A stretch of DNA of 64,000 nt from Macrostomum lignano (lineage: Eukaryota). The DNA is taken from positions 1-64,000 of the forward strand of contig NIVC01001284.1 of assembly GCA_002269645.1 (NCBI GenBank), written 5' to 3'. Below are positions 1 to 64,000 of the stretch, one piece after another. Position numbers and translations under genes: made by a program. Every line of letters starts with the position of its first letter. The first letter of the stretch is position 1. Below the pieces are notes generated by a model, which saw only the letters and a program-made list of their open reading frames with translations, did no database searches and was not told the origin of the DNA.

Positions 1-1497
1 TCTCTAATCTCAAGCACACAAAGAGTCCAGCAAGTTTGCAGTGCGCTAGCGGCACTTGCATCAAAAGCTGTGCAACGGATTTTCGGGTATTTTAGCATCT
101 AGTCAACCACTCATTGTTACATGAACGAAAACACATTCTGTGTCGCGCCGTGCAGAGTTTAATAAACTTCAATCACCAAAGTCCAGAAATCCATATTTAA
201 AACTAAGAACTCACGAATAAGAATTTAACACTCGAATTTCTTAGAAATGAGCTGGAGATGCCGGCCTGTCGTACCGAAACCGAAACCGCATTCTCGAGAG
301 CATACCAAACGCAGTAATGATACGACAAATATACATTCCTTACCAGACTCTGGCTCATTTCCAAGAAACTGTTGTGTAGGGTTCTTCCACTTCAGTTATT
401 CAAGTGACCCGCAGCCCTGTCACCAGGTGTTTTAATGACAGAACTTGTGACACCAGACTAACCTGCCAGACATACCATGTTGTCTTATACATACTGCAGG
501 GCTGGCTGCGGTGCGGTGAGGACCTGCTTCCGAGAAGGTTTGAGTAAGGTTAAAGTGAAGTCAAACAGATCCATGAATTGCGGAGCTTTTACCAATCCTA
601 GAATGAGTTTCGTTTCTTGAAAATGATTCTGGATGGCACTGCGACAGTGGTTGCCTTCATCAAATAGTTTTTTAAAGAAATTTAAGCCGAGCAAAGATGA
701 TCTTATAAAGCATCTGCCTGATTCAAGGGCACAGTGGAAGCGGGACTTAAGGGCTTGCTGAAGTTGTTATGGAGAGGCCTCGGCAATGCCAAGATGAGGG
801 AATTAAAAACATCATCGAAACGTTTTTTGTCGCGATGCTTGACCGCATCCTGTTGCGCTCTCGCTTGTGTTTGCTCAGAGCAGCTCCCAATCTGCGATTT
901 AGGCCACTTTGAATAACGGGTGAAAGCCGTTGCTGCAAAAACACAGCAATAATTTAGAGCACCACCATGCGCTGTAAGCTGCCACTCGCGCAATCAGCTC
1001 ATCGGTCTAGAAATCCGGACCCCTCAGGCTCGTTTCCGTAAATTGTCTTTCTTCCCTTTCTCATCCTCGAGTATCTGTTTAAGAGTCCTCGATTGTACTG
1101 CTTGTCGTGACTCAATTCCCGTTCGAAACCCAGACAACTGAGGGTCTGCTGACTAGGTGGTGGTTTGGGTTGCAATTTTGGACGGTGTGCTCAATTCGTC
1201 CGTCTTCGTTAGCTATTTCTCCGTTCTGTTGGGCCCTCACCTCATTGGATACTGAGACCCGAAGGAAAGTCTGCTGGCAGCACAACTGCCCGACGTTACT
1301 ATCAAAGACTTCAGATTTGAGCCGCCTCACCCACAGGAAGTTGGGTTATCCTGCGGACAACAAGAGGCACAACATATTATATATTTCAGCCAATGACTTT
1401 GCTTGCTCAATGGCTACCCCTCCCCCGTTATATAGTAGTGTCGATGATTTCCAAAAATGACTCGCATGGAGCAACTGATCAAAATTTCTAGTAAACC

Positions 1498-2083
1498 ATG
1501 AGGGCAATCCTGCTGCTTTTTCTATTGTTTGCGTTCGGCCTTTCGGTTGTCATGGCGACGCAAAGCATGTACGCGGCTGTTAAAAAGTGGAGCCTGTCGA
1601 AAATCCGTGAGCTGTACAATTACGAGTGTATTCATTTAAATCTCTAAATCTCCAAGCAAAAGTATGACTGTCACTTCCAGAGTTGCGGCGAACAAATCGT
1701 CTATCTTTTGATGGCTGCACGCAGAGCTCAACCTTGGGTTCTTACCGTTGTGGCCGGGCAGTAGACGGAAACCGAAACCAAGACTCATACTCAGGTGCCT
1801 GCTCTCACACCAATAAAAACCCGTTCGAATGGTGGGAGGGGCAGATGGTCGCTCCATCGTTTGTCTCTTACGTCACCATCTACAACAGGCAGAACTGCTG
1901 CCCTGGCTGTCTCAACGAGTTCTCGCTGCAGCAGGTGAATGGCGTCGAGTGCAACCGAGTGAACCTGACGGTGCCGTTCTCCGTGGCCAACTTCAGCTGC
2001 GACTCGTTCGGCAGCCGAGTTCGGGTGACAAACCTGCTCAGCCAGTTCCTGACCATTTGCGAGATGAGGCTTACACGCTGTAG
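1498..2083 (+). pseudogene. F-type lectin gene copy A (signal peptide + F-type lectin domain, no PAN domain) with a 1-bp deletion near the 3' end, possibly a sequencing error
   Basis: Exon 1 1498-1606 MRAILLLFLLFAFGLSVVMATQSMYAAVKKWSLSKI; GT..AG phase-1 intron 1607-1680; exon 2 from 1681 ...CGRAVDGN...SHT...EWW...NRQNCC. Reads gagatgaggct where twin A' reads gagattgaggct, and has an extra CAG at about 1932. Confidence 0.8.
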
Positions 2084-2929
2084 CTGAGCTCGTCTCGATG
2101 TCAACTCAAAGAACTCAAAACAGTAAAGCAGCATTGTAACTAACGCGAGATCATAGAAAACACGTTTATCAAATATTTCAAGCATGCAGAGTAGAAATTA
2201 ACTGTTAAACCTGGGCAGTATTATTTCATTTAGGCAGTATGTCTGATGATATTTGAACCGTCAAAAAGTATAATAGCTTCAAGTCTCTAAGCGGCAGTTT
2301 TCGAAGTACCGGTCTGAATGTTCTTGCTGCAAAATTTCCTACTTGCAAAATGCTTAATTCAAAGGTACGAGTATTGACCGTAATGCAACAGTAGATTGTA
2401 ACTCTGTAATTTTCGACAGTTTCTGCCTGACCAGGTAGCTGCAGTCCGTGCTGTCGTGTAACTCCTTTAAATCTGTTTGCGGCTAGTGATGTCGGTAGTT
2501 TATGCACGTGTCTTTTATATTGAGTTGGTCAATGGTGAGAGCAACTCGGAGTCGATCTGAGCAACGTGCGTTTTTATTGTGTTGTCTGATGCTATAGACA
2601 GTGGTATTCAACTCTGCGCCCGTTAACTTTGATCACTTTGTCAGGATTGGCGCCTAGGAAACGGAGATTTACGCATTAGTTTCAAAATGTCAGCGGTAAT
2701 TCGATTGGCCAAACAGGGGTGTTTCTTAAAACAGCAACTACCTTTCACTGGGTAGACTTAAAGCAATATTGGCTTCGAATTTCAATAAATCTGATACAGT
2801 TTTATTCACTCTATTACTTACAGCAGATAGTTTAGCGAATTACTAAATACTCATACTCAATACAAGATATTTCATCTACTTCTGCCGCTTCCCATTGCTT
2901 TTGTTGAGTATCCGTCGTCATGGCGACAA

Positions 2930-3294
2930 AAACCCGCGCACGGCTGTCACCAATAATATTTGACAGTTAAAAATTTGCTTGTTCCTTCTAAAAGCTTTGC
3001 ACCCATTAAATGTAGTCAGCCTAAAAACATTTTTCTCGTGACCTGTCGTTTACACAGCAAGACAGCCCGCCAATCTCACACTAACTAGCTGGTGTATCTT
3101 CCTTCTTTGTAGAGCAAACTCACGGCCATGCTTCCATGCATGGGCAAAGTCAAAATGAAGCAAGCGGCTTGCCTAGTCTGGAAGAGGGATAGATCGTGCC
3201 AATAATCACAGACGTCGCTCACTACGAAAAAACCTCAACTCTTAAAATCGACGTGAAACTGAACACTGACACCTGCAGCTTCTGCTAGCTAAAG
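2930..3294 (+). promoter_or_regulatory. Conserved upstream block of MKLIL-class lectin genes (also about 8265-8650, 12290-12560, 18775-19154)
   Basis: Shared non-coding motifs CACGGCTGTCAC..AATATTTGACAGTTAAAA and GTTTACACAGCA..ACAGCC(CG)CCAATC..ACT..CTAGCT lie upstream of copies B, D, B' and of a decayed copy. Function is inferred only. Confidence 0.35.
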
Positions 3295-4114
3295 ATGAAG
3301 CTAATTCTGCTGCTGCTGCTGCTATGCTCTACATGGGAAGTTTCGTTTGCCATGAGCATCCACATCCAATTCATGGCAGTCAAACTGCGCAGCAACTCGA
3401 CTCCATTGCCATGGAGACCCTGCCTGGCAGAGATTCAATGAACTGCGCCACGCTCTGCGCTTTGAGGCCCACCTGCTTCGGCTTCAGCTGGCTGCAGGGT
3501 CTGTGCCGACTCTCTGACTGGCTGGCGTTCAGCAGCACGGATGGCTGGCAGGCCTCGGAGTCATGTGACGTGTACACCAGGATTGTCGGTAAGATGTTAT
3601 GCACTAGTATTAGGAACTTGACTAATTCACTCTGTGCAAATTTATAGTGTGCCTAAATTGAACGCGACAATTAAGCTCGTGGTAACATTATTTTGACCGC
3701 AAATAACTTCCAGACTCACAGCCACAAACTCAGCTGAAGCTCGAAAGCTGCTCGCAGAGTTCAACGCACGGGTCGAACGTTTGCGGACGAGCAATTGACG
3801 GAAACAGGAACCAAGACTACTATGGAGATTCCTGCGCCCACACCGAAAACAACCCGTTCGAATGGTGGGAGGGGCAGCTGGCCGCTCCATCGTTTGTCTC
3901 TTACGTCACCATCTACAACAGGCAGGACTGCTGCACTAATTGGCTAAAAATATTCTCGCTGCAGGTGGACGGCGTCGAGTGCAACCGAGTGAACCTGACG
4001 GTGCCGTTCTCCGTGGCCAACTTTAGCTGCAACGCCTTCGGTAGACAAGTTCGGGTGACGAACCTGCGCACCGGGTACCTTACCATTTGCGAGATCGAGG
4101 CTTACAGGCTGTAG
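3295..4114 (+). pseudogene. PAN/Apple + F-type lectin gene copy B with a 1-bp deletion in exon 1, possibly a sequencing error
   Basis: ATG 3295 (MKLILLLLLLC); exon 1 to 3588, intron 3589-3713, exon 2 3714-4114 open. Reads actccattgccatgg at about 3400-3414 where twin B' reads actccatttgccatgg, giving a frameshift. Confidence 0.8.
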
Positions 4115-4810
4115 CTGAGCTGGTGGCGAATGGCCTCAGCGACCTGCACAATGGAACTGCAAGCTGTAATTTTGAGAAACTGAACGGCTGTGATATGAAA
4201 ACAGGAGCAATCAATAAAAGTTTAAGAACCTTCTGCAGAAACTTTCAAGCATTCAAAAATGAGTATGCCTTGCAGATTGGAAGTTCAAGTATTTTTGCTT
4301 TTTAGTTTATGGGACCCCAAAAAGCATTTAGCAAGTCGAATCGGTTTTCAAATCAAACAGCACTGACATATTTTTATAAGTTTGAAGCCCTTCGTGTCGA
4401 TGTTCCGTGTGGATACTTTCAATTTGATCCATAAAGCGGGCTGCTGATGGAGAAGGGCCATCGCTCCACTATACACTGAATCGGGTTGCTTCTCTTAATC
4501 GGTAGATTTCTAGAGATGTCATCTCGAAAAGTGATTAATTAATTTTTTATTCTACCCCATGGACGCAAGACAGAAGCCAAATGGTAAAGCTAAGTCCAAA
4601 TCGAATTGTGGGAGTTGCAGCGGGTCGCTGCATCGATTGTCTCCTACTCTGCCGCTCTGCAAGAGGGGGTTGTTCGCCGAACATTTGCGCGAGCTCCCTC
4701 GATCCCTTGAGCGGTTTTCGCGTCTATAGACTAAATATAATATCTATAGGATATATGGAAGCTCGCAATGCCAATGTTGTTTTTACTTATTGCATACCAC
4801 TGAACTTGAG

Positions 4811-5367
4811 AGGGTTGTTACCTAGTGGTCAGAGCGTCGGACTCACCACTTGAAGGTCGGGGGTTCGATTCCTGATCCCGCTGGAACAATTTGTGTCCTT
4901 GAGCAAGACACTGAACTATGAGGATAGCGACGTTTGCCAGCCGACGTTTGCCAGCCGACGTTTGCCAGCCGACAGGGTTGCCAGCCGGACATTTGAAGGC
5001 GGCAATTGGTTAAAGAATTATGCCCTCTCTAGGCTTACATGTACTTGCATTTGAAAACTGGGACATAGCACCAATGTAATCCCACCTCGCTCACTACTAC
5101 TGCTACCAAATATACAGGTTACTAACAAACTACCGCTCATTAGAACCCTCTTCGTCTTCTTGATATTTTGGGTAGGTTTTAGTAACAGGTACCAAAGAAC
5201 TCTGCATTGCTTCAGTTCACCCAGCTGTCAAATGGGTGCCAGCATTAGCTGGCGTAATTGAGGGTGGATGTGGCAACCCCCAGTCCTAGGACAAATCAAC
5301 AGCCGTTCGCAGTCTTAATTCAGATGTGCCGCGCGCAATAACTGCGGCTGAGCTGTCGTTTGCACAA
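4811..5367 (+). mobile_element. tRNA-derived SINE family 1 (CORE-like body) interrupted by a nested insertion at 4921-5196
   Basis: A-box-like TAGTGGTCAGAGC and B-box GGTTCGATTCC, then TTGTGTCCTTGAGCAAGACACTGAACT // CTGCATTGCTTCAGTTCACCCAGCTGTCAAATGGG. Paralogues at 20981-21555 (+) and 63650-63935 (-). Confidence 0.75.
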
Positions 5368-5482
5368 CCTGGCGCAGACTCCATGGCAGCTGGAGTCGAT
5401 ATGCTGTGCATTTTTAGGCAGCAAACATGATTTGGGATGTCGTGCCTGCCGAGAATGCGAGTCCAGACAGAGACAGCAGTAG
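5368..5482 (-). pseudogene. Truncated inverted fragment of lectin exon 1 (signal peptide/PAN start)
   Basis: Reverse complement reads ...ctgtctctgtctggactcgcattctcggc...STPAAMESAPG and is then fused to the SINE at 5367. Upstream 5620-6120 matches the upstream region of minus-strand copy G (22950-23440). Confidence 0.8.
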
Positions 5483-6109
5483 AATTGTGGTCGAAATGTA
5501 TTGGCAAAAGTCTAATCTACGAGCCGTAAGAAACTAAAATTTTGATTTTGAGTTTTCTCTACTTAATTGTTGTCAAGCGAGCAACCCTACCCGAGCAGTA
5601 GAAGGAGTAAACATTGCCTCATATCCCAAGCCTTGCCGTGGCACCTGGGTTGATTGAGACTTGCGGCCAAACTTCGCTGCGTTTCTCCTAATAAAAATTT
5701 ATTCGTGAGTGAGCTTATTTAGATTTCTGAGAAAGTCGAATACGAAACAGAAACGAGGTGAAGGCAAACAATTTCCGGGATTTAAATGGCTAAATATCCT
5801 TTCTGCTTAATTTGTGTGAAATCGGTGTCGAGGATGCTTGTTTTGCTTGTCATGTGTACGGTCGTACGATCATATGCCTTACCGGCTTCCGTTGGCTTGA
5901 ACTTCTGAATTCACCACGCTAATTTATAGGCATTGTTTCTTCTTTTCTTGCTGATTCAACATCTTTTTACGGTGGTGGGTCTGACAAACCAGGGACTGTT
6001 TGACGAGTACTAACAAGTTAGGCCTAATAACCAGCCGTACATTGTTGTTTGCATACAATTTGAAGAAATTGCATATCTAGCAGCTTCAAAATACGCTCGC
6101 ACATGTAGT

Positions 6110-6445
6110 AGGCACGCTATGATTTTTGACAGGGGCTGTGGGCACCCTGGCTCACTTTAAGCGACATTGTCAGACAACCGGCGAGGGGATTACTGCATGT
6201 CCATTGCGCTGACTCCCCTGAGCAGGCACACAAGCGCATTGATACGCGACCTGATGATGGACAGCGACCCAGACTTTATTTCGATAGGCATGTACACTTC
6301 ACTGTGCCTTGGGGGTTGACCTTCAATCGTTAATTGCACGAGCAGCTTCAAATTTAGCCCCAAATTAATGTGACTGCACTGGAATCGAACCCAAGCCACA
6401 GGCATGTAAAAGCGTCGCGATAAAACACGGGGCTACGGACCCGTC
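6110..6445 (-). mobile_element. tRNA-derived SINE family 2
   Basis: Minus strand has a tRNA-like head (CCGTAGCCC...GGGTTCGATTCC) and a body CCGGTTGT.TGACAATGTCGCTT...CCAGGGTGC.CACAGCCCCTG shared with 23415-23750 (-) and 59425-59560 (+). Confidence 0.65.
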
Positions 6446-7178
6446 ACGCAATGGCAAACTTTCGTAGAACCGTTAGCAGCATTTTCACAAAAATGTCATT
6501 CACTCTAAGCCATACTTCTTTAAACGCTAAGTCGGTAGTGCCGATCGGACCGATTCTGGAAGAAGTTGGTCCTTGCCGAGCTCAGTGGAAGATTCGAACT
6601 CGCAACCAGAAACAGCAACTCTAACCGAAACGAAGAAGTAGGCTGCCAGAGAAAATCTTATTTTCCAACAGACCAAATGAGTTTATACTATGTGTTTACA
6701 CAGCCCCGTTACGTTTTTGCTCACCGTCATTGCCTGTCAAGCATCCTGGGAAAAAGTTGCTATTCCGACAAAATTCAAAGCAAAAAAGTTTCTGAATATG
6801 GTGGAAAAAATTAAAGATGCATTAAGTATCGCCATTAGAATTCAAAAGCTACCCCAGGAAGACAGGGTATGTTATAATGCATCATGCATAGTAGCGATCC
6901 TCCCGATAGAAGATTTATCATATGTATGAAAACAGTTTAAGACTAAGCCAATATCCCAGGAAGCTGACTTTTCCTGACGCCATTAACACATGTAAATAGT
7001 TCCGGCAGAGCGTGAAACTCTTTTGTTTGCTTTCGCATCGTTTCCATTTCCTGTTCGACAGCCCAGCTATAGTTAGGCTTCCACAAGAGCTTGGATGCAA
7101 TTTTTATAAGGAGACACGCAGTGAAGTTTTCCCATGCACAAGTCTCCATCAGCCCTGCTACACAGCAAGTCTTGAAAC

Positions 7179-8007
7179 ATGAGGCAAGGCCCGCTCCTTC
7201 TGCTGCTGTCTCTGTCTGGACTCGCATTCTCGGCAGTCACGACATCCCAAATCATGTTTGCTGCCGTAAAACTGCACAGCATCTCGGCTCCAGCTGCCAT
7301 GGAGTCGGCGCCAGGTCTCGGCAGGTTGGAATGCGCCGAGCTCTGCTCTGTGAGGCCCGCCTGCTTCGGCTTCAGCTGGCTGCAGGGTCTGTGCCGGCTC
7401 TTTGACTGGCTGGCGTTCAGCAGCCCGGATGGCTGGCAGGTCTCGGAGTCATGCGATGTGTACACCAGGATTGTCGGTAAGACGACATACACCCTGTATT
7501 ATAATTTTATACTAATTTACTTTTACGATTTCATATTGTGCAATATTGCTTTAGCTTCAGATGGAAAGCTTGTGGAACAGGTACTTTGACCGCAAATAAC
7601 TTCCAGACCCGCAGCCGCACAATCGGCTAAAACTCGAAAGCTGCTCGCAGAGCTCAACGTATGGGTCTAGCGCTTGTGAACGAGCAATTGACGGAAACAG
7701 AAACCAAGACTACTTTGCCAATTCGTGCGCCAACACCAGAAAAAATCTGTTCGAATGGTGGGAGGGGCAGCTGGCCGCTCCATCGCTTGTCTCTTACGTC
7801 ACCATCTACAACAGGCAGGACTGCTGCCCTGAACGACTCGAAAAGTTCTCGCTGCAGGTGGACGGCGTCGAGTGCAACCGAGTGAACCTGACGGTGCCGT
7901 TCTCCGTGGCCAACTTCAGCTGCAACGCGTTCGGCAGCCGAGTTCGGGTGACAAACCTGCTCAACGAGTTCCTGGGCATCTGCGAGATCGAGGCTTACAG
8001 GCTGTAG
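7179..8007 (+). CDS. Secreted PAN/Apple + F-type lectin, copy C (intact; binding His replaced by Asn)
   Basis: Exon 1 7179-7476 (298 nt; signal peptide and CAELCSVRPACFGFSWLQGLCRL); GTAAG..TTCCAG intron 7477-7606; exon 2 7607-8007 (401 nt; AIDGN...CANT...EWW...NRQDCCPERL...ICEIEAYRL*). Phases are consistent. Confidence 0.88.
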
Positions 8008-8651
8008 CTGAGCTTGTGGTGGCGGGTGGCCTCGGCAACCTCGATTGCAACTGCAGAATGGAACTGCAGGCAGTGAATTTGAGAAACTGAACTGCTGCCT
8101 TCAAGCATTCGAAAATGGATATGCCTATCGGCTTGAAAGTTTTGATTTTTGTTGCTTTACGTATCGGACCTCAGAAAGCAGTTGGCTAGTCATGACTCAT
8201 TTTCGATGAAAAAAGCAGACAATTTATAAATAGTTGGAAGTCATAGAACATAGCGACAACAAGCCTACACACGGCTGTCACAGTTAATATTTGACAGTTA
8301 AAATCTTGCTAGGTTTTGCCTAAAAGCTGAGACATCGAAATTGTGTACACATTTGATGTTTCCAGCATCAAGATATTTTTCGCGCGGCTTGTTTACACAG
8401 CAAAACAGCCGCCCGCCAATCACACTCACTAGCTTTGTATCTTCCTTCATTGTTGATGAGAAAACTAACGGCTATGCTTCCACAGGCAAAGTCGAAATGA
8501 AGCAAGCGGTTTCTCCAGTCTGGAAAAGCGAAATATCGTGTCAATAATCAATAAAGGCATCGCTTCTCGTGGGGAAAGTCTAAGCTTTATAAATCAACCG
8601 TTTGCTTCCGCTGAAACACTGAAAAGCTGACACCAGCTTCTGCTAGCTAAG

Positions 8652-9478
8652 ATGAAGCTAATTCTGCCGGTTTTGCTTTGCTCTGCGTTGGAATTTTCGT
8701 TGGCCATGAGCGTTCAACTCCAATTCAAGGTGGTCAAACTGCGCAGCAACTCGACTCCAGTTGCCATGGCGACCCTGCCTGGCAGAGATTCAATGAACTG
8801 CGCCACGCTGGGTGCTTTGAGGCCCGCCAGCTTCGGCTTCAGCTGGCTGCAGGGTCTGTGCCGACTCTTTGACTGGCTGGCATTCAGCAGCACGGATGGC
8901 TGGCAGGCGTCGGAGTCATGCGATGTGTACGCCAGGATTGTCGGTAAGAGGTCATGCACCAGTATTAGGAACTTGACTAATTCACTCGGTGTAAATTATT
9001 TATGAGCATTAATAATCATATAGTTTATTGACAAGCTCCTGGTGCAATTAGTAGTACTTTGGCCGCAAATAATTTCCAGACTCAGCCCTAAACTCAGCTA
9101 AAATTCGAAAGCTGCAAGCAGAGCTCAACGATCGTCTCGAGCGTTTGCGGACGAGCAATTGACGGAAACAGGAACCAAGATTACATGCACTTGTCCTGAA
9201 CCCATACCGAAAACAACCCGTTCGAATGGTGGGAGGGGCAGCTGGCCGCTCCATCGTTTGTCTCTTACGTCACCATCTACAACAGGCAGGACTGCTGCGC
9301 TGAACGACTCAACAAATTCTCGCTGCAGGTGGACGGCGTCGAGTGCAACCGAGTGAGCCGGACAAAGTCGTTCTCCGTGGCCAACTTTAGCTACAACGCC
9401 TTCGGCAGCCGAGTTCGATTCAGCGTACGTAGTCTGTACCTGTTTATTTGCGAGATCGAGGCTTACACGCTTAGCTGA
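8652..9478 (+). pseudogene. PAN + F-type lectin copy D (disrupted)
   Basis: Exon 1 8652-8943 has two PAN Cys lost (TLGALRPASF). Exon 2 from 9080 has a 2-bp deletion right after the acceptor and TGC>TGA at the Cys before the binding His (about 9197). Confidence 0.85.
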
Positions 9479-9946
9479 ACTGGTGGTGGCGAATCGCCAC
9501 GGCAACCTCGAGTGCATCTGCACAATGGAACTGCATAAATGTCATCTGAAAAACTGAATGGCTGTGATGGAAACCAGAGCAACCAATAAACTTGAAATAT
9601 TTTTTTAGATCCCTTCAAGCATTCAAAAAATGAGTTATGCTTTGCGATTAGAAAGTATTGATTTCTGTTGCTTTGGGTGTGAGACCTCAGAAAGCTGTTG
9701 GCTAGCCATGACTCGGTTTTTAATTGAACAGCACTGATACTTATTTATTACTTGGAAGTTCTTAATCCTCAGGCTGTGTGGATGATTACAATTTCATCCA
9801 TAAAGCACAGCTGCTGATGGAGAAGAGCCACCGCTCCACTCCAGTGAATCGAGTTACTTCTCATCGGAGAGTTCCAGAGATGTCATCTCGAGTAATTCAC
9901 ATCCGCTGAAACACTGAAAAGCTGACACTAGCTTCTGCTAGCTAAG

Positions 9947-10192
9947 ATGAAGCTAATTCTGCTGGTTTTTCTTTGCTCTGCGTTGGAATTTTCGTTGGCC
10001 ATGAGCGTTCAACTCCAATTCAAGGTGGTAAAACTGCACAGCAACTCGACTCATTGTTTCATTATATTTTTATTCTACGCTTTCGACAAAAACCTGAGCT
10101 AAATTTGAAGGCCAAATCCAAATGGTATGGTGGGAGGGGCAGCTGGCCGCTCCATCGCTTGTATCTTTTGTCTCCATCTACAACAGGCATGC
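9947..10192 (+). pseudogene. Scrambled lectin gene remnant (5' part of exon 1 plus a short F-type fragment)
   Basis: 9947-10052 matches the start of copy D and then breaks off. 10125-10190 matches the tggtgggaggggcagctggccgctccatcg framework block. Confidence 0.75.
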
Positions 10193-10572
10193 CTGCATGA
10201 TTTGCATTCGAGTGCAGATGATTAAATATATTGAAATTACGACTCGTAGAAATTAAAATTGAAGCAACATAGATGACAGTTTGAGAATCCCTATTGACTC
10301 GTGCATATACCAGTATATAAACCAAAAGACACTACTTCTTAACCAGCCCACTTGAGCAAGCAGTGGCCCAGTTCGTTCATAAACAGTTTCTTATACAGAT
10401 AAACTGACACAGAAATGACTGATAAAATGCGGATTTTCCCATTGAATTCTTAAATAATTTAGAGCCTCTGGGAACGCCATTGCACAGCCTCCAGTTAAAG
10501 GTGGGCTCACCAATTATGCTAACCTCCCCCCCCCCCAATCGGCTGGCAAAGCATGTGGCGCCTCCATTCCAG

Positions 10573-10907
10573 GGGGCGCTTCATAAGACCTAAATTTCAC
10601 AACGCCTAAAACCGAAAATGCAGCATCCTTCATATCGCCTAAATTTCACAACACCTAAAACTGAATGTGAAGGAGAGAAGCAAAGATTTTAGGCGTTGTG
10701 AAATTTAGGCGATGTGAAGTTTAGGCGTTGTGAAGGAGGCTGCATATACTTTAGGCGTTGTGAAATTTAGGTGATATGAAATTTAGGCGTTGTGAAAGAG
10801 CGTGCAAATATTTTAGGCGTTGTGAAATTTAGGCGATATGAAATTTAGGCGTTGTGAAGTGTGGTGGTTTTAGGCGTTGTGAAATTTAGGTCTTATGAAA
10901 GCGTCCC
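10573..10907. mobile_element. 335-bp foldback-like MITE with an 8-bp TSD
   Basis: TIRs GGGGCGCTTCATAAGACCTAAATTTCACAACGCCTAAAA and GGGACGCTTTCATAAGACCTAAATTTCACAACGCCTAAAA; TSD CATTCCAG at 10565-10572 and 10908-10915; interior built of TTTAGGCGTTGTGAAA subrepeats. Confidence 0.85.
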
Positions 10908-11420
10908 CATTCCAGCAGGCTTGACGCCCCCCCCCCCCTGAGACGTGTCCCTCAATCAGAAATATTGCCTATTTGCCCCTGATGCTACTGTGCAGTTTCA
11001 ATGCCCGCCCCCCCCGAAATTTATTTACTGGCGCCAGACTAATTGTCGTCCCCGAATTCCCACGGGGCTATCATAGAGTCATGACTGAATTTCTGTTCGC
11101 TACCTTGTTTACTTTCTCCTGCCTAAGAATTTGATGCTGAGTGCTAGAGCTGCTAATTTGAATTCAGCCTATCACGAATTTGAGATGCATTGCCGAAAAA
11201 AGAAATGAAGCGACAATTTGATGCTTGGAAGCAAAAAGCCTCAACATTCAGGAAACGGAATTTTTAGACATCTTGGAATAAAGCACGAGTTTCAGTCCAG
11301 GTGTGTAGCCAAGACTCAAGGCCATTGAAGATAAAAGGGAAGATTTTGCAAGTTTCCAAAATATAAGAGGAAAGAGAAAAGTAGCCTGTTCCTTACAAAC
11401 TAAAGCTTTTCAACTTGGAA

Positions 11421-12108
11421 ATGGGCCAAGAACGCCTACTTTTACTGCTAATTCTCTTTGCGATCGGAGTTTACGTTGTCATGGCGACGCCGATGGTGTA
11501 CTCGGCAGTTCGAATGCGCAGCATCTCGACTCCAGCTGCCATGGAGTCGGCGCCAGGACTCGGCAGGATGAAGTGCGCCGAGCTCTGCTCTGTGAGGCCC
11601 GCCTGCTTCGGCTTCAGCTGGCTGCAGGGTCTGTGCCGGCTCTTTGACTGGCTGGCATTCAGCAGCACGGATGGCTGGCAGGTCTCGGAGTCATGCGATG
11701 TGTACGCCAGGATGGTCGGTAAGACGGCATACACCAAGCACTGAGAATTTGACTAACTCTATGCGAATTCATGGTGTGCATTATTCATATTGCTCAAGTT
11801 TTTAAAGGTGGCAGTCGTGGAACAGGTATTTTGACCGCTAATAACTTCCAGACCCGAAGCCGCCAACTTGGCTAAAACTCGAAAGCTGCTCGCAGAGCTC
11901 AACGTCTTGGTTGGGTGTTTGCGGACGAGCAATTGACGGAAACAGGAACCAAGACTACTATGGAGATTCCTGCGCCCACACCAGAAAAAATCTGTTCGAA
12001 TGGTGGGAGGGGCAGCTGGCCGCTCCATCGTTTGTCTCTTACGTCACCATCTACAACCATCTACAGTCTGTACCTGTTTATTTGCGAGATCGAGGCTTAC
12101 ACGCTTAG
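11421..12108 (+). pseudogene. PAN + F-type lectin copy E (internal deletion removes the RxDxxxxR loop)
   Basis: Exon 1 11421-11718 intact; intron 11719-11851; exon 2 is open to ...VTIYN and then jumps out of frame to the 3' end of the domain at 12056-12065. Confidence 0.85.
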
Positions 12109-12623
12109 CTGAACTGGTGGTGGCGAATGGCCTCGGCAACCTCGAGTGCATCTGCTGAATGGAACTGAAAGCAGTGAATTTGAGAAACTGTACTGCTGCA
12201 ATGAAAACCGGAGCAATCAATAGGTTACTCGGGCTCCGCTTTATGAGCTTAAGTTGACAGGCAGGCCCTTTGTGCACACATTAGATGTTTGTTGCAAGTT
12301 CAAAATATTTTTCGCGTGACTTTCGTTTACACAGCAGGACAGCCCGCCAATCACACTCGCTAGCTGTGCATCCTCCTTTTTAGCAAACTCACGACCATAC
12401 TTCCACAGGCAAAATCTGGAAATCAGGCAAGCGGCTTCTTCAGTCTGGAAGAGCGAAATATCAAGCCAATAATCAGTGTCGCTTCTCGCGAGAAAACCTC
12501 AACTCTATAAAGCAACCGTTTGCTTCCGCTGATGTTGGACACTGAAACGCTGACACCAGGTTCTGCTAATCAACTAAAACAGGAGCCAAACCCAAAGGCC
12601 AAATCAAAATCGAATTTTGTAAG

Positions 12624-12902
12624 GAGCAGCTGGCTGCTCCATCGCTTGTCTCTTACGTCACCATCTATAACAGGCAGGACAACAGACCAAAGCAGACTGG
12701 CCGACACAGCGAATTCTCCCTGGACTTGAACGCCGTCGCGTGCAACCGAGTGATCCTGACGGAGTCGTTCTTCGGCGCCAATTTCAGATGCAACGCCAAT
12801 TCAGCAGCCGAGTTTCAGGTTGTTCATCTTTATGAAGAGTCTCTGGACAGTCTGCACTACAATGATTTGACGATTTTCGAGATTGAGGATTATACGCTGT
12901 AA
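12624..12902 (+). pseudogene. Degenerate F-type lectin exon-2 remnant
   Basis: Framework blocks gcagctggctgctccatcgcttgtctcttacgtcaccatc and tgcaaccgagtga, and the end gagattgaggattatacgctgtaa, are recognisable among many indels. Confidence 0.75.
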
Positions 12903-13302
12903 TCAAGGAAGTTATTGCGAGCCAGTTGCGAATATAAAAGCAGAGGAAGAATTATATTGAAATTAGAAAATAAAAGCAACATAGCTGACAGTTTGAGAAT
13001 CCCGATTGACACATTAAAATAATTGACTGTATGAGTTTCCACCAGTATTGAAATCCGAAAAACTAGAGAGGCTCCGCAGTGTAAGGGGTAGGGTCTTCGG
13101 CTTCGAGACTTTCGCTAGCAACTTTCAGGCAGTCGCTTCTTAACCTCTTTTCCCATTGAATTCTTAAACTAATTCAGAGCCTCCGGGAACGCCATCGCAC
13201 AACCTCCAGTTAAAGGTTCTGCCTTTTAACTTCAAGCAAGTACAGTTTCCAGGAAAGGTTTGCTTTGCCATGACCATAAATATACGAGCGTAAAGCTCTT
13301 TG

Positions 13303-13420
13303 GGGTCGCAGATAAAGCTGTTGTAAGCGTAAGTTCGGTCGTACGTCGGAACTTTTACACTACGAAGATAGGAGCTAAGAACGATCTTATCTTACGATGG
13401 CTTAAAAAAATGACTGGCAC
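13303..13420. mobile_element. About 115-bp short TIR element (second copy at 47779-47893, inverted)
   Basis: 13303-13420 is the reverse complement of 47779-47893. That copy has termini GGGCCAGTTCTATAAAGC / GGGTCGTACTATAAAGC. No clear TSD. Confidence 0.6.
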
Positions 13421-13960
13421 TTTACCTGGCTTGATAGTCTATCCAATGGAGCGCAATATCCCAGCTGCTCAACCTGCTCAACCTGCTCCAGCTTCTCCCA
13501 ATGCATGGGATGAGATGCAGCCCGTCAACCTGGCAAACCATGACTGGCACAATCGTTGCTATGGTAACGGTCCCAGATAGAAAATTCCCACAGGGGCTAT
13601 CAAAGAGCCTACGCACCTGTTAGCTAAATCAGATTCTACAGCCTGTGTGTTTTATGCTGAGTTAAAGAGCTGCCAATTTGAAATTTGACGGCTACCACTA
13701 GTTTGAGATGCAGAAGCTATAATAGGGTATTAAGCAAGAAAAGTGATGCCTTAAAGATAAAAGTCTCCACTTTCAGCACACGCACACTGAATCGTATTTT
13801 TGAGGCGTCCATAGAAATACAGCTTGAGTTTTGAGTTCAGGTGTGTGGTCGAGACTAAAGGACACTAGAATAAAAAGGAACTAGATTTTGTCAGTGCTTG
13901 AGACAAGAGCAAAGAGATAATTGAAGCCTGTTCCTTACAAATTAGGTTTTCAACTTGGAA

Positions 13961-14763
13961 ATGCGCCAAAAACGCCTACTTCTACTGCTAATTCTCTTTG
14001 CGATCGCAGTTTCTGTTGTCATGGCGACGCCGATGGTGTACTCGGCAGTTCGAATGCACAGCATCTCGGCTCCAGCTGCCATGGAGTCGGCGCCAGGACT
14101 CGGCAGGATGAAGTGCGCCGAGCTCTGCTCTCTGAGGCCCGCCTGCTTCGGCTTCAGCTGGCTGCAGGGTCTGTGCCGGCTCTTTGACTGGCAGGCGTTC
14201 AGCAGCACGGATGGCTGGCAGGTCTGGGAGTCATGCGATGTGTACACCGGGCCAAAAGGTAAAAACTGCTGTTCACTCTGATGATATGCTTATAGAGCTG
14301 TTACTCACACGAGACCTGATCAAGTCAACCTGCTTCCTCCATCAACATGGCTCTTATAGACTTGAAACGGCTGAAATTTGCTGACTGCCATCAGAGCTCC
14401 ACTGCCTTTATATACAGCGGATTATGCAAGCACGCTATCGACGGAAACAGGAACCAAAACTACTTTAATAATTTGTCCTGCACCCACACGGACCGCAACC
14501 CCTTCGAATGGTGAGAGGGGCAGCTGGCCGCTCCATCGTTTGTCTCTTACGTCACCATCTACAACAGGCAGGACTGCTGTGCTGAGCGACTCAACAAATT
14601 CTCGCTGCAGGTGGACGGCGTCGAGTGCAACCGAGTGAACCTGACGGTGCCGTTCTCCGTGGCCAACTTCAGCTGCAACGCCTTCGGCAGACGAGTTCGA
14701 GTTGTTAACCTTCGTAAACTTCCTGTAACGATTTGCGAGCTTGAGGCCTATACTCTCTACTAA
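13961..14763 (+). pseudogene. PAN + F-type lectin copy F (single nonsense codon)
   Basis: Exon 1 13961-14258; intron 14259-14359; exon 2 14360-14763 is in frame except TGG>TGA at 14512-14514 (EW*EGQ). It retains H...RQDCCAER. Confidence 0.85.
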
Positions 14764-15082
14764 GCAAGCTGTTATTGCAAGTCAGCAGTGATGAATATTG
14801 AAATTTCAATTATATTGAAATTAGAAGATTAAAGCAACACTGATAAAAGTTTGAAAATCTCTATTGACTTCCTAAATAGAATTGACTCTGCTTATGTTCC
14901 TGTCTTCCTGTAACGATTTGCGAGCTTGAGGCCTATACTCTCTACTAAGCAAGCTGTTATTGCAAGTCAGCAGTGATGAATATTGAAATTTCAATTATAT
15001 TGAAATTAGAAGATTAAAGCAACACTGATAAAAGTTTGAAAATCTCTATTGACTTCCTAAATAGAATTGACTCTGCTTATGT
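14720..15082 (+). repeat. About 185-bp direct tandem duplication of the end and 3' flank of copy F
   Basis: ttcctgtaacgatttgcgagc...attgactctgcttatgt occurs at about 14720-14897 and again at about 14906-15082. Confidence 0.9.
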
Positions 15083-17357
15083 GGTGACTGTAGTCGGCTC
15101 GGGACCCTTGTCCATGTCACTATCCAGTTTACCATTTACGCATGGATACGTGAGTCGGAAGGGAGTAACGCGGAAATTGAGTGCTCACCGGTCGATACGA
15201 CAGTCCACAATGTCTGCTTGCCGTTGAGATCACTATTTTGGCTGCAGTATTGCGTGTACAGTTTTGGTCTCTGTCTCAGTCCAAAATCCCAATCCCAATC
15301 TCTAATCTCAAGCACACAAATAGTCCAGCAAGTTTGCAGTGCGCTAGCGGCACTTGCATCAAAAGCTGTGCAACGGATTTTCGGGTATTTTGGCATCTAG
15401 TCAACCACTCATTGTTACATGAACGAAAACACATTCTGTGTCGCGCCGTGCAGAGTTTAATAAACTTCAATCACCAAAGAACAGAAATCCATATTTAAAA
15501 ATAAGAACTTACGAAAAAGAATTCAACACTCGAATTTCTTAGAAATGAGCTGGAGATGCCGGCCTGTCGTACCGAAACCGAAACCGCATTCTCGAGAGCA
15601 TACCAAACGCAGTAATGATACGACAAATATACGTTCCTTACCAGACTCTGGCTCGTTTCCAAGAAACTGTTGTGTAGGGTTCTTCCACTTCAGTTATTCA
15701 AGTGACCCGCAGCCCTGTCACCAGGTGTTTTAATGACAGAACTTGTGAAACCAGACTAACCTGCCAGACATACCATGTTGTCTTATACATACTCCAGGGC
15801 TGGCTGCGGTGCGGTGAGGACCTGCTTCCGAGAAGGTTTTGAGTAAGGTTAAAGTGAAGTCAAACAGATCTATGAATTGCGGAGCTTTTACCAATCCTAG
15901 AATGAGTTTCGCTTCTTGGAAATGATTCTGGATGGCACTGCGACAGTGGTTGCCTTCATCAAATAGTTTTTTAAAGAAATTTAAGCCGAGCAAAGATGAT
16001 CTTATAAAGCATCTGCCTGATTCAAGGGCGCAGTGGAAGCGGGACTTAAGGGCTTGTTGGAGTTGTTATGGAGAGGCCTCGGCAATGCCAAGATGAGGGA
16101 ATTAAAACCATCATCGAAACGTTTTTTGTCGCGATGCTTGACCGCATCCTGTTGCGCTCTCGCTTGTGTTTGCTCAGAGCAGCTCCCAATCTGCGATTTA
16201 GGCCACTTTGAATAACGGGTGAAGGCCGTTGCTGCAAAAACACAGCAATGAGCACCGCCATGCGATGTAAGTACGCGTACAGGTGATGCAAGCGTCACTG
16301 CTGTCAGAAATGCTGAAGTGGAACCAATCCATTGCTAGCTTTTTCAGGCAAGAATGCAGCCAGAAACAATTTTGTCGCTTTTACAAGATATTCAATTCTT
16401 TAGACAAATTTTTGGTAATTCTCGTATGAATAAAAAGTTATATAAGACTTTTATCAATTGTCGAATTTGAGCAGTCTGTAAACGTGGAGTCTGCAAATTG
16501 AGGATAATATTTACACTTTTACTTTCAATAAGCTAAACTCAAGCTGCATCTATCACAAGCATTTTTATTCCAACCCGCCATTTTTGTTTTAAACGCACTG
16601 GGTTCTCTAGACTTATCGTAGTCCAAGCTTTGAATTATGTAGATTCACAAGTGGCTCGCTTTTTCCTTGTCATGTGAGCTAGTCACGTGATAAGCCTTTT
16701 TTTCTGGGCTTTTCCTGGAAACTTGTTTATGGCAGAGCTCACGGACTTCGGCGCCCTTGCCTTATAAGCCATGTAATTGACATCAGTTGCTCAAAATAGA
16801 TACCACGTGAGTTTCTCACGTGATATCTTGCTTGGCACTTGCGCAATCAGCTCCTCGGTCTAGAAATCCGGACCCCATCAGGCTCGTTTCCGTAAATTGT
16901 CTTCCTTCCCCTTTCTCATCCTCGAGTATCTGTTTAAGAGTCCTCGATTGTACTGCTTGTTGTGACTCAGTTCCCGTTCGAAACCTAGACAACCGACGAG
17001 GGTCTGCTGACTAGGTGGTGGTTTGGAGTTGCAATTTTGGACGGTGTGCTCAATTCGTCCGTCTTCGTTAGCTATTTCTCCGTTCTGTTGGGCCCTCACC
17101 TCATTGGATACTCAGACCCGAAGGAAAGTCTGCTGGCAGCACAACTGCCCGACGTTACTATCAAAGACTTCGGATTTGAGCCGCCTCACCCACAGGAAGT
17201 TGAGTTATTCTGCGGACAACAAGAGGTACAACATATTATATATTTCAGCCAATGACTTTGCTTGCTTCAATGGCTACCCCTCCTCCGTTATATAGTAGTG
17301 TCGATGATTTCCAAAAATGACTCGCATGGAGCAACTGATCAAAATTTCTAGTAAACC

Positions 17358-17941
17358 ATGAGGGCAATCCTGCTGCTTTTTCTATTGTTTGCGTTCGGCC
17401 TTTCGGTTGTCATGGCGACGCAAAGCATGTACGCGGCTGTTAAAAAGTGGAGCCTGTCGAAAATCCGTGAGCTGTACAATTACGAGTGTATTCATTTAAA
17501 TCTCTAAATCTCCAAGCAAAAGTATGACTGTCACTTCCAGAGTTGCGGCGAACAAATCGTCTATCTTTTGATGGCTGCACGCAGAGCTCAACCTTGGGTC
17601 CTTACCGTTGTGGCCGGGCAGTAGACGGAAACCGAAACCAAGACTCATACTCAGGTGCCTGCTCTCACACCAATAAAAACCCGTTCGAATGGTGGGAGGG
17701 GCAGATGGTCGCTCCATCGTTTGTCTCTTACGTCACCATCTACAACAGGCAGAACTGCTGCCCTGGCTGTCTCAACGAGTTCTCGCTGCAGGTGAATGGC
17801 GTCGAGTGCAACCGAGTGAACCTGACGGTGCCGTTCTCCGTGGCCAACTTCAGCTGCGACTCGTTCGGCAGCCGAGTTCGGGTGACAAACCTGCTCAGCC
17901 AGTTCCTGACCATTTGCGAGATTGAGGCTTACACGCTGTAG
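17358..17941 (+). CDS. Secreted single-domain F-type lectin, copy A' (intact, no PAN domain)
   Basis: Exon 1 17358-17466 (109 nt), intron 17467-17540, exon 2 17541-17941 (401 nt). AVDGN, SHT, WWEGQ, NRQNCCPGCL, ICEIEAYTL*. Confidence 0.85.
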
Positions 17942-19154
17942 CTGAGCTCGTCTCGATGTCAACTCAAAGAACTCAAAACAGTAAAGCAGCATTGTAACTA
18001 ACGCGAAGATCATAGAAAACACGTTTATCAAATATTTCAAGCATGCAGAGTAGAAATTAACTGTTAAACCTGGGCAGTATTATTTCATTTAGGCAGTATG
18101 TCTGATGATATTTGAACCGTCAAAAAGTATAATAGCTTCAAGTCTCTAAGCGGCAGTTTTCGAAGTACCGGTCTGAATGTTCTTGCTGCAAAATTTCCTA
18201 CTTGCAAAATGCTTAATTCAAAGGTACGAGTATTGACCGTAATGCAACAGTAGATTGTAACTCTGTAATTTTCGACAGTTTCTGCCTGACCAGGTAGCTG
18301 CAGTCCGTGCTGTCGTGTAACTCCTTTAAATCTGTTTGCGGCTAGTGATGTCGGTAGTTTATGCACGTGTCTTTTATATTGAGTTGGTCAATGGTGAGAG
18401 CAACTCGGAGTCGATCTGAGCAACGTGCGTTTTTATTGTGTTGTCTGATGCTATAGACAGTGGTATTCAACTCTGCGCCCGTTAACTTTGATCACTTTGT
18501 CAGGATTGGCGCCTAGGAAACGGAGATTTACGCATTAGTTTCAAAATGTCAGCGGTAATTCGATTGGCCAAACAGGGGTGTTTCTTAAAACAGCAACTAC
18601 CTTTCACTGGGTAGACTTAAAGCAATATTGGCTTCGAATTTCAATAAATCTGATACAGTTTTATTCACTCTATTACTTACAGCAGATAGTTTAGCGAATT
18701 ACTAAATACTCATACTCAATACAAGATATTTCATCTACTTCTGCCGCTTCCCATTGCTTTTGTTGAGTATCCGTCGTCATGGCGACAAAAACCCCGCGCA
18801 CGGCTGTCACCAATAATATTTGACAGTTAAAAATTTGCTTGTTCCTTCTAAAAGCTTTGCACCCATTAAATGTAGTCAGCCTAAAAACATTTTTCTCGTG
18901 ACCTGTCGTTTACACAGCAAGACAGCCCGCCAATCTCACACTAACTAGCTGGTGTATCTTCCTTCTTTGTAGAGCAAACTCACGGCCATGCTTCCATGCA
19001 TGGGCAAAGTCAAAATGAAGCAAGCGGCTTGCCTAGTCTGGAAGAGGGATAGATCGTGCCAATAATCACAGACGTCGCTCACTACGAAAAAACCTCAACT
19101 CTTAAAATCGACGTGAAACTGAACACTGACACCTGCAGCTTCTGCTAGCTAAAG

Positions 19155-19975
19155 ATGAAGCTAATTCTGCTGCTGCTGCTGCTATGCTCTACATGGGAAG
19201 TTTCGTTTGCCATGAGCATCCACATCCAATTCATGGCAGTCAAACTGCGCAGCAACTCGACTCCATTTGCCATGGAGACCCTGCCTGGCAGAGATTCAAT
19301 GAACTGCGCCACGCTCTGCGCTTTGAGGCCCACCTGCTTCGGCTTCAGCTGGCTGCAGGGTCTGTGCCGACTCTCTGACTGGCTGGCGTTCAGCAGCACG
19401 GATGGCTGGCAGGCCTCGGAGTCATGTGACGTGTACACCAGGATTGTCGGTAAGATGTTATGCACTAGTATTAGGAACTTGACTAATTCACTCTGTGCAA
19501 ATTTATAGTGTGCCTAAATTGAACGCGACAATTAAGCTCGTGGTAACATTATTTTGACCGCAAATAACTTCCAGACTCACAGCCACAAACTCAGCTGAAG
19601 CTCGAAAGCTGCTCGCAGAGTTCAACGCACGGGTCGAACGTTTGCGGACGAGCAATTGACGGAAACAGGAACCAAGACTACTATGGAGATTCCTGCGCCC
19701 ACACCGAAAACAACCCGTTCGAATGGTGGGAGGGGCAGCTGGCCGCTCCATCGTTTGTCTCTTACGTCACCATCTACAACAGGCAGGACTGCTGCACTAA
19801 TTGGCTAAAAATATTCTCGCTGCAGGTGGACGGCGTCGAGTGCAACCGAGTGAACCTGACGGTGCCGTTCTCCGTGGCCAACTTTAGCTGCAACGCCTTC
19901 GGTAGACAAGTTCGGGTGACGAACCTGCGCACCGGGTACCTTACCATTTGCGAGATCGAGGCTTACAGGCTGTAG
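19155..19975 (+). CDS. Secreted PAN/Apple + F-type lectin, copy B' (intact; second binding Arg replaced by Trp)
   Basis: Exon 1 19155-19449 (295 nt), intron 19450-19574, exon 2 19575-19975 (401 nt). CAHT...NRQDCCTNWL...YLTICEIEAYRL*. Confidence 0.88.
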
Positions 19976-20461
19976 CTGAGCTGGTGGCGAATGGCCTCAG
20001 CGACCTGCACAATGGAACTGCAAGCTGTAATTTTGAGAAACTGAACGGCTGTGATATGAAAACAGGAGCAATCAATAAAAGTTTAAGAACCTTCTGCAGA
20101 AACTTTCAAGCATTCAAAAATGAGTATGCCTTGCAGATTGGAAGTTCAAGTATTTTTGCTTTTTAGTTTATGGGACCCCAAAAAGCATTTAGCAAGTCGA
20201 ATCGGTTTTCAAATCAAACAGCACTGACATATTTTTATAAGTTTGAAGCCCTTCGTGTCGATGTTCCGTGTGGATACTTTCAATTTGATCCATAAAGCGG
20301 GCTGCTGATGGAGAAGGGCCATCGCTCCACTACACTGAATCGGGTTGCTTCTCTTCATCGGTAGATTTCTAGAGATATCATCTCGAAATTGATTAAGTAA
20401 TTTTTTATTCTACCTTAAGGACGCAAGACAGAATCCAAATCGAATTGTGGGAGGCGCATCA

Positions 20462-20605
20462 GGCCGCTCCATCGTTTGTATCTTACTCTTACGTCACCAT
20501 CTATAACAGACTGGCCGATTCAACGAGTTCTCCTTGCGCATGAACTGCAGCGAGTGCAACCGAGTGAGCCATTATCAGTGGCTGATTATACATGCAACGC
20601 TTTCG
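20462..20605 (+). pseudogene. Short degenerate F-type lectin remnant
   Basis: ggccgctccatcgtttgt...ttacgtcaccatctataacag...gagtgcaaccgagtgagcc framework pieces with indels. Confidence 0.65.
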
Positions 20606-20980
20606 GCAATCTTGTCTTATCTTGCTTCGCCTTTTGCCATATTGAGGCGTGGCAATCTTCAGTCCACTTAAATCTGATGGCTGCAACTATTTTACCCTGT
20701 TATTGCTGTTAAGCATACAGCCGCCCAAGCTGCAACCGCCCGACCTTCACCAGAGAGCAGTTCACTTGGATGTTGTTTAAACAGTTGCACCGGGTCGTGA
20801 GTCCGGTGCCGCTTTGCAAGAGGGGGGGGGTTCCTCGTACGTTTGTGCGAGCTCCCTCCTTAAGCGGTATTTCGTGTCTATAGACTAAGTATAATAAATA
20901 TAGGATATAATAACTATAGGATATATAAAAGCTCGCATACCCAATGTTCTTTTTACGTATTCATACCACTTTAACTTGAG

Positions 20981-21555
20981 AGGGTGGTTAGAGCGTCGGA
21001 CACACCACTTGTAGGTCGTGGGTTCGATTCCTGATCCCACTAGAAGCAATTTGTGTCCTTGAGCAAGATACTGAACTCTGGGGATAGCGACGTTTGCCAG
21101 CCGACGTTTGCCAGTCGACGTTTGCCAGCCGACGTTTGCCAGCCGACGTTTGCAGGCGGCAATTGGTTAAAGAATTATGCCCTCTCTAGGCTTACATGTA
21201 CTTGCATTTGAAAACAGCAGACATAGCACCAATCTAATCCCACCTTGCTCCCTACTACTGCTACTAAATATACAGGTTACTAACAAACACTGCTCACTAG
21301 AACCCTCTTCGTCTTCTCGATATTTTTGGTAGGTTTTAGTAACAGGTACCAAAGAACTCTGCATTGCTTCAGTCCACCCAGCTGTAAAATGGGTGCCAGT
21401 CGTATTAGTTGGGGTAATTGAGGGTGGATGTGGCGACCCCCCAGTCCTCGGACTGAACAGCCGTACGCAGCCTTCAGATGCACCGCGCAATAGCTGCGGC
21501 TGAGCTGTCGGTTGCACATCTGTCCATTAGGGCAGGTGTAATAGATTATTATTAA
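20981..21555 (+). mobile_element. SINE family 1 with a nested 273-bp insertion (21081-21353) flanked by TSD GAACTCTG
   Basis: GGTGGTTAGAGC and GGTTCGATTCC boxes; TSD at 21073-21080 and 21354-21361; the insert begins with (CCGACGTTTGCCAG)n; (ATT)n-like tail near 21545. Confidence 0.8.
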
Positions 21556-21577
21556 TATCTTACTGTAACTTACCCGT

Positions 21578-21847
21578 GTACACAGCAGTATCACAGTACA
21601 CAGCAGTATCACAGTACACAGCATCCAGTATCACAGTACACAGCAGTATCACAGTACACAGCAGTATCACACAGTACACAGCATGCAGTATCACAGTACA
21701 CAGCAGTATCACAGTACACAGCAGTATCACAGTACACAGCAGTATCACAGTACACAGCAGTATCACAGTACACAGCAGTATCACAGTACACAGCAGTATC
21801 ACAGTACACAGCAGTATCACAGTACACAGCAGTATCACAGTACACAG
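21578..21847. repeat. 18-bp minisatellite (CACAGCAGTATCACAGTA)n
   Basis: Direct reading; it explains the HSSITV, STQQYH and AVYCDT repeat ORFs. Confidence 0.95.
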
Positions 21848-22250
21848 CACACACCTGCAACGGCTGCGGACAGTTGCGACTCCAATCACCAGAGTACATA
21901 TCATGCCTTACATGAGACCCAAGATTTAAAAGCGCTGAATAAAACAAATTAACCATGCAAGACTAAGAAAACAAATTAAATATTGCAATGCCACATGTTA
22001 TGTAATCAGCTCGACACTTTCAAAAGTTTCCTAAAATTTGACTTCCTGGCCGTAATAGTAGCTAGCTAAATGTTAAAATTTGAGATAGCTTAATGTTTGC
22101 AGTATTTGATGTTATTCGATTGTACGAGCGCACTTGTTCTTTGATGGCGAGCTGTAAACACCACTGCCTATGTTTCCATATTGGATTCGATTTGCATCCG
22201 CATTCCGCACTGAGCCGCTGACATACATGAGGCTCCAGCGTTCGCCTAAA

Positions 22251-22942
22251 GGCAGCTGAAGTTGGCCACGGAGAACGGCACCGTCAGGCTCACTCGGTTG
22301 CACTCGACGCCGTCCACCTGCAGCGAGAATTTGTTGAGTCACTCAGTGCAGCAGTCCTATCTGTTGTAGATGGTGACGTAAGAGACAAGCGATGGAGCGG
22401 CCAGCTGCCCCTCCCACCAATCCGACGACATCGTCGTCGGCATTGCTTCAGGACAGATGCATGAAGATTTGGTCCCTGTTTCCCTGTTTCCATCGATAGC
22501 TCGTTCGCAGAATCCGCCTCTTGTGGAGCTCTGGTTGCAGCCAGCAAGGCTGGGCTGGACGGGTCCTGTTGAGTTGCAATGGCGTCATCGAGTTACTGTC
22601 ACTTGATTTCATTTCTTAAACAACTATGCAATCAATATACTTACGTATTATAGTCATGGTGTACACGTTGCATGACTCCGAGACCTGCCAGCCACCCGTG
22701 CTGATGAATGCCAGCCAGTCAAAGAGCCGGCACAGACCCTGCAGCCAGCTGAAGCCGAAGCAGGCAGGCCTCACAGAGCAGAGCTCGGCGCATTCCAACC
22801 TGCCGAGTCCTGGCGCTGACTCCATGGCAGCTGGAGCCGAGATGCTGTGCAGCTTTACGGCAGCAAACATGATTTGGGATGTCATGACAGCCGAGAATGC
22901 GAGTCCAGACAGAGACAGCAGCAGGAGTGGACATTGCCTTAT
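22251..22942 (-). pseudogene. Inverted PAN + F-type lectin copy G (disrupted)
   Basis: Start ATG>ATA at 22942-22940 (cttgaaacATAAGG versus cttgaaacATGAGG in copy C); PAN exon intact; donor region altered. The lectin exon has CAG>TAG, CGA>TGA, a duplicated ggaaacagg and a truncated 3' end. Confidence 0.85.
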
Positions 22943-23414
22943 GTTTCAAGACTTACCTCGCACCTGGGTTGATTGAGACTTGTGGAAAATCTTCGCTGTG
23001 TTTCTCCTAGTAAAAATCTATTCGTGAGTGAAGACTAAGAAAGTCGAATACGAAATGGCAAAAGAAGTGAAGACAAACAATGTCCGGGATCCAATTGGCT
23101 ATTGTCCTAGCATAATTTGTTCGAAGTCGGTGTCAAAGAAAGCTGCTTGCTATGTTTGCCCTGTATACGGTAGCTCATATGCCAAACCGGTCTCCCTTGG
23201 CTTGAATTTCTGAATTCACCCCATTGATATATAGACATTGTTTCTACTTTCTTGTGCTTTAATTTCTTTTTAGGGTGGTGGGTCTTGACAAACCAGGAAC
23301 TGTTTGACAAGTACAAACAAGTAAGGCTTCATAACCAGCTGATATTGTTGTTTGCATACAATTTGAGAAAATTGCATATCTAGCAGCTTCTACATACGCT
23401 CGCACATGTAAATG

Positions 23415-23750
23415 GAGGCACGCTATGATTTTTGGCAGGGGCTGTGTGCACCCTGGTGCAGTTTAAGCGACATTGTCACACAACCGGCGAGAGGCATTAC
23501 TGCCCATTGCGCTGACTCCCCTAAGTAAGCACACAAGCGCACTGATACATACGCAGTCACACGCACAAGCACATGTACACTTCATTATGCCTTGAGGGTT
23601 GGCCGGCCTTAAGGGCGTTAGTTGCACGAGCAGATCGAGCCAAGCCGAGATTCGATTTTAGCCCCAAATTACTGTGACTGCAGTTGGAATTGAGCCCGGG
23701 CCGCAGGCATGTAAGAGCGTCGCGGTAGACCGCTGGGCTACGGCACTCAG
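23415..23750 (-). mobile_element. tRNA-derived SINE family 2
   Basis: Minus-strand head GTGCCGTAGCCCAGCGG...CCCGGGCTCAATTCC; body shared with 6110-6445 and 59425-59560. Confidence 0.7.
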
Positions 23751-24637
23751 TCACGCTATTGCAAACTTTCGCAGAACCGTTAGCAGCATTTTCACAAAAA
23801 TGTGCACATCCATTCTAAACTCTACTTCTTTAAACGCTATTTTACGGAAAGTTTATTTCAAATTTGGCATACGAGCGCGCGCCGCTTAAGTCACGAGCTC
23901 GAATCTGCAGCAACTAAACCAACCGTACAAATAGGGTAGCAAACAAGTGTGAGGCGAGGCACATCCTAGACAGTTGGTTGACTGCAAGTCGGTAGTGACA
24001 GTCGGACCGATTCTGGAAAAAGTTGGTCCTTGCCGAGCTCAGTGGAAGATTCGAACTCGCAACCAGAAACCGCAACCCTAACCGAAACGAAGAAGTAGGC
24101 TGCCAAAGAAAATCTTATTTTCAAACAGACCAAATGAGTTTAGACGATGTTTTTCACGGCCCCGTTGATTTTTTTCTCATCGCCTTTGCCTGTCAATCAT
24201 CCTGGGTAAAATTTGCTGTTCCGACAATATTCAAAGCAAAAAAGTTTCTAAATATGGTGTAAAAAATTAAAGATGCATTAAGCATCGCTTTTAGAATTCA
24301 AAAGCTACCCCAGGAAGACAGGGTATGCTATAATGCATCATGCATAGTAGCTCCGCCTCCCGATAGAAGATTTATCATTCATGCATGAATAAAATTTAAA
24401 ACAAAGCCAACATCCGAGGAAGCTGATTTTCTCTGACGCCATTAACACATGCAAACACTTTCGGCAGAGCGTGAAACCCTTTTGTTTGCTTTCGCATCGT
24501 TTCCATTTCCTGTTCGACTGCCCCGCTATAGTTAGGCTTCCATTAGGGCTTGGATGCAATTTTCATAAGGAGACACGCTGTGAAGTTTGGCCATGCACGA
24601 GTCTCCATCAGCCCTGCTAAACAGCAAGTCTTGAGGC

Positions 24638-25446
24638 ATGAGGCAAGGTCTAATTCTGATGCTGTCTCTGTCAGGACTCGCATTCTCGGCAGTCACGACA
24701 TCCCAAATCATGTTTGCTGCCGTAAAGCTGCACAGCATCTCGGCTCCAGCTGCCATGGAGTCGGCGCCACGACTCGGCAGGTTGGAATGCGCCGAGCTCT
24801 GCTCTGTGAGACCCGCCTGCTTCGGCTTCAGCTGGCTGCAGGGTCTGTGCCGACTCTTTGACTGGCTGGCCTTCAGCAGCACGGATGGCTGGCAGGTCTC
24901 GGAGTCATGCGATGTGTACACCAGGATTGTCGGTAATATTTCACGCACCATGTATTAAGAATTCGACTAATTCACTTCGTGGGAATTCACGGTGTGCATT
25001 AATAATATTGCTTAAGTTACAGGTACTTTGACCGCAAATAATTTTCAGACTTGCAGCCGCCAACTCGGCTAAAACTCGAAAGCTGCTCGCAGAGCTCAAC
25101 GTTTGGGTCGAACGTTTGCGGACGAGCAATTGACGGAAACAGGAACCAAGACTACTTTGCCAATTCCTGCGCCCATACCGGAATAAAGTCGTTCGAATGG
25201 TGGGAGGGGCAGCTGGCCGCTCCATCGCTTGTCTCTTACGTCACCATCTACAACAGGCAGGACTGCTGCCCTGAACGACTCGAAAAATTCTCGCTGCAGG
25301 TGAACGGCGTCGAGTGCAACCGAGTGAACCTGACGGTGCCGTTCTCCGTGGCCAACTTCAGCTGCAACGCCTTCGGCAGCCGAGTTCGAGTGGTTAATCT
25401 TCAAGACTTTCCTATAACGATTTGCGAGCTTGAGGCGTCTAGTTGA
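24638..25446 (+). CDS. Secreted PAN/Apple + F-type lectin, copy H (intact, canonical fucose-binding motif)
   Basis: Exon 1 24638-24932 (295 nt), intron 24933-25048, exon 2 25049-25446. It has exact H-x26-R-x-D-x4-R spacing (CAHT...NRQDCCPERL), the AIDGN calcium-site motif and vicinal CC. Confidence 0.9.
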
Positions 25447-26162
25447 ACACTTTTGCACTACATTGACGTCAAGTGCAAGGTGAGATGTCACAGGACAAGT
25501 GTCCATACAGGTGGTCGAACTGCAATCCAAGATAAGTCTACAAAACATGAAAATGAAGCAGTGTTACAATTACAATCTATCTATATGTACATGTACCAGC
25601 CTGAAACTTTAACCTATACCGGCCACCAAGGTAAAAGATACAAAAATAAAAATAGGTCACTGCAAAACTCAAAACGTATTTTTTTGTTTTCTAGACAGTT
25701 AATTATCATTATAGCCAACGGTGTCGAAACATATTTCAAAGTGGGGGGGGGGCTATTGGAGGGAGGGCACATTGCACATGATTTTTTGTAATCGAAGGGC
25801 ACCCTAACTCCTGCTTGCGACACTAATTGTGACAACCAGGCCAATATTCAATTCTATGTTGGAAGTAGCCAAAGTTAGAAAAATGTTCGAATTTTCAACT
25901 AATTTATACATTGCGCAACTGCGCTGCACTATCAATTTATTTAGTGATATCTCAAATGAATGAAATTTGCCAGAGCAAGACCAGTAGTTTTCTGGATCTC
26001 TTGGCTGCCTCCTTCAGTTCCTCTTGGCGCTGTGTCTATTCTTTTATCTGACGGCATTTTAGTGCTTTTAGTTGCAGCGCCAGAAGTGGTTTAAGTCTTG
26101 GGATTGCGGCGGACTCGGAATTTCGATCAGAGATGCCAAAGTCAAAGGGCTGAATACTAAAA

Positions 26163-27322
26163 CAGGGGTTGGCGAACTCCGGCCTGAGGGCCAAATGTGG
26201 CCCGCAAAGCCTCTCATCCGGCCCTTGGGTCCTTTGAATCTTCACAATAGCAATCCGGTCCGCTCGATGTTTGTGTCTCTTCTTAGCTCTCTTCCCTCAC
26301 CTCTCTCTTCTCATATTCTCTCATGTCCTGTCCTCTCCTCTCCTCTCCTCTCCTCTCTTATGTCCTCTCATCTCCTCACCTATCTCCTCTCCTCTCCTCT
26401 CTCTCTCCTTTCCTCTCCTCTTCTCTCCTCTCTCCTTTCCTCTCATCTTCTCACCTCTCCTCTCCTCTCATCTCCTCACCTCTCTCCTCTCCTCTCATCT
26501 CCTCACCTCTCTACTCTCCTCTCATCTCCTCATCTCTCTCCTCTCCTCTCATCTCCTCACCTCTCCTCACTTCTCCTCACCTCTCTCCTCTCCTCTCATC
26601 TCCTCATCCCTCTCCTCTCCTCTCATCTCCTCACCTCTCTCCTCTCCTCTCATCTCCTCATCTCTCTCCTCTCCTCTCATCTCCTCACCTCTCTACTCTC
26701 CTCTCATCTCCTCATCTCTCTCCTCTCCTCTCATCTCCTCACCTCTCCTCACTTCTCCTCACCTCTCTCCTCTCCTCTCATCTCCTCATCCCTCTCCTCT
26801 CCTCTCATCTCCTCACCTCTCTCCTCTCCTCTCATCTCCTCACCTCTCTCCTCTCCTCTCATCTCCTCATCCCTCTCCTCTCCTCTTATCTCCTCACCTC
26901 TCTCCTCTCCTCTCATCTCCTCACCTCTCTCCTCTCCTCTCATCTCCTCACCTCTCCTCATCTCTCTCCTCTCCTCTCATCTCCCGTTTCCTCTCCATTC
27001 TCTTCTCCCTTCCCTCCTCTCTCCTCTCCTTACCTCCTCTTTCTTATATTTCGACTCTCCTCATACATCTCCCCTCTCCTCTCTCCTCTCCTATTTTATC
27101 TCTCTTCTCGTCTACTCTCTTCTCCTTTATTCTTTCGCCTCTCCTTTCTCCTGCTCTCGTATTTCTCTTCTCCATTCCCTATCCTCTCTCCCTACAGCTC
27201 GCAGTCATCAGGGACTCCTGGGCGCGCGTTCCGCTTAGGGGGCCCAGCGAAGCGGACCCAGAAGGGCAGTCATTGCGCTGTTCTCAATCTGGCCCTTGAG
27301 GTAAAAGGTTTGCTGACCCCTG
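26163..27322. mobile_element. Non-autonomous hAT (Charlie-like) element filled with a CT minisatellite
   Basis: Left end CAGGGGTTGGCGAACTCCGGCCTGAGGGCCAAATGTGGCCCGC; right end TTTGCTGACCCCTG; 8-bp TSD TACTAAAA / CACTAAAA with a central TA. Confidence 0.8.
26271..27190. repeat. Pyrimidine-rich minisatellite of about 22 bp (CTCCTCTCATCTCCTCACCTCT)n
   Basis: Direct reading; the three overlapping 338-388 aa Ser/Leu/Pro ORFs are by-products of it. Confidence 0.95.
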
Positions 27323-28244
27323 CACTAAAAGCACTATAGGCTTAGGCACATTGGATAAAAACTGCAGTGGAATGGGATTGAGAACAACATCCAGCCCCCC
27401 CCCCCCCGGTTCCGACATCCCTGATTATACATTTAGCTCGTACAAAAGCTTTCTTTGCCTAAAAAACACTTTTTGGTTGCCAGGATTGGATACCCGCTAA
27501 TGTCGAAATTTCAAGTCTAGTTAGAAATTAAGATTTATTACTCAAGCTTCCGGAATGTCCATGCTCTCACCTTACATGAGAGACTTAGCATCCGCGGATA
27601 ACAATTCTGTATCCTACATGTACATTCGAGTTCTGCATGCATTTGTTGAGCTTTTCTATACACCAGTATATACATAGTATGTAATTAGAGTCACAACTGT
27701 AAAGACATGTTCATTGTCACCTACAATAAGTTCAATATTTGCTACATAACTCTGGTCAACCGTTACCTCGTAGTCAATGTTACAACCATTTTCAGTCTTT
27801 GACGTGCAAAGGATACTCTAATGGCAGTACCGCACAATTCAATCACCCCCGAAAAAATTGCGCTTCTCCAATAACTTAATGTGAGCACGCGGTACTCACA
27901 AGGACTAATTCTGTAGTTATACTACAAATATACTCCTATAGGAGACCGGGATTGCCTACCAAGAGACGGTGGCACCCTCCAACGGACAGGGCCTGATACT
28001 TATACGGGATTGGAGAAGGCCCTCCAATCAAATTTGCTCCGTTCGGGTGCAAAAAGTATCCTTACAGCGCAATGCAGATTTTTTATGCACAGCTCAAAGT
28101 TTGTTGGCCTCCGGGAGTTACTTACAAGTAGGAAGTGTGGAATACCTACAGAAAAATGCAACTGAGTTTACCAATATACTTAGTAATCTTTAGCTGCCAT
28201 ATCGGTTTGAGTTGGTCATGATAATAAATTGTCCGCGATTCTTA

Positions 28245-28440
28245 CTGACTGTTCATGACCCCAGTGACTGTTCATGATCTCGACTAGCTGTTCATGATAC
28301 CCACCGACTGTTCATGACAACAACCGATTGTTCATGATCCCCACCGACTGTGCATGATCCCCACTTACTATTCATGATCTCCACTGGCTATTCATTATCC
28401 CTACTTACTATTCATGATGCCCACTGACTGTTCATGATTC
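28245..28440. repeat. Degenerate 20-21-bp tandem repeat (CCACCGACTGTTCATGATC-like)
   Basis: About nine copies of the core (T/G)TTCATGA. Confidence 0.85.
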
Positions 28441-31400
28441 CTAATAGTAGTATATTAGTTCATAATTTCTCACCGATGCGTTGTGCTTTTAGTTTTGACG
28501 ATTGGTATTAAATAAAACAAAGGGTAAAGCCGTAAAGCGACAAACAAGACAGCAAGAAATTCAATTACTTCAGTAAGCTGGTGGTTAGAGTCTTGAAAAG
28601 GCTGATTTTTTAACAGAATTTCGACGAGTATATTTTGCCTGCTATTTTTAGCTTGAATAATAAAGGAAAAAACACAGTTGAAAGCTGAAACAAAAAATTG
28701 GACATACAGAAGTACGGATGGCCTGGTCGGTAGTTCTACTGGTGTAAAATACTAGCATAGCAATTGCGTGCGAGAGAATATTGAGTACAGGTACGAAAGA
28801 TATTGCTGCGGTTTTTATTCGTCATCAGAGATTTTTAAAATAATCAACATTATTTAAACTATTACGCGGTCCGTTGCGGGTAAACAGAAACAAAAAACAG
28901 ACTGCTTGGCAACTACATAATTATTATAGCTTAGATGGATTTAAAAGAAAAACTAATTAAAATGGTAAGTAGTAGAGGTGCGAGCGAGAACTCCGACCGA
29001 GGCAGATAATTAGCAGCGAATTAAATATTTTTAACGACTGTGCTCAAACGCAGAAATAGGAATAACAATAAGTATAGTTGACGATACATAAACAGCTGAG
29101 AGCTCGAAGTCATCAATAATGCGCCGCGCACACAAACCCATTGAAAGACGCTACATACATATAAAGTACAAGTACATTACACAGGTACCTAGCCAGTTAT
29201 TAAGGAGTATAGAATATCAATTCCGCTGAAACAGTACTGAATTGTACAGCAAAGCGTTCGAGAGGCCGGCACAGACCAATATAAACTACCCAAAAGCAAG
29301 CGAAGCCGGGCAAAAAGTGCCCTGAAAGTGTTCTTTTTAGTAAAAAATGTACAAACAACAATCAGCAAAAGAATTAACCAGCAAAATATTCGCAAGCAAG
29401 GGTAGCAGCAAGTCTGGCTCATCGAATCGATCGATCTCTCTCTGTCTCCATAGAAACACGCTTTCAATCAGGTTGGAAAGCGGAACTAACTAATAATAAT
29501 TATATAACAAAAATAAATAGAATTTTGTAGAATATAATAACTGCGATACGATAAATTTCCAGGTACAGTAGGTAGGTAAAGGAAAGATACGGTAAGAGAA
29601 TTATTACACAGACGAATAATAATAAAACCAAGTGAAAATGCAATAAAAACAATTACAATAAGTACATTAAAGATAATTTTATTAGGCAGCGGCACAGACG
29701 CATCACAAGACTTGAGACAGGAGCTGATTAATTTTGGTTTACTTCTAGTTCAATATTGGCTAAATTAATTTAGTTAAATAATTAATTTTGTACTTCAGTT
29801 AACCTCTGAATAACAACAGTAAACGAGAAATAGGCGAAGTCACAACACAGAGTGGATGATGATAATAGTAATAGTAATAATAGGACAGAAAAAGTGTCTC
29901 TTGAACTTCTGTCTGTGTGTGAGTCGATATAAAAACAGCGCTTTTTTCGGAAAAAGAAACCGAGCCGAACACAACAAGTTAGGAAAGCAAGGAAAAATAA
30001 ACAAAGGACAGACACTAGACTGAAAAAATATGAATTATTAACGGGAGATTAATGAATTACGAGAGACGATTAGAAAAATACGAACCCAAACTAATATCGA
30101 GGATTGAAACACTACGCACTAAGCTGAAAGAAATACCAATAAAAATACAAGTAAAATATGAAGGAGACGAGGAAGAAGACTTATTATATTGCTTACATCC
30201 TACTTGAAATAAAGTTGTCAGTAGTATACGAGCATATAGAGAGGCTTAATAATTCTATAAAAAGCTTATTTACAACAGCAGGGAAACAAGCGCAGAGAGA
30301 GGTGGGGGAGAGAGAACAAAAATGCAAAGCCGAAGCTTAATAAGAGTACGGGGAACGAAGAGAAATATTATTAATAATCCTGACAATGAATTGGCATGGC
30401 AGTGGCAGAGGAACTGGCGGGACAATGCAGAGAGAACAAAAAACGCGGCTTAAAATGATTTTTCACACTCTCTCTCTTTCTCTATTTCATCAATCAAAAA
30501 GACGGATAAAATAGCGAGATAAACATATATAGAGACATGAAGATGGCAATACAGACAGACTGACAAGAAAGACCAGCTATTACAGCAACTGTGTGCAGTC
30601 AGTAGTTAGTATATACGTCGCATCTTGAAGACATCTCTAAGCTGTAAGAATACGCCAACATTAGTCATATCCTACCCCCGGTGTTCGGTACAGAAGTGAC
30701 TGATTAAAACAGTGACAAGATGGTTAGAGATTGGAAACAAAAATATAGATGCATATAACTCAGAAGTCGGCAAATCTGAACCGGCCCGCTCAAAGATTGT
30801 CTCTTCTTAGCTCTTTTCTCTCGCCTTTCTCTTCTCCTTTCTTTTCTCTCCTCCCCTTCTCTGGTCAGCAGTCATGCTCTGGGTTTTTTATGTTTGCCGA
30901 CCCTGATACAACTGATCATCAGCACAGGAATACGGTAAAAATGACATACACGGCACATACTACTTACAAACAAAGATTTACTTATTGGTATACGGTTGTG
31001 ACGCGCTTGCAGATTACAATAATATATGAGCCTAGCAAACTGATTGACAGGCTTAGCGTACTGAAGGACACTGTAGGCACCAGAGAGACAAAAACACAAA
31101 AAAAGAGACGAGCCGCTACTTCAGCCCTGCATGCGGTTGTTGCAGGCATTAAAAGCAAGAAATATCAAGAAAGAAGAGAGAAAGAGAAGCTTGCTGAACT
31201 AAAATTCGATTATTACTTTAGGTTAGGATCTTTCACATGCGCATACAAAACTAAATGATTGAATTTGGGAAGATATGATGAATGAGAAGGCTTGTGTAGA
31301 TTAGTTTGTTGTTTGTTTAAGAAACCGGTTGAGTCTGTTTCAGCAAAAAAACAACAATAACAATAATGAACAACACAAAAAAGTTGAAGGATGAGACGCC

Positions 31401-32131
31401 TGGCAGCGATCTGAGCTGATGATGATGGTTAAGCATGACGATGATTTCTATTGGATTGGAATTGGCGGTGTTCGGCAATAAATTTGCTTTATCCTACTGT
31501 CAGTAGTGTAATCCAGTAGTAAGTAGTCATCAATCGATTTTTCTAAGAAACAAAGCAGAGAAAAATATTCCCGACCGACCGCCAGAATCCAAATAAAAAC
31601 ACAAGCAAATTCCTCAATTCTTCTCGTGAACCCGGGTCACTGGAAGGTGACAGTTAAAAAAGAACCGAGAGATACGCGGCTTGTATATAAAATAGATTTG
31701 ACGCCATCGCAAAGGCGCCTGAGCTTCGCTACACAGTGAGTACAGTAAAGAAGAGAGTTCCAGATTATACAGAATCAGCAAAAATCGGTTGCCACAAAAA
31801 ATGCGGCTTTATTTGTTTTTTTCTTCAGTCTCCGAATTACAGAAAAGACGGTTAAGAAGAAGAGATTAAAAAAATACTCTTCGGTTTTTTCTTAATAATA
31901 ATAATAGCCAAATTGCAACTTGGATTTCTGAAGCAACACAAAACACAGACAGCACAGCTCGGAAGGACTGAAGCCTTGCCTCTCAAAACTAGTAAAGACT
32001 AAGAATGTTTAAATAAGAATAAATAAAAAATGGCAGGACAAAAAATAGATACGTATAGAAAAAACGCACACAGAAGAATTCTGTTGAAGCACAAACCCGT
32101 GTTTCGTTTCTCCGCTGTTGTCTTGTCTACT

Positions 32132-32554
32132 TCAGGCCGATACGTTTAGCATTCGTTTCAGCGTCATGCTGGCCAAGTCGCATTGAATCTGCTGCATCTG
32201 CAATTGCTGCTGCTGCTGCTGTTGTTGTTGCTGTTGAGCAATCATAGCGTTGCACCAATCCATGGGTGGAACTGGAAGCTCCTCGGCTCTTGGCGGCTCG
32301 TGAACCCGACCGCCAGCCAGCTGCCTAGCTGGTGGCGAATATGCCATCTGGTGGTGCTGCTGTTGCGGCGGTGTTCGACTACGACCCTTCGGGCTAGAAC
32401 GCGATGACGCCTGCTTAGCGTAATACTGCAGCTGCTGCTGCTGCTGCTGATAATAATAGTACTGTGTACTGCTGCCATTGTAGCATTGCTGCTGCTGTTG
32501 CTTTTTGTTATTATTGTTGCTGCTCATTTTCGTTGTGGCACACTGGTGGCACAT
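32132..32554 (-). CDS. PNRC: PNRC-family (proline-rich nuclear receptor coactivator / decapping adaptor) protein, single coding exon; may start at MSSNN (32527)
   Basis: LAGGRVHEPPRAEELPVPPMDW resembles the PNRC motif [22 protein letters not shown], and the C-terminal LKRMLNVSA* resembles PNRC2 LKTLLKVQV. The length (about 140 aa) fits, and the rest is low-complexity Q/N/S/Y. Confidence 0.78.
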   Translation of the reverse strand: MCHQCATTKMSSNNNNKKQQQQQCYNGSSTQYYYYQQQQQQLQYYAKQASSRSSPKGRSRTPPQQQHHQMAYSPPARQLAGGRVHEPPRAEELPVPPMDWCNAMIAQQQQQQQQQQQLQMQQIQCDLASMTLKRMLNVSA

Positions 32555-35500
32555 TGAACTGATGCGCGATTCAATTAAGAATAAAAATTATGTATATGGA
32601 AGCTTATTATATTACTGCTTGGCTAGATCGCTATTAATATAAATCTAATGAGATTTTGCTTTTAGACAACTTCGCTAATCAATAGAAACGTTTTCGTTGA
32701 TAATATAACGATTTTTTAAATCTTTTTTCTTATAGATTTGATTCGCACAACCGTTGTTGACCTGCAACAAAAGTGAAGGTGAAGTTGGGGTCGTTTAGTT
32801 TTGATACATGCAACTAAAGATGAAAAAGCGGCTGTCTAATAAATGCAAATATTGAACATTTAAAAAGCTGGGGCCCAAAACTTACCAACTTTGATCGTAA
32901 CTGCTTTACCAGAATGAAAATGCAAACGCCTTCACGCACAACACTTCCTTTAGCTTAGTAAGTAAAGCCTAGGCTCACATTTAGCAATGATGATTACTGT
33001 TGGGGCTGAGGGGCCAGGAGCGAGACCCCTGCAATTTATTTTATAGACCCTGTTCTCCATTCTCTCTCTCCCCCCCCCCCGTAGCCAGGGTGAGAGGGTG
33101 AGGGAGGGTGAAAAACGGATCGATGAAAACAGACAGGGCCAGGCGGGAGAGACTGTACATAGGCTTCAACCAAATAAGAGCCAATGTACAGTCTTGAAAT
33201 ATTAAGAGCGGAAAACGAGAGAGGGGATAGAAGAGGACAGGGGGTAGAGCAAAGAAAGAACATTTTAACCAGCTGGGAGCGAATAGGAGGCCGAGTCACA
33301 TGATAAACCTCAAGGTCGAGGCCTTGGCCCACCCTCCTAATCAAACCTCGTGACGCACGCACAGGGCTAATGCAGCTTTGAAATTCCTTCCCCTTACCCC
33401 AGCGCTTTCTGTCAAGCCTCTCTTCTCCTGTCCTGTCCCAACCCAACCCAACAACGATTGCTTTGCCTGGCACAGCCCTCTCTATGCTTGTTTTTGCAAG
33501 AAAGCCTAGACCTACAGACAGCCTAGACCTTCATACAGTTCTGCTTCAGCGCTTTTTATTCCTTCCTTTTTCCTCTACTTACTTAACTACAGCCCCGTAA
33601 ATGAAACCCCCGCCTCAGTTCAGCAAGGCTAGGTTATTACTTCTAATATAAATCGCTAGAACTGGCTCAGCGGCTCCCTGCTGTTCCTAGCCCTACCAAG
33701 TACACACTTATCTCAATTTTACCAAACCTATGCTAACTGCTGAGGCTAGCATAATAGCATTGTATTGTTTTTAGCAGAGGCCAGGCTAGCTAAGCGAAAA
33801 CACAAATCAGCTGCTTCTGAGAAAGACTGGAAGAAAACTAAGGTTAGGCGGGGGGAGGGGGAGACACGACAATGACAGGATACTTTAAATTACTGCAAAA
33901 TAGCTAAAATGATAGAAAAAGCTACGGGTAAACAGACAAAATAGGCTAGATAGCGTGTGACACGCGTATTATGGAGGCAAGCGGCCCGCGGGTTTAACTA
34001 ATTTTGTCGCTGTTTATTTTAGTTGCTTAAACAAGAACATTAGTTTTATAATCAAGAAGGGGGCATTAAGACAGAATCCTACGAGTATATAGTAAAGTTA
34101 TAAATAAAAAATGAAACTTAGATGACTAATGACTTGTATCGAAGCAAGAAAATAGACGAGAAAAAGTACATTTAGCTTATCGAAAGTTGGAGCCTCTAAT
34201 TTAAATTTAGACTTTGAACTCGAATTGACTGTTCAATAAGTTACCTAGAGAAAATTTAAATTCGAAAACAAGATAAAATCAAGTCAAGCAGAGTTGCACT
34301 TCGAACTGCTTTGAAGGATTAAATTTGATAAGCACCTTTTGATAAGAACACCATCCAGGTCTGTAGAATATTCTAGAACCAATTAAATAAAAATAGAAAT
34401 TTAACAGACTTAAGAATTTACGTGACGAATTTAAAATAGAAATAGTCAGTATATTTATTCTGGAAATAAACAAGCATATAAACGAACAATGTATGAATTT
34501 GTAAACGCAAATAATCCAGACAAAGATGTGATGCGATGCTAACAAATTTTAGTAGCCAAACCGATCAGCTGATGCTGACTTGTTTGTTACTGACAGAATG
34601 AATCACCCGCTTTGTCGTCGTCTGGTTATATGGTATAACTAATTATTTTCACCCCTTTAAGCCTGGGAGTAGAATGACGTCCCGCCTTCACCTTCTATCC
34701 CTGGATTTGAGACACGAGACTAAGAATTAGTCGTGTGCAGTCAGTTAGTCCAGAAACAAAGACCAAGTAAAGCAGCTTGAATTTCTAACTTCTGACACAA
34801 AGACGCAGTCGTGAACAGCGATTTTCTATTTATAATGATATTCCAGGTCTTGAGCCAGCTGGCAGACCTAAGAAACAAATAATGCCTTCTGTTGACTGAC
34901 TAACAGTTTCCCCAAAACCAAGTTTAGACACAAAGACTAAAAGTAAGAACAAAGACATATTCACACATAGCTTTGTTAGAAGTTCGAGTCTAAAGCTTAA
35001 CTTGGCCTATAGATGCTCTCCAGTTGGCACAGTTAGTTACGCAATATGAAGGCCGGGACTCGAAACATTTACCTAACTCTAACCTGCAAAAACACCTGGC
35101 AGTATCTTAATTGTTTTCCTTAGTCTAGGTCTAGTCTAGTCTGGCCCTCTAAATTCCGCAATCGTTCCAGGCCACTATGTACTTATATTAAATAAGCCTG
35201 TGAACACTGGATGATTGCACAACCGCGCGAATTTTACTCCAATTTAAATATTTTCCCGGCCTAGCCCAGTCGGGCCGGGCAGATAATTATATTTAATAGG
35301 CGACCAAACTGGAGATTCTACTAAAATTATTGCTGAAAGACAGCTGGGTAAAATTTGTAAAATGACTAATAGTTCTATAACAACGTCTTAACCAGCACCC
35401 ACTAATTATCTGAGAGAGAAAACCAATTAAATAATCCATCCAGGTGCGATAAGCCTTATCAAAATCATTCGATGATAAGATAGTACTGAGGCATATTATA

Positions 35501-35759
35501 ACCGAAATTGAGGCCAGCGTCAGACTTGCATATGTTTTCATTGACCATTACCAGCCTCACCTGGGTTTGTTAAGATGACGCGCAAACGAATTGACTCTAT
35601 AAATTATTGGCACCTGTGAGCAATTTTTTTATTATTAGAATAATTTTTAGAAATCGCATCACTAATAAGGTGTTGCGTAAAAGTACTACAGAAATAGACC
35701 CAGAAGATAAAATCTAAATAATAAAAGTTAGCAACTGCACAGGCAATATGCATGTATTT

Positions 35760-38700
35760 TCAGCAGTTTCGGAATTTTGGAGGAATGTAGTCCAAGCCAA
35801 GGTGTTGAAAGATCTCCTCTTCTGAACTGGCCGGCAGGGACGCCTCCTGTAATGTCACAGATGTTAATTAATATTTAATATTATACACATCCGCTTCAAT
35901 GTATGCCAACTCCTTAATCTATCGCTAACTCTGCCTCTCCCTTACTACATTCATCTCTGCCAATCCCCTTATCTCTGCTACTCCTCCCTTCATCTCTGCT
36001 ACCCCTCCCGTCATCTCTGCTACCCCTCCCGTCATCTCTGCTACCCCTCCCTTCATCTCTGTTACTTCTCCCTTCATCTCTCCTACCCCTCCCTTCATCT
36101 CTGCTACCCTCCCTTCATCTCTGCTACTCCTTCCTTTATCTCTGCTACTCCTTTCTTCATTTCTGCTACCCCTCCCCTCATCTCTGCTACTCCTCAATTC
36201 ATCTTTGCTACCCTCCCTTCATCTCTGCTACCCTCCCTTCATCTCTGCTACTCCTTCCTTCATCTCTCCTACTCCTCCCGTCATCTCTGCTACTCCTTCC
36301 TTCATCTCTGCTACTCCTTTCTTCATCTCTGCTACCCCTCCCTTCATCTCTGCTACCCCTCCCTTCATCTCTGCTACCCCTCCCTTCATCTCTGCTACCC
36401 CTCCCTTCATCTCTGCTACCCCTCCCTTCATCTCTGCTACCCTCCCTTCATCTCTGCTACTCCTTCCTTCATCTCTCCTACTCCTCCCTTCATCTCTCCT
36501 ACTCCTCCCTTCATCTCTGCTACTCCTTTCTTCATCTCTGCTACCCCTCCCTTCATCTCTGCTACCCCTCCCTTCATCTCTGCTACTTCTCCCTTCATCT
36601 CTGGTACCCCTGCCTTCATCTCTGCTACCTCTCGCTTCATCTCTATCTCTCCCCTTGCATCTCTATCTCTACTCTCCCTTCATCTCTTGCAAACCTATCT
36701 CTACACTTACTTTATCTCTTGCTTCCCCACCTCTTGATCTCTGCCAATTCAATTATCTTTGAATCTCCCTCCCTCCATCTCTATTCTCTAACCTTCCCCT
36801 CATCTTTGCGACTTTCTTTGCTTCTCTATGTATCGTGCGTCTTAACAATTTCCGTCAGGTAAGACTCGATAGTTAAAGTCCCCTACAAATCTAAAAAATA
36901 CAAAAATTTGCACTACAACAGTTTATTTTTCAAAAATTCACAACGACTATGAAAATGCTAAGCCAAGACTTATCAACACCAATCTGCGAGGTTTCTTTCC
37001 ACGACTAATTCCTTTCCCACAGTAGCTTTGCCATATTTGGACTAAAACGACTAAGTTCCCCACAATACTTCGCATTAAGTTCTCTCTACCGAGAATGTTA
37101 AATATGGTCCATTCTAGCAGTTCAAAGTCTAAAAACCAATCGATTTAGTAGGATTTGCAAAGCAGGAAAAATCAATAAAGAAGCAGTTTCCTAATGCCGA
37201 GAATTCTAACATAGGTCCAAATACATGGCGTGGACGGCCGTAAACAAGAAAAGTACAAAATCTTTAGTGCGCAACAGCTGCAATTGCTTGGCACTTGAAA
37301 ATGGGGACAGACAGAAACTGAACTAAACTAAGTACAAGTACTACTCGTAAGAATTGAGGAACTTACCTGAGACTACTCACTCAATTCTTTCTGCAGTCTC
37401 CTCCATCCAAGCTGCCATCTACTCTCCCCCTTACATCTATACCCTTGTCTCCCATCTCTACCCTTTACTTAGTCCATCCTCTCTACCCTTTAGTCCATCC
37501 TCTCTACCCTTTAGTCCTTCCTCTCTACCCTTTAGTCCATCCTCTCTACCCTTTAGTCCTTCCTCTCTACCCTTTAGTCCTTCCTCTCTACCCTTTAGTC
37601 CATCCTCTCTACCCTTTAGTCCTTCCTCTCTACCCTTTAGTCCATCCTCTCTACCCTTTAGTCCATCCTCTCTACCCTTTAGTCCATCCTCTCTACCCTT
37701 TAGTTTATCCTCTCTACCCTTAAGTCCATCCTCTCTACCCAACAGTATTTCCACTCTACCCTACAGTCTTCCCAGCTCCCTACCCTACAGTCTCTTATCT
37801 CTACCCCATAGTCTCCTCTCTCTACCATATAGTCTCCTCTATCATAGAGTCGTCTCTCACTATCCTATAGTCTTCTATCTCTACCCTACAGTCGCTCCTC
37901 TCTACCTTACTGTCTCCCCTCTCTACCCTACAGAGTCTACCCTCTACCCTACAGTCTCCTCTCTACATCTCTTTATCTTTGCAGAATGTCCCCCGATCAG
38001 CCCTCCTCTACCTCCACACCTCTATTTGTCATTTACACGTAAGACAAACCTTTTGCAGATCAAAGAGGCCATGCGAAGTTAACTTCATTCGTCTCTGGCG
38101 TTGGGCAAACAGTCTCAAATCTCGGTTAAATAATCGATTCCCAGTCCAGCCAAGCAGCGCGTAAGCGTATTGCGACCGCGGCACAGCGATCAGATCGACG
38201 CGACGGGCGAGCCAGCCGCGACTAGTGGAGGCGGCGCCAGCCTAAAAATGTGCGAGAAAAATACAGCAAATAGTCCTAGCGTCTACTGCTAGTAGAACGA
38301 AAAGATAACCAAATTAAAAAACACAATTTTTTATAGTTAAACAAATTTCATGCTTGATTCCATTCCATTCTATTCCAATTGATCTGTGATTGGCTAGATA
38401 AGCAATCCATTCTATTCTAGTTGATCATATACTGGCTAGATTAGCAATCCAGCAGATCCCAGACACAGCAGAAGCCACTCACCTCACCGCCAGCCATAGC
38501 CACAGCCTCGGCAAAGCTATCAAACGCGCAATAGTTAGGCGATAGGGCTCGCCGTTTCGCTGCTGGTAGCCCCTCCGCGCCCCGCCTGTCGCAGCCATTC
38601 CCGTCGATCTTGACCATAATCGATTCGACATCGCGGTCTACAGTTGATGAATCAGCATCCTTGCTAGACAGTTTAATAACGCCTAACCATTTCTCGAAAT

Positions 38701-41700
38701 GATCCAACGTGGATCTCAACTCTTTCACTCGAAAATCTCTACTCAAAACTGACGGACTGAAGCTGTTAGCTTCAAATGTGCCGTGTATCACCATCCCGGC
38801 AGCTGTCAAAACTCTGGCCAAGTCGGACACAGCTCCAGCCTCTCTGCCTTCGACATCGTGAGTAATTAACAAGTCGCAATCGTGACCAGTTGATTTGCCT
38901 CGACTGAAACCGCCAACTAAGGTGACTGTGAATCCGGGGCCTCGTAGTTCCAGTAGCAGTTTTGCAATTAAATCGCGAAAATAGCTGGCTTCAGCAAGTG
39001 TTACGGGCTTGTTGACGAGATCGTTGTGAAAGGCTAGGCCTGTTTGAAGACGCCTGTGAAATGGAAAATACGGGAGGCTGAATAAGGTCTTTGTCAATCA
39101 AATACATGTACTGGATGAAAATGTTTGTGAATCGCAGTGTTTGTGAATCTTAGTATTTGTGAATGAATTTTACTATTTGTGAAGCTTAGTATTTGTGAAG
39201 CTACATACGTCTTCTTGAGCTATCAAAACATCATTAGACGCGTCAAACAGATTTCAACCAATCAAACGCACTCACTTGTGATCACCGCCTCCCATGGGAA
39301 GCAAAGCACCAAGTTCACTGTCTCTCTTCTGTTGTTGACCTTCGCCACACTCATGATGGCGCAACAATCGATGAGTAGCATCGGAGACCGACTTGACCCC
39401 ACAGCTGTACCATTTGTAGGCTAACGCTTGACCAACCCCATAGACGGCTGTGAGATTAGTCATGCACTGGTACAGGTCCGAGCCTGTCACAGCATCAACT
39501 TCAACTGACGCGCCCGTGTTTAACAGTTCTGTGATAATCCGAATAGCGTGATCGCCAATGTAGCGAGGACAGCTGTCGGTCAGCTGACTGATTGATAATA
39601 GCGGTTGTTGGAGACTTTTCAGACAAGCTGCGGCGCGATCGAATGCTAGGGCTTTGGCGTAGTACTGCTGGTCCTTGGTGATGCCGTACTGGTGTTCCGA
39701 GTTGCGGGCCAGGACTGACAGGGCTTGCTGCAGGGATTCAAATAGGATTTTGGGAGCTTTGGAGCTTAGGGATTAATACTTAGTGCTGGCACGGTGACTG
39801 AAGATCTGGGAGGCTGGCCCAGCAGCTGAGGATCTGGGAGACTGGCCTAGCAACTGAGGATCTGGGAGTCTGGCCTAGCAACTGAGGATCTGGGAGTCTG
39901 GCCTAGCAACTGAGGATCTGGGAGCCTGGCCTAGCAACTGAGGATCTGGGAGCCTGGTGGCCCAACAACTGAGGATCTGGGAGGCTGGTGGCTCAACAAC
40001 TGAGGATCTGGGAGCCTGGCCTAGCAACTGAGGATCTGGGAGGCTGGTGGCCCAACAACTGAGGATCTGGGAGGCTGGTGGCCCAGCAACTGAGGATCTG
40101 GGAGGCTGGCCCAGAAACTGACATTCAGGATCTGGAAGGCTGGCCCAGCAACTGAGGATCTGGGAGTCTGGCCTAGCAACTGAGGATCTGGGAGTCTTGC
40201 CTAGCAACTGAGGATCTGGGAGCCTGGCCTAGCAACTGAGGATCTGGGAGCCTGGTGGCCCAGCAACTGAGGATCTGGGAGGCTGGTGGCTCAACAACTG
40301 AGGATCTGGGAGGCTGGTGGCCCAACAACTGAGGATCTGGGAGGCTGGCCCTACAACTGACACTCTGGGAGGCTGGTCCAGCAACTGACACTCAGGATCT
40401 GGGAGGCCGGCCCAGCAACTGAGGATCTTGGAGGCTGGCCCAGAAACTGACATTCAGGATCTGGAAGGCTGGCCCAGCAACTGAGGAACTGGGAGGCTGG
40501 CCCAGCAACTGAGGATCAGGGAGGCATATAAAAAAGCGGCAAGTCTCGCAACTCATAGAAAACGAACTAACAGCAAGTGAAGCATTGTGGTGCTCCAAAG
40601 GGCAGCGCATCTGACACAGGAACTCAGTTGACAAAGCCGCAGCAGATGCTGACGAAATGTCAGTTGATGTTGCAGAATCATTTGGCAACTTTTTCTGTAA
40701 AGCGAGAGAAACGGTTTCTGGCGCTTTGAAACAGCTAAAATATCAGCTTCATATCAATAGATTGTTAGTAAAACTCATCATTACCTCAGGAGCTTTACGA
40801 CAAAGAAAGTGTTGCTTCTCTGGTGTAGTGAGAGCTTTCGCTCGAATACAATCAGACAGCCACTTAGTGCTGACAATAGCCGCATTGGATGGTAGCTCAA
40901 TGCTGGCCAGTTGAAACAAATACTCAACATCTTCGATGTAGTCGAGTTCAGTTACCAAGATCAAACTGTGGATTATGGAAATTTGAATCAAATCAATAAA
41001 TATATTATACTGCATTATACAGCTGGATTATACAGCTTAAATATAAATGTACTTTGAGCCATGTACATTCATCTCGTGCTTATCGAATATATTACTTCTT
41101 GCTTTAAACGAGTAATGTAAATGTCCACTTTTTGTGGACACTTGGGGTGCCTTTTTTAGTAAAATTCGGTTACAGATTGTGGCTACAGAAATTTTGGCTA
41201 GTGGTTGCTATGGTTACAGAATTTAAGACCATTCAAGTGAGTTTAGGAGCAATATATGCTAAGATATTAGGAAAAAACATGCACCATTTTTGCTAGTTCC
41301 TAACATATGATCCGACCTTTAGAGCTAGGATACTTGGAATGAAAACATTTTTTATCATGCAAATATGTTCATCATAAAGCTGAAAAATCTAAAACATGAC
41401 ACCAAACTCAATATTTAACATTATAACTAAAAAGTGTTTGCATAAAAATAGTAAATACTTAACTTTTATTTAAAAAGGTTGCATTCTTTAATACATTTTG
41501 GCCATTAAAAAAGTCAAAAGTGTTACTAAACAGTTGTGGTTGAGCCTATGTCATCTGCTTTTAGATTTGGTATAACAAGTGGCTTCAAATCTAGCTCCTA
41601 GCAACTACACTTGCAACAAAAAACCTTTGGCCACTGATTTACTGACTGCCCAAAATGCCTGAGCTATATGCTGCACTTCAGGAACTTTGTCAAAATCCAG

Positions 41701-44700
41701 CCAAGGGTCAAGATCTCAAAATCAATTCAACATTCTATAACAAGTTTTTAAAGCTCATAATCATTGATATTTTTATTGATTATAAATTTTAAGATCCATA
41801 TTTTTAAATCATGACCAGTTGGGTGATGTGTGCAAAGCAATAATTTCCACCTATCTAGGCCTAAAAGACAAAGGATAAATGCCAATTTCGGTGCAGCAAA
41901 ATCATGTTTATTTAAAGACCTATATACTTGCATTCTGCCGGAGGCATTGAGCCTTCTCATAGCTTGAATGTGCGAGAAGCATGGTAGCAAGTGGAAGCAC
42001 AAATTAGCAGTAGGAAACAATGACAAAGAAAACTTGTGTACCAACAAAGAGGATGCAGAAGAAGATGGCCAAAATGTGGCAAAAAGCATAATTTTCTATT
42101 CTACTAATAAGGTAGAAGTGCCTGATGAGCACAAAGCTTTTTGTCTTTGAATATAGACTTCCACTTAGAAAGCAAGAAAGCATTGAAAAGGTGCTTGAAG
42201 ATATGAAGATCATTTCCCAATGCAAATTATTTGCTGTCAAGACTTAGCATTGCCAAAGAAATCAACTTGTACCACCCACTATCAAATTCAAGTGTAATTC
42301 TTCAAGAGGCATATACCTCATGATTGAAGGCAAAGGGCTAACTATTAATCTTAACAATCCTACCAATATTTGTATGAACATTATTTGTGCCTGGATTGAT
42401 GTTTATGAGAAGTGCCAGTCTATGAAAAATTACAAGTACTATAAGGAATTCTTGTTTGAAATTGACATAGGACCTAAAAAGCTATAGGCTACTGTCATTG
42501 CATTTTATTTATAACATGTAAAAAACTAAAAGCATTTTTAGAAGCTATAAAGGTTCTTGCATACCTTTAACAATGAAACTACATCTCACAAGTACCTGCC
42601 ACTACCCTGGCTAATGCATTTCACTAATTCATTAGTTATTAGTTTTTCTCTATATTATTTGTACAATTGAAGAGCTTAAGTACTTAGTACTATGCATCTT
42701 AAAAAATAAAATCTAAGTTAGCTCTATTAATTTAGGGTTAAGGTAAGTATTCAAACAAACAAAAATTAAATAAAGCACCCCCAATGTTGTTGAGTTTAAG
42801 TAGGGGCTATTGAAGTTTTTGTTATTATTATCACATCTATATCTTAGTGGCATACTATTTTTTCCTATGTCAGTAAATTCATTATCTTATATCTGTTTGC
42901 CATGTCATTTTTCTCATGCCAGTAAATAGCAAAATGGTTAAGCTCTGTAGTACATCATGTTAATGTTCTTTGAAATATAAATTTTAAGTGACTAAATCTG
43001 CAAAAATTTGTTGAATTAAAATTAACATGTATGTGATAAATTTTCTAGTTTAAAGTCTTTTCTATTAAGCTTAACAGTGCCTAAAATATAGGTAATAATA
43101 GAATTTTGTGTCAAACTGATTTTTAAAAGCAAATGGTTAGAAAGTGGAATGAGTATCCAACTTATGAGTATATTGCGAGGGGTGTCCCAAAAGTTGGTGC
43201 ACTTTCTTCACTACAGCCTTTTCTGACTGATACTGAGGCTTCTCCACATAGTCATCACTGCACTGCACACTTCTGCCATTGGCTATGCATGTTGTCAATG
43301 TTGTCAACTAGCAAAATCTGAGCGTGGCATCTCATAAAGGAGAACTTGGCAAGTCAATGCTTCCAGGCTCTTACAACAAGCAAAGATTTGTCCATGCAGC
43401 AGCTTCTTCCTCTTTGGAAAGAAGGCAAAGTCAGCTGTTGACAAATCCAGAGTAGAGTAGCAGTGAGAGCAGCACAAAATTTGCCTACTCTATTGTGTCT
43501 TCCGTTTTCTTGGCCATGTGGGATGTGCATTGTCAACATACATAGCCGATGGCAGAAGTGTGTAGCATAGTGGTGACTATGTGGAGAAGCCTCAGGACAA
43601 TGTTGATGATTAACTTTTGACTGTTCTTTCCTCAGCTTTCATTTTGTGGATGTTTTGTTGATTCATTGAATGTTTTGTTGTTTTGTGCATCAGGTACAAA
43701 GCTTTGGTCTATGGCAATTTGTAAAAGTAGCATAGGGGGTAGGGCAGAAAAGTGCTCATATCTCAAGAATGCCAGTCAGATATAGAAATAAACAGAAAGT
43801 CATTTTAATGGGCAGATAATTCTCTTTTCAAGTGCAATAGACTTAATGTTTCTGATCAGTTAGAAAAGGCTGTAGTGAAGAAAGTGCACCAACTTTTGGG
43901 ACACCACTTGTATTTAAGCAATCTGCAACATCAGCAAATATTGAATTCAAATTGGTGATCAAATTTGGACCATTTATTTTGTACATTTGTAATACAAACC
44001 TTAAAAGGTAAAAAATTAGTATGCCGTGGACCTTCAATTTGGACTATAATGGGACCAACAATATGGATTGTAAATTTGAGACCTTTTCAATATAAACCTT
44101 ATTAAGGTCTAAAAAGTAGTATGCTGCAGACCTTCAATATAGACCTTTGTTGTACTTTTTTGTACTTTCTGGCTCTCTTTTGAGGTAAGACATTTTGCTA
44201 AAGCTTAAGATAAGAGAAGAGGGAAGAGTAGAAAGAGGAAAGGGAAAAGAGAGGGGATAGGAAGAAGATGGGAGAGAGTGGAATAAAAAGGGAAGAAGAA
44301 AGAGAGAAATAGGGAGAACTGAGAAGGAGAGAAGCAAAAAAAAGAAAAGAGAAAATAGGAAAAATGAAAGCAAAGAAAAGAAAATAGAGAGAAAAGAGAA
44401 AGAGATAAAAAGGAGGAGTGAAAAGGAGAAAGAGAGAAATAAGTCTACAAAAAAAGTGGAAAAAAGAGTGAAGAACTAAATTCAAACTTTAAAAAATCTT
44501 ATTGGAGTCCCTAGGCCTATTAGAAGGTTGGGTTAGATTAAAGTAGAAAAAGTTTAATATTATATTTAAGATTATATAGATTGATTAAAATAGAGTCTAT
44601 TTTTATATTTCCAATATTTATCCCAATAGATATATTATATTATAAGGGGCACTGCTAGGTTTTTTTGCTATTGCTAGGATGCAAAATTGTATCCAAAGTC

Positions 44701-47700
44701 TAATTTGAGGTAAAGATACAATTTTGAAAATCAGAATGCTAGGCTAGGAGCCTAGTCTCCCCTCCTAGCATATTTATTAAGACAATATCACAAATAAGCA
44801 CAATAAAATTATAATATATAGTAGGGTAGGGGTCAGATAAGATCTTGATAAATCTTATCAAGATCTTGGGGTTTTCTGAAATCTTAATCTCAATTTCAAA
44901 TCAAGTCAAGATTTGAGATAATAAAACAAATGTTTGAGAAAACATTTTGATCTATAAGAAAATGCAGCATCATAGAGCCTAATGATGTCAATTTCAATGT
45001 CAATATTTTGTTTAAATTTTGTATGTTACAAAGAATCTTAAAACTTTAATACTTCTGCAGGAATTTTTTTTCATTGTTCTTATAGTATTTGGCTCTTTGT
45101 TACATTTGGCATGATTCTAAATAATCTTTTTTATAGTGAAGTAGCCAGGGGGCTGTGCCCCCCCCCCCAATTGCCTAGGGAGGTGGGGTTGGGTGCGGTA
45201 GGTACTAAAAACCATAAGGCAATTGAGTGCCTGCAGCTCTAAAATAAGTGCTTTTAGTGCCAAAAAAGTGGCAATGGCATAACTAAGATAAGCCAATATG
45301 GCCAGCTAGGCCAAACTGACCCCCTTTCACAAATGAAATGCGCCTTTATAAATTTGTTGTTCCACTATATGTTTTGAATCTTAATGGAATCTCAAATATC
45401 TTAAAGAGGCCAATCTCAATTCTTGAAATTCTCAAAAAATGATATTGTCTAGCCCAAAGCCCTTAATATATAGCCATAGGGTTAGGATAGCCTTAGTTTA
45501 GAAGGTGACATATATGGCAAGATTTCCTAGTATAGGCCTATAACAAAGGTCTCATCATTTTTCAGTGTAAATCAAGGCATATCCTAGCAAATATGAGGCA
45601 GTGCCAGTCAGTCAGTAGATACATTGTGTGAAAGGACATATGACAAATTAATTGTATTGGCACACAAACCTAGTATACAAATGAGGTCTTGTCATTTTTC
45701 TGGCATTAAATTTGGTATACACTATTACACTAATATATAATACAAACTATGTGAGGGTTTCACGACAGATATTCAGACAGACATTCAAATGATCATCTTT
45801 AACTTTTAACAAAATTGACCCACTTCAACTATCTTTTTGACAAATACTTATACAAGTGTTGGGTATCGAATAAGCTTTAATTTATTAACTGAAGTAAAAA
45901 TCTTTCTGACATACATTGATTTAAAAATTGCTTAGCAACACTCTGATTAGACATTGCTTTACCATTGACTGAAATTGTTTTGATTGTAGCAGCCTAAAAG
46001 CAGGTACTAGATTAAAAAATGCTTTGATTTACTCTTTATGCATGTCTTAGCTTTAAAATGACATGTCAGGCGTCACAAAAGACAGCTTTGATGCTGAGAT
46101 ATTTGACACTAAACATTGCTTTGCGCGAACTCACATTCAGAAATTTCATTGATTTTTTATTGATATTTGTGCAGCTGCTGTGTCCTTGTTTTTCACTAGA
46201 ATCTTGTCAAATTCTAGTCATGTCTATACGCATGTCTCAGCTTTAAAATGACACCTCAGTCGTCGCAAAAGTCAGCTTTGATGCTGAGGTATTTGACACT
46301 AAACATTGCTTTGCGCGAATTCATATTCAGAAATTTCACTGATTTTTAAGGCAAGGTGGAATGCTTAAGGCATTTATTTTATTGATTTTATTGATCGCTT
46401 CTATTTTTAAACTGTCTTTAGTATTTTACTAGCAATTTAAGTCCCCCGTTGGGGGACGCAAGAATGACGCCAAATGGTTTTTATTTTGGCCTATGAGTAA
46501 TAACCTTACCCCCAGTAAGCCTTGACATCTCAGTGATTCCCCCAGTAAGCCTTGACATCTCAGCAATTCCCCCAAATAAGCCTTGACATCTCAGCGATAC
46601 CCCCAGTAAGCCTTGTCATCTCAGCAATTCCCCCAGTTGCCATGAATCAAAACCTTCACCAGCCAAAGTTTCTTTCATCAGCCCAAAAGCCTTTCTCATT
46701 CAGCAAATAGTACTTATCCTTTCAAGCACAAACTCTTAGTGCATATCATCATTGGCCTAGGCGTATTCTGGTCCACAGCAGGAGCTCAATATGCCATAAG
46801 CCTTGATGACATCTCATCAATTTCCCCATTAAGCCTTGACATCTCAGAAATTCCCTTAGTAGGCCTTGACATCTCACCAATTCCCCCAGTAAGCCTTGAT
46901 ATCTCAGAAATTCCTTTAGTAAGCTTTGACATCTCAGAAATTCCCATTAGTAGGCCTTGACATCTCACCAATTCCCCCAGTAGGCTTTGACATCTCAGAA
47001 ATTCCCTTAGTAGGCCTTGACATCTCAGCAATTCCCCCAGTAAGCTTTAACATCTCAGAAATCTCCCTAGTAAGCCTTGATATTGCAGCAATGCCCCCAG
47101 TAAGCCTTGACATCTCAGCAATTCCCCCCAGTAAGCCTTGACATCGCAGAAACCCCCCCCCCAATAAGCCTTGATATCGCAGCAACGCGAAGTCGAGCCT
47201 TGGCATCTACGCAATTCTCCCAGTCCATTAAGCCTTGACATCTTAGAAATCCCCTCAGTAAGCCTTGATATCGCAGCAATTAAACTCGAGCCTTGGCATC
47301 TACGCAATTCTCCCAGTCCAGTAAAGTAAGTCTTGACATCTCAGCAATTCCCCCCAGTAAGCCTTGATATCGCAGCAATACCCCCAGTAAGCCTTGACGT
47401 CTCAGCAATACCCCCAGTAAGCCTTGACATCTCAGCAATTCCCCCCAGTAAGCCTTGACATCTCAGCAATTCCCCCCAGTAAGCCAGATAAATTTGCTGC
47501 TTCAATGCAGACTCAAACTTTGCCGTCTACAACTTTCATTAATGTCAGCAAACTATAATAATTCACTCAGCAGCCTGCAGTTATCCCCTCAAAATCTTGC
47601 ACTTAATCATTCACAGTTATTATCCACTAAAACTCTGTAGATAGTTATCCCATCGGCAGTTTGCAGCTATACACTCATAAGTCTGGAGGAACTACCTTAG

Positions 47701-50700
47701 CAGTTTTTCGTTTTTCAACTTTGCAATCTTTTGCACAACTTAGCTTTTAGCAATACTTTCCGGCACTTTAACAACACCGGGCCAGTTCTATAAAGCCATC
47801 GTAAGATAAGATCGATCTTAGCTCCTATCTTCGCAGTGCAAAAGTTCTGACGTACAATCAAACTTACGCTACGACAGCTTTATAGTACGACCCTATCGTC
47901 TGCATTTTAGCGATTTCATAGACCTAGGCAATAATAATTGATGGGATAACTAATAGTCAAAGCTACTAATTAATAAAAAGTTGATATTATTAAAAAAATG
48001 TTTGATTAGTCCAGGCACAGGCTACAAATAAATGAAAATTAATTTATTTTATTTTCATCTCCCACGTGCATATACTGAAGCTTGCGAATATTTAATTATT
48101 TATAGCTCGTAGCATCAGCTCAAGAAGTTAAATTTTAGTCTATGGCCATAGACATATTATTATTTTTCGAGCTCTCACTGCTAGAAAAATACACTAATTA
48201 GATAGGGAAAATACAGTTTTTTGAATATTTAAGACCTTTAGAATTGAAGCAGATAAAAGAAATATTAACCATACAATCCTTGGTTGAGTTGCAACTTTTT
48301 GGTGAAAACGCGATCAAAATTGGTCAAGAATTGCAGTCTGTAGAGCATTTTACACGGACAGACAGACAGACATAGATTAGAGATTTAGTATATTGTGAAA
48401 AGAATATTTTTAAAGATTCCTGCCTTTATCTTGCATAGCTCATAGATCGTACCTGAGTCAGTGAGTCACTAAGTGTACATTTGTACATATGGCAACCAAT
48501 CATGACTTTTCACCACTTTGTGGTTCAAATAAATATAGGAGCATACGACAAACATGTTCCAACTGTTATTGAGAGAAATTGATGTTGCATTTAATAACAG
48601 TTAGTAGCAATTAATATGAAGCAAATAGTTTATTTGTTATTTTTTATTTTTTTTGCATGGCTTCTGCTATCCAAATCAGAATGAGAATGAGGTAAGTGGT
48701 GGGAATAAAAAGGAAGAATTTTTTCCACTGTTGTTGCAACCCAATAGCTATGTACTTCATACTTTTTAGATTGAACAGGCGATTTCTAATGTACTGTACT
48801 GCTAAGCTTTCCAATCCCTTTGGACTACCATAGCAGTTCTTAACTTTTTTCTGTCTAGACTTGGAATGCGGAACAACCTAAGGAGCCACATGAAAATATT
48901 TAATTGGATAAAGATATTTTCTAAAAGCAGCTCAAGTCGTGATGCATCTTCTTCTCTCCTCAGTCCATCAACTGCTGCTCCTTCTGAGACTGAAGCGAGT
49001 TAAAGTGAAACAGATCAGTTTAGATCCCATGGCCATAAATACAACCATTTTAATTGTGAACCTGCTTTGCTTACAAGTATGAGCACTAGCCTTCTATTTG
49101 ATACCATTAGCTCAATTAACTCTGAAATAGTTCAAGGACGGTTTCAAATGTTGAGCTCCGATGTAGAAGCAGTCCAATTGGCGGAGACTTCAAATAAGTT
49201 GAAGTATATTTTTCAAAGCGCCGCTAAATGAAGCCCTATGTAAGTCACTGCAAACACTGTCATCTTGTGTTCTTAAAATGAGGGGCTACTGCCATATTCA
49301 AACTCTGCAATCCAGAAAATGTAGTTGTCCTTTTTGGACTATAAAAGTGTCTTGCAAAGTAGCTGGATGCAGTAGAATTTACACTTTCATTATGGAATGG
49401 CTGCCCAAAAGTTTGGAGCAGTGGGATTGTCTTGTCAAGGGAGGTGTTTTTTGCCATGACAATGGCGGCTATCCAACTTTTCAAGGGATTACCTTAGCCG
49501 ATAGATGCTACTGGAAAAGTGCACTCTTTTTGCAAACTGCACTCAAACCAAGTTTGCGACTGAACGAAATATTATTAGAGCCGCACTGCAAAACTTTTGC
49601 GAGACATGCCAACAGCCTACCTGTAAGCTCTGTGGAAAGGAAAAGCCACTAGGTTGGGATAGCCAGATTGAATGGATAAACCTATATACTTGTGTAAAGC
49701 TCTTTGCGTAGCTAAGAAAATGCAGCATTAACTTTTCTGCATCCTGCAGATCAAGTATCTATCATGCCTCTTTTGGCACCACAAAATCTATTGGAACAGA
49801 AGCAAAAATGTCACCGTGTGTGCAATGTGCTATGCCATTGACAAGTAAACTTGGAAATGCAGATCATAGAAGCCACTGTGCTTGTAATAATTTTTCCTAA
49901 TGCCCTAACAATGCACCTAATTTGCTTACTTGCACAATTGCTTAATACTTGTAATAATTATTAATAATTATAATAATATAGAATAATGTTTTGATCATAA
50001 TACTGCATAATTTACAAAAATCAAAAAAATAATTGTCTTAAGCATTTTACAATACACTTGTACATTAGCAAGGCTCTATGCTATGGACAATATGGTTAAT
50101 AAATTGAAAAGTAGGCAAGCGTCTGAACAAATATTGATTAAAAATCAGTGAAGTTTAGACATGACTAGAATTTGACAAGATTCTAATGAAAAACAAGGAC
50201 ATGGCAGCTGCACAGATATTGATAAAAAATCAGTGAAATTTCTTAATGTGAGTTTGCGCAAAGCAATGCTTAGTGTTGAATATCTCAACATCAAAGCTGT
50301 CTTTTGCGACACCTGACATGTTATTTTAAAGCTGAGACATACATAAAGAATAAATCAAAGCATTTTTTAATCCAGTACCTGCTTTTAGGCTGCAATATCT
50401 AACCAGAGTGTTGCTAAGCAATTTTTAAATTAATGTAGGCCTATATCAGAAATATTTTTACTTCAGTTAATAAATTAAAGCTTATTTGATACCTAACACT
50501 TGCGTAAGTATTTGTCAAAAAGATGGTTGAAGCGGGTCAATTTTGTTTAAAGTTAAAGATGATTGTTTGAATGTCTGTCTGAATATCTGTCATGAAACCC
50601 TCATATATACAAACTATGGACATATGATAGGATAAGAATCTAAGAATAGAATAGAATAGAATCTTGAAATGGCAATTGATATAATTTCATTTCAATAAAA

Positions 50701-51017
50701 AAACTATTTAAGTAATTCAAACAAAAAATTAAAAACACTTTTAATAATGCCAATGAAACATAGGCCTACCTTTTATTTGAGATGAAAGATTTTTGAAAAT
50801 TAGAATTAGTCTTTATTGTTTGAAAATTAATTGCTTCTATACAAAACAGCTTTAAAATTTGCTTTGCAAGAATATCTAAGCGAACTTTTTCTATCTTTTT
50901 TTCAACTAACACTATTGTTGAATTTGACTCTAATTTAAAACTAAACATTGTGTCTGATGTTTGTGCAATACTTGATTCAGTCTGCTCGGAATCACATGTT
51001 GATGATGTTGATGTCAT
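35760..51017 (-). CDS. POLM: X-family DNA polymerase, Pol mu/TdT branch (BRCT + 8-kDa + HhH + palm + thumb), 7 exons, 617 aa
   Basis: Exons 51017-50770, 40965-40785, 40694-40572, 39727-39276, 39053-38483, 38241-38050 and 35846-35760 total 1854 nt; all introns are GT-AG with matching phases. Motifs: IVLVEKKI (BRCT), CQMRCPLEHHN, YGVG, GGFSRGKSTGHDCDLLIT, LDHFEK, RRVDL, LLGWTG, TSHGLFD, SEEEIFQHLGLDYIPP. Confidence 0.92.
35935..36720. repeat. 21-bp pyrimidine-rich minisatellite (CCTTCATCTCTGCTACCCCTC)n in the last polymerase intron
   Basis: Direct reading; it explains the AEMKGGV and PPFISAT ORFs. Confidence 0.95.
37440..37965. repeat. 21-bp minisatellite (CCATCCTCTCTACCCTTTAGT)n with a degenerate tail
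   Basis: Direct reading; it explains the SPSSLPF and GREDGLK ORFs. Confidence 0.95.
39795..40522. repeat. 21-24-bp minisatellite (AGCAACTGAGGATCTGGGAGGCTGG(TGG)CC)n filling polymerase intron 3
   Basis: Occupies most of the intron 39728-40571. Confidence 0.95.
43174..43912. mobile_element. Decayed Tc1/mariner-like non-autonomous element with nested inverted repeats
   Basis: TGCGAGGGGTGTCCCAAAAGTTGGTGCACTTTCTTCACTACAGCCTTTTCT at 43174 is the reverse complement of 43853-43912 (TACAAGTGGTGTCCC... on the minus strand). 43232-43298 also pairs with 43530-43594. Confidence 0.6.
44205..44470. repeat. Purine-rich (GA) low-complexity tract
   Basis: Almost only A and G on the + strand. Confidence 0.9.
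46505..47485. repeat. About 30-bp minisatellite (CCCCAGTAAGCCTTGACATCTCAGCAATT)n in two blocks, 46505-46630 and 46795-47485
   Basis: Direct reading; it explains the LDISEIP-type ORFs. Confidence 0.93.
47779..47893. mobile_element. About 115-bp short TIR element (same family as 13303-13420)
   Basis: TIR GGGCCAGTTCTATAAAGC / GCTTTATAGTACGACCC. Confidence 0.6.
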
Positions 51018-52544
51018 TTTTATAAAAAATATAGCAGACTATACCTTGGCCTAATAAACTACACTATCATACAAACAAAAAATGAGCAAATTGGTGTATT
51101 TTATATCTAGGCCTAGAGTAGATAGGACAAAATAACTCCAAAACTACAATACACGTGCACGTCTTAAGAAGACGTTATCATATATATTCAGAAGCCCTGT
51201 CCTACGAGGACAACTGGTTTAAATCCATGAATTTAGGACTTTAATCATAATACGTGGACTGTCTGTCTAAATATCAGTCGAGAAACCCACCTATAAATTA
51301 TTTGAATAACTGAATAATAATGTTCAAGTATTCATCATCTTAAGCCGTAAACTAAATCAAGTTTTCATTTGAATGCGCCTAAAATTTGCGAGTTGTACAG
51401 ATAATGTGAGAAAAAACAAAATAAAAGGCACAGCCTTTTAATAAAAAATACTAAAAATAAATTAAAGCTTTCACTAGTAATATTTTATGAATCTCCATTT
51501 ATAGAAATGAAAATTCTCTATCTGTGTGTTAAGGGTGTGTGTATGTACAATTTTGTTCACTTTGGACTCCCAAGCCACTCAACCAAATTACTTACCAAAT
51601 TTTTCACCACCACCCGAAACTTACTAGGGAGAATGTCTTAGGATACTTTAAAATTTCCTAAACTCAAGTCTTCCAACCAGCAGAAAGTACAAAAAACTGC
51701 CAAAAGCGCTTTTTTCGATAAATCAACAATAGCGTTGCTCCACTTTCACAAATCCTATTCAAATTTACCAATCAGAAACTATTTTGACACAAGTTAATTT
51801 GCTCAACGGGAAGCGATTGACTTCAAACTTTGACATAATTCTTCATCGACTTTTTTTCCGTCTGAATGTATAAATTCTCAACTCTGCAACTCAAATCAGG
51901 ACGGAAACTGTACGTGTATGAAGTTTGTGAGCTTTTTTGTTGTCTGTGCCGCCCACTCAGTCCCCCCAGACCATGATGAGGGTCAGGCTACAATATGGCT
52001 GCTGAGTGTACATAGCAATGTGCATAAATGACTTAATGTAGCCTTCTCTGCACCCCTGTATACGTTTTATATCCATGACAGTTGGTGAGAAATTCTAACC
52101 ACTGTCGTCTGATCTGTATATACGTTGATGAGGATCGATTCGATTCTGTGGATCGAAAGATTTTTACAAAAGCGATGCAAAGCAATACAACCTTACTATA
52201 AATTTAATGGATCACACCATGGAAACTTAGCATTTTAATTTTACTTAAAGGCACCTGGGAATATATAATTTCTTCCAAAGTAATAATGCGCATTATTACT
52301 TTAATGCTTAGTTATTCAGCTGCATGGAGATAGCTCTCGTACACAATTCCTCTCGGGCTGCAAATTGGCCAGAGATTATGTGATCAAGCAGTCAGCAAAC
52401 GCAACATCCGACGGAATGAACAACCATGACTGTCCATGAGAGTCTAGATGTATATCCCAAAAACTGGTTTTTGAAGCAGGAGTAGTGGTCTGCAGACGCA
52501 GGTCGACTTTTACCGCATTTTCAGAAAGAATCCAGCTCATGGCT

Positions 52545-53215
52545 GCATGGATGAGAGTGAAAAGGAGAAGGAATAGAAGAGTAGAGAAGAGAGGAGAGGC
52601 GAAATATATGATGTGAGAATAGATCGAAGAGTAAAGGAGAGAAGAGGGCCGGATCGTGAGGAGAGAGAGGATAGAAGGAAAGAGGAGGGAAAAGGAGAGA
52701 GAGAAGAGGAAAGAGATAAGCGAGAGAGAATGAACAAAAGAGGGGAGAGGGAGAAGAGGGGAGAAGAAGGGCTGTGAGAAGAAAGGCGAGAGAGAAGGAG
52801 GGGAGACAGGAAAGGGAAAGAAGAAAGAGATCGAGGAGAGAGAAGAGGGGAGAGAGAAGCGAGAATAGATGAGATGGGGAGAGAGGAGAGAGAGGAGAGA
52901 GAGAGGAGGGGAGAGAAAGAGGGGCGACAGGGAAGAGAAAGAAAGTGAGTAGAAATGAGAGAGGAGAGAGAGCATGCAGACGGGAGACGAGAGATGAGAG
53001 AAGAGAAGAGGAGTAAAAGGAGGGGAGTGAAAAGAGAGAACAGTTAAGAGAGGAGAGGGATGAGAGGAGAAAGCAGAGAGAAAAGAGGGGAAATGAGAAG
53101 AGAGGAGCGGAAAAAGGGAAAGAGGAGAGGAGAGATATAAGAGTAGAGATGACAGATGCCAGAGGGGGAGGAAAGAGGAGAAAGTTTCAAAGGACCCTTG
53201 AAGGGGACGGAGAGA
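52545..53215. repeat. Purine-rich (GA) low-complexity tract
   Basis: GA-rich on the + strand; the 199-aa S/L/F/P ORF is a by-product. Confidence 0.9.
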
Positions 53216-54159
53216 GGCAGAAGCCAGAGATCAGAGAGTCTGCCAATGCATGCTTTAGACAGATGTTACCTGCTGTAATGTATTCCTGTGGCAATCCCAA
53301 CCAGCAAGATCAATGCTAGCTTGTCTCAAATTCTTCAAGGATTTTATCATAAATTTACCCTATTTTTATTTACCGCTATCCTAAGTATTACTGTAACAAG
53401 TTTTTGTTTGAGTAGCTATGTCATCAGATTTAGGAATGTATGCAAAAAAGTTCTTGGGACTGCTGGAATTCGATCAGCGGGAATTCAAAATCCAACTTCA
53501 AAAAGTTTCAACAACTTGTATAGTTAGTATGTAAGATTCTTGTGTTAATTTTTTATGGCCATACCAGCGTATAGCAGTAGTTTGCTGTCTAACAGGAGTT
53601 TTTAAAAGTCGTAGATGAATTTACAAAGGAAAACTGTCTAAGGTAAATATGGACCATATTTTGACTCCCATACAATTATCCTCTTACAAATTAAAGGGGT
53701 AAGGCTTGAATAAAACTAACTTTCATAACTCAGCATTGGCGATGATCACTAATTTATACCATATCCCTACACGTACCACTACATGTCATGTAATATTATG
53801 AGCTTTGGAATACCATCAAGTTGTGGTTTTCGCCACTTTTTATAACAATAGGATTTTTATTCCCCTAACGACCTGCGCAATTTTTTTAGAAGCCAGAAAA
53901 ATATACATAAAACCACAACATTCTCTTACATGTGCAAGCAATCACAGATTTTAACTGAAGTGAAACGTTATCACTCGAATAGATCGATATTAATTCTTAG
54001 AAAGTGAGCTGCACAGGTCGGTGAGCTGGAGGAACGCACGTGCATGTACAGTATGTACGCGGTGTATGCGTCACATAGCTAGAACATTTACACGTGATAC
54101 GCTCTCAAGAAATCGCATTCTTCTAGAGCGAATTGGTTCTCCACCTGCTCGACTGTCAC

Positions 54160-55440
54160 GCCAAAATGAGTGCCACCAGCATCCAAAAAGAGTGCCTGCG
54201 GGGCTTAAATGAGTGCCTGCGGCGCTAAAATGAGTGCCTGCGGGGCTAAAATGAGTGCCTGCGGCGCTAAAATGAGTGCCTGGTGGGCTAAAATGAGTGC
54301 CTGAGGAGCTAAAATGAGTGCCTGCGGCGCTAAAATGAGTGCCTGCGGCGCTAAAATGAGTGCCTGCGGGGCTAAAATGAGTGCCTGCGGCGCTTAAATG
54401 AGTGCCTGCGGCGCTAAAATGAGTGCCTGCGGCGCTAAAATGAGTGCCTGCGGCGCTAAAATGAGTGCCTGCGGCGCTAAAATGAGTGCCTGGTGGGCTA
54501 AAATGAGTGCCTGAGGAGCTAAAATGAGTGCCTGCGGCGCTAAAATGAGTGCCTGCGGCGCTAAAATGAGTGCCTGCGGGGCTAAAATGAGTGCCTGCGG
54601 CGCTAAAATGAGTGCCTGCGGCGCTAAAATGAGTGCCTGCAGCGCTAAAATGAGTGCCTGAGGCGCTAAAATGAGTGCCTGCAGCGCTAAAATGAGTGCC
54701 TGCAGCGCTAAAATGAGTGCCTGCAGCGCTAAAATGAGTGCCTGCGGCGCTAAAATGAGTGCCTGCGGCGCTAAAATGAGTGCCTGCGGCGCTAAAATGA
54801 GTGCCTGCGGCGCTAAAATGAGTGCCTGGTGGGCTAAAATGAGTGCCTGAGGCGCTAAAAGGAGTGCCTGCAGCGCTAAAATGAGTGCCTGCGGCGCTAA
54901 AATGAGTGCCTGAGGCGCTAAAAGGAGTGCCTGCAGCGCTAAAATGAGTGACTGCGGCGCTAAAATGAGTGCCTGCAGCGCTAAAATGAGTGCCTGCGGT
55001 GCTAAAATGAGTGCCTGCAGCGCTAAAATGAGTGCCTGCGGCGCTAAAATGAGTGCCTGAGGCGCTAAAATGAGTGCCTGCAGCGCTAAAATGAGTGCCT
55101 GCAGCGCTAAAACGAGTGCCTGCAGCGCTAAAATGAGTGCCTGCGGCGCTAAAATGAGTGCCTGAGGCGCTAAAAGGAGTGCCTGCAGCGCTAAAATGAG
55201 TGCCTGCGGTGCTAAAATGAGTGCCTGCGGCGCTAAAATGAGTGCCTGCGGTGCTAAAATGAGTGCCTGCGGCGCTAAAATGAGTGCCTGAGGCGCTAAA
55301 AGGAGTGCCTGCAGCGCTAAAATGAGTGCCTGCGGTGCTAAAATGAGTGCCTGCAGCGCTAAAATGAGTGCCTGCGGCGCTAAAAGGAGTGCCTGCAGTG
55401 CTAAAATGAGTGCCTGCAGGGGTGCCAAAATGAGTGCCTC
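54160..55440. repeat. 21-bp minisatellite (GCTAAAATGAGTGCCTGCGGC)n, about 60 units
   Basis: Contiguous units with no unique spacers; the 500-aa and 344-aa ORFs are the repeat read in stop-free frames. Confidence 0.97.
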
Positions 55441-55699
55441 GCAGCAGTATATTATGTGCTTGGTTGGAAGAAATACATATGTAAGCGTAGATGAAAAACA
55501 GACTAATTACAATTATATATACTGGCATTCTATTCGATACTCTACTGACAGTAGAAATATAGGGAAAATACACTAAGAAACTAGTCTATAAAATATGTAT
55601 AATATGTCTTGTTCCAATATACGCACACAGTGTATGTACTAGTTAAATTTCGGTCGAAACTCCAACCACAGTTTTCCCACGCAATAAAATTTCACCCAA

Positions 55700-58600
55700 C
55701 TGAATCCCCCGTATAAAGAATCCCTCATCCAAAGAATCCCTCATCCAAAGAATCCCCCACCCAAAGAATCCCCCATCCAACAATGAATCCCCATCCAACC
55801 CTAGATGAAGTTCTGTTTACTCATTCTTGGCAGATCTGTTCTTACTTAAATTTCTTAGCAGATCTGTGAATTTTGGTTAACACATTCTTAACAGATCTGT
55901 TCTTACTTAAATCTCTTAGCAGATCTGTATCTGCTTTTGTCTTACAAGATCTTACAAATCTTTGCAAGCCATTTTTTATTGTTTAGTACGTAGAAAACAT
56001 TCGTGATTTTTAGAAAATACTTATTAGGTAAAGAGAAAACAAAATTTCCAACTGTATATCAGAAAAAAGACTTTCGTATATTTTCACATTTCTCTGCTGG
56101 ATCTTGTCAGATCAGTTCTTGCAGATCTGTACAGACCAGTTTTGAAAAGTGTCTGAATTGTTTTTTTCCACAAAATATTTAACATAACAGTAATTACGTT
56201 TTTTTAATGATTTGTATTTATTTTAGTTGTTCTTCTGGCAGCCAACAGTAAATGAATTTGTTTAAATATTCTCTCCGCAGTTCTGAACATAGTTGACCCT
56301 TATAGTTTGAATTCTCGCTCTTGCAATTTATCCATCCATCTTGCAGACTTTCTTTCTTTTGACTTAGCCGAATACGTAATTTTTAATTCCTTAAATTGTT
56401 TCATAGTGTTGTATCACTATTTTTTACTTTTTTAGCCATAATAACTTTTTTGATTGAGTATAGGCCTAGCATGGCTTTAAATGAAGAGCAGATCGCGTCA
56501 TCAATAAAAAAAATTTGACATAATTGACAGACTGACTATAAAATGTATGCTATATATCTATATCATATATATATCTAGGCTTGTCTCCTACTACTCCCAG
56601 GCCTATAAGTATGAGTAGGCCTAGGCCTATGACTATGACTTTGTTCTATGCTTTAATAGAAATAGAATGCATGTCTAGACCTAGGCCTAGTGTCGTAGTG
56701 ATGTTGTCCATTAATAATTCATTAATCCATTAATAATTCAGAAATTCAGTTACATAGATCAGTATTTTTTGTAGTCTTCTGCATTTCATTATATTATATT
56801 TATATATACATACCTAGTTCTAGCCCCTAGGCTAGGGCTAGGCTAGTTCTAGTGACCTAGCTAGCTAGTAAGTAAATCTTAATTAAATAGGTCTATTCTG
56901 TTTTTTTTATATGCTTATCTAGATTTATAAATAGGTAGTTTGACATATCTGTAAAACTTGGTTTTAATCCCTCCTTGATTTTAAACACTTAGGTTAAGAC
57001 TGTAATGTCTATTTTTAGTAAATAGTGTTATAACTCGAGGCTTATCATTTTAATTTTAAAATAAAATAGGCCCTACTCTACTAAAATTGTAATTGCTATA
57101 TAGGGTATAGTTTTTATGAATTAAAATTAAACCTAGATGCTTAAATATAGGCTTATGGTTGTTAGAAAGTTATCTTAAGCCTTGACCTACTATTTGAAGA
57201 ATATAGATAGGCATAGCAAAATCTAAAAGTATTTATACTAGATAGGCCTAGGCCTAGATGAATAATATGAAAAATATAGAATAGAAGAAAAACAGGTCTA
57301 AATTTAATTAGACCAAAGGACTTTTACAAAAGTTATTACTCTGACTATTTAAAAACATAACAACTATATTTGTTTTATATTTTAGTTATTTTGAATTGAA
57401 TGTTTAAAATCCTAGAACTTTACAACAATTTTCCCTTTCATTGCAGCTACTTTACATGGTCAATATGGCATCGCTACTTATGGGTTCCAAGCTTGTCTTT
57501 ATACCAAGTGGCAAAGTGGCAAGCATCCTATGATTGCTAAAAGAAAAAATGAAGCCAGCCTAAAGTAAAAATGCAACATGATAAAGAGCCCTAAAGTATT
57601 ACTAAGAGCTCTTATAGACCTACTTTTATTGATAACAAAGTAAGCTTTCTAGCAATATTGACTTTAAAATCTTTCAGTACTGGACTCTTTCAGTTTCAAT
57701 TATTTGCAAACCAATTTAATTGTACATTGTAGTAAAAGATGCACCTGGTTTTTTTCAAATGTTTCTGCTTCTATTTTTTAGTTTCTAAAAGTATTGCTCA
57801 CCCTAATTTTATTAGTTCATTGTACCATTAGTATTTTTTCTATTGAATGTGTGCTTAACTTTTGTTTTGAAGTTGACTTATTTTTTGCTTGTGCTATTTC
57901 CCTTGTGCATACAAGTTTTATTTCATGAGCATATATGTGTATTTGTTTACATTTTCAAATCAAATATACAAATAAATATGTCTACTTTATTTTGATTGTT
58001 CAATGACATTTGCTTTTGTTCTGGCAGCTTACTAGCACAATACTAAAAGTGCAGAATCAAATAAGAAAGTCCTGTCATAACTCGTGTTCTTTATTGGAAT
58101 TAAATTAGTGCATTGGGATTTTATAAATGGATTACTAAACAGATCTGGGAAGATTTGATAAGACGGACAATGCATTCAATTGGTAAAGCTTAATACATCT
58201 TACAAGATCTGCCCAGATCTCCTAAGATCTGCTCGTGCAGACCGTGCAAGATCTTCCTGCAGATCTTGTAAGTTCTGCCTATATATTTTAATAGTGCAGA
58301 TCTGTTACGTTCTTGCAAGAACGTAGCGAGAAGCTCCAGACAGATCTGCTAAGAAATGGCATGACGATTTCATCTAGGGAAAGAATCCCTCATCCAAAGA
58401 ATCCCTCAACCACAGATTATCCTATCTAAAGAATCCCTCAACCACAGATTATCCTATCTAAAGAATCCCCATCCAAAGAATCCATCATCCACAGAATCCC
58501 CATCCAAAAAATCCATCATCCACAGAATCCCCATCCAAAGAATCCCCATCCAAAGAATCCCACATCCACAGAATCCCCATCCAAAGAATCTCTCATCCAC

Positions 58601-58955
58601 AGATTATCCTATCCAAAGAATCCCCATCCAAAGAATCCCTCATCTAAATAATCCCTTAACCACATATTATCCTATCCAAAGAATCCCCATCCAAAGAATC
58701 CCACATCCACAGAATCCCCATCCAAAGAATCTCTCATCCACAGATTCACAAAAAATCCCCATCCAAAGAATCCAGTCTAAAGAATCCCTCAACCACATAT
58801 TATCCTATCCAAAGAATCCCCATCCAAAGAATCCCTCATCCACAGAATCCCCTGTCCAAAGAATCCCCCATCCATCCCTATCCAAAGAATCTCCCCATTC
58901 ATCCCTATCCAAATAATCCCCATCCAAAGAAGCCAAAGAATTCCCCTCCAAAGAA
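55700..58955. repeat. (AAAGAATCCCCATCC)n minisatellite split by a transposon (arms 55700-55798 and 58380-58955)
   Basis: The same 14-15-bp unit occurs on both sides of the insertion. Confidence 0.9.
55799..58379. mobile_element. 2.58-kb non-autonomous DNA transposon, probably CMC/EnSpm-like
   Basis: TIR CCCTAGATGAA / TTCATCTAGGG. The host repeat CCATCCAAAGAATCC becomes CCATCCAA|element|AAAGAATCC, implying a 2-bp TSD (AA). Many subterminal AGATCT-centred repeats at both ends; AT-rich, ORF-free interior. Confidence 0.7.
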
Positions 58956-59009
58956 TCTATGTATGTGTGTTCAACAACAATATAAAGGGTTGCATGTACG
59001 GTATTAGGT

Positions 59010-61050
59010 CTAGGATCCCACCGTCGCATCATTTATAACATGTACGGGACTACCGCCATCGTGACGTTTCCTTTGCCTACGAAAGGCGAAGGAGTAGAGC
59101 AGTAGAGCAGTAGAGCAGTAGAGCAGCTCAAGCAGCTCGCACAGGGTCAGCAGGCTGCTGCCAATATAGCGCCCAAACAGTCCGCCCATGTCGGCCAAAA
59201 ACGCGGTCACCGAGTACGAGTGCGCGATTTGCACCTGGGCTGATTTCGGGTTGTCCACTCGAATGCGAACTTCTAGCATCGACTCGGAGACGAAGTGTCG
59301 GAATAGAGCCTCGGAATGAGCCGAGTGATTTCCTGCGTGCAAAGAGTTGAGAGGGAAATATTGTCATCTTATAGTAGCTATATTTGTCTGGAAAAAGCAT
59401 TTCGTGACTCGTTGATTCCACTTACTTGTGTGCCTGCTCAGGGAAGTCGGCGCAATGTCGCCGGTTGTGTGACAATGTCGCTTGAAGTGCGCCAGGATGC
59501 ACACAGCCTCCTGCCTCTGATGAAAAAGAGATGGCTCCTTTAGGGCACAGACGCCGCTGAAGATAATCAACGCTGCTGAAGATATTGTAATAAATACCAC
59601 TTTAGAAGATACGTTAGATATATACAGCATCTATAGAGCATTTCTTCATCAACAGTGCGGCTAGTCACTATTAGTCAAGAATGTCAATCACTTTTCTTAC
59701 CTTCTTCGTCCAGTTTTCTAGCAAAGCGGCCCAGCTTAGCCAATTCTGGCTGCTTCTCTGGCGTAAACTCGCGAAACGCGTCAGCGTAGGGAATGCGGAA
59801 TTTCGGCCACTTGTAGAATATGAAAGGTAAATGAAAAGCCCTGCGTGTAATAACGCGAATACACACACGGTTGATTCCGACGGCAGTACTCGGTCGGATC
59901 CGTGACCAACTGTTAATCCAGAGCCATTTGCTCAGCTCAGCTGTTCAAGACCAGCATTTCGGTCAGATTGTCCCATCTGGGCGCGTGGCACAGGGCCCAC
60001 GGCCTACGATAGTAGTGCCGAAGGGCGCCAGTCTCTTTGTAGCATCTCTTGTCCCACTCAATGTACAGACAGGCGGTGTAGCTGTGATGGTACTTAACCA
60101 GCTTGCCAGTCAGATGGTCAGTAAAGAGTGCACTTGCGTGATTCGGTGAGCAGTGACGGTGAGCGGTGAGCAGCTGTACAACTCTTCACCGTACACCAGC
60201 TCCTCCATGCCAACAGAGATTTGTGTACGTAGGACCTGCCCCGTGCCAAGTTTAACTTCGTATCGTAATCAATGAACGGATAGGCGCCCCTGGGAATGAT
60301 TAGCATCTGACAGCCGGATCGAAACATGTTCTCGCGTACGCCAGTCAGCGGCTGCCAGTCTCGAAACGGCACACTCTCGTTGTTCACCGGATTAACAATC
60401 GGACGGATTTTATCACCGGTGTAATCAAACTCAAAGAAGTGCGGATCGATGAACATGTAGCGAACTCTTGCCTGACGCTATCGGGTAGAACTACTTCGAA
60501 GCAAAGCCAGCTGTTTGAAGAGAAGAACAGCCTAGTGCCAACTTTGATAGTCCTGGCGCCATCCTTGATGCTGCTGGTGAACACCATCTGCTCAGCTCGT
60601 TGCAGCAGAAAATCTCAGATAAGATGCACCGGCAAAGAATCGATGATGACGCGAACTCTCTCCGATGTTTGATTGTAGCTCTCGGGCCAGCCTGATTTAC
60701 CGCTGAATGAAATCATGCTGTCGTACAGTCTTCCCAGCCGCTCGACTTCCCTGTTGATTTGGTCGGCTTGCTGTTTGTTCAGTGTGTAGGGATAACTACC
60801 AGACAATGGGTGACTCGGATAGAAGTAGGTCAGGGAACTCGAACGGCACCTTCACGGGTTAGTGAGTCTTGATGACGCGTACATTCAATATTTTTCTTAC
60901 CAGAGTCACGGCTCCGCCGCAGTAGAAGCCAAGAAACGTCAGAAGCAGCAGGGACCACATGACCCGCATTGGGACACTCTTGGACGCTGCCGCTTTGCTA
61001 ATTCCGTGCGCTGAACTCGAGGCCAACGCCTCCAGCATAGGATTAGCCAT
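59010..61050 (-). pseudogene. DEG/ENaC (ASIC-like) sodium channel gene, disrupted
   Basis: N-terminal SSSAHG motif and TM1 (VMWSLLLLTFLGF), FPD, Cys-rich ectodomain pieces, and last exon 59332-59010 with ADMGGLFGRYIGSSLLTLCELLEL. In-frame stops at 60861-60859 and 60617-60615, frameshifts near 60820 and 60460. Confidence 0.85.
59425..59560 (+). mobile_element. SINE family 2 body fragment in the last intron of the ENaC pseudogene
   Basis: CTTGTGTGCCTGCTCAGGGAAGTCGGCGCAATG..TCGCCGGTTGTGTGACAATGTCGCTT..CCAGGATGCACACAGCC matches the reverse complement of 23430-23540. Confidence 0.7.
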
Positions 61051-61639
61051 ACTGAATCGCGAATTCGGTTACCGGGGCTCTATATACATAGCTAAAAATA
61101 AATTCGCGCAGATTAAAGTATATTTATATGTGATTATTTTTGCTCTTCTTTGCACGGATTGGCTGACCAATTCAAATCGATGTACATGTAGGAGCGTATG
61201 ATGCAGCATCCGAAGCCTAATTCGATACTCAACAACCCGTTGTCTGCTGTCTGTAAGTCGTACAGGCACTGCTATAAACAGATGATGCAGTGTGACTAAT
61301 CCTATTCAGAGTCCATTAATCCATAGAAAAATTAATGATTGCATGTACTTCTACAGATATATTTTACAGTATTTGCAAGGGAATTTACCATGCAGCCTTA
61401 TCCCCATCGTTTCTGCTATTAGTGCCTCAAAATTTGCTCATAAATTCCCATCTAGCCGTGCAGTCATTTATGAGGAAAATGGATTTACGAGCGTATTTTT
61501 CAAATCCCACCCAGCCTGGAAAGAGTCCGCGGCCACCCCACCCCAAATGACCCACAAACATTTTGTTCGCCTAAAAACGAAATAAAAGAGGTGACCAAAC
61601 TCGGCAAAATTGGCAGAAACTCGGCTTTAGCCAGCTACC

Positions 61640-61960
61640 GGCACAGAAGGCAGGGGCGCTCACCAAGAGAGACAGGGGCGCCAACCAAGAGACAGGGGCG
61701 CTCACCAAGAGACAGGGGCGCCCACCAAGAGACAGAGGCGCTCACCAAGAGACAGGGGCGCCTACCAAGAGACAGGGGCGCCCACCAAGAGACAGAGGCG
61801 CTCACCAAGAGACAGGGGCACCCACCAAGAGACAGGGGTGCTCACCAAGAGACAGGGGCGCTTACCAAGAGACAGGAGTGCCAAACAAGAGAAACAGGGC
61901 TAGGTGCGCCAACCAAGAGACAGGGGCGCCAAACAAGAGAGACAGGGGCGCCAAACAAGA
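61640..61960. repeat. 21-bp minisatellite (CCAAGAGACAGGGGCGCTCA-type)n
   Basis: Direct reading; it explains the TKRQGRS ORF. Confidence 0.93.
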
Positions 61961-62597
61961 GAGCTTTTTGTTTGTTGTTTCGCCTCATCGCTGGATTGTT
62001 CTTTATCTTGCTGACTCTCTGAAGTTGCGGACTGGTATTTTTCTTTTGACATTGAATTACTCAGTTATAGGAGTTCCAAAAGCGACACGAAACTTCTGGC
62101 TATGTAAGGCAAACTTTCGAACATAGCCCGTACGTATTCTTTATCATACAAGACTTGAGGGTTTTTAGATTTTAGGCCATATGAACATGCACATATTCCG
62201 TGCTTCTTAGAGGTCAAGCTGTCTCCCTTTTTGTCTGTACTTTTATCTCCCACCGTAGCTACTGGCGCCGAATCTTCTGAGTCGGAAGACTTCAAACTTG
62301 GGAAACAATATTATTCGAGCAGATGAGATAGCAAAACATTGAGTCATGTACAGACTGAATCGAGTGGCACCGGACTTCGTACAGCCATGCTTATCTAATA
62401 CACAAACTTTGCATATGAGATAGAAATAATTAGACTCGCATATATTAATTATTAATTATTAGGAGCTGCTTCGGGCCTGGGGGCACCAATTAAAAATCAT
62501 AAACAGTTTGAAATTCACATTTTATTATATACATGTGCATGGATCAAGAAACACGTAAGCTTATAGAAATGGGAAAACTTGTCTGGAAAACTTGTCG

Positions 62598-63034
62598 TTA
62601 AACCACTGCCTCAATCGGGCTGTGTCCAGTTGCAGAGCAAACTTCGGTTTCTGCTGTTCTCAACGGAGTCATCTCAGCCTCATCACCAACAGGCTTGTCC
62701 AAGCCGTCAGCTTCATCGTTTCGAGCATCATCGTTTTCATCATCATTGTTTTCTTCATCACCCTGAGCGCTGCTCGGTCGTCCCGGGCACTTTGTCTTGA
62801 CAAATGTCGTTGCCTTCGCGTAGAACATCTCAACGAATTCACAGAGCGTCAGTACACTGCAGCCCAGGTACAGGCCCATTAAGCCGCCAATGTCGGACAA
62901 GTACGACGTGCCTGAATATGAGGCAGTCATGAGGACTCGAGCTGCTTGCGGGTTGTCGGCTCGGATGCTGACTTCAAGCATCGACTCGGCGATGAAGTGG
63001 CGCAGTGCCGCCTCCGAATGCGTTGAGTGCTGGC
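62598..63034 (-). CDS. DEG/ENaC channel, last exon only (TM2 and tail); upstream exons not found in this window
   Basis: Acceptor AAAATCGCAG at 63035; SYLSDIGGLMGLYLGCSVLTLCEFVEMFY contains the GxS filter. It is paralogous to 59332-59010 with the same phase-1 boundary. Confidence 0.85.
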
Positions 63035-63649
63035 CTGCGATTTTTAATGGAGAATTTGCGTATGTTTCTGGCACTGTCAAAGCTCATGACACAGTAATTT
63101 CGTAAAGCCTACATGCACATTCTGGTTCAAATTACCGAAAACTCGACATTGAAGTACAATAATATTTAACAAGAATTTATACGCCACCGTTATATGAGAT
63201 CGCCTACTAACGAGTAGTGAGGAAAGAATTTAACGCAATTCCTATTACAGTGTATATCAATTCACCGATAGTTCAATTTGACTTCAAGTCTGTCTGCACA
63301 GACGATTCTTAATGACTCAGAACCCCTTCCTGACCAGATAGAGACTAATGGATTGTCAAAATGTCTGAAACGCTATTCAGCAATTTTTTTCTTTGATTGC
63401 TAGACATTTCTTAACTAGAATTTTAGGGGCATGAGAAAGTCACAGGATATGAAAAACCCTGTGGGACTGCCTCGTTTAGAAACCCGACGTCAGGGATTTC
63501 AGCCGAAGTTTCTATCATCTATCGACATCGACTGAAGTTTCTGACATCTATCGACATCACCAGGCAATTAGGTAATGTTACATACTTTTCAACGGCTTCC
63601 AATGACGTCAAGTATGTCGAGTAAGTCGGCGGACATCGGAATGTTGGCG

Positions 63650-63935
63650 GGCGAGTAATAATAATTAATAATAACTGAAAATACATGCCCAATTGGGCCT
63701 GATGTGCCACCGACAGCTCAGCCCCAGCTATTGCGCGGCGCATCTGAAGGCTGCGTACGGCTGTTCAGTTCAAGGACTAGGGGGTCGCCACACACTCCCT
63801 CAATTACCCCAGCTAATGCTGCACATATTTTACAGCTGCATGAGCTGAAGCAATGCAGAGTTAAGTTTTTTGCTCAAGGACACAAATTGTTCCGAGTGGG
63901 TCGAGAATCGAACCACCGACCTGACAGACGGGCGA
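63650..63935 (-). mobile_element. SINE family 1, uninterrupted body (5' head truncated)
   Basis: Minus strand GGTGGTTCGATTCTCGACCCACTCGGAACAATTTGTGTCCTTGAGCAAAAAACTTAACTCTGCATTGCTTCAG... is continuous across the site that carries an insertion at 4921 and 21081. Confidence 0.8.
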
Positions 63936-64000
63936 ATACAAGCATTGATGTGTCTGTGTGCTTTTGTGTACTTTGTTTGTTCACTGTAATACAATTACAT

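What the first reader, a model, noticed from the sequence alone, without database searches (positions are those of the whole stretch)
1498..25446. Repertoire-like array of secreted PAN/Apple + F-type lectins: homogenised frameworks, hypervariable binding loops
Seen: at least 10 gene copies plus fragments share one exon structure. Two long DNA blocks of exon 2 (tggtgggaggggcagctggccgctccatcg..ttgtctcttacgtcaccatctacaacaggcag and ttctcgctgcaggtg.acggcgtcgagtgcaaccgagtgaacctgacggtgccgttctccgtggccaactt) and the PAN core are almost invariant, including third codon positions. The intervening loops differ sharply. Loop 1: LGPYR/HGSNV/YGSSA/IVSSV/SWLGV/AFIYSGL/FGSNV. Loop 2: SYSGA/YYGDS/YFANS/YMHLS/YFNNLS. 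Loop 3: NKNP/ENNP/RKNL/DRNP/GIKS. Loop 4: PGC/TNW/PER/AER. Loop 5: LLSQFLT/LRTGYLT/LLNEFLG/VRSLYLF/LRKLPVT/LQDFPIT. Established: these positions correspond to the five loops (termed CDR1-5) around the fucose pocket of eel agglutinin AAA. Inference: a germline-encoded glycan-recognition repertoire (immune, microbiome or gamete/mucus recognition) maintained by framework gene conversion plus diversifying selection. I do not recall a characterised family with this PAN + F-type architecture, but I cannot check that here.
Basis: partly seen in the sequence, partly recalled or inferred. Interest (0 to 1): 0.85.

Follow-up and report, generated by a model that had tools for sequence, protein, structure and literature searches.

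The report
Flatworm lectin gene array, shuffled loops
A 25-kb cluster in the flatworm Macrostomum lignano holds about a dozen copies (only four clearly intact) of a small secreted PAN/Apple + F-type lectin gene; gene conversion keeps the scaffold DNA nearly identical while the five sugar-site loops differ and are swapped between copies, but selection for diversity is not demonstrated.

Summary
Window 1498-25446 is a tandem array from Macrostomum lignano: 10 units with an F-type lectin (FTLD) exon plus four fragments. Only A', B', C and I are clearly intact. A and B each carry one 1-nt homopolymer indel. D, E, F, G, H and J are pseudogenes. A/A' lack the PAN domain. A-B and A'-B' are a 98%-identical recent duplication.

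Three blocks are nearly identical in DNA among all copies, pseudogenes included: FW1 pS 0.02, FW2 pS 0.10, PAN core pS 0.13. An intronless paralogue on another contig differs from the array at pS 0.36-0.61 in the same codons. The invariance is therefore in-array homogenisation, not codon constraint.

The five variable segments align with the eel agglutinin CDR1-5 positions. They are about equally divergent at all three codon positions (pS 0.55, pN 0.46, ratio 0.84). Permutation tests and incompatible loop sharing show short-tract exchange of loops between copies.

Gene conversion is supported. Diversifying selection is plausible (loops exceed the intron in divergence) but unproven. Three of four intact copies have lost one residue of the fucose-binding triad. 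I found no publication on this family. Verdict: new variant of a known kind.

The parts
1498..2087 (+). Copy A: signal-peptide exon (1498-1606) without PAN, plus FTLD exon (1681-2087). A 3-nt insertion and a 1-nt homopolymer deletion alter the C-terminus.
3295..4114 (+). Copy B: PAN exon 3295-3588 with a 1-nt deletion in a T run at 3405, intron, FTLD exon 3714-4114. Otherwise identical to B'.
4581..4700 (+). Degenerate FTLD framework fragment, counterpart of 20442-20655.
   Evidence: inspection
7179..8007 (+). Copy C, intact: PAN exon 7179-7476, FTLD exon 7607-8007. The His52-equivalent is Asn.
8652..9475 (+). Pseudogene D: TAA and TGA stops, 2-nt and 3-nt deletions, two PAN cysteines lost.
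9947..10196 (+). Fragment E: signal peptide and N-terminus joined directly to FW1.
11421..12120 (+). Pseudogene F: intact PAN exon (11421-11718). The FTLD exon starts at 11852 and has an internal deletion after ..TIYN, which puts it out of frame. Mosaic of G-like, C-like and B-like segments.
12610..12899 (+). Fragment J: old second half of an FTLD exon. FW1 is 96% identical to C; the rest is about 82%.
13961..14762 (+). Pseudogene G: TGG>TGA in FEWWEG, longer L1 and L2, unrelated intron. Its 3' end lies inside a perfect 185-bp x2 duplication (14719-15082).
17358..17941 (+). Copy A', intact, PAN-less: exon 1 17358-17466, 74-nt intron, FTLD exon 17541-17941. R86-equivalent is Cys and D81 is Asn.
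19155..19975 (+). Copy B', intact: PAN exon 19155-19449, FTLD exon 19575-19975. In this copy FW1 is 19717-19795 and FW2 is 19813-19900. R86-equivalent is Trp. About 100% identical to UniRef A0A1I8GN.. (P0001).
20442..20655 (+). Degenerate FTLD fragment.
22238..22942 (-). Pseudogene H, inverted: ATA instead of ATG, no AG acceptor, 3 stops, truncated after FW2. Shares with D the TGA at the Cys50-equivalent codon.
24638..25446 (+). Copy I, intact: PAN exon 24638-24932, FTLD exon 25049-25446. It is the only intact copy with the full His/Arg/Arg triad. Mosaic: C-like 5' part, B-like L1, G-like 3' end.

Best explanation
This is a lineage-specific tandem family of small secreted lectin genes in Macrostomum lignano. 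Most units have two exons. Exon 1 encodes a signal peptide plus a PAN/Apple-like module. Exon 2 encodes one F-type lectin domain.

The family evolves by birth-and-death: duplication, inversion, and many pseudogenes. On top of that there is frequent short-tract interlocus gene conversion, with detected tracts of roughly 60-90 nt.

Conversion keeps three blocks almost identical in DNA in all units, dead ones included. These are the PAN core, FW1 (the strand running up to the contiguous Cys-Cys) and FW2. They may be both the product of exchange and the homology that allows it; the second point is inference.

The five short segments between them correspond to the CDR1-5 loops around the sugar pocket of eel agglutinin. 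They have stayed as divergent as unconstrained flanking DNA. They are moved between copies as small cassettes, so each copy carries a different combination of loop types.

Shown: domain identity, homogenisation, mosaicism, pseudogene status, and loss of triad residues in A', B' and C.

Inferred: the proteins are secreted (N-terminal hydrophobic leader, by inspection). The intact proteins are Ca2+-stabilised glycan binders with different specificities (I fucose-like; A', B', C altered or lost). Retention of loop differences inside a conversion-prone gene body reflects selection against homogenising the binding site. The physiological role (mucosal or innate recognition versus reproductive recognition) is not determined.
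For: - Organism and family: all 11 word-index hits are M. lignano.
- FTLD. PAN.
- Homogenisation: FW1 has 0-5 nt differences in 78 nt among A', B', C, D, F, G and I (up to 9 against the dead copy H). pS is 0.021 with pN/pS about 1.2, so this is not purifying selection.
- The same codons against the singleton paralogue P0009 give pS 0.36-0.61 and pN 0.06-0.17. 25 of 77 same-amino-acid codons differ.
- Pseudogenes D, G, H and fragment J keep the blocks.
- 5' flanks are at random-level divergence for most pairs, and the intron is at p 0.18-0.24.
- Mosaicism: B'-F share 35 consecutive polymorphic sites across L2 (global permutation p<0.0005). B'-I share 28 across L1 (p=0.0035). F is G-like in exon 1.
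- Loop-type sharing gives incompatible splits: L2 is B'=F and C=I, while L3 is B'=D and C=F.
- Loops versus intron: p 0.35-0.49 against 0.18-0.24, Fisher p<0.006 in 4 of 6 pairs.
- Functional constraint on intact copies: between the 98% duplicates, exons have 1 substitution in 1211 nt against 30 in 2460 nt outside exons. Loop lengths are conserved in intact copies.
- The Ca-site motif AIDGN/AVDGN and the structural cysteines are conserved (residue roles from PMC5712786).
Against: - Loop pN/pS is 0.84, not above 1. All three codon positions are about equally divergent (0.46/0.43/0.54). That is what unconstrained drift would also give.
- The intron is a poor neutral yardstick, because it is itself partly homogenised.
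- At least half of the units are pseudogenes.
- I could obtain no expression, polymorphism or binding data.
- The GC-biased-conversion signature is equivocal: FW2 7:0 towards GC, FW1 none, overall 9:9.
- The PAN assignment is below the Pfam threshold and the AlphaFold model of that part is poor (pLDDT 27-60).
- Everything rests on one assembly of a neopolyploid, repeat-rich genome. Polishing of multicopy regions could exaggerate identity. The 98% duplication could be an assembly duplication.
Confidence: 0.7

Rival explanations
1. Diversifying (positive) selection on the loops drives the pattern. Gene conversion sweeps the whole gene and selection actively favours new loop variants.
For: - Variability is concentrated at the AAA CDR-equivalent positions.
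- Loops are more divergent than the adjacent intron.
- The only exonic substitution between the 98% duplicates is non-synonymous and lies in L1.
- There is precedent in oyster bindin and eel fucolectins (PMC5712786).
Against: - pN/pS is 0.84 overall and 0.8-1.1 among intact copies.
- Synonymous divergence in the loops (0.55) is as high as non-synonymous divergence.
- The sample is 24 codons and 6-8 recombining sequences near saturation, so it has no power.
- Loops are exchanged rather than protected.
Confidence: 0.35
2. Relaxed constraint only. The loops are tolerant surface loops drifting neutrally in an old, decaying array. The frameworks look special merely because conversion needs homology and stops at heterology. 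There is no repertoire function.
For: - pN/pS is about 0.84 and divergence is equal at all codon positions.
- At least 6 of about 14 units are dead.
- Primary triad residues are lost in A', B' and C.
Against: - Intact copies keep reading frame and exact loop lengths. They also keep the Ca site and all structural cysteines.
- Exons are 15-fold less diverged than flanks between the recent duplicates.
- The family has many further predicted intact members elsewhere in the genome.
Confidence: 0.3
3. DNA- or RNA-level constraint on the framework blocks (a regulatory, splicing or RNA-structure element, or extreme codon selection) explains the synonymous invariance, rather than gene conversion.
For: - The blocks are sharply bounded and GC3-rich: FW2 GC3 is 0.90-0.97.
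- The FW2 protein sequence is conserved even in members that are about 40% identical overall.
Against: - The paralogue P0009 encodes nearly the same peptide with pS 0.36-0.61.
- Long-dead copies (H, D, J) retain the blocks.
- pN is about equal to pS within FW1.
Confidence: 0.05
4. Assembly or polishing artefact. Multi-mapping reads made the polisher overwrite paralogue-specific bases in similar segments, and haplotype or homeologue copies were laid in tandem.
For: - M. lignano is a neopolyploid with difficult assemblies (PMC10733133 abstract).
- Half of the differences between the 98% duplicates are indels. Two of these break the frames of A and B in homopolymers.
- There is a perfect 185-bp x2 duplication at 14719-15082.
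Against: - Proteins predicted from other assemblies show the same conserved frameworks and variable loops (P0001-P0011).
- Polishing cannot create 78-nt identity out of pS of about 0.5.
- Polishing also cannot create the loop mosaics.
Confidence: 0.07

Closest known systems
Eel fucolectins (Anguilla anguilla agglutinin AAA, PDB 1k12; A. japonica eFL-1 to -7)
   Same: - Single F-type lectin domain with the same fold (top Foldseek hit).
- Same Ca motif, same Cys50-Cys146 and Cys82-Cys83 positions, and identical H52-R79 spacing.
- A set of isoforms whose variability sits in the CDR loops, especially CDR1 and CDR2 (PMC5712786).
   Different: - The eel isoforms strictly conserve His52 and the CDR4 sequence. 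Here L4 (including R86) and even H52 vary.
- The eel proteins have no PAN/Apple module and no Cys pair bracketing CDR1.
- No DNA-level framework homogenisation or cassette exchange is mentioned in the reviews read here.
Oyster (Crassostrea gigas) sperm bindin F-lectin repeats
   Same: - FTLD diversity is concentrated around the binding pocket.
- Some isoforms lack the His-Arg-Arg triad.
- Recombination contributes to diversity (PMC5712786).
   Different: - Bindin diversity is allelic, within one or a few genes with 1-5 tandem FTLD repeats. It has demonstrated positive selection at 8 sites, recombination in a mid-domain intron, and alternative splicing.
- Here diversity lies among tandem paralogous single-FTLD genes. 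The FTLD is in one exon, exchange occurs within the exon, and positive selection is not shown.
Striped bass FBP32 (PDB 3cqo)
   Same: Best sequence match among solved structures (6e-25). It is a secreted F-type lectin with opsonin-type function.
   Different: FBP32 is a binary tandem of two FTLDs, with no PAN module and no known paralogue array of this kind.
Gene-conversion-diversified receptor families: chicken Ig pseudo-V donors, Biomphalaria FREPs, sea-urchin Sp185/333 (recalled from general knowledge, not tested here)
   Same: - Conserved frameworks flank short variable patches.
- Pseudogene copies with different patches sit next to functional genes.
- Mosaic sequences are produced by templated exchange.
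   Different: Those systems diversify somatically or within individuals. Only germline (evolutionary) exchange is shown here. The domain type is also different (lectin jellyroll rather than Ig or fibrinogen).
Apple/PAN domains of Toxoplasma gondii MIC4 (PDB 4a5v)
   Same: This is the only significant solved-structure match to the exon-1 module (2.3e-4). The spacing of the core cysteines is shared.
   Different: MIC4 is a chain of six apple domains from an apicomplexan adhesin. Here a single module is fused to an FTLD, and the similarity is weak.

Membership tests
F-type lectin domain (FTLD) fold family | F-type beta-jellyroll fold | tested here: met
   In the AlphaFold2 model of B', the FTLD part has pLDDT 70-94. 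Foldseek hits ranked 1-11 are all F-type lectin domains, led by 1k12 at E 7e-10.
F-type lectin domain (FTLD) fold family | Profile or sequence membership | tested here: met
   PF22633 and PF00754 score above their curated cut-offs in 11 of 11 members. phmmer against FBP32 gives 6e-25 and against AAA 6e-10. UniProt names the relatives 'FTP domain-containing'.
F-type lectin domain (FTLD) fold family | Cation-site motif h2DGx and structural cysteines (Cys50-Cys146, Cys108-Cys124, contiguous Cys82-Cys83) | tested here: met
   AIDGN/AVDGN, SC.HT...ICE, ECN...FSCN and DCC are present in all intact copies. Residue roles are from PMC5712786. Disulfide formation itself was not tested.
Canonical fucose-binding F-type lectin | Basic triad His52 / Arg79 / Arg86 (motif H..RxDxxxx[R/K]) in copy I | tested here: met
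   Copy I has SCAHT...NRQDCCPER, aligned without gaps to AAA H52, R79 and R86. Pseudogenes D and G also keep it.
Canonical fucose-binding F-type lectin | Same triad in copies A', B' and C | tested here: not met
   A' has R86>C and D81>N. B' has R86>W. C has H52>N. These copies are FTLD-fold members but should not be called canonical fucose binders.
Canonical fucose-binding F-type lectin | Demonstrated carbohydrate binding | not testable with these tools
   Needs recombinant protein and glycan arrays.
PAN/Apple domain | Profile match | tested here: inconclusive
   PAN_1 is hit in 8 of 11 members, best E 7e-4; the one bit score shown (B', 15.4) is below the 21.4-bit cut-off. PAN_3 is hit in 4 of 11. 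A family profile hits the MIC4 apple domain 4a5v at E 2.3e-4. UniProt labels several relatives 'Apple domain-containing'.
PAN/Apple domain | Conserved cysteine core (4-6 Cys) | tested here: met
   Five invariant Cys (C51, C55, C61, C71, C91 in B') across 11 members.
PAN/Apple domain | PAN fold | tested here: inconclusive
   The AlphaFold model of residues 20-99 has pLDDT 27-60.
Multigene family under concerted evolution by gene conversion | Paralogue identity at synonymous sites far above that of the flanks and of an out-paralogue | tested here: met
   pS is 0.02-0.13 in the three blocks. It is 0.40-0.55 elsewhere in the coding sequence and 0.36-0.61 against P0009. 5' flanks are at random level.
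Multigene family under concerted evolution by gene conversion | Statistically supported mosaic tracts | tested here: met
   A GENECONV-style permutation test gives six pairs with global p<=0.0035. Loop-type splits are incompatible.
Binding-site repertoire under diversifying selection | dN/dS > 1 at binding-site codons | tested here: not met
   Loop pN/pS is 0.84, with pS 0.545 and pN 0.455. The data are saturated and few, so this is absence of proof rather than proof of absence.
Binding-site repertoire under diversifying selection | Several isoforms expressed | not testable with these tools
   No RNA data were reachable. Gene IDs were not found in the papers or supplements searched.
Somatically diversified receptors using pseudogene donors | Somatic sequence variants within an individual | not testable with these tools
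   Only the germline arrangement is visible (pseudogenes with distinct loops next to intact genes).

The most novel reading that the evidence does not exclude
The array may work as a cassette system. Pseudogenes and fragments (D, E, F, G, H, J) would serve as donors of loop segments. The invariant framework blocks would serve as the homology for templated exchange into the few expressed genes. Exchange would be fast enough to make lectin repertoires differ between individuals, or even between somatic cells, as in chicken Ig or snail FREPs. That would be a templated binding-site diversification system built on an F-type lectin scaffold in a flatworm. The family-X (Pol mu/TdT-like) polymerase exon 13 kb away would then deserve a look, although it is most likely coincidental.
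Probability: 0.06. Interest if true: 0.9.

Novelty: new variant of a known kind. Interest (0 to 1): 0.5.

Why it matters
F-type lectins are a known way for animals without antibodies to build panels of sugar-binding specificities, as in eel serum lectins and oyster sperm bindin. This array adds three things.

- An apparently Macrostomum-restricted architecture: signal peptide, PAN/Apple module, then FTLD.
- Variation that reaches the primary fucose-contact residues, not only the outer loops.
- A very clean DNA-level picture of how such a panel is maintained. Blocks of about 80-150 nt are kept identical by gene conversion. Patches of 9-21 nt stay divergent and are exchanged as modules.

M. lignano is transparent, regenerating, inbred and transgenic. 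Expression site, function (immunity, mucus or microbiome, adhesion, or reproduction) and possible individual or somatic variation can therefore be tested directly. If the loops prove merely unconstrained, the locus is still a good natural example of very short-tract interlocus conversion.

Tried and rejected
- DNA of other family members: the look-up of encoding contigs found only P0009. P0003, P0008 and P0011 are not on record. Codon-level comparison outside the array therefore rests on one paralogue.
- Intron as a neutral yardstick: a gap-tolerant alignment gave 0.77 identity even for shuffled sequence and was discarded. Stricter scoring was used instead. The intron turned out to be partly homogenised, so it is only a conservative comparator.
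- GC-biased gene conversion: FW2 shows 7:0 GC-ward codon differences against P0009. FW1 shows none and the total is 9:9. Not used as evidence.
- P0009 as a retrocopy: it is intronless, but I saw no poly(A) remnant. Left open.
- Literature: no paper links Macrostomum to F-type lectins, fucolectins or Apple/PAN. Gene IDs Mlig024493, Mlig034341 and Mlig022285 are absent from full texts and from the supplements of PMC5816591 and PMC7336406. The leech saliva paper lists PAN and F5/8C proteins separately, not as one architecture.
- PAN+FTLD outside Macrostomum: the non-Macrostomum hits of the representative search that I looked up are multi-FTLD proteins that do not match the N-terminal ~60 profile positions, so no hit spans both domains. 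Only the best 150 of 6492 hits were visible, so absence elsewhere is not proven.
- Site-wise codon models were not run (no PAML or HyPhy). With 6-8 recombining, saturated sequences they would not be trustworthy.

Full report
**What is there.** The window is eukaryotic. [quoted passage not shown]

The 30-mer occurs 11 times and the 55-mer 8 times, with none expected by chance.

tblastn with one exon-1 and one exon-2 peptide, a MAFFT alignment of ten units and splice-site mapping give this inventory:
- A (1498-2087)
- B (3295-4114)
- a small fragment at about 4.6 kb
- C (7179-8007)
- D (8652-9475)
- E (9947-10196)
- F (11421 to about 12120)
- J (12610-12899)
- G (13961-14762)
- A' (17358-17941)
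- B' (19155-19975)
- a fragment at 20442-20655
- H (22942-22238, minus strand)
- I (24638-25446)

B, B', C, D, F, G and I have a GT..AG intron of about 100-140 nt in phase 1 between a PAN-type exon and an FTLD exon.

**Corrections to the observation.** There are three.

- A and A' have a 109-nt first exon that encodes only a leader plus about 15 residues. It splices straight to the lectin exon, so these copies have no PAN domain.
- Only A', B', C and I have clean reading frames. D has two stops, frameshifts and two missing PAN cysteines. F has an internal deletion. G has TGG>TGA inside FEWWEG. H has lost its ATG and its acceptor, carries three stops and is truncated. E, J and the small fragments are remnants. 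A and B are each broken by a 1-nt deletion in a homopolymer, which may be a long-read error.
- A-B and A'-B' belong to a 3.7-kb duplication at 98.2% identity. C and I are positional counterparts at 89%. The number of independent copies is therefore smaller than it looks.

**Domain identity.** The exon-2 product is an F-type lectin domain.
- Two Pfam models score above their cut-offs in all 11 family members.
- Striped bass FBP32 scores 6e-25 and eel agglutinin AAA 6e-10.
- The AlphaFold model has pLDDT 70-94 in this part. Its best structural matches are AAA and ten other F-type lectin structures.

The alignment to AAA is gap-free from the Ca-site motif to CDR4. This places H52, R79, D81, C82-C83 and R86 exactly. 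Residue roles are taken from the review PMC5712786.

The Ca motif (AIDGN/AVDGN) and all structural cysteines are conserved. An extra invariant Cys pair brackets loop 1.

The exon-1 module is probably PAN/Apple.
- PAN_1 hits are sub-threshold but recurrent, in 8 of 11 members.
- A family profile hits the T. gondii MIC4 apple domain at 2.3e-4.
- Five cysteines are invariant.
- UniProt gives an 'Apple domain' label to several relatives.
- The structure model of this part is poor.

**The pattern, quantified.** I ran Nei-Gojobori counts on A', B', C, D, G and I.

| Segment | pS | pN |
|---|---|---|
| FW1 (codons 48-73 of exon 2) | 0.021 | 0.025 |
| FW2 (codons 80-109 of exon 2) | 0.096 | 0.047 |
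| PAN core | 0.13 | 0.07 |
| Signal peptide | 0.43 | 0.32 |
| N-terminal strand | 0.40 | 0.25 |
| Linker | 0.48 | 0.29 |
| Five loops | 0.545 | 0.455 |

Loop divergence is about the same at codon positions 1, 2 and 3: 0.46, 0.43 and 0.54.

The loops coincide with coil segments of the model. They also coincide with the peaks of Wu-Kabat variability across 13 family proteins, 14.0 against 3.4.

The contrast is much stronger than chance. FW1 has 0-5 differences in 78 nt among A', B', C, D, F, G and I, and at most 9 against the dead copy H. The neighbouring 15-nt patches differ at 35-49% of sites.

**Why the frameworks are invariant.** Four results point to in-array gene conversion rather than constraint on the DNA.

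1. The only family member for which I could fetch DNA from another locus is the intronless singleton P0009 on NIVC01001584.1. It encodes nearly the same framework peptides. It differs from every array copy at pS 0.36 (FW1) to 0.61 (FW2), and 25 of 77 same-amino-acid codons differ.
2. Long-dead units (D, H and fragment J) still carry the blocks. In J, FW1 is 96% identical while the rest is about 82%.
3. Within FW1, pN is about equal to pS. That is what recent homogenisation gives, and not what long-term purifying selection gives.
4. Outside the transcribed region the lineages are at random-level divergence: 5' flank p is 0.35-0.40 against 0.34 for shuffled sequence. The intron is intermediate at 0.18-0.24.

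FW2 is also under strong protein-level selection family-wide. Its peptide is recognisable in members that are only about 40% identical overall.

**The loops are exchanged, not just spared.** I ran a GENECONV-style test: the longest run of concordant polymorphic sites for each pair, with 2000 site permutations. It gave these significant tracts.
- B'-F: 35 sites, alignment columns 565-647, covering loop 2 (global p<0.0005).
- B'-I: 28 sites, columns 556-621, covering loop 1 (p=0.0035).
- C-I, H-I, F-G and C-H within exon 1.

F is G-like in exon 1, C-like in the linker and loop 3, and B-like in loop 2. I is C-like at the 5' end, B-like in loop 1 and G-like at the 3' end.

Loop types are shared reticulately.
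- L1: B' resembles I.
- L2: B' equals F, C equals I, and D resembles H (including the same TGA stop).
- L3: B' equals D, and C equals F.
- L4: C equals I, and D equals G.
- L5: G resembles I.

The L2 and L3 groupings are incompatible on any tree, although the two loops are only about 12 nt apart. Each unit is thus a different combination of a limited set of loop cassettes.

**Is there diversifying selection?** It is not shown. Loop pN/pS is 0.84 overall and 0.8-1.1 among intact copies, close to saturation and based on 24 codons.

In favour of some selection:
- The loops are significantly more divergent than the intron of the same genes in 4 of 6 pairs.
- Intact copies keep frame and exact loop length.
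- Between the 98% duplicates the exons carry 1 substitution in 1211 nt, against 30 in 2460 nt outside exons. That single change is a Ser/Pro replacement in loop 1.

Against:
- The intron is itself partly homogenised.
- Half of the array is dead.

I rate maintenance of binding-site differences by selection as plausible. I rate active positive selection at about one in three.

**Functional reading.** Only copy I (plus pseudogenes D and G) keeps the full His/Arg/Arg triad. A' has R86>C and D81>N. B' has R86>W. C has H52>N. The review notes that such deviations occur in some FTLDs, for example in some oyster bindin isoforms, and imply changed or lost fucose binding.

My best account is a small set of secreted, Ca-stabilised lectins with different glycan specificities. 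The tissue and the role are unknown. I could reach no expression data.

**Comparison and novelty.** Variable-CDR isoform sets of F-type lectins are established in eels and oysters, and the FTLD motif has been noted in planarians. The new points are these.
- The PAN/Apple + FTLD architecture. Among the best 150 of 6492 HMMER hits, every hit I looked up that spans both domains is M. lignano.
- Variation that reaches the primary contact residues.
- DNA-level evidence for homogenised frameworks combined with cassette-like loop exchange in a pseudogene-rich tandem array.

I class it as a new variant of a known kind, with interest 0.5.

**Caveats.**
- There is one assembly of a neopolyploid, repeat-rich genome.
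- There is one out-paralogue for the key synonymous-site control.
- The pseudogene calls for A and B may be sequencing errors.
- Absence of literature and of the architecture elsewhere is limited to what these tools can see.

Noticed in passing
window 38441-39097 (-): A 218-aa ORF encodes a family-X DNA polymerase palm. Pfam DNA_pol_B_palm scores 4.6e-5. The best PDB match is DNA polymerase mu (2ihm, 2.8e-16), followed by TdT at about 1e-6. It lies about 13 kb from the lectin array. The proximity is most likely coincidental, but it is worth a look given the cassette-like exchange in the array.
   Followed up: partly
window 59010-59342 (-) and 62598-63080 (-): Two ORFs match the C-terminal end of amiloride-sensitive sodium channels (Pfam ASC, 3.5e-7 and 1.7e-10). 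They are probably last exons of two tandem DEG/ENaC paralogues.
   Followed up: partly
window 26287-27036, 35950-36687, 37469-37966, 39797-40525, 46807-47485, 54159-55439, 58380-58931, 61651-61962: The 27-64 kb part is dense in minisatellites with periods of 16-91 nt. One is a 21-nt unit x 61 copies at 91% identity. They have strong strand composition skew and create long spurious ORFs.
   Followed up: no
window 14719-15082: A perfect (100%) 185-bp x 2.0 tandem duplication covers loop 5, the stop codon and the 3' flank of pseudogene G. It is either very recent or an assembly artefact.
   Followed up: no
window about 9190 (D) and about 22460 (H, minus strand): Pseudogenes D and H share the same TGC>TGA stop at the Cys50-equivalent codon, within a similar loop 2 (YMHLS* / FMHLS*). 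A disabling mutation was therefore either copied between dead units or inherited by duplication.
   Followed up: partly
L001 10001-10657 (NIVC01001584.1): The dispersed paralogue P0009 (BOX15_Mlig024493g1) encodes PAN + FTLD in a single exon with no intron. It is a singleton with no other family member within +/-10 kb. It may be a retrocopy, but I saw no poly(A) remnant.
   Followed up: partly
window copies B', C and I (residues C111 and C122 of B'): An invariant cysteine pair brackets loop 1 (C-xQSST-loop-C). AAA has no counterpart. It is likely an extra disulfide pinning the CDR1-equivalent loop.
   Followed up: no
window 21578-21849: An 18-nt minisatellite (x14.6) sits between the B'-side fragment and the inverted pseudogene H, at the point where the two large duplicated units lose collinearity.
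   Followed up: no
proteins P0013, P0015, P0021, P0105, P0132, P0160: M. lignano has many other FTLD-containing predicted proteins, which UniProt names after Kringle, WSC, Sushi, fibrinogen-C or Ig-like domains. This suggests a wide FTLD expansion in the species. Some may be fused gene models.
   Followed up: no
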